NCBI RefSeq assembly: GCF_041886205.1 | Contig: NZ_CP169029.1 | Strand: one strand, 5' to 3' | Length of the DNA: 64,000 bases | DNA from: Escherichia coli | GTDB taxonomy: Bacteria > Pseudomonadota > Gammaproteobacteria > Enterobacterales > Enterobacteriaceae | In this document: one piece after another, positions 1 through 64,000 of the stretch | Position numbering within the stretch: position 1 is the first letter of the stretch | Layout: every line of letters starts with the position of its first letter | Translations under genes and position numbers: made by a program | Notes under the pieces: generated by a model | The model's input: only the letters and a program-made list of their open reading frames with translations | What the model was told of the DNA's origin: nothing | The model's database searches: none

Positions 1-855
1 CCATACAGCGCGGGCAACAGAGACCACCGAGTCACGGACGGCACGCAGAACCGTGCGTGCAACAGAGGCAATACAGACGCTCTCCGCCGTGTCAAATATC
101 CGGTCCACCGCACCGGTAAACTGTTCACGGGCCTGAGACCGGACAGATTCCGTGCGCAGCTCGTCCTGCAGGCGGGTCATCAGGGGACTGGCGGCATGGT
201 CGGGAAGCGCTGTCATGAGCGCACTGACCAGCGTATCCAGTTCCCAGCCGGTGCGGGCCGATACGGCCACAACCGGATGTACGGGCCGGAACAGACGGAA
301 TACCGCCTCCGTTTTTTCGCGAATATTCTGTGCCTGTGCAGGAGAAGGCTGAATACCGGCCATATCCCATTCATGGCAGGGCTCCGTTTTGTCGGCCTGC
401 GTCACCACAAACAGTACCCGCTGATGTCCCCGGTGCAGGATGTGTCGCCAGAAATACTCATCCACAGACAGGGCACGGTCATCGGCTTTAATCAGCCACA
501 GTACCAGGTCAAGTTCAGGCAGAATGTCACGGTACAGGGCCTCATACTCTGCATCCCTGTCCCGGCTCTCGCCCACCCCGGGCAGGTCAGTGATAACCAT
601 GCTGTGACCGTGGCCACTCAGACGGAAGCGCCGTACTTCCCGGGTGCCGGCGTGAACATCACTGACCGGGGTGACCTCCCCCTGAAACAGTGCATTACAG
701 AGTGAGGATTTACCGGCCCCGCTTTTACCCATAATGCCAATCACGGGTTCGTGACGGGTGAGTTTGCGCAGATGTTCCAGGATGTGACGGGAAAGTGAGT
801 AAGGCAGGGAGGAGAGCGGTTTTTCAATTGCCTCAATGGCATCAGACGGATTCAT
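1..855 (-). CDS. GTPase of the island-associated YeeP/YkfA/YfjP family; N-terminal 285 codons, C-terminus lies beyond the left window edge
   Basis: Minus-strand frame is open from the ATG at 853-855 to position 1 (no in-frame stop found on manual check of the first 180 nt). Translation begins MNPSDAIEAIEKPLSSLPYSLSRHILEHL and contains a P-loop GIMGKSGAGKSSL. Absent from the ORF track because it runs off the window. Confidence 0.75.
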   Translation of the reverse strand, partial: MNPSDAIEAIEKPLSSLPYSLSRHILEHLRKLTRHEPVIGIMGKSGAGKSSLCNALFQGEVTPVSDVHAGTREVRRFRLSGHGHSMVITDLPGVGESRDRDAEYEALYRDILPELDLVLWLIKADDRALSVDEYFWRHILHRGHQRVLFVVTQADKTEPCHEWDMAGIQPSPAQAQNIREKTEAVFRLFRPVHPVVAVSARTGWELDTLVSALMTALPDHAASPLMTRLQDELRTESVRSQAREQFTGAVDRIFDTAESVCIASVARTVLRAVRDSVVSVARAVW

Positions 856-2085
856 ACATGTATTCCCGGTGAAAAAAGACAAAACCCCGCGCACCGGAAA
901 GGTGGCGGGGGATTCACGGAGATAATATCTGTCTGAAATTGTTTTGAATCGATGGGATTGTTGCGTATTAACATGAAGGAGATCAGGACTTATCCGTTAC
1001 TGGGTGATCTCCTTCCATGAAAATACGCCGTTATTGTTAAACAGCAGGCTGATTTCTCCGTAAAGGGGAAAATATTTATCGGCTGTATGATTATCAGGTG
1101 TGTCTGTGTTTACTGCTGTGAGTATTTTTTAGTGTATTGTGGGGGAGATGTCAGTGGGAGATATTAAATTTACGTTTATAATTATCTTACTTCTTCTGTG
1201 TGTTTTTTATAAGAGTGCACACGTAATGATATCTGTTGATACCATGTGGTTAAGTGTTTCCCTTCCTGGTCATGCGTAATGATTAAATGCTTTTGTGACA
1301 CCATTCTTCCGGTCTGAATATTTATCCCGTTCTTTTTTATTTGTGCAGTGATACTGTCGGAAGAGAATTCAGTAATGTGAGGTGTCCTGGTCAGGATAAT
1401 ATCTGCTGAGATATTATTAGTTGAGTGTGTTTTACTGAGCAAAAGCTGGCTTTTAATTCCTGTACTGAAACACTGTCGCTCGTCCGGGGTTAACTGAAAC
1501 TGGATGATGATGTAAAATGAAGGCTGTTTTTGTGTTTGTCGAAGAAGTGTTATTTTAATCCATTCTCATCATTGGCTGGCGATTATACAGAAGTATTTGA
1601 AGAAAAAATGGTGCATTTTATCTGTGTCAGCAGGGAAGAAGTATTTTATTGATGTATCAGTATTAAATGGTTTTTGTTATTTATAAAAATGTCATCCTGT
1701 CCATAAAATATTGTACTCAGCATTCAGTGCAGGAACTGTAGTCTTCTTTATTTTATTCTTCTTCAGGAGGGGGGGTGATTCCTGAAGGCGTTATTCCCGG
1801 TGTTCTGTTTATGATTCTTCCCGGCAGGAAACCGGTATCTGCAATACCCGGGATGATGCTTTTTGTTCGTACGTGGTTGTGTAAAATTTGAATAGTGGAT
1901 GTGCTCCGAAGGGAAGGAGGGGACACACAGATTCATTTTGTCTTTCTTCAGCAGCAAAATACACCGTGGTTATTATTTAACCATTAAATCAACAAAAAAT
2001 TTTACCTCATATTGATTTGACTGCTATTTTTGCTATTAATAGCCAGAATTGCAGTGCTTTTATATCTGTGTATAGTGAGGTTACT

Positions 2086-3570
2086 ATGTCATTCGGTCAG
2101 CCTTGTGATGAGTTTCCCCTGAGTTCGCTGCCTCCACTCATTCGTGATGCCGTTATTGAAGCTCAGCAAATTACGCAGGCTCCCCTTGGGCTTGTGGCAG
2201 CGTCTGCCCTGGGCGCTGTTTCACTTGTCTGCCAGAATCTGATTGATGTCTGCAGACTGAATACACTGCGGGGGCCGGTCTCTCTTTTTTTCCTGACGCT
2301 TGCCGAGTCCGGAGAACGAAAAACCGCAGTGGACAAATTATTAATGAAGCCCCTGTACCAGCAGGAGATGCAGTTATATTCCAGATACAAAAGTGAACTG
2401 GCTGTCTGGAAAAACAAGGAAGAGCTTTTAAAGGCTCAGAAAAAAGCATTGTTGTCAAAACTGAATAAAGAACTCCGCAAAGGCGCGGATGAGTCAGAAA
2501 CCCTCAGACAACTGGAAGTACTTCAGAAAAACAGTGCGGAAGAACCTGTGAGGTATAAATTCATTTTTAATGATGCCACGACTGCGGCAATTAAGAATCA
2601 GCTTTGTGGTAAATGGCGTTCAGTGGGTATTATGTCAGATGAAGCCGGTATTATATTTGATGGATATACCCTGTCTGAGTTGCCTTTTATTAACAAAATG
2701 TGGGATGGCTCTGTATTGTCTGTGGACAGAAAGAATGAACCCGAACAGATGATTGAAAATGCCAGAATGACGTTATCCCTCATGGTGCAACCCGGTCTTT
2801 TTGACCGATATATGGAGCGAAAAGGTTCTGTTGCCAGGGACAGTGGTTTTCTTGCCCGTTGTCTTATCAGTAAACCTGCAACCACGCAGGGGAAACGCTT
2901 TATTAACGGAGCTGTGATTCCGGGAGGATCATTAACGGCATTTCATGAACGATTAATGGAACTGGCCAGAGGCAGTATTGAAAAATCCAGTGAGGATGAA
3001 CGGTATTGTCTGCATTTTTCGCCTGAAGCGCAAAAAATATTTATTGAGCACTATAATGTTCTGGAGCAGGATTTATCCCCTTCCGGACCCTTAAGCCCGT
3101 TTCGGGGACATGTTTCAAAAAAAACAGAAAACATTGCAAGAATTGCAGCGTTATTTCAGTATTTCAGCTATGGTGAAGGGAAAATCTCTGCCGATATCAT
3201 GACGTCTGCTGTCGTAATAAGTTCGTGGTACACAGATGAATATAAAAAATTATTTGCGTTACCTGATGAATCTGAACTGCAGCAGAAGGACGCCGAGGAG
3301 CTGTTCGACTGGCTCATTGAGGAGTGCCGCGGAGAATGCCCACCCCGTGTCAGGAAAAATTATATTCTCCAGTGTGGCCCGGGTCGGTTCAGAAACAGGA
3401 AAAAACTGAACGCATTGCTGAACATTCTTGAATCTCAGTTCAGGCTTTCTGTCGTGCCGGAAGGAAAAACCATGTATGTTCTGCTTCCCCAGATAGCCAG
3501 TTTAAAGTTGTCTGATGTCTCTGGTATTTTTACCTCGGGTTATCACTACAATAAGCTGAGAGCGAAGTAA
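2086..3570 (+). CDS. large island cargo protein, YfjI/DUF3987-like (about 494 aa)
   Basis: ORF 2017..3570; ATG at 2086 is preceded by a GAGG ribosome-binding site. Family call is from recollection of CP4-57-type islands, not from a search. Confidence 0.5.
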   Translation: MSFGQPCDEFPLSSLPPLIRDAVIEAQQITQAPLGLVAASALGAVSLVCQNLIDVCRLNTLRGPVSLFFLTLAESGERKTAVDKLLMKPLYQQEMQLYSRYKSELAVWKNKEELLKAQKKALLSKLNKELRKGADESETLRQLEVLQKNSAEEPVRYKFIFNDATTAAIKNQLCGKWRSVGIMSDEAGIIFDGYTLSELPFINKMWDGSVLSVDRKNEPEQMIENARMTLSLMVQPGLFDRYMERKGSVARDSGFLARCLISKPATTQGKRFINGAVIPGGSLTAFHERLMELARGSIEKSSEDERYCLHFSPEAQKIFIEHYNVLEQDLSPSGPLSPFRGHVSKKTENIARIAALFQYFSYGEGKISADIMTSAVVISSWYTDEYKKLFALPDESELQQKDAEELFDWLIEECRGECPPRVRKNYILQCGPGRFRNRKKLNALLNILESQFRLSVVPEGKTMYVLLPQIASLKLSDVSGIFTSGYHYNKLRAK

Positions 3571-3891
3571 CCGGTGAGCAGTTTTTCTCCATTATGCTTC
3601 AGACTTAGATGATTGATTATTATGGGGATTTCATCACCGATATTCAGATGTATGAATATCGGTGATGAACTAAAGCTCAGGAGCTGCGTGGTGGTGATGA
3701 ATCAACAGGCATATAACTGATACCCGCCGGTCAGAAGTTCCAGCCTGCGACTTTCCTGTCTGCGTGCCCGCAGTCCGGCGTTCAGGTGCAGCGTGTGACA
3801 GAACGCACGGAGAGCGAAACGGCAGGCAGACAGGCCGTTCAGTCAGCCCTGGCACCCTGCCCGGATACCAGCTTCCCTGAAACAACTGGCA

Positions 3892-4500
3892 TCAGGTGCG
3901 CTTATCGTCAACCGTTGTGCGGTATGCCAGGAGCACGTACTGATCCATCAGATCCGTCAGTGCTGCGCTCTGCTTCTGACGGTTGATGATCCATTCCTCC
4001 AGCTCTTTTTCTGATTTCCGTTTCAGATTCTCCGTCCAGTCGTCAAGGCAGTTTCCGGTCATTAAATCAAGCCAGCAAAGCCAGACCAGTTTGAGGCGCA
4101 ACTCCGTGCCACCAAACTGACGGAAGAGGCTGATCAGTTTATTTGCCAGCGAACGCTGCCTCAGACGTTCACATTCAGACAGGAGAATGCCTTCCAGCAT
4201 CGGATGATGAACCAGCAGATGTTCACTGGTGCATAAATTCACTATCAGATCATCATCCAGGGGCGGCGTGGTCCGTTTGTCCGGACCATAAATCAGCCGG
4301 TGCAGACTCTGGGGTACGATGGCAATCTCCGGTTTTTCACCATTGAATGACACCCACCCGGGCGTCAGATTATGGAAGTAGTAGATATTCGGATGACACA
4401 CGCCCCAGGATACGGCGTGCCGGGTGAAGCCGGTCAGCCATTTCTGGTAGCTTTCGTGGAGCAGCTCGTAACGGGTCTGATACTGTGGTTTCATTTTCAT
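3892..4500 (-). CDS. hypothetical island protein (about 203 aa)
   Basis: ORF 3892..4641; internal ATG at 4500 (MKMKPQYQTRYELL) with a GAGGA RBS avoids overlap with alpA. Confidence 0.45.
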   Translation of the reverse strand: MKMKPQYQTRYELLHESYQKWLTGFTRHAVSWGVCHPNIYYFHNLTPGWVSFNGEKPEIAIVPQSLHRLIYGPDKRTTPPLDDDLIVNLCTSEHLLVHHPMLEGILLSECERLRQRSLANKLISLFRQFGGTELRLKLVWLCWLDLMTGNCLDDWTENLKRKSEKELEEWIINRQKQSAALTDLMDQYVLLAYRTTVDDKRT

Positions 4501-4580
4501 ATTCCTCACGGGGGATAACAGGCAGCAGAACGCCGCCGGCAGGCCGGAGACTGCGTCTGTTGCAGATGAACGGTTAAGAA

Positions 4581-4787
4581 TTACGGACGGGACTGTGCAA
4601 TACGCGCCTGCAGCCAGGCTTCCACTTCGCTTTTCAGCCATCGGGAGCTGCGGCCCATTTTGATGGGCGCAGGAAAGTCACCATCCTTGATGAGTTTGTA
4701 AAACCACTTATCGGTCAGGCCGGTCAGTTGAGTGATAAATGCCATGTCGACCATCTGGTCATCCATCAGTGAAACTGGGGTGATCAT
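4581..4787 (-). CDS. alpA: AlpA-family island/prophage transcriptional regulator (small HTH protein)
   Basis: 68-aa product MITPVSLMDDQMVDMAFITQLTGLTDKWFYKLIKDGDFPAPIKMGRSSRWLKSEVEAWL from the internal ATG at 4787 of ORF 4581..4859. Confidence 0.8.
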   Translation of the reverse strand: MITPVSLMDDQMVDMAFITQLTGLTDKWFYKLIKDGDFPAPIKMGRSSRWLKSEVEAWLQARIAQSRP

Positions 4788-6412
4788 GAGAATGTTCCTC
4801 CGGATGTTGTTAAACCAGCCGGTGTGGTCATGAAAACAACGCACCACCTTCACCGGCATAACAACCGGGGAGAAACGTAAAAAATAATCGGGAATGTGAC
4901 CGCCAGGAGATAAACGGGGAGGTTACGGTGGCTGAGCCGTACCGGTATGCCGGGTGGTTGTTACGAAACGATGCTTCCGCACGCGCGCGCGATAAAGAAG
5001 GGATGATTTTCGTGAGGAAGAGGGGAAAACTGGCGTTCTGATAATTGCAGAGTTATTTACGGGGCGGTTACGATGGGGCAGACCATGTCCGGTGGGCAGG
5101 CGACAGGTATCACCGATGGGATAAGACTGTCTGATTGGTATTATAAATATAAGAAGTTATCAGAGAGTAACGTAAAGGATTTGCCAGAATAACCTAAGAG
5201 AGTAAATCTCTCCGGTAACAGAGCGCTGTGAAGCATTCTGTATCAGAGTGCAAATACATGAACGCTGATGCGTAAAATCAGCAGTGACACGCCAGCTCCC
5301 CCTATGCCCATTCCTGTATAAGACATGAACTGAGCGTATTAATGCTCCTGCCCTGAAACTGAGCCGGTGAGTGAGGGGCTGAGAAATCCCTCTTGACACA
5401 GCTCTAACCAGAAATACTTCCCCGGTTGTTGCGGTGCGTCCGGATCCCCGATAACGGAACACTAAGGCTGTATTGCGGGACACCAGGTAAGTGGCAGCCC
5501 GTAATACGTCAGGAGACGCGGGAAAAGTGATTTCCCATACGCGTTATAAACTTACCCCTGCGGAGATGGAAGCCTTCAACTCTGCGGTCGATCACCGACT
5601 GGCAGAACTGACAATGAACAAGCTTTACGATCGTGTTCCCGCTTCAGTCTGGAAATATGTCATCTGAGCGTTCGGTAATCACAACTGCATCGCGCCAGGT
5701 GTTATCCGCTTTGTGATTCTTATTGGCTCTTCTCAGGTTATTAAAAGCTGAATATGTTCCTGTTGTCGGGAACTAGGATAATACCGGGAACGTTAAGCGG
5801 TATAGCGACAACAAAGAATTCGAAATCAAAAGGGAATGGTGTACGGAGGTGTAGGCGGTAATGGGCCGATTTTCGGGCATTACCGACCTCTGCTGAGGTT
5901 TTCTCGTATTTATCGGGGAGCTGGTGCGTTACTGTCACTGTCTGGCACAGCAAACGCAGAGGTGGCGGGGCGCTCTGCTCCGCTGACTCCGGCTAATCTC
6001 TCCCCTTTTACCTACTGCAACAGTACAAATACACTGACGCCTGAAATGACAGCCAGAATCAGCACAGGCAGTAACGTCAGTAGACAAAGCAGACGATCGG
6101 TATTTCGGTAATAATCGAAGGGATCTGCTGACACGTAGCCCGGGCAACATTCCGTATTATGAGGGATGGCGTTATCACAATCCCTGCACACCGTTTTGCG
6201 TATCACCATCACGTCCTCCTCACAATCTTATCCGTAACCGGCTTTTTGCATTAAAAAAACAACGCTGAAAATTCAGCCGTCAGTCCGGAGACGACAGTCG
6301 GGTTATCTCAGAGTGCCTGAGATATTGCCTGGTTGGAGATCACTTCAGGGACTCTGCGCATTTTTTACGGCGTGGTTAATCCGTATGAACGAAACCATAC
6401 GGAGATTTAACC

Positions 6413-6982
6413 ATGACCTACAAATACAACCCCTTCTGGCAGCAACGTATTCGTGAGACGGTGCGGCACGCACTGGATGTTCATCCCCGTCTGACGGCAT
6501 TGCGGGTTGATCTGCGTCTCCCGGATGTACCGGCAGCAACGGACGCGGCTGTGATATCCCGCTTCATCAATGCCCTGAAAGCCCGCATCGACGCTTACCA
6601 GAAACGTAAGCATCGGGAAGGTAAACGCGTGCATTCCTCGACCCTGCATTACGCCTGGGCCCGGGAGTTCGGGGAGCTTAAAGGCAAAAAACACTATCAC
6701 CTGCTGCTGCTGGTCAACCGGGATACCTGGTGTCGTGCCGGCGATTACCGCGCTCCGGGGTCACTGGCCGGAATGATTAAACAGGCCTGGTGCAGTGCCC
6801 TGGGGGTGGATGCCGGATGTTATGCCACGCTGGTGCATTTTCCGGTCAGGCCGGCGGTGTGGCTGGAACGCGATGATGAAACCGGCTTTCAGCAGGTGCT
6901 GGAACGTGCTGGCTATCTGGCGAAGGAGCATACCAAAGCTCGCGGCACCGGTGAGCGCAACTTTGGCTGCAGTCGTGGCTGA
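6413..6982 (+). CDS. YagK/YfjJ-type (inovirus Gp2-like) island protein with a His-hydrophobe-His motif
   Basis: 189-aa ORF with an ACGGAG RBS; N-terminus MTYKYNPFWQQRI...HPRLTALRVDLRLP and an HYHLLLL motif. Confidence 0.5.
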   Translation: MTYKYNPFWQQRIRETVRHALDVHPRLTALRVDLRLPDVPAATDAAVISRFINALKARIDAYQKRKHREGKRVHSSTLHYAWAREFGELKGKKHYHLLLLVNRDTWCRAGDYRAPGSLAGMIKQAWCSALGVDAGCYATLVHFPVRPAVWLERDDETGFQQVLERAGYLAKEHTKARGTGERNFGCSRG

Positions 6983-7142
6983 GCCCGACAGACGACTTAT
7001 CTGACCTTAGTGTGATGACGCGTTCACAGCGACCACACTGATTTTCCCTTCTGAGACTGAACTGAAAACCGCTATTCACACCTGACCACGCTGCCCGTAC
7101 CGGGACGGCTGTTGCCTGCGTGTCGTCTGGCGGCTGAGGAAT

Positions 7143-7475
7143 ATGACGATGTACGCAAAATCCTTTCTCGCACTTGATGGCAACGGGCGTCTGACTGGTG
7201 CCCGTACCGCACAGACTGCACCTTACGATCGCTACACTTGCCACCTTTGCGGCAGTACACTCAGATACCATCCGCAATACGACACTGAACTTCCCTGGTT
7301 TGAACACACTGACGAAGGGCTGACTAAGCACGGTCATGAGTGCCCTTATGTCAGACCGGAGTGCAGAGAAATACAACTGATTAAGCGTCTGCAGAAATTC
7401 GTACCGGATGCCTTACCCGTGGTGCGTAAAGCCAGCTGGCACTGCACGAAACAAGGCATTGGATCTTGTAGGTAA
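7143..7475 (+). CDS. GC-rich N-terminal segment with a Cys/His cluster (zinc-ribbon-like); possibly the 5' part of a frameshifted or recombined gene continuing in 7408..7725
   Basis: 110-aa ORF containing YTCHLCGS...HGHECPY; it overlaps the next ORF in another frame for 68 nt. Confidence 0.35.
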   Translation: MTMYAKSFLALDGNGRLTGARTAQTAPYDRYTCHLCGSTLRYHPQYDTELPWFEHTDEGLTKHGHECPYVRPECREIQLIKRLQKFVPDALPVVRKASWHCTKQGIGSCR

Positions 7476-7725
7476 TTTAGGAGCGGACTCTAAGCCAGTT
7501 ATCGGACGTTTGGAAGTCAGCGCTGGTAATGGGAAAGTCATAGGGCGGCAATCCAGCGACGGAAAAGTTGGTTGGCGTGTTGATTATGATCCTGAAAAAG
7601 GCACACACATATATATATGGGATTACTCACAGGGTAAAGGTCCTGGAAAAGCGGTGAAGCAAGTCATACCTTTTGAAGGCAATGAAAAGTCTTTTGAAAC
7701 AAAATTGAAACAGCTAAACAGGTAG
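7408..7725 (+). CDS. small toxin-like C-terminal domain (GC-poor), putative
   Basis: 105-aa ORF ending ...GKVGWRVDYDPEKGTHIYIWDYSQGKG...; marked GC drop relative to 7143-7440; its stop lies 5 nt before the next start. Confidence 0.4.
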   Translation: MPYPWCVKPAGTARNKALDLVGNLGADSKPVIGRLEVSAGNGKVIGRQSSDGKVGWRVDYDPEKGTHIYIWDYSQGKGPGKAVKQVIPFEGNEKSFETKLKQLNR

Positions 7726-7730
7726 AGTAA

Positions 7731-8105
7731 ATGACTTTATTTGATGAGTGTCGGGAAGCACTGAGTGCTGATTTTAATATAGTAGAGGGGCTGGCTCAGC
7801 AGGAGGCTATGGGCATTTTAAATAAGTATCCTCTCGCGAAAGGACGTGTTACTTGGTCAGAGATCAGGCATTCTGATTATGAGAGTTTTGATGAGTTATT
7901 GAGTGCAAACTCTGTAAAAAACGATGACATGTTTGTCTTTGCAGATGATGCAAGTATTCCAGTTTTTAGGTCAAATCTAAGATTAATCGCTGAAAATATC
8001 TATGACGTAACAGCTTTATCGCCCAAATTATTCATTTTTAATGATGAAGTGATAATACAACCTTTATTCCCAACTGATATGTTCCGTTTAGGAATCAAGA
8101 AATAG
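7731..8105 (+). CDS. putative cognate immunity/antitoxin protein (124 aa, acidic, GC-poor)
   Basis: Tightly coupled downstream ORF with AGGTAGAG RBS-like sequence, followed by a terminator hairpin. Confidence 0.45.
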   Translation: MTLFDECREALSADFNIVEGLAQQEAMGILNKYPLAKGRVTWSEIRHSDYESFDELLSANSVKNDDMFVFADDASIPVFRSNLRLIAENIYDVTALSPKLFIFNDEVIIQPLFPTDMFRLGIKK

Positions 8106-8122
8106 TGGGAAAGCTCGCAAAT

Positions 8123-8149
8123 CCCGGCCATTATGCCGGGATTTTTTTG
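8123..8149 (+). terminator. rho-independent terminator (CCCGGC-attat-GCCGGG followed by a T tract)
   Basis: Perfect 6-bp stem with 5-nt loop followed by ATTTTTTT immediately after the 7731..8105 ORF; may equally be the left-end hairpin of the adjacent IS200-type element. Confidence 0.5.
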
Positions 8150-8291
8150 TGCACAGAAAACCCCCGGCTAGGCTGGGGGTTCCGGAAAGCTTTCAGCTTT
8201 GAGCCAGTTATTAAAACCCCTTTTGATTTGTTAAAACACCTTGCGGTCTGGCAACTGCAAGTGTCAAACATGAAATCAAAAGGGGGTCCCA

Positions 8292-8836
8292 ATGGGGAAC
8301 GAAAAGAGTTTAGCGCACACCCGATGGAACTGTAAATATCACATAGTTTTTGCGCCAAAATACCGAAGACTGGTGTTCTATAGAGAGAAGCGTAGAGCAA
8401 CAGGCAGTATTTTGAGAAAGCTGTGTGAGTGGAAAAGCGTACGGATTCTTGAAGCTGAATGCTGTGCAGATCATGTCCATATGATTGTGGAGACCCGCCC
8501 AAAATGAGCGTATCCGGCTTTATGGGATATCTGAAAGGGAAAAGCAGTCCGATGCTTTACGAGCAGTCTGGGGATTTGAAATTCAAATACAGGAACAGGG
8601 AGTTCTGGTGCAGAGGGTACTACGTCGATACGGTGGGTAAGAACATGGCGAAGATACAGGATTACATAAAGCACCAGCTTGAAGAGGATAAAATGGGAGA
8701 GCAGTTATCGATTCCCTATCCGGGCAGCCCGTTTAATTCTGGAGGATATTTATTATCAGAAACAGGTCATATTCATATAATAAATAATGTATATAATTTT
8801 ATTGTTAAGTATGTAAAGGATAATACAGCATGGTAG
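8292..8836 (+). pseudogene. tnpA: IS200/IS605-family Y1 transposase TnpA, frameshifted
   Basis: ORF 8292..8507 (MGNEKSLAHTRWNCKYHIVFAPKYRR...HVHMIVE) and ORF 8459..8836 (...MSVSGFMGYLKGKSSPMLYEQSGDLKFKYRNREFWCRGYYVDTVGKN) together reconstruct a typical IS200 TnpA split by a frameshift near 8500. Confidence 0.8.
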
Positions 8837-9156
8837 TTTTGCGACATAACACACAAAAACAACACTCATGAAACAAAATGCCTTTATATGTTTTTATTTT
8901 GATGCATAATTGTTAATGACTATGAATGAGGGATGCAACACTATCGCATCTTCGGTTATTCCCTTAAATACTTACCTGCCATATGTCCGTATGGCAGGCT
9001 TTTTTCATTAACAGGCTTGCTGTTACATATCACTGTATTTCTCTTTTCCTTCCCTGTACTGCTTTTAGACTGGCCCCCTGAATCTCCAGACAACCAGTAT
9101 CACTTATTTAAGTGATAGTCTTAATACTAGTTTTTAGACTAGTCATTGGAGAACAG

Positions 9157-9521
9157 ATGATTGATGTCTTAGGGCCGGAGAAACGCAGACGGCGTACCAC
9201 ACAGGAAAAGATCGCAATTGTTCAGCAGAGCTTTGAACCGGGGATGACGGTCTCCCTCGTTGCCCGGCAACATGGTGTAGCAGCCAGCCAGTTATTTCTC
9301 TGGCGTAAGCAATACCAGGAAGGAAGTCTTCTGCTGTGGCCGCCGGAGAACAGGTTGTTCCTGCCTCTGAGCTTGCTGCCGCCATGAAGCAGATTAAAGA
9401 ACTCCAGCGCCTGCTCGGCAAGAAAACGATGGAAAATGAACTCCTCAAAGAAGCCGTTGAATATGGACGGGCAAAAAAGTGGATAGCGCACGCGCCCTTA
9501 TTGCCCGGGGATGGGGAGTAA
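9157..9521 (+). pseudogene. insC: IS2 InsC (OrfA) with a 1-bp deletion frameshift
   Basis: [58 protein letters not shown] then frame changes; the downstream ORF 9336..9521 carries the InsC C-terminus. The sequence reads GGAAGTCTT-CTGCTGTGGC at 9321-9340 where, from memory, canonical IS2 has one extra A. Confidence 0.75.
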
Positions 9522-10384
9522 GCTTAGTCAGCCGTTGTCTCCGGGTGTCGCGTGCGCAGTTGCACGTCATTCTCAGACGAACCGATGACTGGATGGATGG
9601 CCGCCGCAGTCGTCACACTGATGATACGGATGTGCTTCTCCGTATACACCATGTTATCGGGGAGCTGCCCACGTATGGTTATCGTCGGGTATGGGCGCTG
9701 CTTCGCAGACAGGCAGAACTTGATGGTATGCCTGCGATCAATGCCAAACGTGTTTACCGGATCATGCGCCAGAATGCGCTGTTGCTTGAGCGAAAACCTG
9801 CTGTACCGCCATCGAAACGGGCACATACAGGCAGAGTGGCCGTGAAAGAAAGCAATCAGCGATGGTGCTCTGACGGGTTCGAGTTCTGCTGTGATAACGG
9901 AGAGAGACTGCGTGTCACGTTCGCGCTGGACTGCTGTGATCGTGAGGCACTGCACTGGGCGGTGACTACCGGCGGCTTCAACAGTGAAACAGTACAGGAC
10001 GTCATGCTGGGAGCGGTGGAACGCCGCTTCGGCAACGAGCTTCCGGCGTCTCCAGTAGAGTGGCTGACGGATAATGGTTCATGCTACCGGGCTAATGAAA
10101 CACGGCAGTTTGCCCGGATGTTGGGGCTTGAACCGAAGAGCACGGCGGTGCGGAGTCCGGAGAGTAACGGCATAGCAGAGAGCTTCGTGAAAACGATAAA
10201 GCGTGACTACATCAGTGTCATGCCCAAACCAGACGGGTTAACGGCAGCAAAGAACCTTGCAGAGGCGTTCGAGCATTATAACGAATGGCATCCGCATAGT
10301 GCACTGGGTTATCGCTCGCCACGGGAATATCTACGGCAGCAAGCCAGTAATGGGTTAAGTGATAACAGGTGTCTGGAAATATAG
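9479..10384 (+). CDS. insD: IS2 InsD (OrfB) DDE transposase, 301 aa, apparently intact
   Basis: Full-length ORF with the integrase-core region (...[47 protein letters not shown]...). Confidence 0.9.
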
Positions 10385-10670
10385 GGGCAAATCCAGCTTT
10401 ATCGTCCGTGTGCTGGTGTTATATATGAGGGAAGCAGAGTTGTCGCCGGACCCAGTTCTGGTGTGCAGTGCTGCATTGTCGTAATGTCCGTGATTGATAA
10501 TCATGCTTCTTGTATAACGACAATGAGATGTCCGGGCTCAAATCATAATGTGGTCAGGGCGTCATCGCGAAAATTCGGTTATCATAAATACCTTTCGTTT
10601 TTTCCAGGGCTTTACAGGCAGACCAGTTGAAAAGCACCGTAATATCGAAAAGTAATAACTCTGGAGACAT

Positions 10671-10696
10671 AAAAAAGCCGGCGAAAAACGCCGGCA
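10671..10696 (-). terminator. rho-independent terminator on the minus strand
   Basis: Minus-strand reading GCCGGCG-ttttt-CGCCGGC followed by TTTTTT; the plus-strand reading lacks a T tract. Confidence 0.4.
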
Positions 10697-11863
10697 ATGA
10701 TCATAAACAAAAATAGGCTAATCCCTATGTGCCTTATCATTTTCCCACCATTTCATACAGAATTTCAAGCTGATATACAGAAAAAATAACATTGACTGGC
10801 GAAGCTGTGATAGAACTTAGAATGTATCAGAAAGAAATATTTTGTATGACAAAATGATGTGGCAGATATTAAGGTCGTACCAGCAGTAATTTCCTGTGCG
10901 GTCCGTACAGGAAGGAGTGTCATATATTCTTATTATGTGAATTAGCTCAATTATTAGAGAGATGTCTGTTATATATAATTTATCACAACACGGTGTATCC
11001 TGTATTGTATCAGGGCTAAGTGGCAGTTTGTACATAACCTGCAAAGGATTTGCTAAAGGCACCTCAAGGCGGACCATGGTTTGCCACACCAGTGGTCTAT
11101 CGGTAAAAATCCGACACCGTGTTGTTTTTTCTCTGTACTTTTATCTATAAATCACGAGTTGATGGTGTTTTTTTGCTTCATGAAGGAGGGCTGTGAGGTG
11201 TTTTAACTTTTCTTCGTGAAGTCAAATAGAGATATATAATTTATTCATGTGATAGAATTATGTTTACTGTTAACGGGTTATATTTTGATCCACTTGATCA
11301 AGAAAGGGTTATTGGATGGGGAGTGTATCGTAAATCCCCATGGGACCTTGTTGGTGTTTATCCGACAGAATATATAGCCAGGGAAAAAGCGGTATCATAT
11401 GGCTGCGATTATTTAGTATCACTGGGCCCTTATCGTATTGGCTCACATGATTTCAGACCATTCATGTCATATATATAAATCTGCGTCCTGATATTATCAA
11501 ATATTCCAAGTATAAATACACTCTGATTCAGTGATGACATTGTATATATTATGCATTGCCATGATATATGGATTACTCCTGACGGGTTATCTCCGGACAG
11601 CTGGTGTATCTGAATCTGGAGTGTAAAATACAGTAAATATGTGATTTAAACTCTGTAAAAAAATCCTGCCATACAGATGTATGGCAGGTAAGTGTCAGTT
11701 ACGCTGTAAATAAACATAATATCAGGTACAGCACACCTGATTTACGTCTGCGAAAAAAATTATGTATAGAAATGGAGGAATATAAAGGATTTGTTGTTGA
11801 TTTTATGTATTATGTCACAAAACTATGTATATTGTTGATAAATAATCAGGCTATGTTGAAGGT

Positions 11864-11926
11864 GCGTATTTTCATGAAAGGAGATCACTCAATACTCACC
11901 GATCTCCTTCACGGTAATACGCACTG
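11864..11926. repeat. copy 1 of an unclassified palindromic repeat (GCGTATTTTCATGAAAGGAGATCACTCAATA...CTCACCGATCTCCTTCACGGTAATA), with an internal 23-bp deletion
   Basis: Near-identical to 18491..18577 and 41536..41591; abuts the truncated 3' end of an IS66-family tnpC. Confidence 0.6.
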
Positions 11927-11999
11927 ACTCCGGTAATCCCCGTATTTCATCCTCGATGGCGTACTGTTCACTGATTCGCTTCAGGGCTTCTTCTGCCGT

Positions 12000-13100
12000 C
12001 TATACATCGTGGATTTTTCGCCGGGCATGGGCCCAGCACGCAACTTCTGTCAGTGCACCACCTTCACGTTCTGCACTGAACAACCTGTCGTAACCTGTGA
12101 ACGCATCCGCCTGCAGGATACCCCGGAAGGGGCGGAGGTGTTGCTCCGGGTATTTCCCCTGACGGTTCGGCGAGTACGCGAACCAGACCGCTGGAGGAGA
12201 TGACGAACCCACATTGCGATCATCCCGGACATACGTCCAGATACGCCCTGTTTTCGCCTTTTTCTGACCCGGTGCCAGTACCTTTACCGGTGTGTCATCA
12301 GTGTGAACCTTGCGGGTGTTCATTACATAACGGTACAGGGCATCATTCACCGGTGTCATTAACTGGCAGCACGCGTCAACCCAGTTGGAGAGTAAGGCCC
12401 GGCTCAGTTCGACACCCTGGCGGGCAAAGATTTCACTCTGACGATACAGTGGCAGATGTTCGCAGTATTTTCCCGTTAACACGCGGGCAAGTAATCCGGA
12501 GCCCGCGATACCACGCTCTATCGGGCGGGACGGCGCCGGTGCTTCAACAATACAGTCACATTTTGTACAGGCTTTTTTTACCCGTTCTGTGCGGATCACT
12601 TTCAGGGCACTGCTCACCAGTTCCAGCTGTTCAGCGCTGACTTCCCCCAGATAATCCAGCTCACCGCCACACTCCGGGCAACAGCTTTCTTCTGGCTCCA
12701 GGCGGTGTATTTCACGGGGAAGGTGTGCCGGTAACGGACGACGATGGCGCGACTGTCGCAACTGGCGGGGAACCTGAGGATCGTCTTCCCGCCCACTGTA
12801 ACGATCGCTGTCCTGTTCACGTTGTTTCAGCAGGGCCTCAGCCAGTTCAACTTCACGACGCAGTTTTTCAGAACGGGTACCGAACAGCATCCGGCGCAGT
12901 TTTTCTATCTGAGCCCGCAGATGTTCTATTTCCCGTTCATCTTCTTCGATCTTTTCTTCGGCACGTGTCAGTGCAGAGCGCAGGAAGGCTTCCGTCTCTT
13001 CAACCAGACTCAGTTGCTGGTCTTTCTGACGGAGGGCTTCAGCCTGCTCAGAGAGCAACCTTTCCAGCTCTGCGATGCGAATGAGGTATTTCTGACTCAT
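12000..13100 (-). pseudogene. tnpC: IS66-family TnpC transposase, C-terminally truncated (366 of about 520 aa)
   Basis: MSQKYLIRIAELERLL...CPECGGELDYLGE...[13 protein letters not shown] then premature stop; compare the full-length copies at 14608..16179 and 50332..51903. Confidence 0.8.
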
Positions 13101-13130
13101 GACCGTTTTTATAATGCGGTCAGGAGTTTT

Positions 13131-13481
13131 TTACAACATTGTCAGTGAGTTACGGCGGGATGTTTTTGGCTGACGCCAGTCCAGCTTATCGAGGAGCATT
13201 GCCAGTTGCGAGCGGGTAATGGATACCTTGCCGTCACGTACCGCAGGCCAGATAAACTGGCCTTCCTCCAGGCGTTTGGTGAACAGGCACAGACCATCAG
13301 CATCAGCCCAAAGAATTTTAACGGTGTCACCCCGTCGGCCACGGAAGATAAACAGGTGACCGGAGAAGGGATTATCATTCAGCACATGTTGTACCTGTTC
13401 TCCCAGTCCGTTGAAGGATTTACGCATATCGGTAACGCCGGCAACGAGCCAGATACGGGTACCTGATGGGAGTGAGATCAT
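13131..13481 (-). CDS. tnpB: IS66-family TnpB (Orf2)
   Basis: 116 aa, MISLPSGTRIWLVAGVTDMRKSFNGLGEQV...; start overlaps the tnpA stop. Confidence 0.85.
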   Translation of the reverse strand: MISLPSGTRIWLVAGVTDMRKSFNGLGEQVQHVLNDNPFSGHLFIFRGRRGDTVKILWADADGLCLFTKRLEEGQFIWPAVRDGKVSITRSQLAMLLDKLDWRQPKTSRRNSLTML

Positions 13482-13903
13482 CTTCCCCTCCCGGTCAGTT
13501 CACGGATCAACACCGTGAGCAGCTCTGGCGATGGATTTTCCAGCGTCATGTTACCGTGACGGAATTCCACCTTGCAGGAACTGGCACTGACTCTGGTCTG
13601 AGTGGAAGTGGATAAAGACGGCGCAATGGCCGCCACAGGTTCTTTCTGCTCATCCGGCGTTATTTCTACAGGTAATAATTCAACGCCAGTGTCAGAAGAG
13701 GTCTTTACCGGAAGACGCCGCGAAACACGCCCTTCGTTCTGCCAGAGCCTGAGCCATTTGAAAATAACATTATCATTGACGCCATTTTCACGTGCAATCT
13801 GTGCAACACAAGCTCCAGGTTGTGATGCCAGTTCCACCATACGAAGTTTGAATTCATTCGAATAGTTTTTACGAGGTTCTTTTCGCCAGTCCTGTAATTC
13901 CAT
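13478..13903 (-). CDS. tnpA: IS66-family TnpA (Orf1)
   Basis: 141 aa with HTH region ...ASQPGACVAQIARENGVNDNVIFKWLRLW... Confidence 0.85.
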   Translation of the reverse strand: MELQDWRKEPRKNYSNEFKLRMVELASQPGACVAQIARENGVNDNVIFKWLRLWQNEGRVSRRLPVKTSSDTGVELLPVEITPDEQKEPVAAIAPSLSTSTQTRVSASSCKVEFRHGNMTLENPSPELLTVLIRELTGRGR

Positions 13904-13990
13904 ACTTAGATGTCCGTCTATATCAGATGGGCGTCTAAGTTACCAATTCTCGTCTGATGGCTACATACGGCGGTCAGTTTACGCTTACAC

Positions 13991-14211
13991 AACAATGGCG
14001 CGAGGGAAAGCTGCTATTACCTTCTTCAGAGAGCCCCCAGCTACTTCCTGTGACTCTTGATGCAGTTGCCGAACAGCCAGAATCGCTCGCAGAGGACCCG
14101 GAAACCCTCAGTATCAGTTGTGAGGTAACGTTCCGGCACGGGACGCTCCGCTTCAATGGCAATGTCAGCGAAAAGCTCCTGACTCTGCTGATACAGGAAC
14201 TGAAGCGATGA
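13991..14211 (+). pseudogene. tnpA: IS66-family TnpA, C-terminal fragment only
   Basis: Matches the C-terminal 73 aa of ORF 25092..25493 (...[54 protein letters not shown]). Confidence 0.8.
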
Positions 14212-14558
14212 TCCCGTTACCTTCCGGGACCAAAATTTGGCTGGTTGCCGGTATCACCGATATGAGAAATGGCTTCAACGGCCTGGCTGCGAAAGTACAA
14301 ACGGCGCTGAAAGACGATCCCATGTCCGGCCATGTTTTCATTTTCCGGGGCCGCAGCGGCAGTCAGGTTAAACTGCTGTGGTCCACCGGTGACGGACTGT
14401 GCCTCCTGACCAAACGGCTGGAGCGTGGGCGCTTCGCCTGGCCGTCAGCCCGTGATGGCAAAGTGTTCCTTACGCAGGCGCAGCAACTGGCGATGCTGCT
14501 GGAAGGTATCGACTGGCGACAGCCTAAGCGGCTGCTGACCTCCCTGACCATGCTGTAA
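14208..14558 (+). CDS. tnpB: IS66-family TnpB
   Basis: 116 aa [31 protein letters not shown]...; ATGA overlap with tnpA. Confidence 0.85.
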
Positions 14559-14607
14559 ATCTCTTTATCCTGGTTGTCACAGAATAAGCCCGGTAAAATA
14601 CGGGCTT

Positions 14608-16179
14608 ATGAACGACATTTCTTCTGACGACATCTTCCTGCTGAAACAGCGCCTGGCCGAACAGGAAGCGCTGATCCACGCCCTGCAGGAAAAGCTGAGC
14701 AACCGGGAGCGCGAAATAGACCATCTGCAGGCGCAGTTGGATAAACTCCGCCGGATGAACTTCGGCAGTCGTTCCGAAAAAGTCTCCCGCCGTATCGCAC
14801 AAATGGAAGCCGATCTGAACCGGCTTCAGAAAGAGAGCGATACGCTGACTGGTAGGGTGTATGACCCGGCAGTACAGCGTCCGTTGCGTCAGACCCGCAC
14901 CCGTAAGCCGTTCCCTGAATCACTACCCTGTGACGAAAAGCGACTGTTGCCTGCGGCGCCGTGCTGCCCGAACTGCGGCGGTTCACTGAGCTATCTGGGC
15001 GAGGATACCGCCAAACAGCTGGAGTTGATGCGTAGCGCCTTCCGGGTTATCCGGACGGTACGGGAAAAACATGCCTGTACTCAGTGCGATGCCATCGTGC
15101 AGGCACCTGCACCTTCGCGGCCCATCGAGCGGGGTATCGCCGGACCGGGGCTGCTGGCCCGCGTGCTGACCTCGAAGTATGCAGAGCACACCCCGCTGTA
15201 TCGCCAGTCAGAAATATACGGCCGGCAAGGTGTGGAGCTGAGCCGTTCACTGTTGTCGGGCTGGGTGGATGCATGCTGCCGGCTGCTGTCTCCGCTGGAA
15301 GAGGCGCTTCATGGCTATGTCATGACTGACGGCAAACTCCATGCCGATGATACCCCGGTCCAGGTACTGCTGCCGGGTAATAAGAAGACGAAGACCGGGC
15401 GGTTGTGGGCGTATAAGAAGACGAAGACCGGGCGGTTGTGGGCGTATGTTCGTGATGACCGCAATGCCGGGTCAGCGTTGGCACCTGCAGTGTGGTTCGC
15501 TTACAGCCCGGACAGAAAAGGCATCCATCCGCAGACTCATCTTGCTTGCTTCAGCGGTGTGCTGCAAGCGGATGCGTACGCCGGGTTCAACGAGCTGTAT
15601 CGCAATGGTGGGATAACGGAAGCTGCCTGCTGGGCTCATGCCCGCCGAAAGATCCACGATGTGCACGTCCGCATCCCGTCAGCACTGACGGAAGAAGCCC
15701 TGGAGCAGATCGGTCAGTTGTACGCCATAGAGGCGGATATAAGGGGAATGCCGGCAGAGCAGCGGCTTGCTGAACGTCAGCGAAAAACGAAACCGCTGTT
15801 GAAATCCCTGGAAAGCTGGTTGCGTGAAAAGATGAAGACCCTGTCGCGACACTCAGAGTTGGCGAAGGCGTTCGCGTACGCACTTAACCAGTGGCCGGCA
15901 CTGACGTACTATGCGAACGATGGCTGGGTGGAAATCGACAACAACATCGCTGAAAATGCCCTGCGGGCGGTCAGTCTGGGTCGTAAAAACTTCCTGTTCT
16001 TCGGCTCTGACCATGGTGGTGAGCGGGGAGCGCTACTGTACAGCCTGATCGGGACGTGCAAACTGAATGACGTGGATCCAGAAAGCTACCTTCGCCATGT
16101 GCTTGGCGTCATAGCAGACTGGCCGGTCAACCGGGTCAGCGAACTGCTTCCGTGGCGCATAGCACTGCCAGCTGAATAA
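14608..16179 (+). CDS. tnpC: IS66-family TnpC transposase (523 aa) carrying an in-frame 33-bp tandem duplication
   Basis: Full-length ORF with the CPNCGGSL zinc-ribbon-like motif; [11 protein letters not shown] is repeated twice (15382..15447). Confidence 0.85.
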
Positions 16180-16351
16180 CACATCCCCGTCAATACGGCC
16201 CTCGCTGTACGCTTACGAGTAAGATTTCTTAAAAAATATAACAATAACAAAAAATTGAAATATATCACAAAAAAATCAATATACCCCTTATAAGGCCTGG
16301 ATGACTGTACAGCATGTATATGCCAGAAAACCGGTTTATGTGAATCAGGGT

Positions 16352-17086
16352 TTACCCGTCACCAGTTGTGTCCTTAATACCATACTGTTTTAACCACTGA
16401 CAGGGAGTGACTGAGTAGTATTTTCTGAAACTTAAAATAAAATACGACAGACTGCTATATCCGCACTCTCTAGCGACAATAAAAATGTTAGCATTCCCGC
16501 ACTTCATCAGAGTTATTGCCTTTTTCATACGTACTTCTGTGATTATCCGGCTGAATCCTGCGCCTTCACTGTGCAGTTTTCTTTTAAGCTGACTGGCACT
16601 TATACATAACGCTGATGCAACATCTGACAGATACCATTTCTTTGCCGGCTCTGCGGCAACAATAGCTTCAACACGTAACGAGTAGTTATTCAGCCCACCG
16701 GACAATACAGGCAGCAACTGGTTTTTATCATTAAGATAATCCAGCAGCACAAATAATACTGACTCATAAAGGTTAGTATTTTTCTGTTGTTCCACAAGTG
16801 ACATCAGCGAGTTCAGAAAGGTACCATACGCTTTCTTTCTGAAAAAAGAATTTTTCCTGTCAGTGATGCATAACGCATCGGCATCCCTCAGTCTGATATA
16901 CAGATAGTCGCTGATGATATGACAGGGTATATCAATAAACCTCACACATCCTTCACAGGCATCCGTAATATACTGAATGTCATTTCTTTTAAGAAAGAGA
17001 ATTTCATTCCGGGCAAAATCAAGCTCTTCATTGTAAAATGAAGCACAGAATGGCCTCACTATAATGGCAAAACAATACGGAAACAT
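16352..17086 (-). CDS. AraC-family transcriptional regulator (Rns/CfaD-like, AT-rich gene)
   Basis: 244-aa ORF with a C-terminal AraC-type HTH (...YLSDVASALCISASQLKRKLHSEGAGFSRIITEVRMKKAITLM...GYSSLSYFILSFRKYYSVTPCQW...). Confidence 0.7.
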   Translation of the reverse strand: MFPYCFAIIVRPFCASFYNEELDFARNEILFLKRNDIQYITDACEGCVRFIDIPCHIISDYLYIRLRDADALCITDRKNSFFRKKAYGTFLNSLMSLVEQQKNTNLYESVLFVLLDYLNDKNQLLPVLSGGLNNYSLRVEAIVAAEPAKKWYLSDVASALCISASQLKRKLHSEGAGFSRIITEVRMKKAITLMKCGNANIFIVARECGYSSLSYFILSFRKYYSVTPCQWLKQYGIKDTTGDG

Positions 17087-17241
17087 ACAGTACAGGTGTT
17101 ATTTAGAAATATCCGGTATTTTTCTTATTATAGCTGACAGACTTACTTCCTGACATTATATTAAGAAGTTCGATTTTATTATTAAAGTAACCGGACAAAA
17201 TACAGTCCGGTCACCGTGGTTATACGCGCATATAAATGTTA

Positions 17242-17871
17242 TCAGTCACCTTCATTCAGGCTGACAGTATCCGTAATCACACCATCTTCTGCACCTTTCA
17301 GTGCAAGATTGGCTTCGTAGTATTTCCCTTCGCTCATTAATTTTTGCGCACTGTTAACCTTTTTCTGCGTCTGTTTTAATGGCATCAGCCACTGCGTTTC
17401 TGAAATATCAATTCCGGCGAGATGCAGTACGTCAATTGCTCCTTTTTTGTCACCTTTATCCAGTTTTTTATTGGCCTCATCAATAGCTTTCTGTTTTTCC
17501 GGGGTGACAGTAAAGTCTTCAGACAACATTAAGCTGCTGTTAATAATAATGTAGACATCGCCTTCCTGTGGTGTTTTTTTATCCTTGCGGACAACTGTTT
17601 CCCATGTTTTATCATCAGATTTAAGCAAATCTTCAGCCCGGTTTATCAGCTTATCTGCTGCTCCTGTGTCACCACTGAATAAGGCAAGACGTGCATACTG
17701 CATGTCATCCATAATTTCCATACCACGCTGTTCTGCCTTCAGACTCCTTTCTGATAAAACTGTCTGAGCCTCATTTTTTGTGGATGAAGTGTTTTCTGAA
17801 GTTGCTGAGGCCATTGCGACAGCAGAGGTCAGGGACAGAGCGATTGCTACAGCATTAAAGATATGTTTCAT
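17242..17871 (-). CDS. yfdX: YfdX-family periplasmic protein
   Basis: 209 aa with signal peptide MKHIFNAVAIALSLTSAVAMA and a conserved C-terminal ...SEGKYYEANLALKGAEDGVI... region. Confidence 0.7.
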   Translation of the reverse strand: MKHIFNAVAIALSLTSAVAMASATSENTSSTKNEAQTVLSERSLKAEQRGMEIMDDMQYARLALFSGDTGAADKLINRAEDLLKSDDKTWETVVRKDKKTPQEGDVYIIINSSLMLSEDFTVTPEKQKAIDEANKKLDKGDKKGAIDVLHLAGIDISETQWLMPLKQTQKKVNSAQKLMSEGKYYEANLALKGAEDGVITDTVSLNEGD

Positions 17872-18490
17872 ATTTTTTACTCCGACATCAGGCAGAAAGA
17901 ATCATACCTGATAATAAACATAATATGATTTTCCCCCTGACGATTAGTCATATACTCAGGAAGCCGGACAAGGATGTCCCCCTCCCGGACATTTATATTC
18001 CCCTATCCGGCATGCATATTTTATGTTCTGCAACTGATATAAGAAATCTGACCACTTACCCCCACACAAAAAATAAATACCGAACCGGTAATATCACAAT
18101 ACATCATTATAAAATTATATTTATGTTACCAGTAATTTTTATGCCATCACAAGCCCAAAAAATCATTAATAACCCACCCCGCTCCATGCAAATAAAAGAA
18201 AATACATTTCACATGAAATACCATGATATATATATTGCCCGGAGTGATGGTGTTTTTATGAAGCAATTTAAATAATACAGATAACTGTAATTTATCATTC
18301 AGACGAAGAGATTTGATTTACACGGTAAGAGCATATGGCACATTACAACAGGGGTCTCTGTGAATATATACAGAAAACATATCTCATAAAACCCGGGAAA
18401 TGCCCCATGAATACAGGACAGTGAAAACAGGCATGATAATCAGGAAAGCCATGCCTGATACAGAAAAAGTTACCTGCGGGGATAATGCAT

Positions 18491-18577
18491 GCGTATTTTC
18501 ATGGAAGGAGATCACTCAATAACTTCCATCGAGAGCGGGTAATAACTCACCGATCTCCTTCACGGTAATAAGCAATG
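18491..18577. repeat. copy 2 (most complete) of the unclassified palindromic repeat
   Basis: GCGTATTTTCATGGAAGGAGATCACTCAATAACTTCCATCGAGAGCGGGTAATAACTCACCGATCTCCTTCACGGTAATAAGCA; the arms AAGGAGATC and GATCTCCTT can pair. Confidence 0.6.
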
Positions 18578-18622
18578 CACAACCAGGCACTTACTGGCCG
18601 GTTATCCATGTCTATATTATAT

Positions 18623-18850
18623 TTACATCACGTCAGTTTTCATAAAGGCTGTGAACAGCCAGTAAATCAGGCCACTGAATACCAGCCACAGCACAACTAG
18701 GGCTGCAACCCTCACAGGGATATCACACTCTTCCGGCACTTTTTCCACAGCCATACTGCACAGATGGACTGTCATAACAGAAATCATCACAACAGCAAGG
18801 ATATGAATGAAAAGAAAAACGACTTTCATTTTCCGGAAATGCATATACAA
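18623..18850 (-). CDS. small hydrophobic (membrane) protein, hypothetical
   Basis: 75-aa ORF with two predicted transmembrane stretches; no family recognised. Confidence 0.25.
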   Translation of the reverse strand: MYMHFRKMKVVFLFIHILAVVMISVMTVHLCSMAVEKVPEECDIPVRVAALVVLWLVFSGLIYWLFTAFMKTDVM

Positions 18851-19162
18851 ACCCTGACTCAGCCTGTCCTGTCTTTCCTGATCCTCTGTAATCTTAACTT
18901 ATCCATGCGCTGACGAAGTCTGCCCGGAACACGCCCGCTCTTTCTTGAAATATGAGCACAGATAAAATCTTCAAGCAGAAAATGCATGTCCTGCATTACC
19001 ACATCTTCTTTTTTGTCTTTCACTGAAAAATGCCTGACAAAATCGCTCATGAAAATGTTTCTGAAACGCTGTTATCCAGCTTCAGAAACCGGTACTGCCT
19101 TCACCAACACAAATCATTTTGTTGTCACTGTCTGACCTGTTCTCCCCTCCCGGAACTCGCTG

Positions 19163-20197
19163 TTACTGATAGGAAAATGTAAATGTTGATATTCCGTTAA
19201 CCGTACCCGGATTAATTCCCTCACCAGTATTCACATACTTTACATACAACCGGACTGAGGGTGACGTTTCCGTTCCTGTTGATAACTGCCACTGGTTTTC
19301 ATTTCCCTTTACCGGCGAATCAGGTCCAAACTTCAGGGGCGTACTGTCAGTGTTTTTGTATATTCTCAGCCCGACTCCGGTTGCAGTCGATGCCCCCGTC
19401 AGTGTGAGTATATCGCTTCTGTTGGACGGTGTGGTCGCATCAGTCAGTGTTGCCCATACTGTTACTCCGGCATCACACTGTAATTTCAGTGATGTTGTCC
19501 CGGCGACAACTTCATCACCGGATGATGGCAGTTGTCCGGCAGAAATTGCAGCCAGGCTGACATTGACTGCGGAAGGTGTCAGTAATCTGCACGATGTTAC
19601 TGTGTCATTCAGCGTAAATGGATTCAGGCTGAAATTCACTGTGGTCTGAACACTGCCTGCAGATGAACCGTTATAGGGCCTCATTCTGATACTCCCGATG
19701 CTGGTCTTCTGTACACTGTATCGCGCAGAGGAATTTCTTTTTAAAATTACAGGTGTTACACGAACAGACAGTCCCTGGGTTGATGCAGTATTAGCTCCGA
19801 CACACCATCCGGAAAAGACATTTTCCCATGAGTTTCCGCTCATCGCGGTACCCCTGGAATAATTCGTGTCCCCCATCCATATAAGGAGCCCCACCTCCTC
19901 TGTCAGCCCATAAATACTCTGCCCGTCAAGACTGCCAACCACGGGTAAATCCACTTTCCCGTCCAGCCCGACACAAAATCCCTTAGAAATACGCCAGACA
20001 TTTGCATTCTGATATCCAATGTTGTTACCGGTATTATAGACAAATGGCAGGTTATCCATTGCATGAGTTCTGGAATAAGAGCCTGGAGATGGTCCCACAT
20101 CGTTTTCCGTACTGCCAATAAATGAAACTGCCGCCTGACTGATATTGCAGCAAACCAGAATGAATACAGCCAGAAAGACCTTATAAAAATTTGTCAT
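19163..20197 (-). CDS. fimbrial tip adhesin, F17-G-like two-domain adhesin (344 aa)
   Basis: Signal peptide, then an N-terminal lectin-like domain and a C-terminal pilin domain; last gene of a major pilin/chaperone/usher/adhesin operon. Confidence 0.7.
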
Positions 20198-20198
20198 A

Positions 20199-22736
20199 TT
20201 ATTGCCTCATGCATACTACATGATGGTTTTCCGGAACAGCATTTCCCCTGGCATTTTCTCCGGACGCACTATAGTGAATGACACAACTGTCATTCTGCCC
20301 GCTTCCCCAGACTATCCTGAGCATCCCTTTTTCAGCATCCAGGTCACGTACAAATAACCGGCCTCCCTGAGCAATGTAGCCTGCAGATTTCCCGTCTGCT
20401 GTTAATGCTTCCGCGGCCATCGGCGGCGGCGTTCCGTCCGGCATCTTCACATCAAACAACATGGCTTTCCCCGTTTTTGTTGTGAAGGTCACCATGGTGG
20501 TACTGTTGGCCCGGGGAATAATTTCCCGCTCTGTTGCAGACAGTTCCACATCCGCAGCCAGCGCTGTCGGGTCGATACTGATATAATTCTTTTCGTAAGG
20601 TGTGACATACGGAACAATGCCGTTACCCCAGGGGTCCAGCCGGTTACCCGGCGCATTATTAATCACCGCCCCACCGGCACCATCAGCATGAATAACGGTA
20701 AATGTGTCACCAAGGTCATTACTGGCCGTCACACCAAACGGATGCGCCACTATTGCCCCGGATATACCGGCAGATATCTGACGGTTATGGCGACTGTCAT
20801 TCCCTGCCGTGGCCTGCAGGGTGGCCACCGGTGAACGATAACTGCCATTCACCGCATACCCTGTCGGTCCGTTTTCCTGGGTGTTCAGGGACACACCATA
20901 TGACAACTGATTGTCATCCCCGCTGACACCACTGATACTGCTCTGAATGCTGTTACTGTTTTTATCGCTGACATTCACTGTCGTGGACAGCAACGTCCTT
21001 CCCGTATCTGAAAGTGGCAGGGAAAAACTGAAAAAGAACCGGTTATCATGATGATAATCACCACTCCGTCGGGTCTGGGAAAAGCCAATCTGGTAACTCA
21101 TTTTTTTCCAGACGTTGTTATAACCGGCCTGGTACTCATTGAATGTCCCTGTATGTCCCCAGTAATGATAAGTGGCTCCGGTCAGATACAGGTTTCCCCA
21201 TCCCTCACCAAGACTCTGGTTCACAGTCAGTTGCAACTGATTCCTTGGCCGGTAACCAGTTGCACTCCTGACCGATGAATCATTAATCACATCACGATTC
21301 CTGGTCAGGATGGCATCCCGAAGACTCCAGAAGTCACGGGATGAATAACGGTAAGCCGCCAGCGTCACATTTGTACTGGTTTCCGGTATTCGTGCACTGT
21401 AACCGGCATGCAGGCTGTAGCCGCGATGTGTCGTGTCAGAACCCGGGAAAGTCGTTCTGGCCAGCGTAATATCCGTGGCAACAGCCCCCAGTGGTGTATT
21501 GAATGCCACACCACCCAGCCCTGACAGATAATGAGGTGCGGTACTCATCCCCGTATTCAGGGTGATATCATTTGTCAGCCCGTACTGCAGGGTCCCCTGG
21601 AATACGGTATCGCTGAATGTCCTGTTACCGTAACGATAACGCCCGGCTGCCACCTGCCAGCGACTGAACCCCGGGCGAACCAGTTGTGCAACCGAAGCAA
21701 ACGGCACGATAAAACTCCTGGTCTGTCCGTCTGACTCTGTCACAGTGACTGTCAGGTCACCACCATATCCACTGGGATAAAGGTCACTGATGGAGAAAGG
21801 CCCTGCCGGCACGGTAGTTTCATAAATAATGTTACCGTTCTGCCGGACAGTAACCCTGGCGTTACTTCCGGCCATCCCCCGAACCACAGGGGCATAACCA
21901 CGCAACGAACCCGGCAGCATCCGGTCATCAGAAGCCAGTCTTATTCCCCTGAGGCTGTTACTGTCCATAAGCTCACCTGTGGTGGTGAAATCCCCCAGTG
22001 TCAGTTGCGCACGCAACATGGCTATGTCGTGCTGAAGGTTCGTTTCAATACTCCGGTAACCTTCTGCATGACCGTCACTCCAGCTTTCTGTCCCCCGGTG
22101 ACGAAATGCCCAGCCTCCTGCGTTAAAGCCGGCACGAAGACCAAGATAACTCTGATTATTTTCCATATCGGGCGTCCGGTAACGCCAGTGATTCACGTCA
22201 TAACTGACAAAGGCAGCCGGCACCCCCGTCTGCCACTGAGAAGGTGATATGTATCCCCGTGGACGGGAAACCAGCATGGCCTGCGGAATTTCAACATTCA
22301 GCCGCAGCAGTGACAGGTCAAAACGGATTTTGGCATCAGGTACAACTGCAGAAAATGGCATGCAACGACCATTTCCGGTATCCGGTTCACGGGCAACGGC
22401 CTCGGGTGACACATCCAGAATGGATAACAGTTCCGGCGTCACACACAGAACACTCTCCTCCTGTGAAGAGGACATATCACGGAATGACAATTCCGCATTT
22501 CCTTTCCATTCACCGTTCAGATAAATGTCTGAATAATAATTCCCTGAGGGAACAGGATTCCCGTGCGTGAAACGACGGACATCAATCACACTGCTCCCTG
22601 GCGTGCGGCTCAGAAAACTCGGGTCAAATTCTGCATCCTCTGCCGCCCACAAAGGCGCAGACAGCATATAAAGTCCCGGCAGACAACATAAATAAATGAC
22701 ACGATATTTCAGACCGGATAAAGAATAATGACTCAC
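20199..22736 (-). CDS. fimbrial outer-membrane usher (845 aa)
   Basis: Size and position between the chaperone and adhesin genes; typical usher length. Confidence 0.85.
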
Positions 22737-22749
22737 TTACGGGCCCTTA

Positions 22750-23472
22750 TTATTTCAGAACGGATTCACCTTTCTGGTAACCACCATTATCATTCACCAC
22801 CGTCCATTCCACTTTTCCTGACGGAGAAACCTTCTGCTTCAGTCTGAAAGTGACAGATGAAAACGGTGCGGCCATCCCCCCCTGAGTACTGCTGACTTTC
22901 TGAGCTCCCTGTCCGACACTGACAGTACTGAAGGTAATAAAATAAGGCGTGGGATTACTGGCCTGAAGGGTATCACCGCCTGTAAGCTGCCATGTCACTT
23001 TCTTATATGCATCATCAGGAGAAAAAGGCAGACCATCAGGACGGAAAAAAAACTTAATCCGGGTGCGTACGGCAAACTGAAGGTAATTATATCCCTGTGC
23101 TTTTTCAGATTTTCCGGCAAAAGAAGGTTTGGCCGGAATATCAAGAACATTCAGCCAGAACAGTGATTCCCTGTCTGCCGGAAGTTTTTCTCCCGTATAC
23201 ATAATTCGCATTGTCTGTCCGGAAAGCGGCTCCATCCGGAAAACAGGAGGCGTAATAATAAACGGCACCCTGACAGAGTCAGGAGGGGAAGACGGGTCCC
23301 CTGTATCAAGCCATGCCTGTATCAGGGATGGCGTACTGTCTCCGTTATTCAGCCGGACATTAATACTTTTTTGTTCTGCAGGATAAATAACCCTGGTCCC
23401 CATAATAACCACACTGCCATATGAGGGCAGAGACAAAAGAACGGTAAAAATGAACAGCAGAATATGTTTCAT
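22750..23472 (-). CDS. periplasmic fimbrial chaperone (PapD-like)
   Basis: Start MKHILLFIFTVLLSLPSYG at 23472 with a GGAG RBS; about 240 aa, immediately upstream of the usher. Confidence 0.85.
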   Translation of the reverse strand: MKHILLFIFTVLLSLPSYGSVVIMGTRVIYPAEQKSINVRLNNGDSTPSLIQAWLDTGDPSSPPDSVRVPFIITPPVFRMEPLSGQTMRIMYTGEKLPADRESLFWLNVLDIPAKPSFAGKSEKAQGYNYLQFAVRTRIKFFFRPDGLPFSPDDAYKKVTWQLTGGDTLQASNPTPYFITFSTVSVGQGAQKVSSTQGGMAAPFSSVTFRLKQKVSPSGKVEWTVVNDNGGYQKGESVLK

Positions 23473-23539
23473 ACAGGCTCCGTAAACACGGGGCAAAATG
23501 CCCCGTGAACACTTAAGAAGGCAGGTATTAAGATAAAAA

Positions 23540-24088
23540 TTACTGATAAGCGATGGTGTAATTCACAGTGGCAGAAACGTTGCCGGCGGTGGCCTGACCT
23601 GTTGCATAGTACTGTGCGTTATAACGTAATGTCATTGCGTCATTATTAATAACAACAGGTGTTACTCCCTGATTAGCAGAATCATTACCAAGTAGTATCT
23701 GTGTGGTACCATCAGCATTCAGAAGCTGAATCTGGACTTTTGTTGCGTTACCAGAGCCACTACTTGAAATATTAAGGTTATGGCTATCATAATCAGTGGT
23801 CGCATTAGGCTCAAAATAAGCCTTCACACTTTGAGCTCCTGTAGCGGCAGCAGTATTACACCCACTCAGTGAAATTGTGAAAGGAGTAAGGCCTGCTACC
23901 TTCCCGGTTGAATCTAATGATTTTGTGGAGACAGTTGGTAGTGTAACTGTCAAGGGATCGGTTCCTGTAGTAACAGAACAAGTTTGATCAACAACTTTTC
24001 CATTAAAAGTAATTGTACCGTCATAAGCAAGTGTAGCAGAAGATGACGCAGCCGCCAGTATTCCAAGGATAAATTGAATTTTCCGCAT
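23540..24088 (-). CDS. major fimbrial subunit, F17-A-like pilin (182 aa)
   Basis: MRKIQFILGILAAASSSATLAYDGTITFNGKVVDQTCSV...NYTIAYQ resembles F17 major pilins (resemblance judged from memory, no alignment run). Confidence 0.8.
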   Translation of the reverse strand: MRKIQFILGILAAASSSATLAYDGTITFNGKVVDQTCSVTTGTDPLTVTLPTVSTKSLDSTGKVAGLTPFTISLSGCNTAAATGAQSVKAYFEPNATTDYDSHNLNISSSGSGNATKVQIQLLNADGTTQILLGNDSANQGVTPVVINNDAMTLRYNAQYYATGQATAGNVSATVNYTIAYQ

Positions 24089-24227
24089 AGAATCCTCAGT
24101 GAAACTGATAAGAATATATCATGAAAACAGCAGCAATTAAGAATTTAACTTAATATATTAAGAATAAATTTAATTGCCTATATACAAGATTATCCATAGT
24201 TAAAAAAACTCTCAAAACGTTAAAAAC

Positions 24228-24294
24228 GATCGATATTTCAATTTTGATAGATAAAAGCTATCAATAAACAAATTAACGATCGGTTGTAACGATC
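24228..24294. promoter_or_regulatory. cluster of three GATC (Dam) sites in ACGATCG contexts in the AT-rich region upstream of the fimbrial operon; candidate methylation-dependent switch
   Basis: GATC at 24228, 24278 and 24291, each within ACGATCG[AG]T. Confidence 0.3.
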
Positions 24295-25091
24295 GATAAA
24301 ATATATGAATCAACGTTGCCAAATAAAATAACACATCTGCAAAATAAAACTTTTTCATATTCAATAAATTAATTTCTATTTGTAACTATTACTTTTGATC
24401 ATGTATACGTTTTTAATCATAAATAATGATAATTAGCTTAGTTGATTATATAAAGGCTGTTTAGCCTGTGTTTAAGTTTTCATTTTTGTGAATTAAATCA
24501 CAAACAAGGATTTTCTGCGAATATAAATATATATAAAGTAAGATATATTATGTGCGTGTTTTATGCAGTTTATTTTTATTATCCCTATTTTCTGCAAAAC
24601 AACATATTAATCACTCTATCCATTTCTGACTCAGTTCCTTTTCTGTTCCAGGAAACCATTCATCATATTGCAGGAGAACACTCTCTGCGGGGAAATGGGA
24701 TGCAGAAACTTACAGACTACTGGCAACTTTAAATCTGTTTTTTCCGTTCAAAACGTGGGGGGATATAAGACCATACAGTGTCCAGCCAGGAAAAGTAACA
24801 ATAAAGCGCTACAGCATGGCTTCTTCCCCGGAAGAGTAGAGCGTAAAGAAGCTGTACATCACACCAATAAAGGAAACTGCCTGCACTTTTTCGCATCAGC
24901 CGTATTCTGAACAATCACCAGTGCCGCCCTCAACAGAATATACAGTATGATGATTTGGCTACCATGGCCAGGTTAACCAGTACGTTACGATGACTGTGCT
25001 GAGACATACTTATGGTCATCGTAAGCGTACAGCCTGAACCGTCTGGTCAGAATCTGACGAATTAGACAAAGTGGTGTCCACCAAATAAGTA

Positions 25092-25493
25092 GTGGGAACC
25101 AAAGTATCAGATATGCAGAAAAATGTGACTCCCGCCAGGCGAAAAGGCTGCCCTAATTATCCTCCCGAATTTAAACAGCAGCTCGTTGCTGCCTCCTGTG
25201 ACCCCGGGATATCCATCTCAAAACTTGCTCTTGAAAATGGCATTAACGCCAATCTGTTGTTCAAATGGCGACAACAATGGCGCGAGGGAAAGCTGCTATT
25301 ACCTTCTTCAGAGAGCCCCCAGCTACTTCCTGTGACTCTTGATGCAGTTGCCGAACAGCCAGAATCGCTCGCAGAGGACCCGGAAACCCTCAGTATCAGT
25401 TGTGAGGTAACGTTCCGGCACGGGACGCTCCGCTTCAATGGCAATGTCAGCGAAAAGCTCCTGACTCTGCTGATACAGGAACTGAAGCGATGA
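25092..25493 (+). CDS. tnpA: IS66-family TnpA
   Basis: 133-aa ORF, HTH region ...ISISKLALENGINANLLFKWRQQW... Confidence 0.85.
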   Translation: MGTKVSDMQKNVTPARRKGCPNYPPEFKQQLVAASCDPGISISKLALENGINANLLFKWRQQWREGKLLLPSSESPQLLPVTLDAVAEQPESLAEDPETLSISCEVTFRHGTLRFNGNVSEKLLTLLIQELKR

Positions 25494-25837
25494 TCCCGTT
25501 ACCTTCCGGGACCAAAATTTGGCTGGTTGCCGGTATCACCGATATGAGAAATGGCTTCAACGGCCTGGCTGCGAAAGTACAGACGGAGCTGAAAGACGAT
25601 CCCATGTCCGGCCATGTTTTCATTTTCCGGGGCCGCAGCGGTAGTCAGGTTAAACTGCTGTGGTCCACCGGTGACGGACTGTGCCTCCTGACCAAACGGC
25701 TGGAGCGTGGGCGCTTCGCCTGGCCGTCAGCCCGTGATGGCAAAGTGTTCCTTACGCAGGCGCAACTGGCGATGCTGCTGGAGGGTATAGTCTGGATGCA
25801 ACCGGGAAGGTCGAAAAGTAATAGTCTGCGGATCTGA
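25490..25837 (+). CDS. tnpB: IS66-family TnpB
   Basis: 115 aa, nearly identical to 14208..14558 over most of its length. Confidence 0.85.
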   Translation: MIPLPSGTKIWLVAGITDMRNGFNGLAAKVQTELKDDPMSGHVFIFRGRSGSQVKLLWSTGDGLCLLTKRLERGRFAWPSARDGKVFLTQAQLAMLLEGIVWMQPGRSKSNSLRI

Positions 25838-25856
25838 ATCCCTTTACCTGGGCAGG

Positions 25857-26443
25857 ATGAAAAATATCCCGCTTCCTGATAATATCGACCAGCTGAAAGC
25901 CCTGTTGCGTCAGCAGCAGGTTGCTGTGGAACAGCTAAATGTTACCATGAAAAAGCAGCAGGCCCGGCTGCGCCAGTACGCCGGACAGGTTGCCGACTAC
26001 GAACAGGAAATCGAACGGCTGAAGGCACAGCTTGATAAGTTGATAAGCTGCGGCGGATGCTGTTCGGGCAGAGTTCAGAGAAAAGCCGCAATAAACTGGA
26101 AAATAAAATCCGCCAGGCAGAGAAGCGGCTGGCTGAGCTGGAAAACCGTCTTGCAGCGGCAAAACGCTGTCTGCAGGACGATGAGCCCACTGTCAGTACG
26201 GTTGAGCAGGCAGAGCCCCCGGTGGCGGTCGCCCCACAGGACCGGCCTGCACGCCGCTCCCGTCGTCAGAAACTGCCGGCAGACCTGCCACGTGAAACCC
26301 GGCGCATCACCCCGACAGTGACTGTCTGCCCGAAATGCGGCGGCGACCTGAAGGTGATGAGTGAAACCGTCTCAGAGCAACTGGAGATAATCCGCAGCGC
26401 CTTTAAGGTCATCGAAACGGTGCGCCCGAAGCTGGCCTGCAGC
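25857..26443 (+). pseudogene. tnpC: IS66-family TnpC, N-terminal part, frameshifted by an 8-bp duplication and truncated
   Basis: MKNIPLPDNIDQLKALL...QLDKL then frame shifts at the duplicated TTGATAAG (26033..26048); continues in the 26057 frame (MLFGQSSEKSRNKL...CPKCGGDL...) and ends at the junction with cdiA. Confidence 0.75.
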
Positions 26444-29400
26444 GGTGTGCTTGTTGGTTCCGCCCTGAATACACAGTCACAGACCCTGACCAACAGTGGT
26501 CTGTTGCAGGGGGAGGCCTCACTCACCGTTAACACACAGAGGCTTGATAATCAGCAGAACGGCACGCTGTACAGTGCTGCAGACCTGACGCTGGATATAC
26601 CGGACATCCGCAACAGCGGGCTTATCACCGGTGATAATGGTTTAACGTTAAACACTGCCTCCCTCAGCAATCCGGGAAAAATCATCGCTGACACGCTGAA
26701 CGTCAGGGCGACCACGCTGGATGGTGATGGTCTGTTGCAGGGCGCCGGTGCACTGGCGCTTGCAGGCGACACCCTCTCACAGGGCCGTAACGGACGCTGG
26801 CTGACGGCGGGCGACCTCTCCCTCCGGGGTAAAACACTGCATACCGCAGGGACCATGCAGGGACAGAATCTCACCGTGCAGGCGGACAACTGGGCGAACA
26901 GTGGCTCCGTGCTGGCAACCGGTAACCTTACTGCTTCGGCAACCGGTCAGTTGACCAGTACCGGCGATATCATGAGCCAGGGTGACACCACGCTGAACGC
27001 AGCCACCACGGACAACCGGGGCAGTCTGCTTTCGGCCGGCACGCTCTCTCTTGATGGAAATTCACTGGATAACAGCGGCACTGTCCAGGGTAACCATGTC
27101 ACGCTTCACCACAGAAGCACTGACAACAGCGGTACGGTCACGGGGCTGAGCGGTCTGACCCTGCACAGCGCGGACGGGCTTACCAACAGTGGCGCGCTGC
27201 TGAGCCAGAACTCGCTGGCGCTGAGCGCAGGAGATGTGACCAACAGCGGCCGGATTCAGGGGCAGAACATCACTCTGGATGCCAGCAGCCTGACCAGCAG
27301 CGGTGCTGTTCAGAGTGCGCTGGATTTGGCTCTGACCCTGAGTGGCGATGTTATTGCTGCCACCGGCAGCAAAATTACCGCCATGGGCGATGCCCGCCTG
27401 ACCGGGAAAGTGCTGGGTAACCAGGGATTAATCAGCGCGAAGACGCTGGAAGTGAATGGTGATTCGCTCAGCAACAGTGGCGAAATCAGTGGTGTTAACA
27501 GCCTGAACGTGACACTCAGTGGTAATCTGCAACAGCACGGTAAAATGCTGACAGGCGGTGCATTAAACGTCAACGCCAGAGACATCAGCAATAGTGGGCA
27601 GCTTCAGGGGGCGGATAACCGAATCACCGCCAGTTCGCTGACCAACTCAGGTCGTGTGCAGGGCGACAGCGGGCTGACTCTTACATTGCTGAATGCCCTG
27701 ACCAACCAGACCAGCGGTGTGCTTCTCAGCCAGAACGTATCAGCGCTTTCCGCACCCGTGCTGACCAATGACGGCACCATTCAGGGCAACGGTAAAACCA
27801 CGCTCAGCGCGGCAACGCAGGCCCACAACAGTGGCAAGATTCTTTCCGGCGGTGAGCTGACGTTCACCACGCCGGACTACAGTGGCAGTGGCTGGCTACA
27901 GGCCACTGACCTGCTGCTGAACGTGGCGAAGCTTGCCGGTAATGGCACTGTGATGGCGGCGAATCAGGCAACGCTCACAGGTAACAGTCTGACCAACCGT
28001 GGCCTGTTCCAGGCCGCACAACTGAACGTCAACACGCAGACCATCACCAACAGCGGCACGCTGCTGGGTAATCAGGGCCTGACAATAAAAGGGAACAGCC
28101 TGAACAACGCCGGCGGGAAGGTATTCAGCGGCGGTGATATGCTTGCTGATATGGTCTCGCTCAGCGGCGCGGGCCAGCTGGTTGCACTCGGTAACCTGAC
28201 GCTGAAGCTCACCCGTGGTTTGACAGCACAGGGCGTTATCGCCGCGAATAAACAACTCTCCGTCAGCAGCCAGGGTGATATTACCAATGGCGCCACATTG
28301 CAGGGCAACGGTATCACGCTGAATGCGGCGGGCAGGCTGACCAACAATGGCCAGTTGACCGCCGGCAACGGCACCACGGCACTGAGCGGCAGCGGGATTG
28401 CGATGAATGCCAGCGGCAGCCTGCAGGCAGGCGGGGACGTCAGTCTGACCAGCCGGGGGGATATCACTCTCGACGGTTTTACCGGCACGACGGGTAGTCT
28501 GATGTTAACGGCCGCCGGGTCAGTCATTAACGCCGCACTGTTGTATGCGGGCAATAACCTCTCGCTGTTTGCCAGCACCATCCGGAACCATCACGGCGAT
28601 ATGCTGGCGGGTGACAGCCTGGTGATGCAGAAAGATGTCAGTGGTGCCGCGAATGCTGAAGTGATTAATACCTCCGGGAATATCGAAACCACCCGCGGTG
28701 ATATCACCATCAGAACCGGACATTTACTGAATCAGCGGGAGGGTATAAATGAGACAAAATCATACATTCCGGTTGAGAATGTCGCAGTACCTGATGGTGC
28801 AAATTCTGTTTCAGTCAGAGTGGGCGATTTAGGTGAAGATGGATGGGGATATTATGTGAAGTCCTGGAGCGGTACTGCCGGTGGTGGTTTTGAGGCATGG
28901 GCCGTTCCGACTGAAAAGGGAGCCACCCGGAAATTTCTGACTGGCACAACACGCGTCGATGTTGGTGCAACAGGGGGGGATGCCAGAATTTCGGCCGGGA
29001 ATAATCTGCTGATTGACGCGGACAAACTGGATAATACGGGAAGTCATCTTCTTGCCAGCGAGTTTGTCAGCCTGTCGGGTTCACAACTGAATAATCAGTC
29101 CTTCTTTGGCTATACACAGGATGAATACAATGTGTATCGCTATTACGGCAAACTGGCCATGATCCCCAACGACGGGCATCTGCAGTATGGAGATGCTTCT
29201 GCCGATGATCGCGTTACCTTTACTCTCTCCGGAGCTCCGGAATATGTCACCAGAGACACCGGTCAGGCTCTGAGAGCCGTGATTCAGGCAGGCAAAAATG
29301 TCACTGCCGTTTTTTCCAGTGATATCAGTAATACATCCACAACCTCAAATGCAGGACGGATCACAAATACCCTTGCGGCACCTGAAATTAACACGCCGGC

Positions 29401-29553
29401 AGAGAAAAATATCAGCCCGGGAATGGCTCAACTGGCGCCGGATGGCACAGAGACGCTGACCGTCACGGCCCCGGACTGGACTGACACCATTACCCGTCTG
29501 ACGATCGGCAGTGGTACGGACCTGGCTTCCGGCATCGTGGTGGGGAACTATCC
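26444..29553 (+). pseudogene. cdiA: cdiA internal segment (filamentous haemagglutinin-type repeat region), 5'-truncated and fused in frame to the tnpC remnant
   Basis: Long Gly/Asn/Thr/Ser-rich repeat region (...LTNSGLLQGEASLTVNTQRLDNQ...); no cdiB or CdiA secretion domain upstream; interrupted at 29553 by IS186. Confidence 0.8.
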
Positions 29554-30892
29554 CATAAGCGCTAACTTAAGGGTTGTGGTATTACGCCTGATATGATTTA
29601 ACGTGCCGATGAATTACTCTCACGATAACTGGTCAGCAATTCTGGCCCATATTGGTAAGCCCGAAGAACTGGATACTTCGGCACGTAATGCCGGGGCTCT
29701 AACCCGCCGCCGCGAAATTCGTGATGCTGCAACTCTGCTACGTCTGGGGCTGGCTTACGGCCCCGGGGGGATGTCATTACGTGAAGTCACTGCATGGGCT
29801 CAGCTCCATGACGTTGCAACATTATCTGACGTGGCTCTCCTGAAGCGGCTGCGGAATGCCGCCGACTGGTTTGGCATACTTGCCGCACAAACACTTGCTG
29901 TACGCGCCGCAGTTACGGGTTGTACAAGCGGAAAGAGATTGCGTCTTGTCGATGGAACAGCAATCAGTGCGCCCGGGGGCGGCAGCGCTGAATGGCGACT
30001 ACATATGGGATATGATCCTCATACCTGTCAGTTCACTGATTTTGAGCTAACCGACAGCAGAGACGCTGAACGGCTGGACCGATTTGCGCAAACGGCAGAC
30101 GAGATACGCATTGCTGACCGGGGATTCGGTTCGCGTCCCGAATGTATCCGCTCACTTGCTTTTGGAGAAGCTGATTATATCGTCCGGGTTCACTGGCGAG
30201 GATTGCGCTGGTTAACTGCAGAAGGAATGCGCTTTGACATGATGGGTTTTCTGCGCGGGCTGGATTGCGGTAAGAACGGTGAAACCACTGTAATGATAGG
30301 CAATTCAGGTAATAAAAAAGCCGGAGCTCCCTTTCCGGCACGTCTCATTGCCGTATCACTTCCTCCCGAAAAAGCATTAATCAGTAAAACCCGACTGCTC
30401 AGCGAGAATCGTCGAAAAGGACGAGTAGTTCAGGCGGAAACGCTGGAAGCAGCGGGCCATGTGCTATTGCTAACATCATTACCGGAAGATGAATATTCAG
30501 CAGAGCAAGTGGCTGATTGTTACCGTCTGCGATGGCAAATTGAACTGGCTTTTAAGCGGCTCAAAAGTTTGCTGCACCTGGATGCTTTGCGTGCAAAGGA
30601 ACCTGAACTCGCGAAAGCGTGGATATTTGCTAATCTACTCGCCGCATTTTTAATTGACGACATAATCCAGCCATCGCTGGATTTCCCCCCCAGAAGTGCC
30701 GGATCCGAAAAGAAGAACTAACTCGTTGTGGAGAATAACAAAAATGGTCATCTGGAGCTTACAGGTGGCCATTCGTGGGACAGTATCCCTGACAGCCTAC
30801 AAAACGCAATTGAAGAACGCGAGGCATCGTCTTAACGAGGCACCGAGGCGTCGCATTCTTCAGATGGTTCAACCCTTAAGTTAGCGCTTATG
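29554..30892 (+). mobile_element. IS186 (IS4 family), 1339 bp, with a 10-bp target-site duplication GGAACTATCC
   Basis: Terminal inverted repeats CATAAGCGCTAACTTAAGGGTTG (29554) and CAACCCTTAAGTTAGCGCTTATG (ending 30892); GGAACTATCC at 29544-29553 and 30893-30902; the cdiA frame is restored across the insertion. Confidence 0.9.
29609..30721 (+). CDS. insL: IS186 transposase
   Basis: 370-aa product MNYSHDNWSAILAHIGKPEELDTSARNAG... from the ATG at 29609. Confidence 0.9.
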   Translation: MNYSHDNWSAILAHIGKPEELDTSARNAGALTRRREIRDAATLLRLGLAYGPGGMSLREVTAWAQLHDVATLSDVALLKRLRNAADWFGILAAQTLAVRAAVTGCTSGKRLRLVDGTAISAPGGGSAEWRLHMGYDPHTCQFTDFELTDSRDAERLDRFAQTADEIRIADRGFGSRPECIRSLAFGEADYIVRVHWRGLRWLTAEGMRFDMMGFLRGLDCGKNGETTVMIGNSGNKKAGAPFPARLIAVSLPPEKALISKTRLLSENRRKGRVVQAETLEAAGHVLLLTSLPEDEYSAEQVADCYRLRWQIELAFKRLKSLLHLDALRAKEPELAKAWIFANLLAAFLIDDIIQPSLDFPPRSAGSEKKN

Positions 30893-30902
30893 GGAACTAT
30901 CC

Positions 30903-33900
30903 CCTGCCTTCCGGTAACAATGGTTATTTTGTCCCGTCCACGGACCCGGACAGTCCGTATCTGATTACGGTGAATCCGAAACTGGATGGTCTCGGAAAGG
31001 TGGACAGCAGTCTGTTTGCCGGACTGTATGACCTGCTCAGGATGCACCCCGGGCAGGCACCACGTGAAACAGACCCGGCGTATACTGATGATAAACAATT
31101 CCCGGGCTCATCGTATTTTCTTGACCGGCTCGGGCTGAAACCGGAAAAAGATTATCGCTTCCTGGGGGATGCCGCTTTTGATACCCGCTATGTATCGAAC
31201 TATATGCTGAACCAGATCGGGGGGCGCTATATCAACGGGGTTGGTTCAGACACCGACCAGATGCGCTACCTGATGGATAACGCTGCCCGTGCACAGAAGG
31301 CGCTCGGTCTGAAGTTTGGTGTGGCACTGACAGCAGACCAGGTGGCGGCTCTCGACCAAAGTATTCTGTGGTATAAAGCCGTCACGATAAAGGGTCAGAC
31401 GGTGATGGTGCCGGAAGTGTATCTGTCACCGAAAGATGTGACGCTGCAGAACGGCAGTATTATCAGCGGTCAGAATGTGCACCTGGCAGGAGGGAATGTC
31501 ACTAACAGTGGCAGTACCCTGATGGCGCAGAATGATCTCACCATCGACAGCGCTGACAGTCTGGGTAACCTTGAGTCCGGGCTTATAAATGCCGGTGGCG
31601 CTCTCGGACTGAAAGCGATGGGCGATATCAACAATATCAGTGCCACGATTACCGGTAAGACTGTCCGGCTGGAGAGTCTCGCCGGCAATGTCAATAATCT
31701 CACCCGGTACTCACACTGGCAGCTTGATGCACCGGAAGACAGCCTCGCCCTGAAACACACTTATACGGGAAGCATTGCCTCTGTCAGTGCCATGGATAGT
31801 CTGGACATCCGGGCAGATAAAAACATTTCGGTCACAGGGGCAGAAATCAGCGCCGGAGGTCGCGCAGCACTTATTGCCGGCAATGATCTCAGTCTGAATG
31901 CCATTGACAGGGTAAGCAGCAGTCGCCATGCAAACAGTGAATCTCACCAGCGCAGTGCAGAACTTACGACCATTACTGCCGGCGACAGTGTGATGCTGAG
32001 TGCAGGCCGGGATGTGAGCAGTCAGGGTGCAGGTATCGCAGCGGAAGACAACATCACTGTCCGGGCCGGGCGCGACGTTAATCTGCTGGCGGAAGAGTCC
32101 GTGACCGGCAGCAGTTCATACTCGAAAAAGAAAACGGTCATTGATGAAACCGTTCGCCAGCAGGGAACGGAAATCGCCAGCGGTGGTGACACCACCATTA
32201 CTGCAGGACGGGATATCACCGCTGTTGCGTCATCCGTTACCGCAACCGGCAATATCAGTGTGAATGCCGGTCGTGATGTCGCCCTGACCACGGCGACAGA
32301 AAGTGACTATCACTATCTGGAAACGAAGAAAAAAAGCGGAGGTTTTCTCAGTAAGAAAACCACCCACACCATCAGTGAGAACAGTGCCACCCGTGAAGCA
32401 GGCGCCCTGCTGTCGGGGAACCGCGTGACCGTTAACGCCGGTGATAACCTGACAGTACAGGGTTCGGATGTGGTGGCTGACCGGGATGTGTCACTGGCGG
32501 CGGGTAACCATGTTGATGTTCTTGCTGCCACCAATACAGATACGTCCTGGCGCTTTAAGGAAACGAAGAAATCCGGTCTGATGGGTACCGGCGGTATTGG
32601 TTTCACCATTGGCAGCAGTAAGACAACGCACGACCGCCGCGAGGCCGGGACAACGCAGAGTCAGAGTGCCAGCACCATCGGCTCCACTGCCGGTAATGTC
32701 AGTATTACCGCGGGCAAACAGGCTCATATCAGCGGTTCGGATGTGATTGCGAACCGGGATATCCGCATTACCGGTGACAGTGTGGTGGTTGACCCGGGGC
32801 ATGACCGTCGTACTGTGGACGAAAAATTTGAGCAGAAGAAAAGCGGGCTGACGGTTGCCCTTTCCGGCACAGTGGGCAGTGCCATCAATAATGCGGTTAC
32901 CAGTGCACAGGAGACGAAGGAGAGCAGTGACAGCCGTCTGAAAGCCCTGCAGACCACAAAGACAGCGCTGTCTGGTGTGCAGGCCGGACAGGCTGCGGCA
33001 ATGGCCACCGCAACCGGTGACCCGAATGCGACGGGAGTCAGCCTGTCGCTCACCACCCAGAAATCGAAATCACAACAACATTCTGAAAGTGACACAGTAT
33101 CCGGCAGTACGCTGAATGCCGGGAATAATCTGTCTGTTGTCGCAACCGGCAAAAACAGGGGCGATAACCGCGGAGATATTGTGATTGCAGGAAGCCAGCT
33201 TAAGGCCGGTGGTAACACAAGCCTGGATGCCGCGAATGATATTCTGTTGAGTGGCGCTGCAAATACACAAAAAACAACGGGCAGGAACAGCAGCAGTGGC
33301 GGTGGCGTGGGTGTCAGTATCGGTGCCGGTGGTAACGGTGCCGGTATCAGTGTCTTTGCCAGCGTTAATGCGGCAAAAGGCAGCGAGAAAGGTAACGGTA
33401 CTGAGTGGACTGAAACCACAACAGACAGCGGTAAAACCGTCACCATCAACAGTGGTCGGGATACGGTACTGAACGGTGCTCAGGTCAACGGCAACAGGAT
33501 TATCGCCGATGTGGGCCACGACCTGCTGATAAGCAGCCAGCAGGACACCAGTAAGTACGACAGTAAACAGACCAGCGTGGCTGCCGGCGGCAGTTTTACC
33601 TTTGGCTCCATGACCGGCTCAGGTTACATCGCTGCCTCCCGGGATAAGATGAAGAGCCGCTTTGATTCCGTTGCTGAACAAACCGGAATGTTTGCCGGTG
33701 ACGGCGGCTTCGACATTACAGTGGGCAGACATACCCAACTGGATGGTGCGGTGATTGCCTCCACTGCCACACCGGATAAAAACCACCTGGATACCGGAAC
33801 GCTGGGGTTCAGTGACCTTCACAACGAAGCGGATTATAAAGTCAGTCACAGTGGAATCAGTCTGAGCGGTGGTGGCAGCTTCGGGGATAAATTTCAGGGT

Positions 33901-35406
33901 AACATGCCGGGTGGCATGATATCCGCCGGAGGTCACAGCGGACATGCGGAAGGAACGACTCAGGCCGCAGTGGCAGAAGGCACTATCACCATCCGGGACA
34001 GGGACAATCAGAAGCAGAATCTGGCGAACCTGAGCCGTGACCCTGCGCACGCTAATGACAGTATCAGCCCGATATTTGACAAGGAGAAAGAGCAGAGGCG
34101 TCTGCAGACAGTGGGGCTTATCAGTGACATAGGCAGTCAGGTGGCGGATATTGCGCGTACACAGGGAGAACTGAATGCGTTGAAGGCCGCGAAGGAAGCA
34201 ACCGGCGAAACACTTCCTGCTAATGCAACAGAGAAACAACGTCAGGAATATCTTGCGAAACTGCGTGACACGCAGGCTTACAGGAATGAAATGGCGAAGT
34301 ATGGCACTGGTAGTGAAATTCAGCGGGGTATCCAGGTCGCGATGGCAGCGCTTCAGGGCCTGGCGGGCGGCAATATGGCAGGCGCGCTGGCAGGTGCTTC
34401 AGCGCCGGAGCTGGCGAACATCATCGGTCATCACGCGGGTATTGATGACAATACAGCTGCAAAAGCCATTGCCCATGCCATTCTCGGTGGTGTGACAGCA
34501 GCCCTTCAGGGCAACAGTGCGGCAGCAGGCGCAATTGGCGCGGGTACTGGCGAAGTGATCGCGTCAGCCATTGCGAAAAGCCTCTACCCGGACGTAGATC
34601 CGTCGAAACTGACAGAAGAGCAGAAGCAAACTGTAAGCACGCTGGCAACGCTGTCAGCGGGTATGGCCGGCGGTATTGCCAGTGGCGATGTGGCTGGCGC
34701 GGCTGCTGGGGCTGGTGCCGGGAAGAACGTTGTTGAGAATAATTTACTTGGCGGTAGTGAAGATGCTCAGGCTGCGTGGATACGCCAGCATGGTATCGAC
34801 ATGGCGACATGTGCAGAAAACCCTTCCGGTGCCGCCTGCCAGAAAGCAATGAATGAGAGGGATGCTGTAGGGCTGGCTCTGGCAACAGGTACAGTGGCAC
34901 TACTCCCCGGTAGTGCTCAGGCTATGTGGGGACTGGGAGCAAGTGCGAATGCTGGTATCAGTTATCTGGCTGATGGTACTGTAGATCCGGCAAACGCAGC
35001 CATTGCAGGCTGGGTGAATGTGTTCAGCATGGGTAATGGCCTGGCGGGGACTGTGGGCTGGAATGCGGCAGGTGGTGCGCTGGGTAACTGGATCGACAAC
35101 AAAGATCCTCTGTCTGGTGCAATTTCAAATGGTATCGGTTCTGCTGCCGGGTATGGTATCGGTAAAGGTGTTACTTGGGGGACAGATAAGATTACGAATG
35201 CTGTAGGAAAATGGGTGACAAATGGCTGGGATCCTAAGTACGATCCAACATGGATAAAATATGCTGAAGTAAATCGTAACGATATCATTCGAGAAGGCAT
35301 GAAACCGAGCAATGTTCCTGGAACTGCTGGAGATATTGGCGGTTCTATAGGATCTGAGCTAGGTGGAAAAGTAACAGATAAAGTATCTGAGGAACTCAAG
35401 AAATGA
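30903..35406 (+). pseudogene. cdiA: cdiA 3' portion: repeat region, pretoxin region, VENN motif (34732..34743) and a Gly-rich C-terminal toxin domain (CdiA-CT)
   Basis: In-frame continuation of 26444..29553 once IS186 and one duplicate are removed; ...[15 protein letters not shown]... precedes a Gly/Ala-rich CT resembling membrane-acting CdiA-CTs. Confidence 0.8.
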
Positions 35407-35660
35407 AATATTCTTCTCGAGTGGTAATAGGTAAGTTTATTATATGCAGTTCAATTCTCTTATTGTGTTTTATTGGCATGATCTTAGCGGCCATAATAAC
35501 TAAACTAACGTTTGTAGCGTTAGCATGGTTTCAAAGCGGGATTTTTGAAGTTTTGTGGAGCGATATTGTTTATGCTGCTCAGTTGGGTGGTCTGGGGGGG
35601 GGCATATTAGGTTTTTGTTGGGTTTTGTTATATCTTTTTAGGGCAAAGGGCTTTAGTTGA
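35403..35660 (+). CDS. cdiI: CdiI immunity protein (85 aa, integral membrane)
   Basis: Overlaps the cdiA stop (ATGA); hydrophobic small protein [35 protein letters not shown]... Confidence 0.75.
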
Positions 35661-36564
35661 GAATAACTACCTCAGCTACGACGAGGCGCATGCTTTTGAC
35701 AGAGAAATGACGGCCTGTCGTAAAGCGGGTGGAGACTGTGGCGATATTCAGAATAAATATGCTGTATTAAGCGCAGAGAACCGACAGAAATTACACATTG
35801 ATGTGGCTGCAGATCCTCTTACGGCTCTGTCCGGGGAAGATAAATGGAATATTGAGGGCGGACTCAGCGCGGCGGGCCGACCTGGCTGGCTGTATGGTTC
35901 ACTGACTAATCAGGAGGTGAAGGATTACGTGACTGAAGGCAACAGCTACGACCTGAACTATCTGAACAGTAATACGTCGAAGGGTGACAGGGCTCTGGCT
36001 TTCTTCGGGGAACCGGAAAATTACTGGGGTACGGTTGCCGGAGCGGGTTCGTTGTTAACGTCATCAGCCACGCTGACTGAAAAATTTGTCAGTGCCGGGC
36101 TGAGCTATGGGGCTAATGGTGCGGTACAAATTGGTACGGGAAATATCGGTGATAAGTTCGATTATCTCAGTTTCATGATGTCAGGCTTGACTGGTGTAGG
36201 TACAGCCGGGAAAGGATATTACGCTAACCAGTTGTTGGGTGCTGGTAGTGCTTACATGAGCAGCCAGATTGAAGGCCAGGACAGTACCGCATCAGTAGTG
36301 GGTAGCATGGCTGGTACAGGCCTAGGATATAACGTTGGTGCTTCAATTACTAATAAGTTAGAAGCTCAATACATCAAAAATCAACTGGGAATGGACGCCA
36401 GTAAATATTCACTGCAATATTCGGAAAAGTCTATCGGATACGGTATGTATCAAGGCGGACAAATGAGTTCTATACCAGGAACATTTGGTGGATTTGTTGG
36501 TTCATTCGTATCAGAAGGTGCAAGCAGCGCAACGCAAAAAGAAGTTGATGGAGACAAAAAATGA
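35656..36564 (+). CDS. orphan cdiA-CT module 1 (VENN onward; no start codon of its own)
   Basis: Begins [55 protein letters not shown]...; ORF track 35707..36564. Confidence 0.7.
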   Translation, partial: VENNYLSYDEAHAFDREMTACRKAGGDCGDIQNKYAVLSAENRQKLHIDVAADPLTALSGEDKWNIEGGLSAAGRPGWLYGSLTNQEVKDYVTEGNSYDLNYLNSNTSKGDRALAFFGEPENYWGTVAGAGSLLTSSATLTEKFVSAGLSYGANGAVQIGTGNIGDKFDYLSFMMSGLTGVGTAGKGYYANQLLGAGSAYMSSQIEGQDSTASVVGSMAGTGLGYNVGASITNKLEAQYIKNQLGMDASKYSLQYSEKSIGYGMYQGGQMSSIPGTFGGFVGSFVSEGASSATQKEVDGDKK

Positions 36565-36779
36565 AAAAATATCTACTACTTCTTATTAAGTTGTTACTTA
36601 TATCTATAGCTACTTGCTCTATTGGAATAGTGGTTAGTATCTGGCTTATAGCTCGGGAACCAATACCTTCTGAGGTGTATGTAAAATACGGAATAATTGG
36701 CGCAGTAGTTGGCTTATGGGGAGGTGCTGGGATTTGGTTACAACTCTATCTACAAATGCGAAGATACTATCGTAAATAG
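36561..36779 (+). CDS. orphan cdiI immunity 1 (72 aa, membrane)
   Basis: ATGA overlap with the preceding CT; hydrophobic product MKKYLLLLIKLLLISIATCSIGIVVSIWL... Confidence 0.65.
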   Translation: MKKYLLLLIKLLLISIATCSIGIVVSIWLIAREPIPSEVYVKYGIIGAVVGLWGGAGIWLQLYLQMRRYYRK

Positions 36780-36784
36780 TTGTT

Positions 36785-37429
36785 GTTGAGAATAACTCAC
36801 TGGCGCATGTACTGGCAGCAGCGGAAGCGAACAAAGCAGGGACTGCAGAGAAATGGCAGGAAGAGCAGCAGGCTGCGATTAGAGAGGCGTGCAGTGGTGG
36901 TACGCCGGTTTCGTGTGAAACAGCAGTCGCAGCGATGGGAAGTGCAATGGTATGGCCGCTATTGCCAGGGGCGGCAGCCACTACAAGTCTGATAGGTGCA
37001 GGAGCGAATGCCGGCATCGGGTTACTGATTAACGGTGAAGTGAATCCAAATGATGTCATTCTTGGTTACTGGACGGGAGTCTTTACAGCAGGAACTAGGC
37101 TGTGGGGGACGATGGGTGTGAATGCGGCCAGCGGAGCCACATCCAGCTATCTAAAAGGTGATGATCCGCTGAAAGGTGGGGCAATGGGGGGAATGTCGTC
37201 AGGATTAGGATATGGTGCTGGCAAAGTTCTTCAGGGGCAACTCGATAAGTTCATTAATCCAAACTGGAAGAATTGGGAGTGGGTTGATGTTGGTATGGGC
37301 ATATCGAAGCCAATGCCATTAGATCCACTGCCTGGGGTTATCGGCAATATGGGAGGTTCTGCGTCTACAGAATACATCAACGATCGAATAGGAAAATCTT
37401 TGAGTGATAAATCAGGAGATAAGAAATGA
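36785..37429 (+). CDS. orphan cdiA-CT module 2 (VENN onward)
   Basis: Begins VENNSLAHVLAAAEANKAGTAEKWQEEQQAAIREACSGG...; ORF track 36935..37429; Gly-rich CT. Confidence 0.7.
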   Translation, partial: VENNSLAHVLAAAEANKAGTAEKWQEEQQAAIREACSGGTPVSCETAVAAMGSAMVWPLLPGAAATTSLIGAGANAGIGLLINGEVNPNDVILGYWTGVFTAGTRLWGTMGVNAASGATSSYLKGDDPLKGGAMGGMSSGLGYGAGKVLQGQLDKFINPNWKNWEWVDVGMGISKPMPLDPLPGVIGNMGGSASTEYINDRIGKSLSDKSGDKK

Positions 37430-37680
37430 GTTCTTCTGACCGCAAAAAGATCCTGATCCTTTTAATATGCATGGTGACTGGTAGTGCTGTTGGTGTTTTT
37501 ATAACCATACTATCTATGTCTTTATTAATAGATATATATCTATATATCGCAGAAGGTATAAGGTTAGACATGCATACATATAATCTTGAAAAACTTTTTA
37601 AAGTAAGTTCATTCTGTGGTTGTATAGGCGGCGGTGGCTGTTGGTTACTCTATTATCGAAATTATAGAAAAAATAAATAA
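37426..37680 (+). CDS. orphan cdiI immunity 2 (84 aa, membrane)
   Basis: ATGA overlap; MSSSDRKKILILLICMVTGSAVGVFITILSMSLLIDIYL... Confidence 0.65.
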   Translation: MSSSDRKKILILLICMVTGSAVGVFITILSMSLLIDIYLYIAEGIRLDMHTYNLEKLFKVSSFCGCIGGGGCWLLYYRNYRKNK

Positions 37681-37683
37681 TAG

Positions 37684-37809
37684 TTGAGAATAACTACCTC
37701 AGCTACGACGAGGCGCATGCTTTTGACAGAGAAATGACGGCCTGTCGTAAAGCGGGTGGAGACTGTGGCGATATTCAGAATAAATATGCTGTATTAAGCG
37801 CAGAGAACC
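37684..37809 (+). pseudogene. remnant duplicate of the 5' end of orphan cdiA-CT 1, closed by a TAG
   Basis: 37684-37806 matches 35656-35778 ([45 protein letters not shown]) then TAG. Confidence 0.7.
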
Positions 37810-39173
37810 GACAGAAATAGGATATTGCCGGGCTCAGCCGGGACCCGGAAAACGCCAACGGCAGCATTGCACCGATATTTGACAGGGAGAAAGAGCAGAA
37901 GCGTCTTCAGGAAGCGCAGGTTATCAGCCAGATTAGCGGTCAGATGAGTAACATCGTCATGACGTATGGCGAAACTGAAGCGATGAAAGCAGCCAGGAAA
38001 GAGCATCCTGGCATGAGCGATGCACAGTTGCGGGAGACTCCGGAATACAGAGAGGTCATGAAAGGCTACGGTACGGGCAGTACGCCGCAGATGGTGGTAC
38101 AGGCCATCACAGGCGTGCTGGGCGGACTGAATGCAGGGAATCCGGGGCAGGTACTGGCTGGCGGTCTGAATCCGGCAGTGGCACAGCTTATAAAACAGGC
38201 CACCGGCGATAACCGGGAAGCAAACCTGATGGCTCACGCAGTCTGGGGAGCGCTTGCCGCACAACTGGGCGGAAACAATGCGGCTTCCGGTGCTGCAGGG
38301 GCATTCAGCGGTGAACTTGCAGCCCGGTATATCATTGATAACTACTACGGTGGTCGTACCGATAACCTGAGTGAACAGGAACGTCAGCAAATCAGCATGC
38401 TGGCCACCATTGCCTCAGGTATTGCGGGCGGGCTTGTCGGCAACAGTACAAGTGCTGCCGGTACGGGGGCACAGGCAGGCAGGAACTCGGTTGAGAATAA
38501 TGCGCTGAGTCTGGTTGCCAGAGGCTGTGCGGTCGCAGCACCTTGCAGGACTAAAGTTGCAGAGCAGTTGCTGGAAATCGGGGCGAAAGCGGGCATGGCC
38601 GGGCTTGCCGGGGCGGCAGTCAAGGATATGGCCGACAGGATGACCTCCGATGAACTGGAGCATCTGATTACCCTGCAAATGATGGGTAATGATGAGATCA
38701 CTACTAAGTATCTCAGTTCGTTGCATGATAAGTACGGTTCCGGGGCTGCCTCGAATCCGAATATCGGTAAAGATCTGACCGATGCGGAAAAAGTAGAACT
38801 GGGCGGTTCCGGCTCAGGAACCGGTACACCACCACCATCGGAAAATGATCCTAAGCAGCAAAATGAAAAACCTGTAGATAAGCTTAATCAGAAGCAAGAA
38901 AGTGCGATTAAGAAGATCGATAACACTATAAAAAATGCTCTGAAAGATCATGATATTATTGGAACTCTCAAGGATATGGATGGTAAGCCAGTTCCTAAAG
39001 AGAATGGAGGATATTGGGATCATATGCAGGAAATGCAAAATACGCTCAGAGGATTAAGAAATCATGCGGATACGTTGAAAAACGTCAACAATCCTGAAGC
39101 TCAGGCTGCGTATGGCAGAGCAACAGATGCTATTAATAAAATAGAATCAGCCTTGAAAGGATATGGAATATGA
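37810..39173 (+). CDS. orphan module 3: pretoxin region, VENN and a distinct C-terminal toxin domain, derived from a different cdiA allele
   Basis: ...[26 protein letters not shown]... parallels the main cdiA pretoxin region (34010-34740); VENN within [14 protein letters not shown] track 37944..39173. Confidence 0.7.
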
Positions 39174-39556
39174 TTACCTTACGTAAATTGATTGGAAACA
39201 TCAATATGACAAAAGAGCCTGAGCAACAATCACAGCTTGAACTCTGGTTCGAACGTATCATAGATGTGCCTCTTGAAAAGTTAACAGTGGAAGATCTTTG
39301 CCGCGCTATCCGACAAAATTTATGTATTGATCAGTTGATGCCAAGAGTGTTGGAAGTTCTAACTAAAGAGCCGTTAGCGGGTGAATATTACGATGGTGAA
39401 CTAATTGCAGCTTTATCAACGATAAAAGGAGAAGATCTAAAAGATCAGAAAAGTACCTTTACCCAAATAAGGCAACTTATAAACCAGCTAGAACCGTCAG
39501 ATATTAACGATGATTTAAGAAAAGATATATTAAAAATCAATCAGATAATTGTATAA
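39170..39556 (+). CDS. orphan cdiI immunity 3 (128 aa, soluble)
   Basis: ATGA overlap with the module 3 stop; product [43 protein letters not shown]... Confidence 0.6.
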
Positions 39557-39588
39557 CTAATCCCGGTCACTGAGCCGAGATCTTCTTT

Positions 39589-41380
39589 GTGTGCCGGGCA
39601 TGTTCAGCAGCTCGGGGGTGAAAGTCCCCTGTCCAGCCTGATGGTGGCGAAGGACTAGCGAAGCGCAAGGGCGTCGTCGTAAGGCGGGGTCTGAAGGAAG
39701 CGTGAAGCAAATCCATGACCTGACGAACAGAAATCCGATACGAGGCCTACCCGGTTGGCGGAGCAAGCAAAGAATTGCGAAGGCCATAACCATCAAGAAC
39801 CGGGGGGTAAATCGGACAGGTGTGTGGTGAAGGCGTCTGAACTTACCCCGGGAGGCCTGTCCGTCGTTCTGTATCTAGAACTTAGCGTACCGTAAGGGGC
39901 GCTGACCGGCGGACAGGAGTCAGCAGAGGGCATAGTAGGGCATGACACCCGAAGGCCCGAACGGTAATGAGTGACGAGTATCAACGGAGGTTCTGAACGG
40001 TCATGCAGCAGAAAACGCATCGCGCCCCTGAGGCCGGAGAACGGGGTGAAGCCCCGAACGCCGCCCTTCCGGGGGCTGAAACCGTGCAGGCACCGACGAA
40101 CAGAGAAAGTCCGTCGTCAACAGTGTGGCTGATGGAAGCCATTTGTGAACCAGTCAATCTCAGGCAAGCCCTGAAAAGAGTTAAAGCCAACAAAGGTGCA
40201 GCGGGAGTCGATGGTATGCGCGTAAGCGAACTGCCGGACTACCTGAGGCACCACTGGCCAGAGCTGAAAGCGCAACTACTGTCTGGCAGATACCGCCCAT
40301 CTCCTGTGAGAAGAGTGTCCATACCGAAGCCCGGCGGCGGCGAACGTCTGCTGGACATCCCGACGGTGGTGGATCGCTTCATCCAGCAGGCGATGATGCA
40401 GGTATTGCAGGGGCACTGTGGGATAGCTCGTTCAGCGATAACAGCTACGGGTTCCGTCCCGGTCGTTCGGCCCACCAGGCAGTGATACAGGCCCGGGAAC
40501 ATATCGGGGCCGGGTATCACTGGGTGGTCGACCTCGATCTGGAGAAGTTCTTCGACCGGGTAAATCACGATGTGCTGATGAGCCGGATAGAGAAACGAGT
40601 ATCGGATAAACGGGTGTTGTCACTTATCCGCAGGTTCATGAATGCAGGGGTGATGGACGCAGGTCTGGTAAGGCCGGTGACAGAAGGAACGCCGCAGGGC
40701 GGCCCACTGTCGCCGCTGCTATCGAACCTGCTGCTTGACGACCTCGACAAGGAACTGGAGAAACGTGGTCTGAAGTTCGTGCGGTACGCAGACGACTGTA
40801 ATGTCTACGTGAAAAGCGAACGGGCAGACAACCGGATCATGGCGGGGTTGACGCACTGGCTGAGCCATAAACTGAAGCTGAAGGTCAACGCGAAGAAGAG
40901 TGCTGTAGCACGCCCTGAAACGCGCAAGTTCCCTGGATACAGCTTCATAAGGGGGCGGAAGGTATGGTGCGTGGTATCGCCGGAGTCGATAAAACGGTTC
41001 AAAATGCGGATAAGAGCACTGACCGGACGCAACACAGGGAGAAGCCTTGAACAGCTAACCCGGTTGCTAAAACGATATCTGACGGGCTGGAAAAGTTACT
41101 ACGGGCTGAACCAGAGGCCATCGCTGATGCGAGAGCTGAACGGATGGATAAGGCGCAGTCGAGGCGTAAGCAAGGACCTTGCGGCGCAAACAGCAGGAAG
41201 CTGCCATAAAGAGTGGCGGATAAGCTGTAGTCCGGCACTGAATATAGCACTCCCCAATAATCTGTTCTCCAGACTGGGCCTGCCAGAAGTATAGGCAGGC
41301 GACGATCAACATAACCGAACCGCCGTATACGGCCCCATACGTACGGTGGTGTGGGAGGAAGCTGATCGTGAGATCAGCTC
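39589..41380 (+). mobile_element. bacterial group II intron (about 1.8 kb) with a frameshifted intron-encoded protein
   Basis: 5' GTGTG at 39589; internal ORFs encode reverse-transcriptase motifs including the YADD box; a domain V-like hairpin (ACCGCCGTATACGG...ACGTACGGTGGT) lies near 41318-41350; the 3' boundary is approximate (about 20 bp either way). Confidence 0.7.
40003..41294 (+). pseudogene. group II intron reverse transcriptase/maturase split into two ORFs by a frameshift
   Basis: ORF 40003..40485 ends ...QGHCGIARSAITATGSVPVVRPTRQ while the next frame reads SSFSDNSYGFRPGRSAHQAVIQAREHIG... and continues into ORF 40482..41294, which carries ...FVRYADDCNVYV... Confidence 0.75.
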
Positions 41381-41446
41381 CTATCCCGATTTAACCGTCA
41401 GTCTCCCCCAAAATGCCCGTCCTGGCGCTTGTACACTGGCATATTG

Positions 41447-41535
41447 GCATGATCTTAGCGGCCATCATAGCTAAACTAACGTTTGTAGCGTTAACATGGT
41501 TTCAAAGCGGGATTTTTTAAGTTTTGTGGAATGAT
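41447..41535 (+). pseudogene. partial duplicate of cdiI (matches 35473-35561)
   Basis: GGCATGATCTTAGCGGCCAT[CA]ATA[GA]CTAAACTAACGTTTGTAGCGTTA[AG]CATGGTTTCAAAGCGGGATTTTT shared with the cdiI gene. Confidence 0.6.
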
Positions 41536-41591
41536 GCGTATTTTCATGAAAGGAGATCACTCAATAACTTCCATCGAGATCGGGTAATAAC
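41536..41591. repeat. copy 3 of the unclassified palindromic repeat (left half only), truncated by an IS66-family end
   Basis: GCGTATTTTCATGAAAGGAGATCACTCAATAACTTCCATCGAGATCGGGTAATAAC then GTAAGC of the IS begins at 41595. Confidence 0.6.
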
Positions 41592-41956
41592 ATTGTAAGC
41601 TTCCGGGGAACTCATATTGACGCGTTTTTCAGGCGCGCGTCATCGGCGGCGCATACGAACGATCGTGGTCTGATAACGGTTGATTTATTTTGTTGCACAG
41701 GGGCGATCGCCAGGCAGGTACCGGAGGCGGGCTCTGAAGTACTGAGTAGGGTGATCGCGTCAGGCCGCGAAGTACTGACTCGGGGATTAATGGCAGGTGA
41801 TGATGTACTGACCCGGGAATGACTCCGGGCTGATTCAGGTTCTTATTCGCTGTCAGCCCGTGTGGTTGCTGGTCTGGCTCATTTCCTGTCGTCAGGAGTT
41901 CAACTCCCGACTGCAGGTTATGGCCCGGTGCACGAACACCTGACGGCAGGTATCAC

Positions 41957-43444
41957 TCACCCGGAGAAGGTAAATCCCTCAAGAGGCAGCAACTCTGCCA
42001 GTCGCTCCTCCGGCCACTCCGGCAGACGCATCAGGACGTCTGTCAGCCAGGCATGCGGCTCCAGACCGTTGCGTTTCGCGGTTTCCAGCAAGCTCATTAT
42101 TTGCGCGGCGCGTTCTCCTGCCATCTGCGAACCGGCGAACAGCCACGATTTTCTGCCCAGGACCACGTTTTTGATGGCCCGTTCACACACATTATTATCC
42201 AGCGGCACCGCACCATCTTCCAGGAAGCGGCTTAGTTCCACGCGATGAGACAGCGCATAGACAATGGCTTTGTGTAATGCCCTTCCCGGAGAACATTGCG
42301 GTTCCTGCTCTTCAAGCCATGACCACAGATCTTCCAGTATCGGACGGGCATAACGCTGTCGCCACTGGCGGATTTTTTCCACGGGGCGGCTACTGATCTT
42401 CTTCTCAAGACGGTACAACCCCGCGATTTTCTTCACGGCGATGGCAGCCCGTGGATCTTTACTGATTTTATACAGGTCGGCGAAGCCCCTGCGGGCATGG
42501 GACCAGCATCCGGCCAGCGTGATCTCCGGCACTTTGTTTGCCAGAGTCCGGTAAGCTTTATGTCCGTCGACAACCAGCGTCCCGCCCCAGCCCTGAAGCC
42601 AGTTTTCAGGATACTCATGGCTACGTCCGGTCCGGCAGTTGAAGCACACAACTGACGGTCCCGTCCTTTCTCCACTGACGTATGCCCACAGATAACCGGA
42701 GCAGGATTTACCGCCTTTCTTCGTGTTCAGGAGCTTCAGGGTAGTCTCATCTGCATGCACCACCGGACGGTTTATCAACTCGCGATGGAGTAACGCCGCC
42801 AGGGGAGATAATGCGGCACCCGCCGCGCCAACCATGTCAGCCATCGAACTGACGGGAAGCCCGACATCTGAACGGGCAAAGACCTGTTGCTGGCGATACA
42901 GAGGCAGGTGGTCACCGTATTTATTGATGATCACCTGTGCGATGACTGATGGCTCAACGGCACTTTTCGGGAGGATATGTGCCGGCATTTCACCGCTGAA
43001 CACCTTCTGGCAACAGGGACAACTGTATTGCGGACGGACATAACAGTTCACCACGAAGTGAGCGGGAATATACTCCAGCTTTTCACTCACCGCATCACGG
43101 ATATAGTGCAGCGGCTCGTCACATTCAGGGCAATGGTCAGTGTCCGGCTGGATAATTTTTTCCACCCGTGGAAGATGAGCCGGTAAGGATTTGCGTATCG
43201 GGCGTGAACGGGACGCTTTTTCGTCTTCTTCAGGGGATTGCGGGAGCAGTTTATCCAGATGTGCGGTAAGCGCGGCGATATCGACATCAACATCCTCTTC
43301 GAACAGGGAGCGTTGCATACCAGCCAGCGTTTCACATTTTTTACCGAAGCGCTGTTGACGAACCAGTTTCAGCATTTCTTCCAGAAGCTGGATGCGCCGG
43401 CTTTTCTCCAGTAATTCCCGCTCTTTTTCGGCATTCTCCGACAT
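41957..43444 (-). CDS. tnpC: IS66-family TnpC transposase (495 aa)
   Basis: MSENAEKERELLEKSRRIQLLEE...CPECDEPL...DGAVPLDNNVCERAIKNVVLGRKSWLFAGS... Confidence 0.85.
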   Translation of the reverse strand: MSENAEKERELLEKSRRIQLLEEMLKLVRQQRFGKKCETLAGMQRSLFEEDVDVDIAALTAHLDKLLPQSPEEDEKASRSRPIRKSLPAHLPRVEKIIQPDTDHCPECDEPLHYIRDAVSEKLEYIPAHFVVNCYVRPQYSCPCCQKVFSGEMPAHILPKSAVEPSVIAQVIINKYGDHLPLYRQQQVFARSDVGLPVSSMADMVGAAGAALSPLAALLHRELINRPVVHADETTLKLLNTKKGGKSCSGYLWAYVSGERTGPSVVCFNCRTGRSHEYPENWLQGWGGTLVVDGHKAYRTLANKVPEITLAGCWSHARRGFADLYKISKDPRAAIAVKKIAGLYRLEKKISSRPVEKIRQWRQRYARPILEDLWSWLEEQEPQCSPGRALHKAIVYALSHRVELSRFLEDGAVPLDNNVCERAIKNVVLGRKSWLFAGSQMAGERAAQIMSLLETAKRNGLEPHAWLTDVLMRLPEWPEERLAELLPLEGFTFSG

Positions 43445-43564
43445 GACTTTTTATACCATGGCAAGTGCCATGGCACGCAGTTTTTCGATGTCATTCGTGG
43501 TGTTGAGAGCGGAGATGTCCATACAGGGGAGCATACCACTCCGGATACGGATATTAATTATTTT

Positions 43565-43957
43565 TCAATTAGTTAGCAGTGTATTTTGCGTGTTTTCAGG
43601 GCGCAGTTCAGGTTCATTCTGCCAGACCCATTTCGTCAGGTCATGTCCCTTAACCTGCTGCCAGTCAACACCGGCAATCAGCCAGTTAAACTCGTCGGGA
43701 GTGAGGTGCCAGGCAGCATCATTTGCACATGGCCAGCGGAAGCTGCCTTTGTGCAGACGGCGGGTACACAACCACACCCCGTGTTTATCCCACCGGAGAA
43801 CTTTGATACGCGAACGGGCTTTGTTAACAAAGACGAAGGCGGCTCCCCCATGCCATATCGACCGGAGTTCATCCTGTATATACTGCGTCAGTGCGTCGAT
43901 GCCCCGGCGCATGTCAACAGGTTTAATTGCGATGAAGACATTATCAGGACTGAGCAT
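43565..43957 (-). CDS. tnpB: IS66-family TnpB
   Basis: Start MLSPDNVFIAIKPVDMRRGIDAL within ORF 43565..44251. Confidence 0.75.
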   Translation of the reverse strand: MLSPDNVFIAIKPVDMRRGIDALTQYIQDELRSIWHGGAAFVFVNKARSRIKVLRWDKHGVWLCTRRLHKGSFRWPCANDAAWHLTPDEFNWLIAGVDWQQVKGHDLTKWVWQNEPELRPENTQNTLLTN

Positions 43958-44273
43958 ATTTGAGCGCCCTGAAGACATCGGTAAGTTGTGACGGCTGACA
44001 GCACATCCGTACTCCACCGGGAAGGAGGAGCGTGACTGGCTCATTCGTGACGGGCTGTGGTACATCAGCATGCAGTGGTGGCGCAATATGAACGGGAAGA
44101 ACGGTCGGTTCATTTGCCCGGCGTTCAGCTTTTGCGACATCCTGCGGCCATTCGCGAAGTGATGTGAAGGGAATATCGTTGAGTTCACAGTATTGCTGAC
44201 GTGTAAGACCACTGGCGCGCCAGGCAGCACGTTGCTGCCTTTTCTGTTCAATGGTCCATCGGGGTTTTGACAT
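43944..44273 (-). CDS. tnpA: IS66-family TnpA
   Basis: 109 aa, MSKPRWTIEQKRQQRAAWRASGLTRQQYCELNDIPFTSLREW... Confidence 0.8.
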   Translation of the reverse strand: MSKPRWTIEQKRQQRAAWRASGLTRQQYCELNDIPFTSLREWPQDVAKAERRANEPTVLPVHIAPPLHADVPQPVTNEPVTLLLPGGVRMCCQPSQLTDVFRALKYAQS

Positions 44274-44357
44274 TGATTATCTCCGGTAAGTTGGTGAATG
44301 AATGTCGGTAATGCTAACTGACTGAAAATCTCTGTGAAGATGACTTCCCCGTAACGA

Positions 44358-45413
44358 CACCTTCTTTATCGCCTGCCGAATGACGCTGTTCAGCGATTCG
44401 ATGGCATTCGTCGTGTAGATGGCCTTGCGGATATCCGGTGGGTAACCGAAGAAGGTGTTGAGATTTTCCCAGTGTGTGCGCCAGCTCTTGCTGATTTGCG
44501 GGTATTTTTTATCCCAGACGCCTGCAAACTTATCCAACGCCATCAACGCAGCTTCCTCTGTCGGGGCCTGATATACCGCTTTCAGCCCGCTGGTGACGGC
44601 TTTGTAATCCTTCCACGACACGAATTTCAGGCTGTTGCGCACCATATGGATGATGCAGAGCTGAATATGCGTCTGCGGGTATACGCTATTTATCGCTTCC
44701 GGGAAGCCTTTCAGGCCGTCCACGCAGGCAATCAGGATGTCCTGAAGGCCACGATTTTTCAGCTCAGTCAGTACACCCAGCCAGAACTTTGCACCTTCAT
44801 TTTCTGCCAGCCACATACCCAGCAGCTCTTTCTGACCGTCGGTATTGATGCCCAGCGCGAGGAACACCGCTTTGTTAATGACACTCCCGCCGTGACGAAC
44901 CTTAACCACAATACAGTCAAGATAAACAATGGGATACAGTGCATCCAACGGTCGGTTTTGCCATTCAGAGACCTGTTCTTTAACCGCATCGGTCACTTTG
45001 GATATCAGCGTGGGCGAGACATCGGCGTCGTACATTTCTTTGAACGTGGCAACGATTTCCCGCGTAGTCATGCCTTTGGCATACAGGGACAAAATCTGGC
45101 TGTCCATCTGGGTGATGCGTGTCTGATGCTTCTTAATTAGTTGCGGTTCGAAGGTATTTTCACGGTCACGCGGCGTGTTAAGTTCGATCTCGCCATCATC
45201 GCACAATACCGTTTTTGACGAGTAGCCATTACGGGTATTAGAGCCTGATTTAGGAGCATTTTTCTCATGACCGAGATGGTCAGTCAGTTCTGCATTGAGC
45301 GCCGTTTCGACGGTAAGCTTTGTCAACATGCGTGAAAACTGGTTGAGGTCGGCTTCGGTTTTAAGGCCTTTGGCCAGTTCAGCCGCAAGAGCTTTAAGTT
45401 TCTTTTCGTCCAT
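44358..45413 (-). pseudogene. IS256-family transposase, 3'-truncated by IS66-family element 4
   Basis: ORF 44277..45413: MDEKKLKALAAELAKGLKTEADLNQF...; the native sequence ends at ...AIKK and the last 25 codons are read from the IS66 terminal repeat. Confidence 0.75.
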
Positions 45414-45718
45414 CGTTTGCCTGTCTCCGTTGTTGGAGTGAACATATCAAAAACAGGCAATTACACAATTTTAATTACAGTCTCTTCGGTTATTAACGAA
45501 ACTCAACAATAGCGCCTGGTTGTGAAACCAGTTTAACCATTTGAAGCTTAAACTCATTTGAAAATGATCTGCGGGGTTTTGCAGATAATGTTTTCTGTTC
45601 CATAACAGGTGTCCACTAGTTTTGAAGGTGGGCACCTACGTTACCAATACTGGCTTAATGTGTATTAGCTCAGACCTGATCTGACAGTTACCGGTTATTT
45701 ATACAGGTATCTGTCAGA

Positions 45719-46759
45719 TTACATCTGGCTTAAATTTTTCTCGACCCAGATGCGTTTTCCATCAAGTAACGTTTCCATTGGCGTCCGCCCATTGCACATT
45801 TTTCCCTGATGGGTTCGCTCATTATTATAGTGAGCCAGCCATTCATCAAGATCCGACTGTAATGTATCAAGATCGCCGTACAGTTTTTTACGGAACGTTA
45901 CCTGATAAAATTCGTTCAGGATTGTTTTATGGAACCGCTCGCAGATGCCGTTGGTCTGCGGGGACATCGCCTTTGTTTTCGTGTGTTCTATATCGTTTAT
46001 TGCCAGATAAAGCTGATAATCATGCTGCTCTACTTTGCCACAGTACTCCGTGCCTCTGTCGGTCAGTATTCTCAGCATCGGCAGGCCCTGAGACGCATAA
46101 AACGGCAGTACACGATCATTCAGTAAGTCAGCTGCGGTAATCGGTGTTTTGGTGACGTAAAGCTTACAGTGAGCCACTTTCGAGTACGTATCAACGAACG
46201 TCTGCTGATAAATACGCCCGACACCTTTCAGGTTGCCTACATAGAACGTGTCCTGCGAACCCAGATATCCAGGATGAGCCGTTTCGATTTCGCCACAGGC
46301 CTCGTCATCACTGGCTTTACGCTCCAGTGCTGCGATCTGGCTGTCAGTTAGCTCAATGCCATCACGGGCTACTTTTTCTTCCAGTGCTTTCAGACGTTTT
46401 TTGAAATTCTCAAGGTTATGGCGTAACAAGACAGAACGGACACCACTGCCGGAGATAAAAACGCCCTGTTTACGCAGCTCGTTGCTGGTCCGGTGCTGAC
46501 CGTGTGCCGGGAAAGCGACGGCGTAATCAACAACAGCCTGTTCAGTTGCCTCATCGGTACGGTTCTTAAGGTTAGGAGCGCGGCGACTACGATTAATCAG
46601 CGCATCCACACCGCCTTCATCGACCAGTTCGCGGTAACGATAAAACGTATCACGCGAAACGCCCATGATTTTACAGACTTTTGATTCGTTGCTGAGTTCT
46701 TCCGCCAGATTGAGCAAACCGGCTTTGTGTTTGATAACGGGATTGGTAGTATGAAGCAT
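45719..46759 (-). CDS. single-ORF DDE (integrase-core) transposase, IS481-family-like
   Basis: ORF 45719..46804; N-terminal HTH (...KVCKIMGVSRDTFYRYRELV...) and integrase-core region (...LTDRGTEYCGK...SPQTNGICERFHKTI...). Confidence 0.6.
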   Translation of the reverse strand: MLHTTNPVIKHKAGLLNLAEELSNESKVCKIMGVSRDTFYRYRELVDEGGVDALINRSRRAPNLKNRTDEATEQAVVDYAVAFPAHGQHRTSNELRKQGVFISGSGVRSVLLRHNLENFKKRLKALEEKVARDGIELTDSQIAALERKASDDEACGEIETAHPGYLGSQDTFYVGNLKGVGRIYQQTFVDTYSKVAHCKLYVTKTPITAADLLNDRVLPFYASQGLPMLRILTDRGTEYCGKVEQHDYQLYLAINDIEHTKTKAMSPQTNGICERFHKTILNEFYQVTFRKKLYGDLDTLQSDLDEWLAHYNNERTHQGKMCNGRTPMETLLDGKRIWVEKNLSQM

Positions 46760-46936
46760 GAGAGTTACCTCGTGTTTTGTATAAGGATTCGACACCCATA
46801 TCAAAACCGGTAACTCTCAACCTTTCAAGGCTCAGTGTTAGCGCCAATGATATAAGACAGTAATTCACCATTTGAATTGTCCGCTCCACCCAACATGTTG
46901 TTTCCTTGAGGTTCTCACACCAGAAAGGACATCAAC

Positions 46937-48906
<1,970 letters not shown>

Positions 48907-48992
48907 TCAAACAGCGGACATTAAAAATGGCGAAACGGTCATAAATCCTGGCGTTGACATCAGTGTCAGATCAAGTCGCGACTAATACACTT

Positions 48993-49024
48993 AATGGCTA
49001 CATACGGCGGTCAGTTTACGCTTA
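48993..49024. repeat. solo copy of the 32-bp IS66-type terminal sequence ATGGCTACATACGGCGGTCAGTTTACGCTTAC
   Basis: Identical to 13959..13990 (the terminus of IS66-family element 1) but flanked by unrelated sequence on both sides. Confidence 0.6.
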
Positions 49025-49317
49025 CGAAAGGACGAACTTTTCTAAGGGCTTTTTTCCTTAAGTGGGGCTTGGATATTCGGAGTGGATTGTATTTAAAACG
49101 AATATCCAAGCAATCAAACTCTAGTCTACAAAACACATAAATTCATGCACGTATCCATCCATGCTGTAGATAATCAGCTGTGATAATAGCAGCCGCTACT
49201 GAAGCAATTGAATGGAAAGCGTCGTCTTTTGTGCGTAACCGGCTCATTTAAACCGTCTGGTCTGTTTCCTCCGGCTCTACAAAAATAATGTCCATCATTT
49301 TTAATGGACACTATCGT

Positions 49318-49536
49318 ATGAAACACCGGACCTGGATCACTGAAGCTTTACGTCTTCACTTTGAAGAACATTTACCCCGGGTTGTGGCCGGGCGTCGCCT
49401 GGGTGTACCAAAATCAACAGTTTGTAGTATGTTCGTGCGCTTTCGGAGAGCTGGCCTTTCGTGGCCTTTGCCCGCAGGCATGTCGGAGCAGGAACTTGAT
49501 GCCTGCCTTTACGGACAATTTTCCACGGTACCAGTC
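49318..49536 (+). pseudogene. possible N-terminal fragment of an IS21-family IstA-like HTH, read in frame with the next tnpA
   Basis: MKHRTWITEALRLHFEEHLPRVVAGRRLGVPKSTVCSMFVRFRRAGLSWPLPAGMSEQELDACL resembles IS21-family IstA N-termini; it lies inside ORF 49288..49965. Confidence 0.35.
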
Positions 49537-49572
49537 GTACGTCCTGAAAGCACCGTTATATCCGAAGCCCCC

Positions 49573-49965
49573 GTGGTAAAAAAACGTCCCCGGCGGCCCA
49601 ACTTCCCTTATGAGTTTAAAATCGCCTTAGTGGAGCAGTCACTGCAGCCCGGAGCCTGTGTGGCGCAGATCGCCCGGGAAAACGGAATCAACGATAACCT
49701 GCTCTTCAACTGGCGCCATCAATACCGGAAAGGTGGCCTGCTGCCTTCCGGAAAAAATATGCCGGCACTGCTTCCCGTGACGTTAACGCCGGAGCCGGAT
49801 AATAAAATCCCGGCCCCCGCACAGGAACCAGAGCAGATAAATACACCGTCCGACAGTCTGTGTTGTGAGCTGGTTCTGCCGGCCGGAACTCTCAGGCTTA
49901 AAGGTAAACTGACGCCGGCGTTATTACAGACACTTATCCGCGAAATAAAAGGGAGCAGCCACTGA
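49573..49965 (+). CDS. tnpA: IS66-family TnpA (GTG start assumed)
   Basis: ...KKRPRRPNFPYEFKIALVEQSLQPGACVAQIARENGINDNLLFNWRHQY...; in-frame GTG at 49573. Confidence 0.65.
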   Translation: MVKKRPRRPNFPYEFKIALVEQSLQPGACVAQIARENGINDNLLFNWRHQYRKGGLLPSGKNMPALLPVTLTPEPDNKIPAPAQEPEQINTPSDSLCCELVLPAGTLRLKGKLTPALLQTLIREIKGSSH

Positions 49966-50312
49966 TGATATCTCTCCCTGCAGGTTCGCGTATCTGGCTG
50001 GTTGCAGGTATCACCGATATGCGAAATGGCTTTAACGGCCTGGCATCAAAAGTTCAGAACGTCCTGAAGGATGACCCGTTCTCCGGACACCTGTTCATCT
50101 TCCGCGGACGCCGGGGTGACCAGATAAAAGTGTTGTGGGCTGACAGTGACGGACTGTGCCTCTTCACCAAACGCCTGGAGCGGGGCCGCTTCGTCTGGCC
50201 AGTCACCCGTGACGGCAAGGTGCACCTTACTCCGGCTCAGTTATCCATGCTTCTTGAAGGTATCAACTGGAAGCACCCGAAACGAACGGAACGCGCTGGA
50301 ATCCGCATATAA
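49965..50312 (+). CDS. tnpB: IS66-family TnpB
   Basis: 115 aa, [31 protein letters not shown]... Confidence 0.85.
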   Translation: MISLPAGSRIWLVAGITDMRNGFNGLASKVQNVLKDDPFSGHLFIFRGRRGDQIKVLWADSDGLCLFTKRLERGRFVWPVTRDGKVHLTPAQLSMLLEGINWKHPKRTERAGIRI

Positions 50313-50331
50313 CCCGTTGTAAAGTGAGGAT

Positions 50332-51903
50332 ATGGACACCTCACTTGCTCATGAGAACGCCCGCCTGCGGGCACTGTTGCAGACGCAACAGGACACCATC
50401 CGCCAGATGGCTGAATACAACCGCCTGCTCTCACAGCGGGTGGCGGCTTATGCTTCCGAAATCAACCGGCTGAAGGCGCTGGTTGCGAAACTGCAACGTA
50501 TGCAGTTCGGTAAAAGCTCAGAAAAACTTCGTGCAAAAACCGAACGGCAGATACAGGAAGCACAGGAGCGAATCAGCGCACTTCAGGAAGAAATGGCGGA
50601 AACGCTGGGTGAGCAATATGACCCGGTACTGCCATCCGCCCTGCGCCAGTCTTCAGCCCGTAAACCGTTACCGGCCTCACTTCCCCGTGAAACCCGGGTT
50701 ATCCGGCCGGAAGAGGAATGCTGTCCTGCCTGTGGTGGTGAACTCAGTTCTCTGGGATGTGATGTGTCAGAGCAACTGGAGCTTATCAGCAGCGCCTTTA
50801 AGGTTATCGAAACACAACGTCCGAAACAGGCCTGTTGCCGGTGCGACCATATCGTGCAGGCACCAGTACCTTCAAAACCCATTGCACGCAGTTATGCCGG
50901 AGCGGGGCTTCTGGCCCATGTTGTCACCGGGAAATATGCAGACCATCTGCCGTTATACCGCCAGTCAGAAATATACCGTCGTCAGGGAGTGGAGCTGAGC
51001 CGTGCCACACTGGGGCGCTGGACAGGTGCTGTTGCTGAACTGCTGGAGCCGCTGTATGACGTCCTGCGCCAGTATGTGCTGATGCCCGGTAAAGTCCATG
51101 CTGATGATATCCCCGTCCCGGTCCAGGAGCCGGGCAGCGGTAAAACCCGGACAGCCCGGCTGTGGGTCTACGTCCGTGATGACCGTAACGCCGGTTCACA
51201 GATGCCCCCGGCGGTCTGGTTCGCGTACAGTCCGGACCGGAAAGGTATCCATCCACAAAATCACCTGGCCGGTTACAGCGGTGTGCTTCAGGCCGATGCT
51301 TACGGTGGTTACCGGGCGTTATACGAATCCGGCAGAATAACGGAAGCCGCGTGTATGGCTCATGCCCGGAGAAAAATCCACGATGTGCATGCAAGAGCGT
51401 CCACCTACATCACCACGGAAGCCCTGCAGCGTATCGGTGAACTGTATGCCATCGAGGCAGAGGTCCGGGGCTGTTCAGCAGAACAGCGTCTGGCGGCAAG
51501 AAAAGCCAGAGCCGCGCCACTGATGCAGTCACTGTATGACTGGATACAGCAACAGATGAAAACACTGTCGCGTCACTCAGATACGGCAAAAGCGTTCGCA
51601 TACCTGCTGAAACAGTGGGATGCACTGAACGTGTACTGCAGTAATGGCTGGGTGGAAATCGACAACAACATCGCAGAGAACGCCTTACGGGGAGTGGCCG
51701 TAGGCCGGAAAAACTGGATGTTCGCGGGTTCCGACAGCGGTGGTGAACATGCGGCGGTGTTGTACTCGCTGATCGGCACATGCCGTCTGAACAATGTGGA
51801 GCCAGAAAAGTGGCTGCGTTACGTCATTGAACATATCCAGGACTGGCCGGCAAACCGGGTACGCGATCTGTTGCCCTGGAAAGTTGATCTGAGCTCTCAG
51901 TAA
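50332..51903 (+). CDS. tnpC: IS66-family TnpC transposase (523 aa)
   Basis: Full length with CPACGGEL motif and conserved C-terminal ...[28 protein letters not shown]... Confidence 0.85.
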
Positions 51904-51906
51904 ATA

Positions 51907-53367
51907 TCAATACGGTTCTGACGAGTCGCTTACTTTTGTGCTGTCGCCAAAATCACTAATCCCTCTCACAATAAGCGCTGGAACTCCCTGCTTTTCGCAG
52001 GCATCAAATACCCCATAGGCTTCCATTTCGGCAACACAGGCTTTGTCATGAAGCGACCTGAAACGTTCTAGTAAAGCAGGATCGCGGATAAGAAGCTCTC
52101 CTGATGCGATAGTGGCTGAAGAAACAATTATCCCAGCAGCTACGTCTCCAGCCTGCGAATTTTCAGGCATTTCGAGTCCTATAGCCTGTGCCCGTTCGCC
52201 AAGACGTGCGGATAGTGACGTTGTTGCAAGGTAAGTATTGAGGTTTTGTTTAGTTGGCATATGGAGACATAATATTTCAGGTCGAGGAGCAAACTTCCCA
52301 CCTTCTAATGCGGCTGCACTTTCATAATAAATGACACGCTCAGAAATAATGACTTCACCTAGCACCATTTTTTCTCTCAACCCCGCCGCAATCCCCATCA
52401 TCAAGACTTTTTGGGGTTTGAATTCCGACAACAACATGGTAGTAATAGCTGAAGCATTCACATTTCCAGCACTAGCGAAAGACGCCACTATGCCAGTTAC
52501 TGGGCCATCTGAGCGTTGTATGGATGTGGACCAGAAATGTATTCCATTTGATGTGAGCCGCGGAGATTCATCATCAGCTATGCCAAATACTTTCTTGGCT
52601 GCAGCAAGTTCAACTGGTAGAGCTGTCAAAATCAACACATTTGGAGTATGCAGCAACTGTTGTGCAGCCCATTCAGCTTTAAGCAATTCAACTGCGATTT
52701 CTGAAAGTCGTTCCAGTCCATAGTAAGGTTCCTGTAACGATAAAGTGTCGAGCTGATTTTTTACGGCTTCACCGGTGCAAGGGAACATAGACAGCGGCTC
52801 TGCATAAAAACGTGCATGTAGGCCTAAAGCACCTTTTCCGTCATCGCAAATTCCCCCAAGCTCCAAGTCAAACGGTAATATGGGGTGGTTGGCTTTACGC
52901 ATTTTACTCGCACGATCGGAAACGCCTTTTCCTCCACCTAATGCAATCATGGCTGTGGCAGCATCAACCTGCTCGCTTCCAATATTTCCTCCAGTAATGA
53001 GATCATCATCTAGATAGCTGACATCAGCAAATCTAGCTGCCTGAAGTTTACGAATAAGCATCCGATTCTCTTCAGACATTTTCTCCCGCATTGCAGAACG
53101 CGACGTGACGATCTTGAGTTGGTGGGCTGGCGTATAATTCTCCATTAAATCTACAGCTTCTTTTACTATCGTCCAGTCGAAGGTCAGGAGATCCCCATTT
53201 TCATTAACAGGTTCTCCTGCCAAATAGACAACTAGTCCCACATTTGCATCAAGGATGCTCTTCGTCAATGCTCGAACGAAACTATGTGCTCGATCAATAT
53301 AAAGTTTTTCTGTATTTTTGGATATACTTCCAGCGATCAGAACATACTCATTATTAGTATTTGTCAT
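51907..53367 (-). CDS. two-domain defence-effector candidate: N-terminal Rossmann-like putative ligand-sensing domain (SLOG-like?) fused to a C-terminal nucleoside-phosphorylase (PNP/MTA-nucleosidase) domain; the 3' end is replaced by IS66 terminal sequence
   Basis: ORF 51907..53382, ATG at 53367. C-terminal half ...KVLMMGIAAGL...GEVIISERVIYYES...CVAEMEAYGVFDACEKQGVPALIVRGISDFGDSTK is phosphorylase-like; N-terminal half has ...YVLIAGSIS...VGLVVYLAG...IALGGGKGV... The last 8 codons (VSDSSEPY) are read from the reverse complement of the IS66-5 terminal repeat. Confidence 0.6.
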   Translation of the reverse strand: MTNTNNEYVLIAGSISKNTEKLYIDRAHSFVRALTKSILDANVGLVVYLAGEPVNENGDLLTFDWTIVKEAVDLMENYTPAHQLKIVTSRSAMREKMSEENRMLIRKLQAARFADVSYLDDDLITGGNIGSEQVDAATAMIALGGGKGVSDRASKMRKANHPILPFDLELGGICDDGKGALGLHARFYAEPLSMFPCTGEAVKNQLDTLSLQEPYYGLERLSEIAVELLKAEWAAQQLLHTPNVLILTALPVELAAAKKVFGIADDESPRLTSNGIHFWSTSIQRSDGPVTGIVASFASAGNVNASAITTMLLSEFKPQKVLMMGIAAGLREKMVLGEVIISERVIYYESAAALEGGKFAPRPEILCLHMPTKQNLNTYLATTSLSARLGERAQAIGLEMPENSQAGDVAAGIIVSSATIASGELLIRDPALLERFRSLHDKACVAEMEAYGVFDACEKQGVPALIVRGISDFGDSTKVSDSSEPY

Positions 53368-53396
53368 CACAATTCTTCCCAAAGGAGTATTACTTG

Positions 53397-54296
53397 TTAC
53401 TGTTTAAGTAAGGCATAGATTTCATCCTTGTTTTTTAATGCTAACTGTAATGCTTCCGGCGCCTGATGTGACTGAGTCTCTGTAAGATTTAACTGGAAAA
53501 GAAGGTAGTGCAGCAAAGCTTGTCGGCATTCCAGATGGATTTCTCCGTCGATCATTGCATAATCTCTCTCAATAAGGTTTCGTTGAGCAAGGCATAGTCC
53601 AGGATGCGCTATAAGAATAATTTTGATGAATGTATTCCACGCTAAATCACCATTAGCCCTCTCTTCATCGGGTCCGGCGTTTTGTGCCTGCACTATTCGC
53701 GACAATAAAAAGTCCCTATATTCACCACGTTTATGACACCATGCTCTTGTGTGCCAGCGATAACCATCATGGACTAATGAATGAGGAGTCAAGGTTCGTT
53801 TACTGCCTTGAGGGTCACTCATGGATTGATAAATAACATGAACAGCCTCATTTTCACGTATAGCTCGTAATATTTGACTTACGACATCAGTGTCCAGTCT
53901 ACGTAACAGTCGTGGAACCGCTGCAACGGGTGAGCGCCAGCCCAGAAAGCTTCCAAAATGAATTTCAGGTTGTATTGCCACTCGCAGCAAATCATTCAGA
54001 TAACATTCCAGAGAGCTGGTCATATAAACTGGCTGAAACAATTTCGTTGAACGGTAAACTCGGGAACTCATATCGTACTCAAGATTATCGGGGGCTAACT
54101 TAGTATATTCACTAAGATCCAGCGAAGCTTGAGGTACTGATATGCCGAAAAAATCAGTGAGGCTGCTACGATTGATTTGCCCATCCCATCGAAGTCGATA
54201 ATCAATAAATTCAAGCCGACGCTCTTGGCCCCATCTCGCACCTTGCCGTCCTTTTTGGCTGTCTTGCTTATCCCCTTCTCTAAAGTTATCTGGCAT
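53397..54296 (-). CDS. WYL-domain transcriptional regulator (CapW/BrxR-like)
   Basis: 299 aa; WYL-type core ...DGYRWHTRAWCHKRGEYRDFLLSRIV...; stop is 29 nt upstream of the phosphorylase-gene start; divergent from the CBASS operon. Confidence 0.65.
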   Translation of the reverse strand: MPDNFREGDKQDSQKGRQGARWGQERRLEFIDYRLRWDGQINRSSLTDFFGISVPQASLDLSEYTKLAPDNLEYDMSSRVYRSTKLFQPVYMTSSLECYLNDLLRVAIQPEIHFGSFLGWRSPVAAVPRLLRRLDTDVVSQILRAIRENEAVHVIYQSMSDPQGSKRTLTPHSLVHDGYRWHTRAWCHKRGEYRDFLLSRIVQAQNAGPDEERANGDLAWNTFIKIILIAHPGLCLAQRNLIERDYAMIDGEIHLECRQALLHYLLFQLNLTETQSHQAPEALQLALKNKDEIYALLKQ

Positions 54297-54395
54297 CTTA
54301 GTTCCCGGTAGCGTATAAAAAATATCTCAATATAAAAAGTAGACGCAGAATAAAAACTGAACGTATAATAATGCTACGCTATAGGGCGGTAAGGT

Positions 54396-54433
54396 GCAAC
54401 CATCACCTCAGTCACTTCTGAGGTGATGGTTGC
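54396..54433. promoter_or_regulatory. perfect 16-bp inverted repeat with 6-bp spacer (GCAACCATCACCTCAG-TCACTT-CTGAGGTGATGGTTGC); candidate operator in the divergent promoter region
   Basis: Lies between the WYL gene start (54296) and the nucleotidyltransferase start (54466), 32 bp upstream of the latter. Confidence 0.5.
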
Positions 54434-54465
54434 AGTTTTCATGAATGATCTTCGGAAGGATGTGA

Positions 54466-55410
54466 ATGCCACTCACTAATACTCAGATCCGATACTACGA
54501 CAGCAATGTACTGCGTTTGCCTAAGGATAAGCGTGAAACCTACAATGCCCAAGTAGATCGGCTTATTACAGCGTTACGTAAAAAACTGAAAGATCAGGAT
54601 AAAATAACAATAAAACGTGTCGTTAAAGCTGGTTCGTTTGCTAAACACACTATTCTACGCAAAACCTCAGACAGTCAGGTCGATGTGGATGTTGTGTTTT
54701 ACGTTAGTGGAGAGAAAGTTGCTGAGGAAACCTTCGCAAGCCTGAGCGAAAAAATTTACGAAGCCTTACTTAAAATGTATCCCAACAAAGCTGTAGAAGA
54801 TTTCGAGATTCAACGTAAGGCTGCTACTGTTTCTTTTGTCGGGACTGGATTAGATGTTGATATTGTTCCCGTCATCGAAAATCCGGACAAAGAAGGCTAT
54901 GGATGGCAGTTTGACCGTATCGATGGTTCGAAGACAGAGACTTGTGCTCCTTGCCAGATCAAATTTGTGAAAGATCGCAAAGACCAAGACCCGGACTTTC
55001 GTACTTTAGTACGCTTAGCTAAACGTTGGCGTACCAACATGGAATGCCCACTTAAGTCATTTCATATAGAACTAATCATGGCTCATGTACTAGAAGTCAA
55101 TGGAAAAGATGGTTCGTTGGAGAAGCGATTTCGGGATTTTCTACTGTACATTGCTGAATCAGGATTAAAAGAAGTTATCACCTTCCCTGAAAATAGCACT
55201 ATACCAGCATTTTCCCATCCAGTTGTCATACTGGATCCTGTTTGCGATACGAACAACGTTACCAGCCGTATTACCGAGGATGAGCGAAAAGAGATCGTCC
55301 GGATTGCTGAGGAAAGTTGGGCGACGGCAAATTTTGCGTCGGTAGAAGGAGACTATGATATCTGGAAGGAGCTGTTTGGTCGTTCATTTAAAGTGGAGGA
55401 TACAGCATGA
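54466..55410 (+). CDS. cGAS/DncV-like nucleotidyltransferase (CBASS CD-NTase), 314 aa
   Basis: GGAAGGA RBS; nucleotidyltransferase signature ...VKAGSFAKHTILRKTSDSQVDVDVVFYV... (GS motif and acidic DVD); first gene of a four-to-five-gene operon. Confidence 0.7.
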   Translation: MPLTNTQIRYYDSNVLRLPKDKRETYNAQVDRLITALRKKLKDQDKITIKRVVKAGSFAKHTILRKTSDSQVDVDVVFYVSGEKVAEETFASLSEKIYEALLKMYPNKAVEDFEIQRKAATVSFVGTGLDVDIVPVIENPDKEGYGWQFDRIDGSKTETCAPCQIKFVKDRKDQDPDFRTLVRLAKRWRTNMECPLKSFHIELIMAHVLEVNGKDGSLEKRFRDFLLYIAESGLKEVITFPENSTIPAFSHPVVILDPVCDTNNVTSRITEDERKEIVRIAEESWATANFASVEGDYDIWKELFGRSFKVEDTA

Positions 55411-55895
55411 GTTACTCCTCAACTGAAACATCGACTTATACCACAACAGACGTTGAAGCAGTCATGCGACGCATCACAGCTGACTTAGTGATGATTGCCG
55501 CCAGTACCGGTGCGATAACTGAATCAAAAGCACGTGAGTATGCTCACGATATAGAACTCTTAGCAAAAAATGGATATCTGGATTACGTCGATGTGACCCT
55601 TATAAGCAATGGCGTTGAACAGAAAGCAACCCGGTTTCATGTGAATGAGTCCGGAGAATTGGCAAATGACAGACCTGGAGACGCTCGTTGGCCGAGAATT
55701 CAGGGGGCTTATCTGCGGATTGTTGTGAACAACCGGAGTACCTACGATCAGGCTGCGAGGCAAAAGCTTTCAGGTAAGATGAAAATATCGTGGTCGCCAT
55801 GTAGTGATGACATCAGTCATTCAGGTTTGACCCAAAGTGGTGGTCGTGAATATTCCAGCAATGGTTATGGTATGCAACGTAAGGATTACAATTAA
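55407..55895 (+). CDS. small CBASS accessory protein, HORMA-like by position (162 aa)
   Basis: ATGA overlap with the nucleotidyltransferase gene; size and position between CD-NTase and AAA+ ATPase match Cap7-type HORMA proteins; no motif can be verified by eye. Confidence 0.45.
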   Translation: MSYSSTETSTYTTTDVEAVMRRITADLVMIAASTGAITESKAREYAHDIELLAKNGYLDYVDVTLISNGVEQKATRFHVNESGELANDRPGDARWPRIQGAYLRIVVNNRSTYDQAARQKLSGKMKISWSPCSDDISHSGLTQSGGREYSSNGYGMQRKDYN

Positions 55896-56791
55896 TGAGC
55901 AAGAGTAGTGTTTTCGACTCAGTGATTGATTTACCGCAGCGCGAACTGACAGAGCGAGAGAACATTTTACTTGGCTTTGAAAGTCGTTATGAGAGTGTCC
56001 ACAACCAACTCAACCTGCTGCTTAACCAAGGGCAACTCCTTGACTGGAGCAAGAAGTACCATAAGAGCGTTTTACCGCTCTGCAAGCTCGTTGCTGAGCA
56101 GTATCCGCTTGTTATTTTTCATGGTGATGTAGGAACAGGTAAAACAGCAACTGCTGAGTGCATCGCGAATCGTCTTGTCCGCGAGTCTCGCACTGAAGAT
56201 TCGGCCCTCTTTAAGCTCAGCAATCGGGTCCGTGGTTCCGGAAAAGTGGGGGAGATGGGGACGCTACTAACTCAGGCATGGGCAGAAGTGTGCGAGGCTG
56301 CGGGTAAAAATCGCAGAGCAATACTGATTATTGATGAAGGGGATTCAATTGCAGCTTCCCGTTCTCAAAACCACAGCCATCATGAAGATAAAGTAGCAGT
56401 AAATACTTTAATTCAAGGAGTGGATGAGCTACGAAAATTTGGCGGCCGGGTTGTGGTAATTTTATGTACTAATAGACTATCCGTCCTTGACCCTGCACTT
56501 CGTAGGCGAGCAGCGATTGTCGAAGAATTTACTCGCCCCGGGCTCACAGAACGAGAATCGCTTTTTCGCATGGATCTTGGAGGGATGGGATTGTCAGATA
56601 GTCAATATCGTCAACTAGCGGTGGCAACTGGTGAGAAAGAAAATCTGCCAGCATGGACATACTCTGATATCCGTACGCGCCTCTATCCCGCAGCAATGTC
56701 AAGAGCGTTTCCTGAACGGGCTTTAAGTTTTAATGATTTGATGGAATTATTGAAAATAATGAGGCCTTCCCCCGTCATGGGAGATATATAA
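55895..56791 (+). CDS. AAA+ ATPase, TRIP13/Pch2-like (Cap6-like), 298 aa
   Basis: Walker A GDVGTGKTATAECIANRL, Walker B ILIIDEGD; start overlaps the preceding stop. Confidence 0.6.
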   Translation: MSKSSVFDSVIDLPQRELTERENILLGFESRYESVHNQLNLLLNQGQLLDWSKKYHKSVLPLCKLVAEQYPLVIFHGDVGTGKTATAECIANRLVRESRTEDSALFKLSNRVRGSGKVGEMGTLLTQAWAEVCEAAGKNRRAILIIDEGDSIAASRSQNHSHHEDKVAVNTLIQGVDELRKFGGRVVVILCTNRLSVLDPALRRRAAIVEEFTRPGLTERESLFRMDLGGMGLSDSQYRQLAVATGEKENLPAWTYSDIRTRLYPAAMSRAFPERALSFNDLMELLKIMRPSPVMGDI

Positions 56792-56887
56792 GGCCCCATT
56801 TCTTAATCAACTGATATACTATAAAAATCAACTCCAATTCCGGTACATTTGTTGATTTACGGTGCACTTCTTGCAAGCAGGAACTAT

Positions 56888-57451
56888 ATGAGAACTGATA
56901 AAGAAATTTTCGTTTCAGTTGATGTGGAAACATCAGGCCCTATTCCGGGGAAATACAGTATGTTATCGATAGGTGCTTGTGTGGCATTTGAACCATCAAA
57001 GCAATTTTCATGTTACCTTAAACCGATATCTGAAGATTTTATCCCTGCGGCTATGGAAGTGACTGGGTTATCGCTGGAGAAGTTGCACGTCGATGGTTTG
57101 GATCCTGTTGATGCAATGGTTCAATTTAAAGAATGGATTAATTCGGTCGTAAAGGAAGATGAGACTGTAGTTTTTGTTGGTTTCAATGCTTCATTTGACT
57201 GGAGCTTTATTAATTATTATTTCCATGTATATTTAGGTGATAATCCTTTTGGCATCGCAGCACTCGATATAAAATCAATGTATTTTGGCGTTTCTCACGC
57301 CTCATGGAGATTAACACGTTCTAGTGAAATAGCGAAAGTTGTCAAACCTGAGACATATGGTGATCATGATGCATTACATGATGCCCGATATCAGGCTGAA
57401 CTATTCCGGTTGATCGATAAATTGAGCGAGAAGAAAAAATTAGATCGATGA
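56888..57451 (+). CDS. DEDD-family 3'-5' exonuclease (DnaQ-like; CBASS Cap18-like accessory)
   Basis: Exo motifs [10 protein letters not shown] (DxE) and ...[10 protein letters not shown]...; ATG at 56888 with GCAGGA RBS (ORF track start 56849 is a TTG). Confidence 0.6.
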
Positions 57452-57538
57452 GTTGCGCAAATAATCATATGGAATTTTCAAAGATTAATTTACTGGAAGT
57501 ACAGTGAATTACCTTATGACAAGAGTTCTGGTGGATAT

Positions 57539-57994
57539 ATGAATGACGAATTTAGCTGTGCAAGTGAGCATATCTGGAAATATTTCGAATTGCATGCACA
57601 ACAAAGAATGACTGTTTTCAATTTTTACATTGCGATAACAGGACTTCTTGCTGCTGGCATTGGGGTTACTCTCCAACAAGGAGGGAAGTATGTATTATTT
57701 ACTTCACTTATGGGGGTGTTTGTAGCATTTATTTCATTTATTTTCTGGAAATTGGATCAGCGAGTGTCGATTTTAATAAAAAATGCTGAAATTGCTCTAC
57801 AAGATCTTGAATGTCAATTTTCCAATGAAAAGCTGAGGATAATCACTAAAGATAATAGCAGTCATTTGCTAAACTTAGGCATTAGTTCTTCTTGGACTTA
57901 TGGAAAATGCTTCCGCATTTCATTTGTTATAGTAGGTCTTACTGGGATATTACTTGCGATTACACCTTTTCTGATGAAAGTCTCGACTTCTTAA
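57539..57994 (+). CDS. small multi-pass membrane protein (151 aa); candidate membrane-disrupting effector
   Basis: Three hydrophobic helices (VFNFYIAITGLLAAGIGVTL, YVLFTSLMGVFVAFISFIFW, ISFVIVGLTGILLAITPFL); last gene of the operon; its stop directly abuts an IS2-like end. Confidence 0.5.
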   Translation: MNDEFSCASEHIWKYFELHAQQRMTVFNFYIAITGLLAAGIGVTLQQGGKYVLFTSLMGVFVAFISFIFWKLDQRVSILIKNAEIALQDLECQFSNEKLRIITKDNSSHLLNLGISSSWTYGKCFRISFVIVGLTGILLAITPFLMKVSTS

Positions 57995-59330
57995 TACATT
58001 TGAGCCGGCCCCTTGAAACGCCAGACAGTGGATGTATCTTAAAATAAGAGATAGGCTTGGATATATGTCTAACACTAGTTCTAATTTTGAGATGACAGGA
58101 ACTTTGCTGGGGCAGGGGCTTCGTAAACGTAAAACTCCTCAGGAAAAAATTGACATTATTCAGCAGACAATGGAGCCTGGCATGACGGTGTCCCATGTGG
58201 CGCGTTTGCACAGTATTCAGCCCGGCCTGTTATTTAAGTGGAAAAAACAATATCTGGAAGGAAGTCTCACTGCTGTTGCTGCCGGAGAGGATGTTGTTCC
58301 TGCCTCAGAACTGGCTGCCGCTATAAAACAAATAAAAGAGTTACAGCGCTTTCTGGGTAAAAAACCATGGAAGTTGAGATCCTCAAAGAAGCAGTGGAGT
58401 ATGGTCAGTCGTAAAAATGGATAGCGCATGCGCCCTTGTTGCCAACGGACAAGGAATAACCATGGTAATCCGTATTCTGGACGTGTCGCGTGCGTAACTG
58501 GCACAACGGATGAAAATATCTGGTAATAAGCCGGATAAACGTCGTCGCAGATGTGATGAGGCTGCGGATGCGGAAGTGTTAGCACGCATCCTTGATATCA
58601 TCAGCGATATGCCGACATATGGCTATCGTCGTGTCCGGGCTATTCTCAGACGGCAGTCTTAACGAAGGACTGCAGTTCGTGAATGCAAATCGCGTTTATC
58701 GAATAATGAGCGAGAATAACCTGTTGTTATTACATGACAAACCTTCACGACCGCAGAGGGAACATAAAGGCCCGAATATCGGTGAAGGAAAGCGACCCGC
58801 GCTGGTGTGCCGATGGCTTTGAGTTCGGTTGTGATGATGACGAAAAACTGCGTGTCACGTTCGCACTGGACTGTTGCGATCTTGAATCCATAGACTGGGC
58901 CGCAAGCACGGGAGGTTATGGCAAAGCAACGGTGCAGGATGTCATGTCAGGAGCGATAGAAAAACGCTTTGGCGATAGACCGGGATGGCCCATCCAGTGG
59001 CTGACCGATAACGGTTCAGCTTATACAACTCATGAAACACGGCAGTTCGCCAGAGAGTTGAATCTGGAGCTCTGCACGACGGCAGTCAGTAGCCCTCAGA
59101 GTAATGGAATGAGAGAACGGTTCGTGAAAACGATGAAGAGCGATTACATCAGTATCATACCTAAACCGGACGTGTTAACGGCAGTAAAAAACCTTGCGGA
59201 GGCGTTCGAACACTATAACGAATAGCATCCTCATGGTGCCTTGGTTATCTCTCACCGAGGGAATATCAACGTCACTCGGTAACGTTAACTTAAGCTCAAC
59301 GGCTGTCTGGATATAGTGGTTCAAGGGCAC
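57995..59330 (+). mobile_element. degenerate IS2-like (IS3-family) element with fragmented orfA/orfB
   Basis: Left end resembles the IS2 left inverted repeat; orfA-like ORF 58032..58424 (...[78 protein letters not shown]...) and an orfB fragment 58734..59225 lacking the N-terminus. Confidence 0.7.
58734..59225 (+). pseudogene. IS2-like OrfB (InsD-like) transposase fragment
   Basis: ...[27 protein letters not shown]...[47 protein letters not shown]... matches the C-terminal two-thirds of InsD. Confidence 0.75.
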
Positions 59331-59692
59331 CTAAGGGCCTTATTTACGGTGTTTTCGCTGATTGGTTTACGCGGGTCATGTGCTCCCGTAAAGACCAGAC
59401 CATTTTCAACTGCCCATGTCTGAAGTTTTATCAGTATGGCTACAGCCTGTTTGCTGAGTGGCACAAGATGTGGTGTTCGCATCTTATGGATTCACCATTA
59501 TAGTGACATGTTCAAGATGATGATATATCTTTGAAAAGTGTTCTCTTTGCGAACGGTATAGAATTTCTAGCGTTACTTTTCATAATTACACTTTTTAGGG
59601 TTAGGCAGGCACAATCTATGCGCTGTCTTAGATAACTACATCCATTTTTACTGGACTACCACCAACAAAAATTTAGTGGTGCAGGAGAAAAC

Positions 59693-62600
59693 GTGAAGTA
59701 TCAGATAGTAGGTGGTGCTGGCCTGCACCGCAGCGAAACCAAAACAGTTGATATGATGGTTAAGCAGTTACCAGATAGTTGGTTTGGCTATGCTGGCTTA
59801 GTTGTTACTGATAGCCAAGGGTCGATGGAAATCGATATGCTAATTATTACTGCTGACCGTCTGCTATTAGTCGAGCTTAAAGAGTGGAATGGTAACATCA
59901 CATTTGAAGGGGGGAAGTGGCTGCAAAATGGTAAGTCACGAGGCAAAAGTCCCTATCAGATCAAGCGTGAGCATGCACTGCGACTAAAAGATTTGTTGCA
60001 GGAAGAGTTATCTCGTAAGCTGGGTTACTTTTTGCATGTTGAGGCTCATGTAGTGCTGTGTGGCACAGCTGGTCCTGAAAACTTGCCATTAAGTGAGAGG
60101 CGCTATGTTCATACCCGTGATGAATTCTTGACTATAGGTAACCCAAAAAATTACGAAAAGCTGGTGCAACACACTAACTTTTTTCATCTTTTTGAAGGGG
60201 GAAAGCCTCGACCAAATTCTGATGAGGCATTACCTATAATTAAGTCCTTCTTTGAAGGACCAAAAGTCAGGCCTTTGCCACTAAAAGAAAGCGGTTATCT
60301 TGCGAACGATAAGCCATTCTTTAGTCACCCTCACATGGTCTACAACGAATTCAGGGCTACCCACAAAGACAATAGTCAACACAGAGGTCTGCTACGGCAG
60401 TGGAACTTTGATGCCTTGGGTGTAGCAAACGCAATGCAAACATTGTGGGCTGAGATAGCTCTGCGTGAGACTCGAGTCGGTCGCCTAGTTCGTCATGGCA
60501 GCGCAACTATGCAGGATTATATGTTGCGTGCTGTAAGGGAACTATCCGAGGAGGATATAACTGATGATGCCCGTGAGCTGTATGAGTTACGCCGTAGTTT
60601 TAGCCGATTAGATGAGATTCTAGATAGCGAAGCTGACGGATGGAGTAAATCTGAGCGTATTGATCGCGTTCGTGCATTATTAGCTCCATTCTCGGAATTA
60701 CATAGCTTGGGTATCAGTCATTGTGATATTGACCCGCACAATCTATGGTACGCAGGGGATCAGAAGAGCATTGTCGTTACTGGCTTTGGCGCAGCCTCAC
60801 TGGAGGGACATAATAGCCTAGAGTCATTGCGTCCGATATTGCAAAGTGCTCCATATATTTTGCCCGAAGATGCTTTTGAAGAAGCAGTTGAGCCCTATCG
60901 CCTAGATGTATTCATGTTGGCTGTAATTGCTTATCGTATTTGTTTTGCAGGTGAATCATTACTGACTCCTGGACAGATGCCTGAATGGAGAGCTCCATTA
61001 ACTGATCCTTTTAGCGGTATTCTAAATAGCTGGTTTGAGCAAGCTCTTAACCTTGAGCCAAGTAAACGCTTTCCACGTGCGGACATAATGCTCAATGAGT
61101 TTAATGCAGCTACTAAGGAACATAGCCAAGAATTTGATGAAGCTAACCAGATTTATCAAGAATTAAAGCAAAACAAATTCTTTCGCGAAGGGATGAACAG
61201 CGTTGGTGTGTTAATTGAGTTTCCTCCACTTCCTGAACAGTTGTCTATGGTTTACTCTGCTCTTGCTGCTATTGCTACGACTGGCAGCATCAGTTATCAC
61301 TGTGAACAAGGTGGGAAAGCTCTGCAGGTAAAATTGTGGGATGGTGTTATTTTGACCCCTCAACAACCTGGTGTTAACCGCCGTATCCACGCTTTTAAGC
61401 AACGGATCGATAAGCTTACGCATATAAATCTGCCAACTCCTAAGGTGCAGTCCTATGGACTATTAGGACAAGGCGGCTTGTATGTAGTGAGCGAGTATGT
61501 GGATGGCCTACCGTGGTCACAGTTTATTGCTGAGAACGTGTTAGTACAATCCCAACGTTTTACAATTGCGGAAAAGTTGATCAACACCATTCATGCTTTT
61601 CATGAAAAGCAGTTACCTCATGGAGATCTTTGCCCAGAGAAACTGCTGGTACAAGTCGGGGAGCAGACAGTAATTACTCTGATTGGATTGCTTGAATTCA
61701 GTGATGAATTAACTGCAGATAATCGCTACCAGCCAGAGAATCCCGAAAGTACTGATGCTTTTGGGCGAGATTGCTTTGCAGTATATCGTATGGTGGAGGA
61801 GCTATTTAGTGAAGATATGCCAGTACTGGTGCAGGCTGAGCTAGAACGCGCAAAACAAACCGTTGACGGTATACCTATCGCGCTCGATCCTTTGCTGCAG
61901 TCAATTCGAGCACCGGAACAAGCTGAGATTAATCAAGTTGTGGCGTCTGAGTCACAGGATAAGGTAATTCCTGTTTGCTGGGGCACAGATGATTGGCCGC
62001 AAGAAGTGAAGCTTCTAGAACAAAATGATGGGATCTATTATTTTCAATGTAACTGGTCATCGAACCCACGCTTTGCGCATGAATTGCGTTGTTACATCAC
62101 TGGCCTAGGAGAGCGGCTATTGATAGACTTAGATCCTGATAATCGCACTATTAATAGAATAGTGTATGAAAAAGGATTATCGATCGAAGAAAGTATAAAG
62201 GCTGGTAAATATTCCCAGGCTAAAATTAATACTCAACTTTCATTACAACGTGGCTCACTTAATCAGCGTAATACTTTTATTGAACTACTGTTTAACCTCG
62301 AGCCAGTAATTGATGCCATCATTGAGCGAGCTAATCCTAATCAAGAGATGGATGAAGATGACTTCGATAGTAGTGAGTCAAGCCCAATTGAGTTATGGCA
62401 GGCATTATCTGATACAGAAGTAGACCTACGAGATATAGTCAACATCGACTCTACTGACTTTCAGGAATCACCGAGTGGTTGCTTACTCTACCCATATACT
62501 ACGGAATCCGGTGCTGACCTCAGCTTTGAACTTGATGATAAGATCATTGTTTATATTAAAGATAAGCGTGAATCAGTGCAATTAGGGGAATTGCAGCTAA

Positions 62601-64000
62601 GTGAGACTACGCCGAGTCTATTGGCTATTCGCTTTGATTTTGATGCTGCTCGTAAGCGAATTAGTAGCGGCAGCCAGCTACAATTGGAATCGATCCGTGA
62701 CAAATCATCAAGAGAGTTGCGTCAAAGAGCCCTTCAACGGGTAATTGAAAACAAAGCAGAGATCCAGCATCTGCCACAGTATTTTGATTACCACCAGAAA
62801 CCCTGCATGCAGCAAATGCAACCGCGGCCATCCGCGGAGACATTACGCGCACTTTATGATCAGCCTGGACAACGTTTTAATGAACAGCAGCTAATGGCAT
62901 TTCAACAGTTGGTCGAGTTTGGACCAGTTGGAGTTCTGCAGGGACCACCTGGAACAGGTAAAACAACATTTATTTCAAAATTTATTCACTATCTGTATCA
63001 ACATTGCGGTGTGAATAACATTCTTTTGGTCGGGCAATCCCATGCCTCTGTTGATAATGTAGCCATCAAGGCTCGAGAGCTCTGCCATACGAAAGGAATG
63101 GAACTGGATACAGTACGTATTGGTAATGAACTTATGATTGATGAGGGTATGCTAAGTGTTGCAACTAAAGCTCTTCAGCGACAGATTCAGCATAAATTTC
63201 ACCGTGAATATGATCTGCGAGTTAGCTCCCTAGGAAAGCGCCTAGGGATGGCCCCATTATTAGTCCAACAGTTATGTCAGTTACATCGTACGCTGAATCC
63301 CTTGATGGTGACATATGGCCAATATAGCCGTGAGCTGGATAAAGTAGAACAAATAAAGAGTAGTAGTATTAGTCATCAAGAGCGACTGGCTGAATTATTA
63401 GAACAAAGCAATCAGCTTAAACTGCGAACACAAGAAATTATTAACTCAATATTCGATGACAGCTTGCTGAAAACTCTTGTCTATGATGAAACCTTGATAA
63501 GACAGTTGGCTGAGCAAGTTGCCATACAATACAATTATAACAATCCAGAGAACCTTGAACGTTTTATGCAGCTATTGGAAATGAGCCAAGAGTGGATGGA
63601 TGTATTACGCGGCGGCGAGGCTGGATTTGATCGATTTATGTTCAAAAGTAAGCGATTGGTTTGTGGAACTCTTGTTGGTGTTGGGAATCGTCGACTAGAA
63701 CTAGCTGAGTCCAGCTTTGATTGGGTAATAGTTGATGAGGCTGGCCGAGCACAAGCTGCTGAATTGATGGTAGCGCTGCAATCAGGCAAGCGGGTGCTGT
63801 TGGTAGGGGATCATAAACAATTGCCACCATTCTATCATCAACAGCATCTTAAGTTAGCCTCTAAGAAATTAGAACTCGGGAAAGGGATCTTTTATGAGTC
63901 TGATTTTGAACGTGCTTTTAAAGCAACAGGCGGCGTAACACTCGATACTCAATATCGAATGGTAGAACCAATTGGCGAGTTAGTATCGGAGTGCTTTTAC
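59693..64000 (+). CDS. giant multidomain protein (>1,435 aa, continues past the window): N-terminal NERD nuclease-like domain, two protein-kinase-like domains, and a C-terminal superfamily-1 (Upf1/DNA2-like) helicase; defence-system candidate
   Basis: GTG at 59693 after AGGAGA RBS; frame verified stop-free at sampled stretches (59882-59940, 60062-60360, 60662-60780, 61502-61620, 61862-61980, 62162-62250, 62921-62970). NERD-like VKYQIVGGAGLHRS...EIDMLIITADRLLLVELKEWNG; kinase catalytic-loop-like LHSLGISHCDIDPHNLW and VTGFGAAS; helicase motifs GPPGTGKT, VIVDEAGRA, LVGDHKQLPP. Not in the ORF track because there is no stop in the window. Confidence 0.7.
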   Translation, partial: MKYQIVGGAGLHRSETKTVDMMVKQLPDSWFGYAGLVVTDSQGSMEIDMLIITADRLLLVELKEWNGNITFEGGKWLQNGKSRGKSPYQIKREHALRLKDLLQEELSRKLGYFLHVEAHVVLCGTAGPENLPLSERRYVHTRDEFLTIGNPKNYEKLVQHTNFFHLFEGGKPRPNSDEALPIIKSFFEGPKVRPLPLKESGYLANDKPFFSHPHMVYNEFRATHKDNSQHRGLLRQWNFDALGVANAMQTLWAEIALRETRVGRLVRHGSATMQDYMLRAVRELSEEDITDDARELYELRRSFSRLDEILDSEADGWSKSERIDRVRALLAPFSELHSLGISHCDIDPHNLWYAGDQKSIVVTGFGAASLEGHNSLESLRPILQSAPYILPEDAFEEAVEPYRLDVFMLAVIAYRICFAGESLLTPGQMPEWRAPLTDPFSGILNSWFEQALNLEPSKRFPRADIMLNEFNAATKEHSQEFDEANQIYQELKQNKFFREGMNSVGVLIEFPPLPEQLSMVYSALAAIATTGSISYHCEQGGKALQVKLWDGVILTPQQPGVNRRIHAFKQRIDKLTHINLPTPKVQSYGLLGQGGLYVVSEYVDGLPWSQFIAENVLVQSQRFTIAEKLINTIHAFHEKQLPHGDLCPEKLLVQVGEQTVITLIGLLEFSDELTADNRYQPENPESTDAFGRDCFAVYRMVEELFSEDMPVLVQAELERAKQTVDGIPIALDPLLQSIRAPEQAEINQVVASESQDKVIPVCWGTDDWPQEVKLLEQNDGIYYFQCNWSSNPRFAHELRCYITGLGERLLIDLDPDNRTINRIVYEKGLSIEESIKAGKYSQAKINTQLSLQRGSLNQRNTFIELLFNLEPVIDAIIERANPNQEMDEDDFDSSESSPIELWQALSDTEVDLRDIVNIDSTDFQESPSGCLLYPYTTESGADLSFELDDKIIVYIKDKRESVQLGELQLSETTPSLLAIRFDFDAARKRISSGSQLQLESIRDKSSRELRQRALQRVIENKAEIQHLPQYFDYHQKPCMQQMQPRPSAETLRALYDQPGQRFNEQQLMAFQQLVEFGPVGVLQGPPGTGKTTFISKFIHYLYQHCGVNNILLVGQSHASVDNVAIKARELCHTKGMELDTVRIGNELMIDEGMLSVATKALQRQIQHKFHREYDLRVSSLGKRLGMAPLLVQQLCQLHRTLNPLMVTYGQYSRELDKVEQIKSSSISHQERLAELLEQSNQLKLRTQEIINSIFDDSLLKTLVYDETLIRQLAEQVAIQYNYNNPENLERFMQLLEMSQEWMDVLRGGEAGFDRFMFKSKRLVCGTLVGVGNRRLELAESSFDWVIVDEAGRAQAAELMVALQSGKRVLLVGDHKQLPPFYHQQHLKLASKKLELGKGIFYESDFERAFKATGGVTLDTQYRMVEPIGELVSECFY

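Follow-up and report, generated by a model that had tools for sequence, protein, structure and literature searches.

A decayed orphan cdiA-CT/cdiI module abutting a DUF7828 gene in an Escherichia coli genomic island is probably the product of a large deletion

The locus described here lies in a window of 64,000 nucleotides, the whole stretch of Escherichia coli DNA that was analysed (contig NZ_CP169029.1, assembly GCF_041886205.1). With good confidence, it was interpreted as the remains of an array's last orphan cdiA-CT/cdiI module, in which a deletion of ~22.5 kb joined a DUF7828 gene out of frame to the toxin-coding DNA, leaving an inert toxin remnant and cdiI as an orphan immunity gene. The identities of the parts, the joint between them and the undeleted arrangement in a related island were all observed directly in the data. 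The toxin/immunity pair itself is already known and annotated in RefSeq, and is present here in a decayed form.

An earlier note made from the letters of this DNA had described two open reading frames (ORFs) overlapping out of frame, a Cys/His cluster, a third ORF of 124 aa at a spacing of 5 nt and a terminator hairpin. All of these were found in the sequence (Table 1). The overlap between the first two ORFs was 68 nt, and the toxin frame ended with TAG at 7723−7725, leaving the 5-nt spacer before the next ATG at 7731. The terminator-like hairpin (8119..8144) comprised 10 pairs, six of them G-C, and was followed by a T-run. In the three segments 7143−7446, 7447−7725 and 7731−8105, the GC content was 0.526, 0.434 and 0.368, and the GC3 was 0.535, 0.366 and 0.328, respectively. 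The abrupt drop in composition that had been placed near 7,470 was therefore confirmed, with its position corrected to 7446/7447. An IS boundary, which the note had allowed as another source of the shift, was ruled out, as IS200 begins only at about 8154, on the 3' side of the module. On identical loci, RefSeq annotates a 'DUF7828 domain-containing protein', a pseudogene ('hypothetical protein, incomplete, missing N-terminus') and a 'CDI toxin immunity protein'.

Table 1. Coordinates of the features of the locus and of the CBASS genes in the same window
Feature	Position	Strand	Basis or remark
110-aa ORF	7143..7475	+	Contains CHLCGS and HGHECPY
DUF7828 island gene lacking its 3' end, WP_000271032.1	7143..7475 (RefSeq start 7149)	+	Pfam PF25165
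105-aa ORF, other frame	7408..7725	+	Contains GWRVDYDPEKGTHIYIWDY; C-terminal end ...LNR
Fortuitous 5' extension of the toxin frame (MPYPWCVKPAG)	7408..7440	+	DUF7828 DNA, supplies the ATG
Deletion joint	7441..7446	.	Three-way comparison: window, L002/L007 (intact DUF7828), L003/L004/L005 (cdiA-CT)
cdiA-CT remnant, T162-R255 and stop	7441..7725	+	Matches to 5T86_A and A0 34/86 cdiA
Intact cdiI, 124 aa, WP_000171784.1	7731..8105	+	5 nt after the toxin-frame stop; Pfam PF24172 and 5T86_I match
Intrinsic-terminator-like hairpin and T-run	8119..8151	+	Scan and fold
Decayed IS200	8154..8836	+	STnc490 5'UTR sRNA 8159−8282; frameshifted tnpA from 8292; RefSeq on identical loci
CBASS PNP-superfamily/TIR effector	51907..53382	-	
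CBASS WYL regulator	53397..54296	-	
CBASS cyclase	54466..55410		
CBASS HORMA	55407..55895		
CBASS TRIP13	55895..56791		
CBASS DEDDh exonuclease	56849..57451		

The product of the 110-aa ORF matched the DUF7828 family (E-value 7e-30) over positions 1−87 of the 87-position model, with no other domain. NCBIfam and PADLOC scans of this ORF gave no match, and no literature on DUF7828 was found. Compared with an intact 133-aa DUF7828 protein, it was 88% identical over residues 3−103 and diverged after about residue 101. The codons were native up to about this residue, and the last nine codons and the stop were cdiA-CT DNA read out of frame. The C-terminal zinc ribbon PF11682, carried by most homologues, was absent from the window protein. 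The exact chimeric protein was present on at least 1000 contigs. In the intact island of strain CE0011b, the DUF7828 gene overlapped a second zinc-ribbon gene (WP_001221615.1) by 13 nt (L007 22958..23781), an arrangement which suggests that the two genes form a conserved two-gene unit.

For the 105-aa ORF, Pfam, NCBIfam and PADLOC scans gave no match, and its identity came solely from a PDB sequence search, in which it was 97% identical to residues 12−106 of 5T86_A ('CdiA toxin'; E-value 3e-58). According to its title, this entry is the crystal structure of a CDI complex of E. coli A0 34/86. The product of the third ORF was 98% identical to chain I of 5T86 across all 124 residues (E-value 3e-78), and also matched the Pfam family CdiI_ImmP, described as 'EcoliA0-like' (E-value 7.9e-36); NCBIfam and PADLOC scans of it gave no match. 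The E-values of the DUF7828, toxin and immunity matches lie well outside what chance would produce. In A0 34/86, a full-length cdiA ends with the same CT followed by cdiI, and its last 285 nt together with cdiI were 98.6% identical to the window at the nucleotide level. The GC-poor part of the locus had been read as a toxin C-terminal domain with its immunity gene, and with 97−98% identity to PDB 5T86, that reading is upheld: the pair is CdiA-CT/CdiI.

Compared with the crystallised immunity protein, the window CdiI has two changes, L27M and S39R, and Ala occupies position 38 in one joint-bearing relative (G38A). The cdiI changes seen within the joint-bearing lineage, S39R and G38A, were all non-synonymous, which could reflect relaxed selection instead of maintained function. 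They fall in adjacent codons (7843..7845 in relatives), and three of the four base changes in the module within this lineage alter amino acids (N219Y in the toxin; G38A and S39R in CdiI). The exact CdiI protein was found on 891 contigs. The hairpin at 8119−8144 was also present 3' of cdiI in A0 34/86, where no IS200 follows, so it is an original part of the cdiI module at its 3' end, and its assignment to IS200 was ruled out. The gene in the window keeps both its native ribosome-binding region and its terminator.

To locate the joint, the window was compared base by base with its two parents. Homology to the DUF7828 side stopped at 7446 and homology to the cdiA-CT side started at 7441, and the 5-nt microhomology ACTGC (7441−7445) was common to both. 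The DUF7828 parent reads ...GCCAGCTGGCACTGCA followed after the breakpoint by GACAATG..., the cdiA parent reads ...AACTGGGAAACTGCT followed by CGAAACAAGG..., and the window reads ...GCTGGCACTGCACGAAACAAGG... across the same position. A megablast search of positions 6400−8300 was performed against 5426 complete E. coli genomes. Of these, 4162 had the DUF7828 side, but no more than 16 had the entire stretch; the remaining alignments ended at 7446. With positions 7440−8160 as query, the toxin/immunity side was found in 122 of the 5426 genomes and always started at 7441. Most of these 122 copies lay at the 3' ends of cdiA genes or in orphans annotated with a 'VENN motif pre-toxin' domain. In nine of the 16 joint-bearing complete genomes, the alignment was in two pieces; the one of these nine that was examined, CP55_Sichuan (L009), had a deletion of ~34 bp at ~8128..8163, so that the cdiI terminator hairpin is left without its 3' half and IS200 without its left end.

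An undeleted arrangement was found in the same island of CE0011b. From left to right, this carries genes for Ag43, a GTPase, YfjI, an AlpA-like HTH protein, Hha and Gp2, followed by the intact 133-aa DUF7828 gene and the second zinc-ribbon gene. Gentisate-pathway genes and IS elements come next, then a decayed cdiA with orphans, and finally a VENN-bearing orphan cdiA-CT, cdiI, a frameshifted IS200 and IS66. The orphan cdiA-CT/cdiI lies 22.5 kb beyond the intact DUF7828 gene. Window positions 6093−7446 aligned with L007 21901−23255 at 94.6% identity, and positions 7441−9065 with L007 45735−47359 at 99.7%. On the right side, the window was colinear for ~5.5 kb with the end of the CE0011b cdi orphan array, with one IS differently placed. 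Since the left flank is only 94.6% identical, CE0011b serves as a model of the ancestor and is not the ancestor itself. A deletion is the parsimonious direction of change, because both of the shortened genes have complete counterparts elsewhere.

The reverse direction would be an insertion, with a mobile cdiA-CT/cdiI fragment, possibly together with IS200, entering or abutting the DUF7828 gene much as CT/I modules are displaced at cdiA 3' ends. This was judged very unlikely. Neither the lost 3' portion of DUF7828 nor the partner genes that follow it recur after the module, and the only other parts of the window that matched the deleted interval overlapped an IS66 element or lay downstream of the second cdiA. 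The joint shows no duplication and has only the microhomology, and the cut falls inside the toxin domain instead of at VENN, the usual site of CT exchange. The horizontal exchange of CT/I modules is known, IS200 adjoins the module, and the difference in identity between the two flanks is a hint of a recombinant history; however, the right-hand colinearity places the module at the end of the orphan array in the same type of island, 3' of an intact DUF7828 gene.

Under the preferred reading, a deletion, what remains of the toxin was then considered. Residues of CdiA-CT are numbered from VENN in A0 34/86, giving 255 in total, and the remnant lacks residues 1−161. Gone with them are VENN (PF04829), the stretch from VENN to the crystallised domain and the initial part of that domain; the lost post-VENN region contains Cys and gave a weak match to DUF6862. 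The conserved toxin domain is not complete, as the joint removes everything before T162, including L154 and E161, two conserved residues of the N-terminal helix. Among 164−170 relatives, from which all conservation counts were drawn, L154 was conserved in 112 of 124 and E161 in 136 of 148. The family motif R207-x-D209-x-D211...K214-G-x-H217-I-N219 is kept in the remnant as R207-V-D209-Y-D211...K214-G-T-H217, with R207, D209, D211, K214 and H217 all retained and N219 replaced by Tyr. This N219Y change, a dinucleotide substitution at 7611−7612 (ATCAAT>ATATAT), was present in the window and in two identical genomes. It falls within the conserved HIN motif beside the putative catalytic H217, at a position that is Asn in 154 of 164 relatives (94%). 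As a tandem double substitution, it also lengthens a TA run. A second change in the remnant, I249K, is shared with the CE0011b orphan, which likewise has K249.

DUF7828 DNA read in another frame supplies codons 1−11 of the 105-aa ORF, its ATG among them, and T12 and A13 lie in the common joint. Inspection of the sequence upstream of ATG 7408 revealed no evident Shine-Dalgarno sequence. An AlphaFold model of the chimeric ORF was mediocre (pLDDT of 63, with residues 1−21 below 50), and its sole significant PDB match was 5T86_A; given this single match, the model gives no independent support for the fold class. The 5T86 toxin has been classed as BECR-fold, with no published characterisation, and its D209 was equated with D192 of Rhs2, which is essential for Rhs2 toxicity (bioRxiv 10.64898/2026.05.10.723254). 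A review of CDI (PMC9086364) makes no mention of 5T86, and no literature on the A0 34/86 CDI system was found. The remnant may retain some activity, as D209, D211 and H217 are kept and the 105 codons that start with an ATG contain no stop, but it is probably neither translated nor active.

If the 105-aa chimera were made from ATG 7408 and were toxic, the deletion could have created a new intracellular toxin-antitoxin (addiction) pair, in which CdiI neutralises the chimera and loss of the island is punished. The retained motif residues D209, D211, K214 and H217 would fit such a pair, as would the open frame with its ATG, the spacing of only 5 nt between the two genes and the wide spread of the allele. 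Instability of the antitoxin, which an addiction module would need, is not known for CdiI. Against the pair also stand the lack of a Shine-Dalgarno sequence, the loss of the N-terminus of the conserved domain with L154 and E161, the substitution at the 94%-conserved position 219 and the RefSeq annotation of the fragment as a pseudogene. Even the intact orphan of EC93 gave no detectable CdiA-CT protein (PMC3150448). The chance of an addiction pair was therefore considered slimmer still than that of an insertion.

The toxin domain family comprised 450 representatives at 50% clustering, in which the domain was nearly always at the extreme C-terminus. In 55 long carriers, the upstream domains were PT-VENN/haemagglutinin repeats, PT-HINT, PT-TG, RHS, LXG and VgrG-type Phage_GPD, and DUF7828 was not among them. 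Judged by this distribution, the domain is a genuine polymorphic-toxin C-terminal domain. A total of 321 DUF7828 homologues were detected, and the best 120 of these were all small proteins (~100−230 aa) consisting of PF25165 with or without PF11682; none of the 120 contained a toxin domain. By the same kind of comparison, the DUF7828 zinc-ribbon ORF is unrelated to toxins and is not a toxin scaffold.

The view of the earlier note, that this ORF provides a conserved N-terminal scaffold for a variable toxin domain from which a frameshift, whether programmed or due to decay, has split it, would account for the overlapping ORFs and the abrupt GC drop but has hardly any probability left, as these best homologues are small and free of toxin domains, the carriers of the toxin family are CdiA, HINT, TG, RHS, LXG and VgrG-type proteins, and the toxin frame continues upstream in relatives as CdiA with VENN, not as DUF7828. 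Homologues with the zinc ribbon and the toxin domain in one polypeptide, which that view had led one to expect, were found neither among the best 120 of the 321 nor among the 55 long carriers. DUF7828 proteins are small, stand-alone island proteins, and in the homologues the two ORFs occur as genes that are separate from, and unrelated to, each other. The note had also called the copy decayed or frameshifted: it is decayed, but what looked like a frameshift is the joint of a ~22.5-kb deletion between unrelated genes. Programmed frameshifting was ruled out for the same reason, the two frames stemming from unrelated genes.

Three known kinds of locus can be set beside the window. The CdiA-CT/CdiI pair of A0 34/86 shares the gene order, the 5-nt spacer and the 3' terminator with it; the window toxin differs in being detached from CdiA, in lacking CT residues 1−161 and in its N219Y and I249K changes, and the window CdiI in L27M and S39R. 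With the orphan cdiA-CT/cdiI modules (PMC3150448), the window shares a detached toxin-CT fragment, homologous to the C-terminus of full-length CdiA, and directly 3' of it an intact cognate gene of the CdiI family, with a likely role in the immunity repertoire. The undeleted CE0011b version is a classic VENN-bearing orphan, the last of its array, whereas the window copy has no VENN and lies neither downstream of a cdiBAI locus or orphan array nor 3' of a cdiA or of another cdiI, abutting the DUF7828 gene instead. The third kind is the DUF7828 genes of CP4-like enterobacterial islands (PF25165 and PF11682), to whose common 133-aa product the N-terminal 101 residues are 88% identical and which have the same neighbours (Gp2-family, Hha, AlpA-like and YfjI genes); in the window, PF11682 is replaced by nine out-of-frame residues and the partner zinc-ribbon gene is deleted.

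Based on these comparisons, the most probable course of events would start from a decayed CDI locus in a CP4-like genomic island (Ag43, GTPase, YfjI, AlpA-like HTH, Hha, Gp2, DUF7828). Illegitimate recombination at the ACTGC microhomology would have removed ~22.5 kb, from about codon 101 of DUF7828 to codon T162 of the orphan CdiA-CT, joining the two out of frame and depriving the DUF7828 protein of its C-terminal PF11682 zinc ribbon. The toxin remnant would be undeliverable, because it is not attached to CdiA, the other cdiA (25857−35406) carries a frameshift and an IS that splits it, and no cdiB was seen. The sole working part would then be cdiI, whose product would bind and block toxin domains of the A0 34/86 type when CDI-positive neighbours inject them.

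Transcription of cdiI would probably come from read-through of the upstream Gp2/DUF7828 genes. Promoter scans of the + strand from 5600 to 8400 found no sigma-70-like promoter, and no convincing terminator was found between DUF7828 and cdiI. Translation start signals are usually absent from orphan cdiA-CT genes (PMC3150448), and in EC93 the orphan CdiI was made and was protective, while the orphan toxin protein was undetectable (Poole et al. 2011, PMC3150448). By analogy, the intact cdiI of the window probably acts as an orphan immunity gene. A more far-reaching proposal is that, by placing the orphan cdiI behind the Gp2/DUF7828 genes, the deletion made immunity independent of a cdi promoter, that its spread to at least 1000 contigs reflects selection for an immunity-only arrangement where that CdiA type circulates, and that the changes at CdiI positions 38−39 are adaptive tuning to toxin variants; this is speculative and was considered unlikely.

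The decayed IS200 that follows the module adjoins it in the undeleted arrangement as well and is not part of it, homology to A0 34/86 stopping at 8153. Its 5'UTR contains STnc490, an Hfq-binding sRNA (Rfam RF01405, 141.7 bits), which is intact beside the frameshifted tnpA. A second decayed CDI locus was found 18 kb 3' of the module. Its large cdiA (25857..35406, + strand) is frameshifted and split by an IS at ~29554..30892, with an IS66 tnpB upstream in place of cdiB and small ORFs downstream. Beyond these is a further VENN orphan fragment, which has a cdiI of its own (37821..39173 and 39170..39556). Taken on gene content, the strain is probably unable to deliver CDI toxins, and it seems to have kept immunity genes while losing toxin delivery.

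Other systems were also noted in the window. According to the near-identical genome ZYB39, an F17 fimbrial operon (f17A, chaperone, usher and the f17G adhesin) is at 19163..24088 on the - strand, between IS66 elements in the same island. A reverse transcriptase (RT) is present in two ORFs on the + strand (40003..41294), with the N-terminal part at 40003..40482 and the C-terminal part at 40482..41294; the two matched consecutive parts of one PADLOC RT profile, and they are probably one frameshifted RT gene. A type III CBASS anti-phage system occupies 51907..57451.

Beyond correct annotation, the significance of the locus is small. As seen here, two genes brought together by a deletion can look like a toxin grafted onto a scaffold. 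The toxin type is biochemically uncharacterised despite its solved structure, and this shortened copy is a poor entry point for its study. The locus illustrates how orphan CDI immunity genes outlast a decayed delivery system, and if cdiI is expressed, it would add one more immunity specificity to the repertoire of the strain in inter-strain competition among E. coli.

Follow-up and report, generated by a model that had tools for sequence, protein, structure and literature searches.

An IS2 insertion sequence lodged in non-coding DNA of Escherichia coli has a single base missing from orfA. The explanation that we hold with high confidence is that this copy inserted into the non-coding DNA, was later killed by the 1-bp deletion, and now persists as a non-autonomous pseudo-IS. 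The exact allele is already known: RefSeq records it in two genomes, each time as a frameshifted pseudogene.

The IS2 copy and its one-base deletion

The copy occupies positions 9066-10395 of the window (the whole 64,000-nucleotide stretch of DNA that we analysed) and is 1330 bp long. As reference we used IS2A of E. coli K-12 MG1655 (NC_000913.3 381260-382590, insC1/insD1), which measures 1331 bp, the difference being a 1-bp deletion. Aligned over their full length, the two elements are 98.1% identical, differing by 24 substitutions and a gap of one base. The initial 30 nt of IS2 at the left end (TAGACTGGCCCCCTGAATCTCCAGACAACC) matched exactly at one place in the whole window. The inverted repeats of IS2 are 42 bp (IRL) and 41 bp (IRR) long (PMC3299598); in the window copy IRL departs from that of K-12 IS2A at IS2 positions 32 and 42, and IRR departs from the K-12 sequence only at 10369. 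The following features were placed on the window:

9061-9065, no strand: left target-site duplication GCTTT, read directly
9066-9107, plus strand: IRL, the 42-bp left inverted repeat, starting TAGACTGG, placed by the 30-nt exact match and the alignment to K-12 IS2A
9101-9114, plus strand: 14-bp palindrome CACTTATTTAAGTG, which covers the site described in the literature for docking of the OrfA repressor (in K-12, TAAATAA)
9157-9387, plus strand: frameshifted orfA (insC), whose 76-aa translation consists of 58 native and 18 out-of-frame residues
between 9330 and 9331, plus strand: 1-bp deletion, an A missing at IS2 position 266 in orfA codon 59 (ACT), placed by alignments
9331-9521, plus strand: orphaned 3' part of orfA in the native frame, with stop TAA 9519-9521 and the leucine-zipper-like dimerisation region
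9473-9479, plus strand: programmed -1 frameshift window A AAA AAG (A6G), intact and in the native orfA frame
9479-10384, plus strand: orfB (insD), a full-length open frame of 301 codons (Pfam rve; NCBIfam IS2 TnpB)
10355-10395, plus strand: IRR, a right inverted repeat of 41 bp whose last bases are ...AAATCCA, placed by the alignment to K-12 IS2A
10396-10400, no strand: right target-site duplication GCTTT, read directly

A target duplication of 5 bp is the usual length for IS2. By all structural and sequence criteria tested the element is an IS2 (IS3 family, IS2 group): it has (i) inverted-repeat ends and a size close to 1331 bp, (ii) a 5-bp target duplication, with GCTTT on both sides, (iii) orfA in frame 0 overlapped by orfB in frame -1, together with the A6G window, and (iv) the family signatures and the DD(35)E triad, the repaired OrfAB (see below) being used for the NCBIfam models. 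In architecture, ends, 5-bp duplication, A6G slip window and DDE triad it is like K-12 IS2A. A sequence-only reading of the same DNA had given the span as 9060-10400, which correctly brackets the element together with both GCTTT repeats.

Across the lesion the window reads GTCTT directly followed by CTGCTG, versus GTCTTACTGCTG in K-12 IS2A; the deletion allele across 9330/9331 is GTCTTCTGCTG. The A is present both in K-12 IS2A and in the IS2 that occupies the same site in strain EC-JS426. In these A-bearing copies it is flanked by T and C (CTT-A-CTG) and lies outside any homopolymer. When the A was restored in silico, orfA encoded a 121-aa OrfA identical to K-12 InsC1 at 121/121 positions, and the resulting OrfAB of 409 residues scored above the curated cut-offs of three NCBIfam models, those for IS2 TnpA, IS2 TnpB and the IS3-family transposase. 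By accession, the scores were 713.7 bits for NF006918 (cut-off 597), 238.8 for NF006928 (cut-off 229) and 278.8 for NF033516 (cut-off 160). The loss of one base in insC, splitting OrfA, had been suspected from the letters of the window within the interval 9325-9335, a suspicion that would have fallen had the reference IS2 read the same here. Alignment to K-12 IS2A and to the EC-JS426 copy bears it out: the deletion lies inside that interval, and K-12 IS2A has the extra A.

Reading frames and predicted products

In IS2, the A6G motif is the site of the -1 slippage that gives OrfAB (PMC3219604). Counted as codon starts modulo 3, the frame that opens at ATG 9157 is 1, native orfA past the lesion is 0 and orfB is 2. 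The deletion, 142 nt upstream of the A6G slip site, puts ribosomes in the third frame, where the premature stop TGA 9385-9387 precedes the slip window by 85 nt, so that full-length OrfA and OrfAB are both lost. From the lesion to the premature stop we found no frame-restoring -1 slippery heptamer or homopolymer of at least 5 bases. In an autonomous IS2, orfA runs uninterrupted from its start codon to the slip site; in the window copy it is interrupted. The element is predicted to make no full-length OrfA and no OrfAB transposase, and we infer that its transposition activity has been lost. The sequence-only reading had left two outcomes side by side, an altered OrfA/OrfAB ratio or an inactive element. 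The first falls away because the stop precedes the slip site, and it is the second that our reading of the frames favours.

The rest of the element is well preserved. orfB matches K-12 InsD1 at 295 of 301 residues, the six replacements looking conservative, and the catalytic residues D240, D306 and E342 (OrfAB numbering, from PMC3219604) are all in place. Since ends, slip site, orfB and DDE triad are intact, the copy would be non-autonomous and mobilisable at most in trans. Such mobilisation could in principle take place; within the 64-kb window we found no second IS2 that might act as transposase donor.

The window also holds an IS2-group (IS3-family) relic at about 58032-59274 on the plus strand, which is 69% identical to the IS2 copy and multiply frameshifted. 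Its OrfA-like ORF (58032-58424) reads through the position corresponding to the lesion of the IS2 copy. The relic adjoins a minus-strand fragment, at about 59321-59482, resembling a gene for a tyrosine recombinase/integrase.

Near the left end, the palindrome CACTTATTTAAGTG is the exact reverse complement of its K-12 version CACTTAAATAAGTG, the central AA being replaced by TT. Docking site and promoter have been mapped to IS2 bp 39-51 (PMC3299598), and in the window copy the extended -10 promoter PIRL starts at TGAT 9113-9116. The left-end variant (G32, T42, T43) occurred exactly in 598 of the 7,164 E. coli records that contain an IS2 left end. Judged by this count, the palindrome variant appears to be that of a widespread minority IS2 lineage and not private to the window copy.

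What could the products of the broken gene still do? In IS2 OrfA, the DNA-binding three-helix bundle comprises residues 13-58 and the leucine-zipper-like motif residues 70-103 (PMC3219604), and the dimerisation region of Lei & Hu, as reported in the same paper, covers residues 58-105. Pfam HTH_Tnp_1 covers residues 8-57 of the 76-aa product. With the deletion in codon 59, this product would thus keep the whole binding domain and lose all of the dimerisation region. Two in-frame start codons lie past the lesion, GTG 9336, which sits 8 nt past a AGGAAGGAAG stretch, and ATG 9384-9386, which overlaps the premature stop as ATGA (9384-9387). Reinitiation at either of them is speculative, and its products would be without the DNA-binding domain.

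These features could be taken to mean that the lesion re-tunes IS2. An HTH-only peptide, OrfA(1-58), would then repress at the IRL docking site, and truncated OrfA and OrfAB, produced by termination-reinitiation at ATGA or from a start at GTG 9336 and then by the programmed -1 slip, could use the leucine-zipper-like motif to disturb other IS2 copies in trans. The position of the break, exactly at the boundary between the binding domain (13-58) and the dimerisation region (58-105), invites such a reading, yet the published L58I substitution abolishes binding, and the altered residues after L58 may destabilise helix 3; mutations in the leucine-zipper-like motif lower DNA binding as well (both PMC3219604), and a monomeric HTH may bind poorly. 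Likewise, the ATGA overlap at the premature stop, the AGGAAGGAAG stretch 8 nt upstream of GTG 9336, and the intact slip site and orfB would suit the making of truncated products, but in two other carriers of the allele, JML285 and ZYB39 (described below), the chromosome contains the probed region of orfA only once and so offers no other copy with this part of orfA, the only kind on which these products could act. Moreover, the three carrier copies are 100% identical and show no sign of selection, and the allele is limited to one site and one small clade. We therefore regard re-tuning as very improbable. If it were true, the two half-proteins could together act in trans to damp the transposition of any IS2 that arrives, and the copy would be a transposition inhibitor domesticated by chance and not plain debris; we regard this as equally improbable.

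Insertion site, carriers and order of events

Our preferred reading, in which a resident IS2 was broken in place, can be followed at the insertion site itself. We built the empty site in silico by removing the IS2 and one GCTTT, which gave 600 bp, and searched it against 5,426 complete E. coli genomes. E. coli CE0011b holds the unoccupied site, matching 600/600 bases in one uninterrupted piece with a single GCTTT, and nine further genomes match across all 600 bases at 95.7-99.8% identity. In a three-way alignment the empty site reads ...CTGTACT-GCTTT-ATCGTCC..., and each window junction has one GCTTT. The single GCTTT in the empty site of CE0011b therefore identifies a simple insertion, which is what had been claimed from the GCTTT direct repeats alone. 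The annotation at the target shows no feature under the IS2, which thus lies in non-coding DNA, and a terminator-like hairpin (8975-8998), next to an IS200/IS605 remnant, is found about 60 bp upstream of the target.

The neighbourhood is a patchwork of other elements. Immediately upstream of the target lies an IS200/IS605-family tnpA remnant (8292-8734, plus strand), which is frameshifted and C-terminally truncated according to the annotation of its homologues in JML285 and ZYB39. The host region as a whole is a mosaic island rich in contact-dependent-inhibition (CDI) debris (window positions about 7400-8100 and about 14500-41000). It contains immunity genes for CDI toxins, fragments of VENN pre-toxins and a very large CdiA-like gene with hemagglutinin repeats, which in JML285 is a pseudogene, along with copies of IS66, IS100, IS3 and ISL3. 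About 10.8 kb of the window (14516-25271) is absent from JML285; this segment is bounded by a 528-bp direct repeat (13989-14516 and 25271-25795) whose copies are 98.3% identical.

The same 1330-bp allele, at the same site and with the same junctions, is present in E. coli JML285 (human, Japan) and ZYB39 (bovine, China). RefSeq/PGAP labels the gene "IS3-like element IS2 family transposase, frameshifted" in both (FFF71_RS20560 and KFZ69_RS21790, respectively), and both pseudogenes are 100% identical to the window element, deletion and both junctions included. The window is neither of these genomes: JML285 is collinear with it only to about 14.5 kb, and it is without the IS100 that ZYB39 has about 250 bp downstream of the IS2. 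Identity of the flanks to the window is 99.99% and 99.8% in the other two carriers, versus 98.7% (left flank) in EC-JS426, which has kept the A. That the flanks are most similar among the three carriers fits one inherited mutation.

How rare is the allele? We used a 60-bp deletion probe centred on the lesion. It found 10,673 places in 3,264 E. coli records and was exact in only two of them, JML285 and ZYB39; the other matches, among those listed, align with a one-base gap. Among plasmids (PLSDB), none of the 1,142 records with the region (1,520 places) carries the deletion allele, and an exact-pattern scan of the GTDB species representatives, one genome per bacterial species, found none either. 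We rejected the possibilities that the dead copy was mobilised in trans or that the mutation is recurrent, because the allele is absent from other E. coli genomes, plasmids and species representatives. These searches gave no sign that the defective IS2 ever moved to another site.

Another very improbable account makes the missing base an artefact of sequencing or assembly in the window, the real IS2 being intact and active. Although single-base indels are the commonest long-read assembly error, two complete genomes, sequenced independently and coming from different countries and hosts, have the same deletion at the orthologous site. The window is identical to neither and so makes a third genome, the deleted A is not part of a homopolymer, and the EC-JS426 copy that keeps the A sits in more distant flanks than those of the three carriers.

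An IS2 at the same site, with both junctions and with the A kept, was found in five genomes (EC-JS426, USDA-ARS-USMARC-50748, CE-O153H30, CFIAFB20190172 and LR025096). The EC-JS426 copy (NZ_CP072322.1 150196-151526) has the site, the GCTTT duplication and the IS2 lineage of the window copy and differs from it at two positions, the A, which is present, and a substitution at window position 10155. Its product in the PGAP annotation is an intact "programmed frameshift" transposase (WP_172600319.1). The substitution is a G-to-T change private to EC-JS426 (L003 position 7091), which makes OrfB S226I, at OrfAB residue 334, inside the catalytic region.

Besides ZYB39, there are nine genomes in which only the left flank of the IS2 site finds a match. 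In the two of these nine that we inspected, CP55_Sichuan and STEC1587, similarity to the window ends at 9765, about 700 bp into the IS2, and the A is kept. The pattern suggests a rearrangement or deletion, one endpoint of which lies inside the IS. Past 9765 (locus positions 4301-5001 and beyond) their sequence is unrelated to the window, with cob genes within about 2.5 kb, and 'IS30 family transposase, programmed frameshift', the name that PGAP gives to the hybrid CDS, looks like a misnomer.

The order of events is thus shown by the sequenced genomes: an empty site, then an intact IS2 insertion, and finally one deletion that arose in situ within a single small sublineage.

Proposed history and its meaning

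In the history that we propose, an IS2 of a minority but widespread lineage entered an E. coli genomic island by normal IS3-family transposition. It inserted into non-coding DNA by the IS200 remnant, about 60 bp past the hairpin, duplicating GCTTT. The resident copy later lost one A in orfA codon 59, in one strain sublineage. From then on, ribosomes starting at ATG 9157 would yield only a 76-aa peptide, the H+HTH domain followed by an 18-aa nonsense tail; with termination 85 nt ahead of A6G, both the OrfA regulator and the OrfAB transposase would remain unmade. The defective copy would since have been inherited vertically as a non-autonomous pseudo-IS.

Decay of resident IS copies by single lesions is routine, and the finding matters mainly for annotation: the gene should be entered as a pseudogene of IS2, and the copy as non-autonomous. 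In sequenced E. coli, the locus offers an ordered natural series that leads from the empty site through the intact insertion to in-situ inactivation by 1 bp, and that also takes in relatives with the right half of the IS replaced. It could be used to mark lineages of the genomic island, or to illustrate on a small scale the decay of resident IS elements.

Follow-up and report, generated by a model that had tools for sequence, protein, structure and literature searches.

Short palindromic repeats in a mosaic island of Escherichia coli as probable remnants of ISEc12 ends

ISEc12 and other short repeats

The closest described relative of the palindromic repeat considered here is ISEc12, an insertion sequence of the IS21 family which encodes the DDE transposase IstA and the AAA+ helper ATPase IstB. 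The copy employed as reference (2573 bp) is located at 187-2759 of locus L005 from plasmid p38_A-OXA140; its IstA matches the NCBIfam model NF033546 (IS21 transposase) with 310 bits (cut-off 160) and its IstB the NCBIfam model NF038214 with 270 bits (cut-off 200). The flanks of this sequence differ between replicons, and the same ISEc12 end junction is found with varied flanks in more than 1700 genomes. Full-length ISEc12 is common: 1735 of 5426 E. coli genomes have matches to its ends, at a median of 3 places per genome. Each end of intact ISEc12 contains two direct repeats that serve as transposase-binding sites and lie 23 bp apart, the same spacing as described for IS5376 (PMC10122671). Their cores are GGAGATC at nt 18 (L1) and CGAGATC at nt 41 (L2, position read from the sequence) in the left end, and GATCTCC at nt 2528 (R2) and nt 2551 (R1) in the right end. 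The GGAGATC core occurs only six times in ISEc12, always at most 125 bp from the ends. The imperfect terminal inverted repeats, IRL and IRR, end with 5'-TG...CA-3' and read TGCGTATT... and ...AATACGCA, both in the reference and in copy 1 of the repeat described below. A 5-bp target duplication is the rule for ISEc12, e.g., ACGTA for the full-length tandem ISEc12 of strain 4/1-1 (L009) and ACTGC in the literature (PMC10711316). The L005 copy shows no clean target duplication (TAAGC / GCCAG) and served for the IS sequence only, not for the inference of duplications.

In the window, i.e., the whole stretch of 64,000 nucleotides of E. coli DNA that was analysed, the copies of the repeat share with ISEc12 the end sequence, the TG...CA termini, the GGAGATC-core repeats 23 bp apart, and, in copy 2, the 5-bp target duplication. 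They differ from it in lacking istA and istB and in keeping one or two of the four terminal repeats (copy 2 keeps L1, L2, and R1), as befits defective remnants. The same two terminal sequences also lie close together in the reactive junction of IS21-type tandems, (IS21)2, and strain 4/1-1 contains such an arrangement, IRR-AC-IRL, between two full ISEc12 copies (L009, about 3031-3034). In that junction, however, IRR precedes IRL and the outer ends face each other across a 2-bp spacer, whereas in the window copies IRL precedes IRR and the outer ends point outward, which argues for an internal deletion. ERIC/IRU and REP/BIME elements resemble the window repeat in being short, imperfectly palindromic, intergenic, and present in several copies, but they have no sequence relationship to it. 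The window repeat, in contrast, goes with mobile islands and plasmids, reaches only a low copy number in each genome, and has the sequence of an IS terminus.

Copies of the repeat in the window

A first-pass annotation had described an unclassified palindromic repeat in three copies at rearrangement joints. The repeat is real and all three copies are present, although their total is incomplete, as a fourth copy exists on the minus strand at 962-1029, beyond the range covered earlier. The 25-nt core GCGTATTTTCATGRAAGGAGATCAC has four matches without mismatches in the window and the right-arm pattern has three, compared with 0.00 expected in each case (100 shuffles for the core). In blastn comparisons, the left part of the repeat is 96-100% identical to ISEc12 nt 1-57/60, and the right part corresponds to the final 30-31 nt of this IS (nt 2543/2544-2573; 96.5-100% in the window copies). 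In all likelihood, the palindromic repeat thus consists of the two terminal inverted repeats of ISEc12, left as gene-less remnants and one truncated end. With such identity to the ends of one known IS, the label "unclassified" has to be dropped. The outcome that the first-pass annotation had named as refuting its reading, i.e., that the repeat is internal sequence of one known IS whose other parts are deleted, describes essentially what was found, except that the sequence is terminal and not internal. The repeat is most likely an ordinary scar of transposon activity. The 9-bp complementary arms noted before correspond to the GGAGATC cores of L1 and R1, which are the outermost of the repeats bound by the transposase. 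As the first-pass annotation had implied, the window contains no intact element with such termini, and a blastn search with full ISEc12 detected neither further ISEc12 sequence nor istA or istB there. The locations given earlier are right, while the exact ends of the three copies are corrected by blastn to the coordinates below.

Copy 2 (18490-18574, plus strand, 85 bp) retains L1, L2, and R1 and consists of ISEc12 nt 1-57 (96.5% identity) joined to nt 2544-2573 (96.7%). It carries three private substitutions, G15, G46, and the A in its terminal TAAGCA, which is one substitution away from the TACGCA of the reference, and decay has reached the L2 core and this terminal hexamer. A perfect 5-bp target duplication, ATGCA, for which a search had been suggested earlier, can be read directly from the sequence at 18485-18489 and 18575-18579. 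The metagenome loci L036 and L080 have the same flanks as copy 2, and the 85-bp form is known from a single locus in 22 of the 5426 genomes.

Copy 1 (11863-11923, plus strand, 61 bp) retains L1 and R1, ISEc12 nt 1-32 being joined to nt 2543-2573 with 100% identity. Relative to copy 2 it lacks 24 nt and not the central 23 bp reported before; the exact loss of 23 nt is found in the related 62-bp form of E. coli Nissle. There is no target duplication at copy 1 (flanks GAAGG / CTGAC). As claimed earlier, it adjoins a truncated IS66 tnpC, since ISEc23-like homology is unambiguous from 11924 onward; this homology also overlaps the last 13 nt of copy 1, with 10 of 13 positions matching. The ISEc23-like tnpC (11924-13100, minus strand), delimited by alignment to ISEc23 in L010, shows about 89% identity, has an internal 18-bp deletion, and is truncated at its 3' end, next to copy 1; the listed ORF spans 12000-13100 and RefSeq annotates the same locus as a tnpC pseudogene. 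An identical 61-bp element exists in strain KE21 (L010) at a different, restriction-modification locus; a kinship between that locus and the left flank of copy 1 was considered and rejected, as there is no similarity.

Copy 3 (41535-41594, plus strand, 60 bp) is a complete left terminal repeat with L1 and L2, identical over its whole length to ISEc12 nt 1-60 (100%, blastn), and it is one-ended, the remainder of ISEc12 being missing. That it is cut by an IS66 end was correctly recognized before, as homology to other IS66 copies begins exactly at 41595. The IS66-family element at this position, comprising its right end and tnpC (41957-43444, from the ORF list) within 41595-43444 on the minus strand, starts with GTAAGCTTCCGG, has a GTAAGC-type end, and interrupts ISEc12 after nt 60. 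On the other side, copy 3 is preceded by an orphan cdiI-like immunity-gene fragment (41413-41534, plus strand), delimited by a direct repeat and ORFs. Its paralogue is an intact cdiI-like ORF (35403-35660) located downstream of CdiA; the two share a 94-nt direct repeat (35471-35564 and 41442-41535) with 94% identity, and the fragment is the target of the ISEc12 insertion that left copy 3.

Copy 4 (68 bp), detected by blastn and pattern matches, is a diverged IRL+IRR remnant of an ISEc12-like relative. It is situated upstream of the GTPase gene belonging to a CP4-type island and has no target duplication. Of 5426 E. coli genomes, 1302 contain the same 69-nt stretch, exclusively on chromosomes.

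One might suspect that such sequences merely resemble IS ends and are selected by the host as a terminator, an RNA-stabilising hairpin, a site for a regulatory protein, or a site-specific recombination site. Single strands of the 61- and 68-bp forms are predicted to fold into long hairpins (z = -5.5 and -7.4, respectively), and some forms are fixed at conserved intergenic positions in hundreds to more than 1000 genomes. However, complementarity of IRL and IRR fully accounts for the hairpin, copy 3 without a partner arm is unfolded (z = +1.4), and the minimum-energy fold of the 85-bp copy differs from the long hairpin. The wide fixation follows the mobile islands and plasmid backbones on which the remnants are located, and the degree of identity to transposon ends goes beyond mere similarity. 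No Rfam family matches the repeat at gathering threshold; a scan of the whole window at this threshold gave only STnc490 and group II intron matches, none of them at the copies. A host-selected function is therefore highly improbable, and the ideas of a recombination site or a regulatory hairpin put forward earlier find no support.

Fusions of ISEc12 ends in other genomes

Searches for copy number and insertion contexts, as proposed in the first-pass annotation, reveal ISEc12 ends and several types of IRL-IRR fusions across genomes. At least nine different, independent fusion types of 58-114 bp, including diverged relatives, exist in genomes, plasmids, and metagenomes, a size distribution biased by a scan pattern which allowed just 10-40 nt between cores; most types are confined to one locus. 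The 62/61-bp form occurs at one restriction-modification locus in 545 genomes. At this locus, the forms of Nissle and KE21 are flanked by a CCAGG target duplication, and in strain 298 the CCAGG site is unoccupied. An 82-bp form on an IncI-type plasmid has a TAAAG duplication and a 114-bp form on IncF plasmids a CCGGT duplication, each type being limited to one locus. The 62-bp form differs from the 85-bp form by precisely one 23-bp repeat unit, lost between two AATAAC repeats. The 61-bp junction type is found in at least three flank contexts (the restriction-modification locus of KE21, the window, and L083) and the 62-bp type in two; for the 61/62-bp type, seen in three to four contexts in a non-exhaustive survey, a duplication exists only at the restriction-modification locus.

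At the CCAGG site, two loci considered as candidates for a full-length ISEc12 progenitor were rejected, as L011 represents an IS3-family insertion into the mini-element, and in L012 the site is empty and a separate ISEc12 has inserted at a distance of 30 bp. When one genome per species was scanned for mini-elements (100,044 species), a single match emerged. It is of the diverged copy-4 type and lies on a contig of 1.2 kb which is assigned to a "Lachnospiraceae" MAG and resembles E. coli DNA, suggesting that the element is rare outside E. coli and the mobile DNA of this species.

Origin and meaning of the remnants

The remnants are very probably relics of internal deletions in ISEc12 insertions and thereby inert scars. 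ISEc12 would have inserted several times into the mosaic island, each time creating a 5-bp target duplication. Illegitimate or slipped recombination would then have removed about 2.5 kb of internal DNA between very short repeats that border the binding sites on their inner side, AATAAC / GTTAC in some cases and the 10-bp AAGGAGATCA elsewhere. Such loss would produce gene-less IRL-IRR fusions, and the palindrome would simply consist of IS inverted repeats brought next to each other. Copy 2 would have kept L1, L2, and R1 together with its intact ATGCA duplication, whereas in copy 1, reduced to L1 and R1, one of the original flanks may have been replaced by a further rearrangement at the IS66 tnpC. 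At copy 3, the body of ISEc12 seems to have been displaced by the IS66-family insertion and by later IS traffic. While the identity to ISEc12 ends, the end anatomy, the duplications, the empty site at another locus, and the independent junction types are direct observations, we infer the order of events, the deletion mechanism, and the present immobility of the remnants. Since no genome was found with a full-length ISEc12 exactly at the site of any remnant, we likewise infer the deletion in situ.

The structure of the fusions also calls to mind MITEs, miniature inverted-repeat transposable elements that arise from bacterial ISs through internal deletion. The fusions contain both IS ends within 58-114 bp, are non-coding, can form hairpins, and in some cases have target duplications, and the earlier term "small non-autonomous element" suits the structure of copies 1 and 2, gene-less inverted-repeat ends of which copy 2 has a duplication, although not with an unclassified status. 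They might thus form an active family of non-autonomous ISEc12 derivatives mobilized in trans by IstA/IstB, with transposition, or transposase-mediated adjacent deletion starting at their ends, generating joints at copy 1 and elsewhere. Target duplications of 5 bp (once 6 bp) at several loci and the empty CCAGG site would agree with this, as would the abundance of full-length ISEc12, yet duplications and empty sites are equally expected from full-length insertion followed by internal deletion. The occurrence of an identical 61-bp form in three flank contexts and of the 62-bp form in two points in the same direction, but most junction types are restricted to one locus, and the additional contexts of the 61/62-bp forms lack a duplication. 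In L083, the right flank is the same IS66 tnpC as in the window while the left flank differs, as expected if rearrangements begin at the left end of the element; on comparison, however, it did not prove to be the window flank shortened by a nested deletion, which would be a hallmark of transposase-mediated adjacent deletion.

In contrast to MITEs, the ISEc12 fusions show no sign of amplification, nearly every junction type being found at one locus, and the scan across species gave its one diverged match only. Their ends also fall short of the in vitro requirements of an IS21-family transposase: integration by IstA of IS5376 requires two complete direct repeats per end (PMC10122671). Of these repeats, the 61/62-bp forms have a single one at each end, R2 is missing from the 85-bp form, and copy 2 is mutated in L2 and in bases close to the terminal CA. 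By analogy with this requirement, which was measured on a different family member, the ends of the window mini-elements are unlikely to be competent. Literature searches on ISEc12 and on IS21-family MITEs turned up neither an ISEc12-derived MITE nor an account of such remnants. In strain ZYB39, whose chromosome matches the window, a probe detecting any full-length left end finds only two places; taking these as copies 2 and 3, an autonomous ISEc12 is probably absent there. The window and the ZYB39 chromosome are not perfectly colinear, with an offset of 1358 bp beyond about 20 kb. Altogether, an active MITE family is an improbable explanation.

Besides the missing full-length progenitors, two observations weigh against the internal-deletion origin. 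The junctions shared between contexts, the 61-bp type in at least three and the 62-bp type in two, could reflect movement of mini-elements and not recurrent identical deletions. In addition, the end points of the deletions fall within a narrow zone at the inner border of R1, which could indicate selection for retained ends or a transposase-linked process instead of random slippage. It is conceivable, if doubtful, that ISEc12 repeatedly collapses to 58-114-bp fusions because its synapsed ends promote the loss of the DNA between them, and that at least the 61/62-bp form is still recognized by IstAB in trans, as an undescribed IS21-family MITE. In the islands of E. coli, this MITE would then give rise to adjacent deletions and joints, among them those within a CRISPR repeat and at the IS66 tnpC. 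If true, such trans-mobilisable mini-elements would constitute a new, small family of MITEs from which adjacent deletions originate, still an incremental advance.

As relics of ISEc12, the repeats are of value for annotation, because automated pipelines name only transposase genes, so that gene-less IS ends stay blank and resemble mysterious repeats. Recognition of the ISEc12 ends explains three joints in this mosaic island of F17 fimbria, CdiA, and IS66 sequences and provides markers for reconstructing the order of its rearrangements.

Terminal repeats of ISEc12

The palindromic repeat described in the first-pass annotation can be read from the sequence at the three sites reported; in the 64-kb window the 25-nt core of its left arm occurs four times with 0 mismatches and the 23-nt pattern of its right arm three times, the expectation for each being 0.00 in 100 dinucleotide-preserving shuffles. 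Megablast searches with copy 2 match hundreds of IncF and other plasmids, only across the left ~60 nt, which in two plasmids precede, by ~190 bp, a gene with the annotation "IS21-like element ISEc12 family transposase"; the DNA to the left of this stretch is unlike between these two plasmids. A complete ISEc12 of 2573 bp (plasmid p38_A-OXA140, locus L005 187-2759) begins with TGCGTATTTTCATGAAAGGAGATCACTCAATAACTTCCATCGAGATCGGGTAATAACATT and ends with CGATCTCCATCGATGTTACTCACCGATCTCCTTCACGGTAATACGCA, and both its ORFs, for an IS21-family transposase and an IstB helper ATPase, score well over the curated NCBIfam cut-offs. Alignment to this element (blastn) sets the exact limits of the copies: copy 1 (11863-11923, 61 bp) consists of ISEc12 nt 1-32 and nt 2543-2573 at 100%, copy 2 (18490-18574, 85 bp) of nt 1-57 at 96.5% and nt 2544-2573 at 96.7%, and copy 3 (41535-41594, 60 bp) of nt 1-60 at 100%. 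A fourth copy (962-1029, minus strand, 68 bp), overlooked previously, is more diverged; it is a mini-remnant of an ISEc12-like relative, joining left (IRL) and right (IRR) terminal inverted repeats, and lies upstream of a CP4-type island GTPase gene.

The repeat, formerly regarded as unclassified, therefore equals the terminal repeats of ISEc12 (blastn, 96.5-100%), and is essentially sequence of one known IS, the rest of which is deleted here. With the whole element as query, blastn finds no ISEc12 sequence in the window beyond the copies and, since only ends are present, no istA or istB remains there. The window sequences belong to ISEc12 as its terminal repeats only; none is a functional copy of the IS. 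Leftover IS ends are well known, and the finding, though genuine, is an ordinary one. No description of ISEc12-derived mini-elements, i.e., gene-less IRL-IRR fusions, was found in the literature searched.

In the whole of ISEc12 (2573 bp), the heptamer GGAGATC and its complement have just six occurrences in all, always at most 125 bp from an end. The two outermost heptamers of the right end, at nt 2528 and 2551, are spaced by 23 bp, as are the left-end heptamers GGAGATC (nt 18) and CGAGATC (nt 41), a layout like that of the repeats L1/L2 and R1/R2 with 23-bp spacing reported for the IS21-family element IS5376, where an IstA tetramer forms on two repeats per end (PMC10122671). From this layout it follows that the 9-bp complementary arms noted earlier, AAGGAGATC and GATCTCCTT, do exist but are the cores of the putative transposase-binding repeats L1 and R1. 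Copy 1 is composed of L1+R1, copy 2 of L1+L2+R1, and copy 3 of L1+L2, i.e., the whole left end. A role of the repeat as regulatory hairpin or recombination site, as once proposed, finds no support: the strong folds simply reflect base pairing between IRL and IRR, no fold forms in copy 3, and the repeat has no Rfam match.

Insertion signatures and joints

When target duplications were checked, ATGCA was found on both sides of copy 2 as a perfect direct repeat of 5 bp; the copy lies between a yfdX-family gene and a small ORF upstream. This duplication length is the rule for ISEc12, as in the ACGTA around tandem full copies in strain 4/1-1 and the ACTGC duplication of a published insertion in tssM (PMC10711316). 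In strain 4/1-1 (NZ_CP023844.1, locus L009 ~451-5614) the two full elements lie in direct tandem inside the ACGTA duplication, and their abutted ends, IRR-AC-IRL (3031-3034), are a classic IS21-type (IS)2 reactive junction in a natural chromosome.

Copy 1, with flanks GAAGG and CTGAC, shows no target duplication. As described before, it adjoins a shortened IS66 tnpC, which is ISEc23-like and lies on its right side, ending ~400 nt early. The joint falls in a 13-nt patch where IS end and tnpC are identical at 10 of 13 positions, which could be microhomology or chance; at window 11911-11923 the ISEc12 right end reads ACGGTAATACGCA, and native ISEc23 tnpC (strain KE21, locus L010 2038-2050) reads ACGGCAAGACGCT.

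Copy 3 resides in an orphan cdiI-like gene fragment, a paralogue of the 85-codon ORF after CdiA (35403-35660), and is indeed interrupted past nt 60 by the IS66-type end GTAAGCTTCCGG; similarity to other IS66 copies starts exactly at window 41595, and this IS66 element is itself shortened by further IS material. The intact cdiI-like immunity ORF after CdiA (30970-35406) and the orphan copy share a 94-nt direct repeat of 94% identity (35471-35564 and 41442-41535), and in the window CdiA/CdiI orphan modules are interspersed with IS66 elements. Just upstream of the orphan fragment, Rfam matches to group II intron domains D1-D4 (39673-39957, plus strand; 130 and 50 bits) lie ahead of a 270-aa reverse-transcriptase ORF carrying a YADD motif (40482-41294, plus strand); together they resemble a group II intron that may be truncated.

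The near-identical E. coli chromosome of ZYB39 (NZ_CP098234.1) is 100% identical over the two compared stretches, 17000-20000 and 41435-41995, and between them (window ~20000-40400) is 1358 bp longer, probably owing to an extra IS. Elsewhere in the window, a full-length Rfam match (142 bits) to the Hfq-binding sRNA STnc490 (8159-8282, plus strand) adjoins IS2 and IS100 elements, according to RefSeq annotation at the corresponding ZYB39 positions.

Remnants in other genomes

Of 5426 complete genomes of E. coli, 22 contain the 85-bp form with its ATGCA duplication, at one place each, and the cases checked share the window's F17-fimbria locus. In 545 genomes a remnant of 62 bp (Nissle 1917) or 61 bp (KE21), flanked by CCAGG, lies upstream of an Alw26I-family methyltransferase; in strain 298 this site is unoccupied and a separate full ISEc12 lies 30 bp downstream. 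An 82-bp form flanked by TAAAG was seen in one IncI-type plasmid, and about 140 IncF plasmids carry a 114-bp form flanked by CCGGT, whose joint falls within the 10-bp direct repeat AAGGAGATCA found at ISEc12 nt 15-24 and nt 2474-2483. In pM217_FII (NZ_AP018147.1, locus L125 2001-2114) and the ~140 other IncF plasmids, this remnant joins a partial L1 to R2+R1 and maps to the leading region of the plasmid, where a hok-family toxin gene lies downstream of it. The 68-bp form of the copy-4 type, for which no duplication was seen, occupies a conserved spot of CP4-type islands in 1302 of the 5426 genomes (chromosomes only, up to four places per genome).

A pattern scan of metagenomes yields 112 mini-elements, including further junction types of 58, 60, 70, 80, and 83 bp. 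Some have duplicated flanks (GTATAC) and many have none, placing the latter at joints. One 80-bp ISEc12-like remnant (SKEU01001545.1, locus L018 1868-1947) abuts an incomplete CRISPR repeat of type I-E, GTGTTCCCCGCG|TGCG..., and its opposite flank is unrelated; the array appears to be cut off at the IS end. Among 100,044 species, scanned with one genome per species, there is a single match.

Deletion or spread

The main rival explanation, for which there is some support, is that the mini-elements are an active MITE: the window remnants are alike in structure to MITEs, and three different flank contexts were seen for an identical 61-bp form, and two for the 62-bp form. However, the extra contexts lack duplications, and the alternative flank in locus L083 is no nested deletion of the window's flank. 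In addition, IS5376 integration requires two complete repeats per end (PMC10122671) and, by analogy, ends with a single repeat should not permit integration. MITEs are defined by amplification and mobilisation in trans; amplification was not found for the remnants, whose likeness to MITEs is structural.

Junction positions coincide with short repeats that terminate the binding sites, namely AATAAC following L1 and L2 and GTTAC preceding R1. Compared with the 85-bp form, the 62-bp form lacks exactly one 23-bp repeat unit. Substitutions in copy 2, in the L2 core and adjacent to the terminal CA, are as expected for a decaying relic. In ZYB39, a probe able to detect any full-length ISEc12 left end matches only two places; as these presumably are copies 2 and 3, an autonomous ISEc12 is probably absent from this chromosome. 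The numerous internal junction types, mostly restricted to a single locus, indicate that resident ISEc12 copies suffered repeated independent internal deletions, rather than one mini-element spreading.

Follow-up and report, generated by a model that had tools for sequence, protein, structure and literature searches.

An open reading frame for an IS66-type transposase, TnpC, carries the same 33 bp twice in immediate succession in the 64-kb stretch of DNA analysed here (hereafter, the window). This raises the question of where the doubling came from, that is, whether it belongs to the insertion sequence in general, was produced by an assembly or arose at this one locus, and whether it alters the transposase. 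In our assessment, with a probability of roughly 80%, it is a genuine, lineage-restricted 33-bp tandem duplication that arose in place, most likely by slippage or template switching, in the tnpC of an ISEc8 copy by then unable to move.

The 33-bp repeat and its borders

By direct reading, the 33-bp unit (AAGAAGACGAAGACCGGGCGGTTGTGGGCGTAT) is present at 15382-15414 and 15415-15447 in identical, head-to-tail copies, and Tandem Repeats Finder reported a repeat at 15380-15447 (period 33, 2.1 copies, 100% matches, score 136), the sole one with a period above 15 in the window. Both results agree with the preliminary description of this DNA, which had claimed a perfect in-frame 33-bp tandem duplication of 11 TnpC residues. 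The duplication lies in frame within the open reading frame 14608-16179 (+ strand, 523 aa), of which 11 residues are doubled, and a search of both strands of the window found no copies of the unit besides those at 15382 and 15415. The borders are defined by the following features:

15380-15381, + strand: AT dinucleotide before copy 1, which recurs at 15413-15414 and 15446-15447 (2-bp border microhomology)
15382-15414, + strand: copy 1 of the 33-bp unit, TnpC residues 259-269, a looped-out hairpin extension in the AlphaFold2 model
15415-15447, + strand: copy 2 of the 33-bp unit, TnpC residues 270-280, predicted by AlphaFold2 to form the canonical beta2 strand of the DDE domain

The period-33 identity extends over 68 bases of the window (15380-15447), owing to the AT found both ahead of copy 1 and at the end of each copy. 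The unit opens with AAGAAGACGAAGAC, in turn a short and imperfect repeat, which encodes the Lys-rich turn. A perfect 33-bp tandem repeat by chance in 64 kb is excluded, the expectation being, by our own estimate, ~64,000 x 4^-33.

An ISEc8 remnant next to an ISEc23-like element

The preliminary description placed the duplication in the tnpC of an IS66-family element, an assignment that holds and can be narrowed to ISEc8, with ~99% identity to annotated copies (in thousands of E. coli genomes, DNA annotated as "IS66-like element ISEc8 family transposase" is 99.0-99.5% identical). The element and its neighbour are composed as follows:

11916-13988, - strand: ISEc23-like IS66-family element, head-to-head with ISEc8, with tnpA (13478-13903), tnpB (13131-13481) and a truncated tnpC
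13957-14211, + strand: chimeric 84-aa ORF, with its start codon in the ISEc23-like terminal repeat and the C-terminal part of ISEc8 TnpA as the remainder
13989-16216, + strand: all ISEc8-derived DNA (2,228 bp), as delimited by alignment with canonical ISEc8
14208-14558, + strand: ISEc8 tnpB, IS66 accessory protein, intact (116 aa)
14608-16179, + strand: ISEc8 tnpC, 523 aa versus the usual 512, with LZ_Tnp_IS66, zf-IS66, DDE_Tnp_IS66 and DDE_Tnp_IS66_C domains
16187-16216, - strand: intact right inverted repeat of ISEc8, whose reverse complement is GTAAGCGTACAGCGAGGGCCGTATTGACGG

Canonical ISEc8 is an IS66-family element of 2,442 bp with the genes tnpA-tnpB-tnpC and an 8-bp target duplication; the copy in the related locus L005 (2,442 bp, target duplication GATAAAAC, repeats beginning GTAAGCGTACAGC) was used as the reference. 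With the duplication set aside, the window is ~99% identical in nucleotides to canonical ISEc8 over 13989-16216, and the two have tnpB, tnpC, the right inverted repeat (GTAAGCGTACAGCGAGGG...) and the four Pfam domains of TnpC in common. Unlike the canonical element, the window copy is 250 bp shorter on the left, has a 3-bp indel in tnpB and contains the 33-bp duplication (523 versus 512 aa), so that its 2,228 bp correspond to the canonical 2,442 bp minus the left end, plus the duplication and the tnpB indel. Compared with three ISEc8 copies, tnpC shows a handful of SNPs in addition to the 33-bp insertion.

Profile searches gave a consistent picture of which genes are preserved. TnpC matched PF13007, PF13005, PF03050 and PF13817, with E = 2e-105 for PF03050 (DDE_Tnp_IS66), whose match is interrupted by the duplication and so falls into two stretches, and reached 452 bits against NCBIfam NF033517 (IS66 transposase; cut-off 180). 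TnpB scored 116 bits against NF033819, and the 84-aa tnpA remnant scored 29 bits, below the NCBIfam cut-offs (74). Thus, in the tnpA-tnpB-tnpC operon, tnpB and tnpC are intact and tnpA persists as an 84-aa C-terminal remnant from which the N-terminal HTH part was deleted. RefSeq gives 512-aa copies the name "IS66-like element ISEc8 family transposase" but the 523-aa variant, in the ZYB39 record, just that of "IS66 family transposase"; apparently, the duplication takes TnpC outside the element-specific naming rule, and automatic names can thus become less specific when a conserved domain contains a duplication.

The window lacks the first 250 bp of ISEc8 and, with them, the left inverted repeat and the start of tnpA. 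Since the left repeat is deleted and the ISEc8 sequence starts at 13989 inside tnpA, we consider this copy a remnant and not a complete element; inverted repeats beginning GTAAGCG are not present at both ends, as the right repeat ends at 16216 and the left one is gone. Without its left inverted repeat and 5' tnpA, the remnant is unable to move on its own, and hence, with neither a left end nor a complete TnpA, the duplication has no consequence for its own mobility. The native promoter region of ISEc8 is also deleted, and no sigma-70-like promoter was found upstream of the remnant. From 16217 on, the sequence is homologous to F17 loci without ISEc8.

The left-end deletion can be followed in related sequences. 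The two elements meet within 13950-13995 of the window, where the terminal base of the ISEc23-like element (13988) adjoins the ISEc8 deletion endpoint. On plasmid pO145-13516 (NZ_CP006263.1, L011; positions 4900-5200), ISEc23 and ISEc8 abut head-to-head as in the window but, unlike the window, ISEc8 tnpA is complete and the duplication is absent; there, the ISEc23 end takes the place of roughly 14 bp at the outer edge of the ISEc8 left repeat. In the window and in CE0026f (NZ_CP119000.1), a further 236 bp of ISEc8 are deleted, starting exactly at the ISEc23-like terminus, which looks like an IS-mediated adjacent deletion. CE0026f has the same head-to-head arrangement and the identical deletion endpoint as the window, with a 512-aa TnpC and no duplication; it differs in that its right flank consists of autotransporter genes instead of F17 and in that its ISEc23-like tnpA is interrupted by a further IS66-family element. 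The ZYB39 annotation gives the truncated ISEc23-like tnpC of the window (11916-13100, - strand) an internal stop and no C-terminus.

The window contains four IS66-family elements, including the ISEc8 remnant, the ISEc23-like element and ISCro1. The statement of the preliminary description that the other TnpC proteins of the window have the segment once was found to be correct for three IS66-type TnpC homologues, which belong to different IS66-family elements (58%, 33% and 61% identity to the 523-aa TnpC) and are not ISEc8 copies. On the - strand, at 41957-43444, there is a 495-aa tnpC ORF of a distant IS66-family element, whose counterpart in ZYB39 is annotated with an internal stop.

Distribution of the duplicated allele

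The duplicated allele was traced with a junction probe, a 44-mer across the border between copy 1 and copy 2 that matches only where the duplication exists. Of 5,426 complete E. coli genomes it matched one, that of ZYB39, a bovine strain from China; it was absent from 72,556 plasmids and, searched as a pattern, from 100,044 species-representative genomes. ISEc8-like DNA was present at 29,643 places in 4,390 genomes when complete E. coli genomes were searched. The three junction searches led us to reject the idea that the doubling is a general property of ISEc8; the preliminary description had itself raised the possibility that reference copies all carry the doubled segment, and the single match among the 5,426 complete genomes speaks to the contrary.

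Seventeen public contigs from many assemblies, including two complete genomes, encode a protein identical to the 523-aa TnpC (WP_137455365.1 in the record of ZYB39) under several independent NCBI accessions, and the underlying DNA always has the perfect tandem repeat. The carriers have a common locus order, namely the ISEc23-like element, truncated ISEc8, an AraC-like gene, yfdX and the F17 fimbrial operon, as observed individually at eight places and, for the other nine, from an automatic grouping by neighbouring genes, most of which were shared. Among the 17 contigs the allele was not found at a second insertion site. With all 17 occurrences at one locus, we have no evidence for a mobile variant. 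Host information was available for two carriers, both bovine. The junction is a highly specific marker for one ISEc23/truncated-ISEc8/F17-fimbria locus in a small E. coli group. An apparent further in-frame duplication in the protein cluster, in a 541-aa member, turned out to be a longer start call, and a literature search for this duplicated allele (IS66/TnpC/DDE, ISEc8) returned nothing relevant.

For the single-copy state, the duplication was collapsed in silico and the resulting 512-aa TnpC was looked up as an exact sequence. Two contigs, L012 and L013, encode it, again at the F17-linked locus; they may come from one isolate, with the assembly GCA_043802035.1 and the read set SRR31093896, and thus may constitute one observation. 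Relative to the window, they differ by the 33 bp and one SNP (14587A>C) over 8.7 kb, and six duplication-carrying loci show 0-4 differences from the window over up to 8.9 kb. Locus L007 (GCA_020037375.1) has the duplication on a flank that is ~98.4% identical (93 differences in 5.7 kb), with different F17G and usher alleles.

The duplication in the TnpC catalytic domain

A library-wide homologue search retrieved 48,396 relatives of TnpC. In an alignment of 108 full-length sequences, Asp247 is invariant, and Asp322 and Glu449 are at least 90% conserved (numbering of the variant); we infer that these three residues form the DDE triad of TnpC. The duplication begins 12 residues past Asp247, in the beta1-beta2 hairpin of the RNase-H-like DDE domain.

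AlphaFold2 models were obtained for both forms of the protein:

Collapsed, 512 aa: mean pLDDT 93.4; beta1 243-255, a 4-residue turn, beta2 260-271
Variant, 523 aa: mean pLDDT 91.7; beta1 243-254, a 17-residue loop 255-271 (pLDDT of the block 65-81), beta2 272-282, formed by the second copy

All other elements of the variant model are unchanged and confident. Copy 2 is thus predicted to act as beta2 while copy 1 loops out with the fold intact, although AlphaFold2 is insensitive to destabilising changes and this intactness is a prediction only. The variant TnpC is most likely a folded protein with an enlarged hairpin tip.

No sequence-level relative of TnpC was found in the PDB. Among solved folds, Foldseek gave as the closest ones the ISCth4 transposase (6xg8, 6xgx), the P element and Hermes transposases (E = 6e-7, probability 1.00), which confirms, as a fold class, that the TnpC model consists of an RNase-H-like DDE core with an alpha-helical insertion domain. 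As in ISCth4 (IS256 family), the P element and Hermes, the insertion domain of the model is located between the second Asp and the Glu. ISCth4 nevertheless belongs to a different family, and its 12% sequence identity and TM-scores of 0.4-0.5 indicate fold class, not family membership.

The site of the duplication is variable in length by nature. Of 107 diverse homologues, 101 have a spacing of 18-22 residues from Asp247 to a conserved Trp in beta2, and the other six have one of 24-40; in the variant it is 31. The homologues with longer spacing have Lys-rich, partly repetitive inserts at this site, and the natural range of 18-40 residues implies that the hairpin tolerates length variation. The family representatives P0152, P0135 and P0139 have long Lys-rich or repetitive inserts (for example, MKKMKKMKKTKTKKKTKK) exactly at the beta1-beta2 hairpin, which hints that slippage-type expansions have occurred repeatedly in this loop within the IS66 family. 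As a naturally length-variable site, the IS66-type beta1-beta2 hairpin may be useful for the study or engineering of TnpC.

Origin of the duplication and alternative explanations

Slipped-strand mispairing and microhomology-mediated template switching constitute a general mutational class that generates short in-frame tandem duplications. The window case resembles slippage-type duplications in its perfect head-to-tail copies, short border microhomology, length in multiples of three and the existence of a single-copy allele at the locus, and shows nothing unusual in comparison; its microhomology is just 2 bp and no hairpin-forming potential was detected. In fact, a duplication driven by hairpins or secondary structure was rejected, as the ssDNA folding of 15360-15470 is no better than that of shuffled sequences (z = -0.66). 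Replication would have slipped, or switched templates, from one AT dinucleotide to another at a distance of 33 bp. The 2-bp AT microhomology is weak evidence when taken by itself, and sequence cannot prove the mechanism. Still, replication slippage, already named as likely in the preliminary description, is supported by the perfect copies, the microhomology, the absence of foreign DNA and the single-copy version at the same locus.

All duplication carriers lack the left end of ISEc8, and so does CE0026f, whose tnpC contains no duplication; by parsimony, the loss of the left end would have preceded the duplication. The sequence of events starts with an ISEc23-like element coming against the left end of ISEc8, an arrangement still seen on pO145, and continues with a deletion from the ISEc23-like terminus, seen in the window, by which ISEc8 lost what remained of its left repeat together with the start of tnpA; it would finish, in the order suggested by parsimony, with the 33-bp duplication in the copy adjoining the F17 fimbrial operon. 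The best reading of the duplication is that of ordinary mutational variation in a decaying IS remnant. It is probably a neutral marker that travels with the F17 island; the loci, with 0-4 differences in ~9 kb, are too similar for a selection test.

The age of the duplication is the point on which the data allow two accounts, since the SNP pattern inside ISEc8 is mosaic and therefore yields no reliable tree with which the two could be separated. A single gain, with L012 and L013 in the ancestral state and L007 a recombinant, would fit the data, and so would an earlier gain, with L012 and L013 having later lost the extra copy precisely. In its full form, the latter holds that the duplication arose once in the ancestor of all F17-linked ISEc8 remnants and that L012 and L013 are precise revertants, produced by recombination or slippage between the copies. 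Tandem duplications are lost at high rates, which makes such reversion plausible, and two comparisons point in the same direction: L007 has the duplication on a clearly diverged flank, with its 93 differences in 5.7 kb, and the one SNP that separates L012 and L013 from the window is their own. On the other hand, the flank of L007 may owe its divergence to recombination of the F17 operon and not to age, the mosaic SNPs deprive the argument of a reliable tree, and L012 and L013, if from the same isolate, count once. We regard this older origin as possible, although on balance doubtful.

Two further explanations concern the reality of the doubling and its function. That a spurious 33-bp doubling was introduced by sequencing or assembly in one genome would be in line with the single occurrence among RefSeq complete E. 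coli genomes, but the identical 523-aa product is found on 17 contigs, from complete genomes and drafts, with the perfect repeat in the DNA, and the window differs from ZYB39 in IS content and hence is a further independent sequence. With the protein on 17 contigs, two complete genomes among them, an assembly artefact can be dismissed, its probability being practically negligible. The single non-trivial reading that remains, which we consider very improbable, is that the 523-aa TnpC is a functionally altered transposase kept for acting in trans on other ISEc8 copies, for example through a dominant-negative effect or changed DNA contacts. In its favour, all 17 contigs have an intact tnpC ORF, the duplication leaves the leucine zipper and the zinc finger at the N-terminus unchanged, AlphaFold2 predicts that the fold persists, catalytic Asp247 is near the insertion, and a canonical ISEc8 inserted in yfdX of the carrier L005 indicates an ISEc8 active in the lineage. 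These points lose weight when set against the near-identity of the loci, which makes ORF integrity uninformative on selection, the deleted native promoter region with no sigma-70-like promoter upstream, and the rarity of the allele and its confinement to one locus. It would be surprising, then, if the Lys-rich 11-residue extension by Asp247 altered DNA contacts or poisoned mixed transposase assemblies and TnpC, expressed from the immobile remnant, so modulated the transposition of other ISEc8 copies in the F17 lineage.

The F17 island and its IS elements

The closest complete genome to the window is that of ZYB39 (NZ_CP098234.1). We rejected the possibility that the window is strain ZYB39 itself, as the two are collinear at 99.9-100% identity but differ by three IS-sized events. 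ZYB39 has an extra IS100 of 1,950 bp at about window position 10650 (10647-10656). The window has, relative to ZYB39, a 1,337-bp insertion at 29555-30891, inside a frameshifted hemagglutinin-repeat (CdiA-like) gene. ISCro1 (IS66 family, 2.7 kb) is at 49234-51933 in the window and, in ZYB39, in the opposite orientation at the equivalent of ~37795 (37791-37798). These differences point to recent IS traffic in the island.

Locus L005 (CP184825.1) contains at 9153-11594 a second, canonical ISEc8 (2,442 bp, 512-aa TnpC) inside yfdX, flanked by the 8-bp duplication GATAAAAC, at the equivalent of window positions 17753-17760; the target duplication around this copy implies that ISEc8 is still active in the lineage. 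When L007 was compared with window positions 13912-22168, the duplicated tnpC was seen tied to a different F17 operon variant (347-aa F17G, ~98-99% identity, alignment gap at 19647-20233), which suggests that allelic exchange may have occurred within the F17 cluster beside a conserved IS remnant. At F17 loci without ISEc8, such as that of BN01, IbrB-like and PAPS-reductase-like genes are present where the IS elements sit.

According to the ZYB39 annotation, the window also encodes, with ~40482-41294 and ~54466-55410 as the segments of note, a reverse-transcriptase-domain protein, a CBASS oligonucleotide cyclase with WYL-domain and nucleosidase neighbours, CDI toxin/immunity remnants and a ~1,650-aa AAA-domain protein. 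This gene content suggests a putative defence or competition island around the F17 locus. Beside the right end of ISEc8, the AraC-type regulator (16352-17086, - strand) is a 244-aa ORF in the window and has 197 or 150 aa in other carriers; in L005 this gene has a 1-bp deletion at 16842.

Follow-up and report, generated by a model that had tools for sequence, protein, structure and literature searches.

A yfdX-araC gene pair within an IS66-built mosaic beside the F17 fimbrial operon of Escherichia coli

Genes and features of the locus

The whole stretch of Escherichia coli DNA analysed here (the window) is 64,000 nucleotides long. It carries an AraC/XylS-family regulator gene (araC in what follows) and a yfdX paralogue, both on the minus strand, and the open reading frames and the Pfam matches agree with the initial annotation of these two genes. 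The two genes lie on the same strand as a fimbrial operon and downstream of it, as had been proposed, and this operon is F17, on an island of the cattle type of E. coli. The features of the locus are as follows.

14608..16216, plus strand: IS66-family element (tnpC and right end), lying against the 3′ flank of araC and ending at 16216
16217..16351, minus strand: araC-ibrA intergenic remnant, recognised by its match to plasmid mip270_22
16352..17086, minus strand: AraC/XylS-family regulator gene (ORF list; Pfam), 244 aa; the protein has an N-terminal beta-rich regulatory domain and a C-terminal double-HTH DNA-binding domain
17087..17241, minus strand: yfdX-araC intergenic region (155 nt)
17156-17127: predicted sigma-70-like promoter ATGTCA-18-TATAAT in the yfdX-araC gap (promoter scan)
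17186-17215: stem-loop in the yfdX-araC gap (-20 kcal/mol, z -2.9)
17242..17871, minus strand: yfdX paralogue, 209 aa, secreted (Pfam YfdX)
17872..18448, minus strand: yfdX upstream region, which moves with the yfdX-araC pair
18449..19162, minus strand: spacer that moves with F17
18623-18850, minus strand: small ORF of 75 aa, hydrophobic, in the F17-side spacer
18859-19050, minus strand: small ORF of 63 aa in the F17-side spacer
19163..24088, minus strand: complete F17 fimbrial operon f17A-f17D-f17C-f17G (ORFs, Pfam, RefSeq names)
19163-20197, minus strand: f17G (F17-AG lectin domain, E 1e-117)
20199-22736, minus strand: F17 usher gene
22750-23496, minus strand: F17 fimbrial chaperone gene
23540-24088, minus strand: f17A
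24089..24811, minus strand: f17A upstream region, extremely AT-rich
24812-25037: potE fragment beyond the f17A upstream region

The F17 operon is identified by Pfam matches to Fim-adh_lectin (390 bits) and to FimA/Fimbrial domains, and for the identical strain RefSeq labels two of the genes f17a and f17g. The pair had initially been placed adjacent to this operon; it is indeed nearby, but a spacer of 1.3 kb, in which there are two small ORFs, separates it from f17G. The 63-aa and 75-aa ORFs have no matches in Pfam or NCBIfam, and an Rfam scan between f17G and araC gave zero matches at E <= 0.1. Both genes are AT-rich, as was first noticed, with a GC content of 0.399 for araC and 0.422 for yfdX against 0.489 for the whole window; the value is 0.329 in the yfdX-araC intergenic region and 0.238 upstream of f17A (24089-24600). 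The surroundings of the pair are mostly IS66, IS2 and IS200 debris. The TnpC ORF of the IS66-family element beside araC has an 11-aa tandem duplication at 15382-15447.

Identity and selection of the regulator and of YfdX

The regulator belongs to the AraC/XylS family, with Pfam matches to HTH_18 (53.7 bits, cut-off 33.6, E 2.6e-14) and HTH_AraC (46.2 bits, cut-off 26.6, E 4.4e-12). Its AF2 model has a pLDDT of 87.5 and a C-terminal domain with seven helices, and the DNA-binding domain aligns with that of GadX at a TM-score of 0.94 (Foldseek). When the full-length model was searched, the top PDB matches were CsvR (9gfp) and Rns (6xiu), both within E 3e-11 to 1e-9, and ToxT came next; across these three proteins the alignments cover about 245 columns (E 3e-11 to 1e-7), which indicates a fold of the Rns/ToxT type. 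The whole-chain TM-score in the full-length alignments is only about 0.42, and their rmsd of about 15 A is probably due to a different orientation of the domains, and thus the Rns/ToxT-type match holds for each domain separately. Fatty-acid pocket residues are H20 and R75 in Rns and K31 and K230 in ToxT, and the N-terminal domains have diverged too far for a dependable alignment at such single residues.

The protein had been described as Rns/CfaD-like, which the predicted fold bears out (Foldseek E 3e-11) but the sequence does not. BLASTP gives 28% identity to Rns over the C-terminal half only (Rns residues 116-259), phmmer aligns query residues 88-232 only (59 bits), and identity in the structural alignments to Rns and CsvR is 20%, so that close full-length kinship to Rns, CfaD or CsvR is not seen. 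Identity is 36% to GadW, 34% to YdeO, 34% to GadX and 30% to AppY over the C-terminal ~140-155 aa, and judged by sequence the regulator is slightly nearer to GadW, YdeO, AppY and GadX than to Rns. It falls below every NCBIfam equivalog cut-off (YdeO, 84.5 vs 348 bits; GadX, 92.3 vs 500; HilD, 100.8 vs 354) and is kin to YdeO, GadX, GadW and HilD but an orthologue of none of them. The family is a tiny clade confined to E. coli, present in 37 of 5426 complete genomes (0.7%); a word-index search for deeper homologues returned 12 clusters, all from E. coli, and an exhaustive HMMER search at E < 1e-30 found no homologue outside the family.

Eight homologues of araC all have 244 codons and align free of gaps at 68-100% identity, with dN/dS of 0.12-0.19. 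RefSeq (PGAP) gives a regulator of 197 aa in the identical strain; we rejected this model for the 244-aa ORF of the initial annotation, since codons 1-47 show both conservation and selection (dN/dS 0.07-0.47) and the alignment to the YdeO profile already begins at residue 9. On this comparison, the RefSeq start codon of araC is mis-called. For yfdX, dN/dS is 0.06-0.12, and the divergence of both genes is deep, with dS up to about 1 or more. These results show that araC and yfdX are both real, intact genes under purifying selection. It is highly improbable that the pair is non-functional cargo, that is, decaying remnants in an IS-ridden island. Such a reading would fit the insertion-sequence debris around the pair, the removal of ibrAB-perC by IS66 (see below), the araC start codon, which has no recognisable Shine-Dalgarno sequence (yfdX has the ribosome-binding site GGAG), and the broken araC of three related genomes. 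However, both ORFs are intact in the window, the low dN/dS values of both genes hold across the deep divergence, and the promoter-proximal regions are conserved.

The yfdX product matches the YfdX family (PF10938) over residues 53-203 of 209 with 135.2 bits against a gathering cut-off of 26.6 (E 2.2e-39) and PDB entry 3dza with E 1e-49; further PDB relatives are 6uxt and 6a02. These structures are the YfdX proteins of Klebsiella pneumoniae (3dza), K-12 (6uxt) and Salmonella Typhi (STY3178, 6a02), with which the window protein shares 43-51% identity, the full-length domain, a signal peptide and many invariant helical-core residues. Its N-terminus, MKHIFNAVAIALSLTSAVAMA with SA following the cleavage site, has a basic n-region, a hydrophobic core and an AxA site; judged by eye, this is a cleavable signal peptide of the Sec type, which points to a periplasmic location. 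The protein is 51% identical to K-12 YfdX and scores below the K-12 YfdX equivalog (NCBIfam PRK10316; 231.5 bits vs cut-off 256), and on these scores it is a paralogue of K-12 YfdX; it falls in a mobile E. coli paralogue clade and is 67-69% identical to the C5 paralogues. The earlier description of YfdX as a protein of unknown function has to be revised, as published work credits YfdX with a chaperone activity under acid stress in the periplasm and with a pH-dependent switch in oligomeric state between dimer and tetramer (PMC6394985, PMC6339873).

The K-12 AraC/XylS regulators of acid and anaerobic stress, YdeO, GadW, GadX and AppY, are similar to the window regulator in size (242-274 aa), in two-domain layout and in their AT-rich genes, and the hydrophobic N-terminus of the window protein is YdeO-like. 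The ydeO gene is part of the EvgA regulon. K-12 yfdX is a member of the same regulon (PMC6339873), which gives these regulators and the window regulator a thematic link through YfdX. The window regulator might be a horizontally acquired analogue of YdeO, GadW and GadX that feeds the acid-resistance network (gadE, hdeAB, gadBC and yfdX-type genes) and forms with YfdX an accessory acid-survival module in the ruminant or calf gut, although we consider this unlikely. The best sequence matches argue for it (for YdeO, the NCBIfam profile aligns over residues 9-242), as do the N-terminus MFPYCFAIIV, which resembles the start M..VCSVI(F/L)I of YdeO, GadW and AppY, an ancestral partner that is an acid-stress chaperone (PMC6394985), and a second YfdX paralogue, which adjoins a different, 41%-YdeO-like AraC gene on C5 plasmid A. 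In contrast, 30-36% identity over the DNA-binding half is uninformative on operator specificity, the equivalog cut-offs are all missed by a wide margin, and most lineages lost yfdX yet keep araC. The N-terminal domain is barely alignable with those of the four K-12 proteins, and these are core, whereas the window gene is on mobile DNA.

The window yfdX adjoins araC rather than evgAS, frc-oxc or hdeDB. Pairing of YfdX with an AraC gene as a general rule was rejected: a scan of GTDB species genomes with the YfdX alignment found 10 loci only (in Buttiauxella, Yersinia, Klebsiella and E. coli), and at none of them, K-12 included, was there an AraC homologue within 6 kb of YfdX.

The yfdX-araC-ibrAB-perC block and its linkage with F17

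The neighbours of araC were compared across six lineages of the family. In every lineage, yfdX or a decayed yfdX is directly upstream of araC and ibrA or its relic is directly downstream, which shows that the ancestral unit is yfdX-araC-ibrAB(-perC) and not F17-araC. The least degraded relative is CFS3273, in which ibrA, ibrB and perC lie directly 3′ of araC and the block is intact, araC itself being frameshifted. These three genes belong to the IbrAB-PerC regulatory island of STEC and other E. coli. In the window, 16217-16339 is 82% identical to the araC-ibrA spacer of mip270_22, and the ibrA-ibrB-perC continuation is gone, with IS66 in its place; part of the island was thus deleted by IS66. 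In published work, ibrB and perC are co-located regulators that are induced on epithelial adherence (PMC7649339). Homologues of ibrAB occur in about 1970 of the 5426 genomes, and of these O157:H7 and Nissle 1917 were inspected; in neither does yfdX-araC lie beside ibrAB.

Upstream of araC, the window and plasmid mip270_22 have an intact yfdX and the P0002 lineage a frameshifted one, whereas the 2014C-3075, P0006 and pVir lineages have relics or a 3′ end only. As yfdX has decayed in four of the six lineages and araC is intact there, the selective value of araC does not depend on yfdX alone. The pair is flanked by two IS66 copies and lacks F17 in mip270_22, P0002-type loci match 16341-18448 of the window, and araC paralogues are found between cnf2 and cdtABC or at other places on plasmids. 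These comparisons indicate that the yfdX-araC pair is old and separately mobile. It sits in an IS66-built mosaic, and the regulator itself is ordinary. Insertion of an F17 cassette into a yfdX-araC locus was considered and rejected, since the P0002-type match at 25078-25273 is the end of another IS66-family element.

F17 is carried by 36 of the 5426 complete genomes. All chromosomal copies of this araC allele (17/17) adjoin F17 on the same strand, within 2.1 kb of f17G, and the araC family and F17 occur together in 25 of the 37 family-bearing genomes, which include two AraC clades, one chromosomal and one on pVir plasmids, where about 11 kb separate F17b from a 68% araC paralogue. This co-occurrence of two rare elements exceeds chance, but shared islands, plasmids and host are confounding factors. 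From the linkage, a regulatory connection between AraC and F17 is possible. In its fullest form, AraC would be an Rns-type activator that binds the AT-rich f17A promoter and lifts its silencing by H-NS, and yfdX would be either a passenger or co-regulated; we regard this as improbable.

The fold is among the arguments in favour of an F17 activator, since CsvR and Rns, which like CfaD are ETEC pilus activators, are the best full-length structural matches, ahead of ToxT. Rns, CfaD and CsvR are interchangeable with one another in function; activators of this type switch on a linked pilus operon by binding at its promoter and also regulate their own genes. They share with the window regulator a low-GC gene near a chaperone-usher fimbrial operon. 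The close linkage and the shared genomes described above also fit, and the GC content upstream of f17A is of the kind usual in promoters that depend on an anti-silencer. In addition, spacer 18298-18448 is common to P0002-type loci with yfdX-araC only (~85% overall identity) and to F17-only loci, which retain the window from 18298 onward, and hence the contiguous arrangement may be old.

Against an F17 activator, the adjacent yfdX-araC pair is missing at 17 of the 36 F17 loci, with IS66 in its place, 11 F17 genomes have no member of the araC family at all, and 12 genomes have the family and no F17. F17 is kept beside yfdX and an IS66-truncated araC in AHB6 and MMC-J-0085, and beside the frameshifted araC of CFS3273. 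The conserved neighbours of araC, yfdX and ibrA, are not fimbrial, identity to Rns is low and confined to the C-terminal part, and to our knowledge F17 is not a pilus type of the Rns regulon. F17 has been described as a four-gene cluster free of a regulator (PMC4267768), and in the literature searched no paper ties F17 or pVir to AraC or YfdX. Nor do F17, yfdX and araC appear to form a single operon, as the 1.3-kb spacer contains terminator-like hairpins and both the pair and F17 are found without the other. Unlike rns, cfaD and csvR, the window araC is separable from its neighbouring operon.

Regulatory signals and the proposed role of the pair

Upstream of yfdX, the proximal ~120 nt are constrained, with a divergence of 0.11-0.16 compared to an araC dS of 0.28-0.31, that is, 2-3 times lower, and farther out the divergence is near neutral. 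In the yfdX-araC gap, TTAATAT and the last 16 nt ahead of the araC ATG are kept in all lineages of a seven-lineage alignment. The upstream regions of f17A, yfdX and araC have no common ungapped 14- or 18-mer above dinucleotide shuffles on either strand.

The explanation that we lean towards, though without strong conviction, is that the pair is the core that remains of an old mobile block, that its F17 neighbourhood results from island assembly, and that AraC is no dedicated F17 activator. The block yfdX, araC, ibrA, ibrB and perC would have been shuffled by IS66-family elements between islands of the chromosome and virulence plasmids, mostly in E. coli from cattle. By analogy with its Klebsiella and Salmonella relatives, YfdX would most probably serve as a periplasmic acid/envelope-stress chaperone. 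AraC, with its Rns/ToxT fold, is a putative transcription activator, and its gene would be transcribed from its own predicted promoter in the 155-nt gap, after the stem-loop that ends yfdX. The protein would most likely act in trans on AT-rich promoters, either as an activator or as an H-NS anti-silencer, and among possible ancestral cis targets the yfdX promoter next to araC is the likeliest. The place of araC beside F17 would then be a consequence of island assembly, and AraC would be neither dedicated to F17 nor required for its activation.

A broader role can be drawn by analogy with Rns, PerA and AggR in human pathotypes. The yfdX-araC(-ibrAB-perC) block would be a mobile regulatory islet and AraC the missing master activator of virulence genes that septicaemic and necrotoxigenic E. 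coli of cattle have acquired horizontally, namely F17 on the islands and F17b, CNF2 and CDT-III on pVir, where the 68% paralogue lies between cnf2 and cdtABC. We consider this quite unlikely. F17 fimbriae are a main colonisation factor of strains that cause diarrhoea and septicaemia in calves and lambs, and in the literature searched no dedicated F17 regulator is described. Should F17, or the CNF2/CDT-III genes beside the pVir paralogue, be under the control of this rare and bovine-associated AraC family, the family would act as a virulence switch and merit attention as a target; Rns and ToxT have been targeted with fatty-acid mimics. The locus is of use for annotation, though no surprise: it documents a conserved block, yfdX-araC-ibrAB-perC, that had gone unannotated, a RefSeq start codon in need of correction, and IS66-family elements that both build and erode F17 islands.

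Gene content and integrity of the yfdX-araC pair

The window represents a chromosomal island of E. coli; over 16200-18700, its sequence matches that of the bovine strain ZYB39 at 100% identity. An AraC-family gene and a YfdX gene had initially been annotated in low-GC DNA by a fimbrial operon. Both are present, and the araC stop and the yfdX start are the exact ends of the marked interval (16352-17871). The GC content of the window is 0.489; araC (0.399), yfdX (0.422) and the intergenic gap (0.329) all lie below it. The operon, of the F17 type, and the pair are arranged as follows.

23540-24088, minus strand: f17A
22750-23496, minus strand: fimbrial chaperone
20199-22736, minus strand: usher
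19163-20197, minus strand: f17G, with an F17-AG lectin domain (E 1e-117)
18859-19050, minus strand: small basic ORF of 63 aa, no family match
18623-18850, minus strand: small hydrophobic, membrane-like ORF of 75 aa, no family match
17242-17871, minus strand: yfdX (Pfam YfdX, 2.2e-39)
16352-17086, minus strand: AraC-family gene, here araC (HTH_18, HTH_AraC)

The two small ORFs between f17G and yfdX are kept at chromosomal F17 loci even where yfdX-araC is missing.

Eight araC homologues (68-100% amino acid identity) share a length of exactly 244 codons and a gap-free alignment, with dN/dS values of 0.12-0.19. For yfdX, dN/dS is 0.12 against a 97% identical orthologue and 0.06-0.09 against paralogues of 67-69% identity; the gene has a GGAG ribosome-binding site and its product a Sec-type signal peptide. 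The regulator and the stress-protein gene are genuine, and the regulator is under selection; that the pair is an inert remnant is highly improbable. The RefSeq (PGAP) model of the regulator has 197 aa from a GTG at 16945 (compare NZ_CP098234.1 KFZ69_RS21750) and leaves out codons 1-47. Since these codons show dN/dS of 0.07-0.47 among homologues and the alignment to the YdeO profile begins at residue 9, we prefer the 244-aa ORF, which starts with the ATG at 17086, and regard the start given in the database as probably wrong.

Between the genes, a stem-loop lies 3′ of the yfdX stop (17186-17215; 11 bp, −20 kcal/mol, z −2.9, weak U-tract), and a sigma-70-like site, ATGTCA-18-TATAAT, is predicted at 17156-17127. 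TTAATAT and the 16 nt preceding the araC ATG are conserved in 7/7 lineages, and no Shine-Dalgarno sequence was found ahead of this ATG. The 120 nt upstream of yfdX diverge by 0.11-0.16 between lineages, below the synonymous divergence of araC (0.28-0.31), which indicates that they are constrained. The region upstream of f17A has a GC content of 0.238; no motif common to the upstream regions of f17A, yfdX and araC scored above shuffles, and an Rfam scan gave no match.

Relationship of the regulator to known AraC proteins

The regulator gave only partial, sub-threshold matches to NCBIfam models (HilD, 101 bits; GadX, 92; YdeO, 84.5, over residues 9-242). In pairwise BLASTP against K-12 proteins, it matched GadW (36% identity, 95 bits), YdeO (34%, 89 bits), AppY (30%, 86 bits), GadX (34%, 86 bits) and EnvY (38%, 70 bits), and it also matched Rns (residues 116-259; 28%, 68 bits). 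Its first residues, MFPYCFAIIV, are similar to those with which YdeO, GadW and AppY begin (M..VCSVI(F/L)I). In the AlphaFold model (pLDDT 87.5), a beta-rich domain at the N-terminus is followed by a DNA-binding domain of seven helices. A Foldseek search of the PDB placed CsvR, Rns and ToxT at the top for the full-length chain (E 3e-11 to 1e-7, 20% identity, TM about 0.42) and GadX for the DNA-binding domain (39% identity, TM 0.94). The description of the protein as Rns-like is thus borne out for its architecture but not for its sequence relationship, in which GadW, YdeO, AppY and GadX all outscore Rns. The family is tiny, with 12 clusters in 5.8 billion proteins, all from E. coli, and an exhaustive HMMER search of 1.84 billion representatives found none outside it at E < 1e-30. 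As yet uncharacterised, the regulator belongs to known families, and the island that carries it is of a known type.

A role in acid resistance, as a regulator of the YdeO/GadW type, is an unlikely reading. The YfdX protein of Klebsiella is a periplasmic acid-stress chaperone (PMC6394985), and that of Salmonella undergoes a pH-dependent dimer-tetramer switch and affects beta-lactam susceptibility and virulence (PMC6339873). Plasmid A of strain C5 (NZ_CP010123.1 6992-8876) carries a second mobile YfdX paralogue (67% identical) that divergently adjoins a frameshifted AraC gene 41% identical to K-12 YdeO, making another pairing of YfdX with a YdeO-like gene, one that differs from the window's araC.

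The ancestral block and its association with F17

We traced the ancestry of the pair with tblastn, blastn and an alignment of the region upstream of araC from seven lineages. Directly upstream of araC, every lineage has yfdX or its remains: the gene is intact in the window and plasmid mip270_22, carries multiple frameshifts in the P0002 type, and is reduced to a 41% relic in 2014C-3075, the 3′ half in the P0006 type and the last ~40 nt in pVir. Directly downstream, every lineage has ibrA (a PAPS-reductase-like gene) or its relic; relics were seen at loci L013, L028, L030 and L002-L008. The least degraded relative, CFS3273 (NZ_CP026932.2 954322-967983), has the whole series intact in the order speF-potE-IS1-second AraC (211 aa)-perC-ibrB-ibrA-araC-yfdX-IS66-spacer-F17, a regulator-dense islet that seems not yet to have been described as a unit. 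These comparisons identify yfdX-araC-ibrA-ibrB-perC as the ancestral unit. On the most economical reading, the regulator and the YfdX gene are part of an old mobile block, with yfdX and ibrAB-perC as the conserved partners, which the history of the island has joined to F17. The retention of the regulator in lineages with a decayed yfdX implies further targets in trans. In STEC, ibrB and perC are co-located and induced on epithelial adherence (PMC7649339). Homologues of ibrAB are common (about 1970 genomes); yfdX-araC was absent beside ibrAB in both genomes inspected (O157:H7 and Nissle 1917), and no AraC gene adjoins yfdX in Buttiauxella, Yersinia, Klebsiella or K-12.

Among 5426 complete E. 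coli genomes, 36 have the F17 operon, 37 have any member of the AraC family, and 17 chromosomes carry the yfdX-araC block at ≥ 99.2% identity. F17 adjoins all 17 chromosomal copies of this allele, usually with a gap of about 1.2 kb; the gap is 3.8-3.9 kb in CFS3273 and CFS3292, with an IS66 insertion confirmed in CFS3273, where a 1-nt insertion also shifts the N-terminal frame of araC. F17 is present in 25 of the 37 AraC-family genomes: it adjoins the AraC gene in 17, shares a plasmid with it in 3 and lies in trans in 3, and in the remaining 2 the AraC gene is truncated; 12 genomes have the AraC family without F17 and 11 have F17 without the family. The adjacent pair is absent from 17 F17 loci (5 plasmid, 12 chromosomal), with an IS66 copy at its expected place in both loci examined, and two more loci keep yfdX while IS66 cuts araC at window position 16632. 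On the dairy-farm plasmid mip270_22, two IS66 elements enclose the same tandem pair (YfdX 97% and AraC 92% identical), and F17 is absent. Other paralogues of the regulator, besides those on pVir, have various plasmid or chromosomal contexts.

The initial annotation proposed the regulator as a possible activator of the fimbrial operon. The strong, though confounded, co-occurrence keeps F17 a candidate target, but since F17 clearly persists without the regulator, the latter is not a required, dedicated activator, and we consider a role as F17 activator improbable. The most economical reading, which we favor by a modest degree, is an independent, yfdX-linked regulator acting in trans. F17 has been described as a four-gene cluster on pheV islands or pVir68 with no mention of a regulator (PMC4267768, PMC7371111), and our literature search found no paper connecting F17 or pVir with AraC or YfdX. 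Plasmids of the pVir type (e.g. NZ_CP132064.1) have a paralogue of 68% identity between cnf2 and cdtABC (CDT-III), on some of them about 11 kb from F17b; it is a possible candidate regulator of toxin or fimbria in necrotoxigenic E. coli. Control of F17, CNF2 or CDT-III would be of modest interest for veterinary pathogenesis; otherwise the finding is at the level of annotation.

IS66 breakpoints and other features of the window

In all lineages, the match to the window ends at 16341, 11 nt beyond the araC stop, and beyond 16216 the window has IS66 in place of the ancestral continuation. P0002-type loci match 16341-18448 at 85% and then reach an IS66-like end, while F17-only loci keep the window from 18298 onward. 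The 150-nt overlap (18298-18448) suggests that a contiguous F17-spacer-yfdX-araC arrangement was ancestral to both truncated forms, and so the linkage to F17 may be old. The F17 segment of pVir corresponds to 18998-25024 (97.5%). The cutting of these segments is the work of IS66-family elements. In every genome inspected, such elements flank almost all breakpoints of this mosaic of F17 and yfdX-araC, and back-to-back remnants lie at 12000-14558 of the window, followed by a tnpC with a perfect in-frame tandem duplication of 11 aa (15382-15447).

12000-13100, minus strand: IS66 tnpC with an internal stop
13131-13481, minus strand: IS66 tnpB
13478-13903, minus strand: IS66 tnpA
14208-14558, plus strand: another IS66 tnpB
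14608-16179, plus strand: IS66 tnpC with the duplication

A potE pseudogene fragment (24812-25037, coordinates carried over from the ZYB39 annotation) lies just upstream of f17A; one also adjoins F17b on pVir, and CFS3273 has intact speF-potE at the other end of the block. The fragment by F17 and speF-potE in CFS3273 hint at a potE locus as the site where the F17-yfdX-araC-ibrAB segment was put together or from which it was excised.

Elsewhere, a large haemagglutinin-repeat (CdiA-like) gene at 26057-39173 (plus strand) is broken into several ORFs, with PT-VENN pre-toxin motifs in two places, 30970-35406 and an ORF further downstream (37944-39173); it resembles a contact-dependent inhibition locus that is frameshifted and has an orphan toxin module. 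One of these ORFs (26057-29596) additionally matches N-terminal domains of IS66 TnpC. The first 7400 nt (1-7400) encode a DUF3987 protein (2017-3570) and a protein of the YagK/YfjJ family (6413-6982) and resemble a P4-type integrative island backbone.

Follow-up and report, generated by a model that had tools for sequence, protein, structure and literature searches.

What controls the expression of F17 fimbriae, and does the DNA upstream of their operon hold a switch? F17 fimbriae are a main colonisation factor of E. coli from calf and lamb diarrhoea and septicaemia, and the operon considered here, from the bovine E. coli strain ZYB39, is preceded by three closely spaced GATC sequences. A first-pass annotation of the window (the whole 64,000-nt stretch of DNA analysed) had read these as a sign of phase variation of the Pap type, which depends on Dam methylation and Lrp. 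At issue is whether the sites are more than a chance cluster, whether they are of the type that Dam locks, and, if so, which protein would alternate between them.

The F17 operon and the GATC sites 5' of it

Pfam domains and RefSeq annotation identify the operon, on the minus strand and in the order f17A-D-C-G (Table 1), as a true F17 operon, which sharpens the earlier designation 'F17-like'. RefSeq assigns the names f17a and f17g in ZYB39, both at 100% identity, and the f17G product contains the F17-AG lectin domain (Fim-adh_lectin, E=1e-117, Pfam). The operon is rare, being found in ~36-42 of 5,426 complete E. coli genomes, and it is also present on 22 conjugative plasmids. The intergenic DNA 5' of f17A is 723 bp long with 29% G+C, in keeping with the AT-rich upstream region previously noted, and beyond it come a potE pseudogene fragment (24812-25037) and then IS66 (RefSeq annotation). 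That no PapI- or PapB-like ORF is visible was also correctly perceived, as neither is present among the RefSeq neighbours of f17A or, by Pfam, among eight nearby small ORFs. Downstream small ORFs around the operon encode an AraC-type regulator and a YfdX protein (Pfam). An Rfam search of 23900-25100 yielded no known RNA element, the sole sub-threshold match being to IS102 RNA (E=0.31).

The three GATCs lie 140-206 nt 5' of the f17A ATG, all in ACGATCG (plus strand) and with spacings of 13, 50 and 63 bp; on recounting, the positions, contexts, spacings and approximate distance (~140-200 bp) first given for them all proved accurate. That the cluster is beyond chance is confirmed, and it is arrangement and context that distinguish it. 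The raw GATC count in the 723-bp intergenic region is not significant (4 versus 1.9 expected, P=0.11), but three GATCs within 63 bp are seen in just 1.2% of dinucleotide shuffles, and three copies of CGATCG in 0 of 20,000 (0.034 expected for the intergenic region). Across the coding part of the operon (4.9 kb) there are just two GATCs. A further intergenic GATC, at 24397, was weighed as a possible fourth site of the switch and dismissed: it lies outside any half-site of the type described below, its context is not CGATCG, and the F17 promoter that diverges most lacks it.

Table 1. Coordinates of the F17 operon, the predicted OxyR/GATC module and the candidate promoters in the window
Feature	Position	Strand	Basis or remarks
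f17A, major pilin, 182 aa	23540..24088	-	Pfam FimA/Fimbrial; ATG at 24088
f17D, periplasmic chaperone	22750..23472	-	Pfam PapD_N/PapD_C
f17C, outer-membrane usher	20199..22667	-	Pfam Usher/PapC
f17G, two-domain adhesin, 344 aa	19163..20197	-	Pfam Fim-adh_lectin + Fimbrial (pilin domain)
Whole three-half-site OxyR/GATC module (predicted)	24213..24298	-	nhmmer profile of 80 other-species modules, E=4e-14, 49 bits
OxyR half-site A (predicted), ATCGTTACAACCGAT	24279..24293	-	8/10 consensus; arms hold GATC1 and GATC2, 13 bp apart
GATC1	24291-24294		In half-site A
GATC2	24278-24281		In half-site A
OxyR half-site B (predicted), ATAGCTTTTATCTAT	24247..24261	-	10/10 consensus; without GATC
OxyR half-site C (predicted), ATCGTTTTTAACGTT	24216..24230	-	7/10 consensus; holds GATC3
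GATC3	24228-24231		In half-site C
Candidate core promoter	24189..24215	-	Homology to the mapped ucl promoter; 15-nt spacer
Candidate -35, TTGAGA	24210-24215	-	Directly abuts half-site C
Candidate -10, GATAAT	24189-24194	-	Aligns with ucl -10 GATGAT
Alternative promoter-like site, TAGGCA-17-TATATT	24152..24180	-	Consensus scan

A predicted OxyR module, its constraint and its relatives

In the orientation of the operon the sequence reads TTTTATC GATC GTTACAACC GATC GTTAATTTGTTTATTG ATAGCTTTTATCTAT CAAAATTGAAATATC GATC GTTTTTAACGTTTTGAGAG, which has the layout GATC-N9-GATC, N16, ATAGCTTTTATCTAT, N15, GATC. Scored against the 10 specified positions of the OxyR dimer half-site consensus, ATAGnTnnnAnCTAT, it resolves into three predicted half-sites, with two GATCs in A, none in the central B and one in C (2+0+1). 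Half-site B is the sole match to ATAGnTnnnAnCTAT in the 64 kb, where 0.04 are expected. From centre to centre A and B are 32 bp apart and B and C 31 bp, which is the spacing for tetramers of reduced OxyR. The outer half-sites are of lower quality in an informative way. They differ from the consensus for OxyR (ATAG to ATCG, CTAT to CGAT) precisely where GATC arises, and this argues for selection on methylatability. The ACGATC context, in turn, is there because the GATCs form the ATCG/CGAT arms of degenerate OxyR half-sites (arm GATCGtT). Half-site scores of 8, 10 and 7 are in the functional range, since the validated half-sites of Salmonella opvAB score 10, 8, 10 and 7 of 10 (PMC4856963). With just one GATC and a weak 3' arm in half-site C, a reciprocal lock may be asymmetric or leaky.

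Assignment of the f17 promoter is less certain. As a sigma-70 scan singled out no promoter (5 sites versus 4.6 expected), the candidate in Table 1 rests on homology with ucl, from which the f17A transcription start site would be predicted near 24182. Its spacer of 15 nt is short, and position 2 of its -10 varies between A and G among the 11 F17 promoters compared below. The alternative promoter-like site, 37 nt downstream of the ucl-homologous one, is at least as well conserved, with A2 and T6 of its -10 kept in all 11, and would place the start near 24145. Were it the real promoter, the module would be ~37 bp further from RNA polymerase than its counterparts are in ucl and gtr.

That half-site B is perfect, together with the experiments on Ucl considered in the next section, makes binding of OxyR at the module very likely. 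What this binding may do is suggested by the known switches. An OxyR tetramer would sit either on A and B or on B and C, and the GATCs under it would remain unmethylated; Dam would methylate the exposed ones, barring OxyR from the alternative site, and the state would be inherited until replication offers a chance to switch. One occupancy state would activate the f17 promoter (ON) and the other would be OFF, with the choice probably independent of OxyR oxidation, as it is in agn43, gtr and opvAB. Both dam and oxyR belong to the core genome of E. coli. We consider it probable that alternation of OxyR between the two pairs, with Dam locking the free GATCs, gives heritable ON/OFF expression of F17; Dam-dependent bistability, argued from the architecture together with selection for GATC, is likewise the expectation that we favour, with reasonable but not strong confidence.

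The evidence for constraint comes from several distances. Among 11 F17 promoters, chromosomal and plasmid-borne and with 79-100% identity, the 12 bases of GATC1-3 and the ATAG and CTAT of half-site B are invariant, while positions between them vary. Variable sites number 5 of 33 at consensus positions versus 19 of 46 at the other module positions (Fisher P=0.014), a figure to be taken as supportive because the 11 promoters are closely related and so are not independent samples. In 4 of the 11, half-site B has a mismatch to the full consensus. These mismatches recall the SNPs by which Ucl is reported to be tuned. A wider alignment combined F17, one F17 variant, three Ucl alleles, Uca of Proteus mirabilis (identified via its usher, 62% identical to F17C, and its chaperone, 61% identical to F17D) and P22 gtr. 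At 64% mean identity, its invariant columns are essentially GATC1, GATC2, ATAG-T, CTAT and GATC3. The GATC-N9-GATC pair is common to ucl, uca, agn43 and OxyR(A) of P22 gtr, and GATC3 is invariant also in ucl, uca and gtr.

Wider still, an exact search of one genome per species with the pattern GATC-N9-GATC-N14..17-ATAG-N7-CTAT-N14..17-GATC gave at least 120 loci where roughly 9 would be expected by chance, an estimate for 298 Gb, both strands, 16 spacing combinations and 20 specified bases. Among the matches listed, all but one (GC-rich) come from Enterobacterales or Gilliamella, at least 119 loci and in Dam-positive taxa. Nearly all of those listed have spacers of 15/15, and they share an extended consensus, tTGATCGtt..ccGATCgAtaa..tgATAG.t...a.CTATca..ATcGATCGgTA.aa.c.aT. 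The genes 3' of the modules in these listed matches are diverse: DUF4755 genes, small HTH_3 regulators in Morganellaceae, fimbrial subunits, acs, LuxR-type regulators, Flp pilin, ICE cargo genes, and genes for proteins of ~90 and 144 aa that match no Pfam family. In at least 11 of the listed loci, the genes that follow on the same strand include those of a chaperone-usher system.

An nhmmer profile was built from 80 of the modules, none of them from F17, Ucl, Uca or gtr loci. Within the 64-kb window nothing but the F17 module is found with E<3 (Table 1), and the profile also matches ucl (6e-15), P22 gtr (1e-8), uca (3e-6) and, partially, agn43 (1e-4), E-values that partly reflect the search pattern since the profile necessarily rewards its 20 bases. 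BLAST of the 116-nt module against a phage collection gave short chance matches only, P22 gtr being too diverged for BLAST.

The Ucl promoter and the competing readings

Ucl fimbriae, the products of a homologous operon, favour gut carriage of human ExPEC. Their promoter is where the pertinent experiments have been done. Hancock et al. 2022 mapped the ucl transcription start site and an OxyR site at -82 to -66; OxyR shifts the Pucl fragment in EMSA, deletion of oxyR drastically lowers UclA, and overproduction of OxyR raises Pucl activity in a dose-dependent manner (PMC9236248). The published site is the central half-site of a module upstream of uclA, which in strain NU14 has the layout GATC-N9-GATC, N15, ATAGGTGCAATCTAT, N15, GATC; it was first evident in an editing oligonucleotide in the supplement of PMC9236248, and the NU14 genome agrees. 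Half-site B of F17 is homologous to it. Relative to the published ucl start site, the ucl GATCs begin at -113, -100 and -51, compared with -110, -97 and -46 in gtr, and half-site C of ucl ends exactly where its -35, TTGAAA, starts.

A SNP at -78 of ucl, G-to-T and affecting the G of ATAG, makes OxyR binding weaker, yet expression is higher and fimbriated cells go from 12% to 79% in what is still a mixed population (PMC9236248). The counterpart of this base in F17 is the G of half-site B at 24258. Weaker binding of OxyR together with higher expression is unexplained by a simple activator, but a two-state switch would explain it. The Ucl study accounts for its data by OxyR alone with unidentified cofactors and reports no ON/OFF colony switching, and its main text does not mention GATC, methylation or phase variation (PMC9236248). 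If the switch proposed here is real, the cofactor that the published paradox lacks would be Dam, and the SNP result would gain a simple and testable explanation.

It is against this background that other readings of the F17 sites are to be judged. A Pap-like switch would have Lrp and a PapI-like co-factor shifting between the GATC sites, with Dam locking the state. The resemblance is real in that the DNA is AT-rich, lies 5' of a chaperone-usher operon and presents its Dam targets in ACGATC, the core recognised by PapI-Lrp in pap, and an ON/OFF outcome would be expected in both cases. However, pap has Lrp with PapI acting at six Lrp sites, GATCs 102 bp apart and the divergent papI/papB genes, none of which was found at F17. 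With spacings that are not ~102 bp, and with papI and papB absent from the locus and its surroundings, the Pap-type reading fails. The ACGATC context itself follows from the OxyR arm and is common to the non-fimbrial gtr and ICE modules, and what lies between the GATC sites is a perfect OxyR palindrome whose homologue in the Ucl promoter is bound by OxyR, with expression dependent on it. A switch of this kind is therefore very improbable. Of the original proposal of Pap-like phase variation, the part that stands is that the GATC cluster probably marks Dam-dependent phase variation; the Lrp mechanism does not. Even less probable is that the cluster has no regulatory role, being due to chance or to a small hairpin that resembles a terminator (CGATCG-N7-CGATCG, then T-rich sequence). 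A terminator scan does flag 24277-24295 on the minus strand and, as noted, the raw GATC count is unremarkable, but the stem has just 6 bp and falls on half-site A, itself palindromic, there is upstream only the potE fragment and IS66 and so no functional gene to terminate, and neither the shuffling result for CGATCG nor retention of the module across F17, Ucl, Uca and more than 100 species would be accounted for.

Two further readings keep a regulator of the OxyR type. In one, another LysR-type protein reads the module together with Dam. T-N11-A palindromes are common to such proteins and there is a fimbrial precedent in HdfR, which acts with upstream GATCs at the Salmonella std operon (PMC6735912). 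However, ATAGnTnnnAnCTAT is specific to OxyR and half-site B agrees with it at 10 of 10 positions, and at the homologous Ucl promoter it is OxyR that binds and whose loss is felt, making a different protein highly improbable. In the other, OxyR is a plain LysR-type activator without epigenetic memory, the GATCs are fully methylated or irrelevant, and expression is graded rather than bistable. The dose-dependent rise of Pucl activity fits this, as does a published account that invokes OxyR and further cofactors but never Dam (PMC9236248). Set against it are the departures of A and C from the consensus exactly so as to make GATC, the invariance of the GATC bases in F17, Ucl, Uca, gtr and >100 other modules from Dam-positive taxa, and the behavior of the Ucl SNP. 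Plain activation is thus unlikely, though it deserves to be taken seriously, and a Dam-locked OxyR switch is the reading that we prefer.

The literature searched contained no report joining F17 fimbriae, OxyR and GATC, no relevant content on phase variation of F17 fimbriae, and none linking Ucl with Dam or GATC; a Photorhabdus methylome paper does not mention OxyR. While the mechanism is already known from agn43, gtr and opvAB, its assignment to F17, Ucl and Uca, and the 2+0+1 layout, appear to be unreported in that literature. Whether these are the first chaperone-usher fimbriae to be phase-varied by OxyR and Dam, with the F17 module one copy of a portable switch cassette, we see as an evenly balanced proposition. 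If they are, such a cassette would precede more than 100 unrelated gene sets in Enterobacterales and Gilliamella, and OxyR/Dam switches would extend from agn43, gtr and opvAB to chaperone-usher fimbriae and many uncharacterised loci. F17 would then be made by a subpopulation only, with a bearing on F17 diagnostics, on vaccines and on failures of expression in vitro. The loci of the family can be screened in public SMRT or nanopore methylomes.

Comparison with known OxyR-regulated promoters and OxyR/Dam switches

As a homologous operon with the same 2+0+1 layout of GATCs, and with half-site C next to the -35 (in F17, the -35 predicted by homology), ucl is the closest parallel. It differs from F17 in that its module spacers are 15/15 nt rather than 16/15 nt and its 5' leader is ~50 nt shorter, and in that just the central half-site was recognised, without GATC or Dam (PMC9236248).

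With opvAB, F17 has in common half-sites of mixed quality that bear GATCs, and a spacing of 32 bp between paired half-sites that is near to its own 32/31 (PMC4856963). In opvAB the promoter-proximal half-site is just 5' of the -35 and is occupied in ON cells, and methylation patterns in the two states are reciprocal (PMC4856963). However, opvAB has four half-sites with four single GATCs 46, 19 and 46 nt apart, and its ON state uses non-adjacent sites. The E. coli agn43 (flu) gene has three GATCs, two of which form an identical GATC-N9-GATC pair within CGATCG, but all three are inside one OxyR site. This lies at the promoter or downstream of it, and OxyR is there purely a repressor with no choice between alternative sites.

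The mechanistic model is best provided by P22 gtr. Its region has the layout GATC-N9-GATC, N16, ATAGATAAAAACTAT, N16, GATC-N9-GATC, and the spacing of its half-sites, OxyR(A), (B) and (C), suits OxyR in the reduced form (Broadbent et al. 2010, PMC2909390). Occupancy of AB is the ON state and of BC the OFF state; Dam methylation abolishes OxyR binding, OxyR shields the GATCs under it, and ON and OFF cells have reciprocal methylation patterns (PMC2909390). F17 likewise has three half-sites ~32 bp apart, A with GATC-N9-GATC, B perfect and without GATC, and C with GATC, and, if the ucl-homologous start site is applied to it, its upstream GATCs would be near -110 and -97. There are differences. In gtr half-site C has two GATCs where F17 has one, CGTT replacing the fourth, and the B-C spacer of F17 is one base shorter. 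In gtr C overlaps the -35, with BC being OFF, whereas in ucl, and by homology in F17, C abuts it. The outputs differ also, gtr being a glycosyltransferase operon for glucosylation of the Salmonella O-antigen and the F17 module preceding an operon for chaperone-usher fimbriae.

The F17 regulatory region

Among the F17 promoters, 5 of the 11 aligned variants carry GGATGATCT (alignment A2, columns about 433-443) and so gain an additional GATC overlapping the putative -10; the window copy has GGATAATCT there, without GATC. F17 alleles therefore differ in how many methylatable sites they have close to the promoter. GATC is strongly depleted in the F17 coding region, with 2 sites in 4.9 kb versus 2.75 per kb window-wide, in contrast to the regulatory region, where three are packed within 67 bp.

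Far upstream is a perfect CRP-type palindrome, TGTGA-N6-TCACA, whose single occurrence within the window compares with 0.14 expected, and both of whose arms are unchanged in all 11 F17 promoters. Some 13 bp downstream of it follows a promoter-like site, TAAACA-18-TATAAT. The two together would make a second, far-upstream promoter, possibly one that depends on cAMP-CRP. Its transcript would run through the OxyR/GATC module, i.e. the three OxyR half-sites with their GATCs.

Features and their coordinates (window positions unless a locus is named)
Feature	Position	Strand or source	Remark
Variable GATC at putative -10	24186-24196
F17 coding region	19163-24088
CRP-type palindrome	24487-24502
Promoter-like site	24445-24474	operon strand	10/12 score
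potE pseudogene fragment	24812-25037
Hemagglutinin-repeat gene	25857-34057		annotated frameshifted
AraC-family and YfdX-family genes	16352-17871	same strand as f17G
Module, L002	6005-6071	ETEC strain 120899 chromosome
Module, L070	7177-7243	Proteus mirabilis	upstream of small HTH_3 gene
Module, L025	528-593	Moellerella	upstream of small HTH_3 gene

Surroundings of the F17 block

In the window the F17 block is bordered by IS66, IS100 and IS2. Chromosomal copies have the potE pseudogene fragment alongside the region upstream of F17, and the annotation places rarD close to plasmid and variant copies; besides the window, this concerns the DNA upstream of F17 in L003 and L128-L133. The block, regulatory region included, seems to transfer as a single unit between IS elements. 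Directly past the IS66 genes flanking the island is a gene for a very large hemagglutinin-repeat protein, which shows up as ORFs of 1179, 372 and 1478 aa. Genes for a 197-aa AraC-family HTH protein and a YfdX-family protein are 1.3-2.8 kb downstream of f17G.

The module at other loci

At L002 and similar loci (L005, L006, L014, L017, L020, L032, L045, L053, L057, L084, L086), a module with 79.5% identity to that of F17 over 73 bp, followed by a conserved tail, GGTACAAGCAATTTTACTAAAG, is about 80-110 bp upstream of a gene for a cysteine-rich membrane protein of about 90 aa. Since the L002 module adjoins relaxase and integrase genes, an integrative element may carry it there as phase-variable cargo.

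In Morganellaceae (L070 and L025, and also L035, L036, L041, L067, L068 and L098), the module is followed by a small HTH_3 gene (Cro/C1-type), with fimbrial-operon usher and chaperone genes further downstream at least in L070 and L025. The cassette may control fimbriae in these loci via a leading regulator gene. In Pectobacterium, Brenneria and Samsonia (L010, L012, L016, L052, L109, L119), a variant of the module precedes an ORF of 653 aa at a distance of about 245 bp; in L010, the one copy scanned, the product has the acetyl-CoA synthetase domains AMP-binding and ACAS_N (Pfam), and a housekeeping metabolic gene is a surprising target for an OxyR/GATC module.
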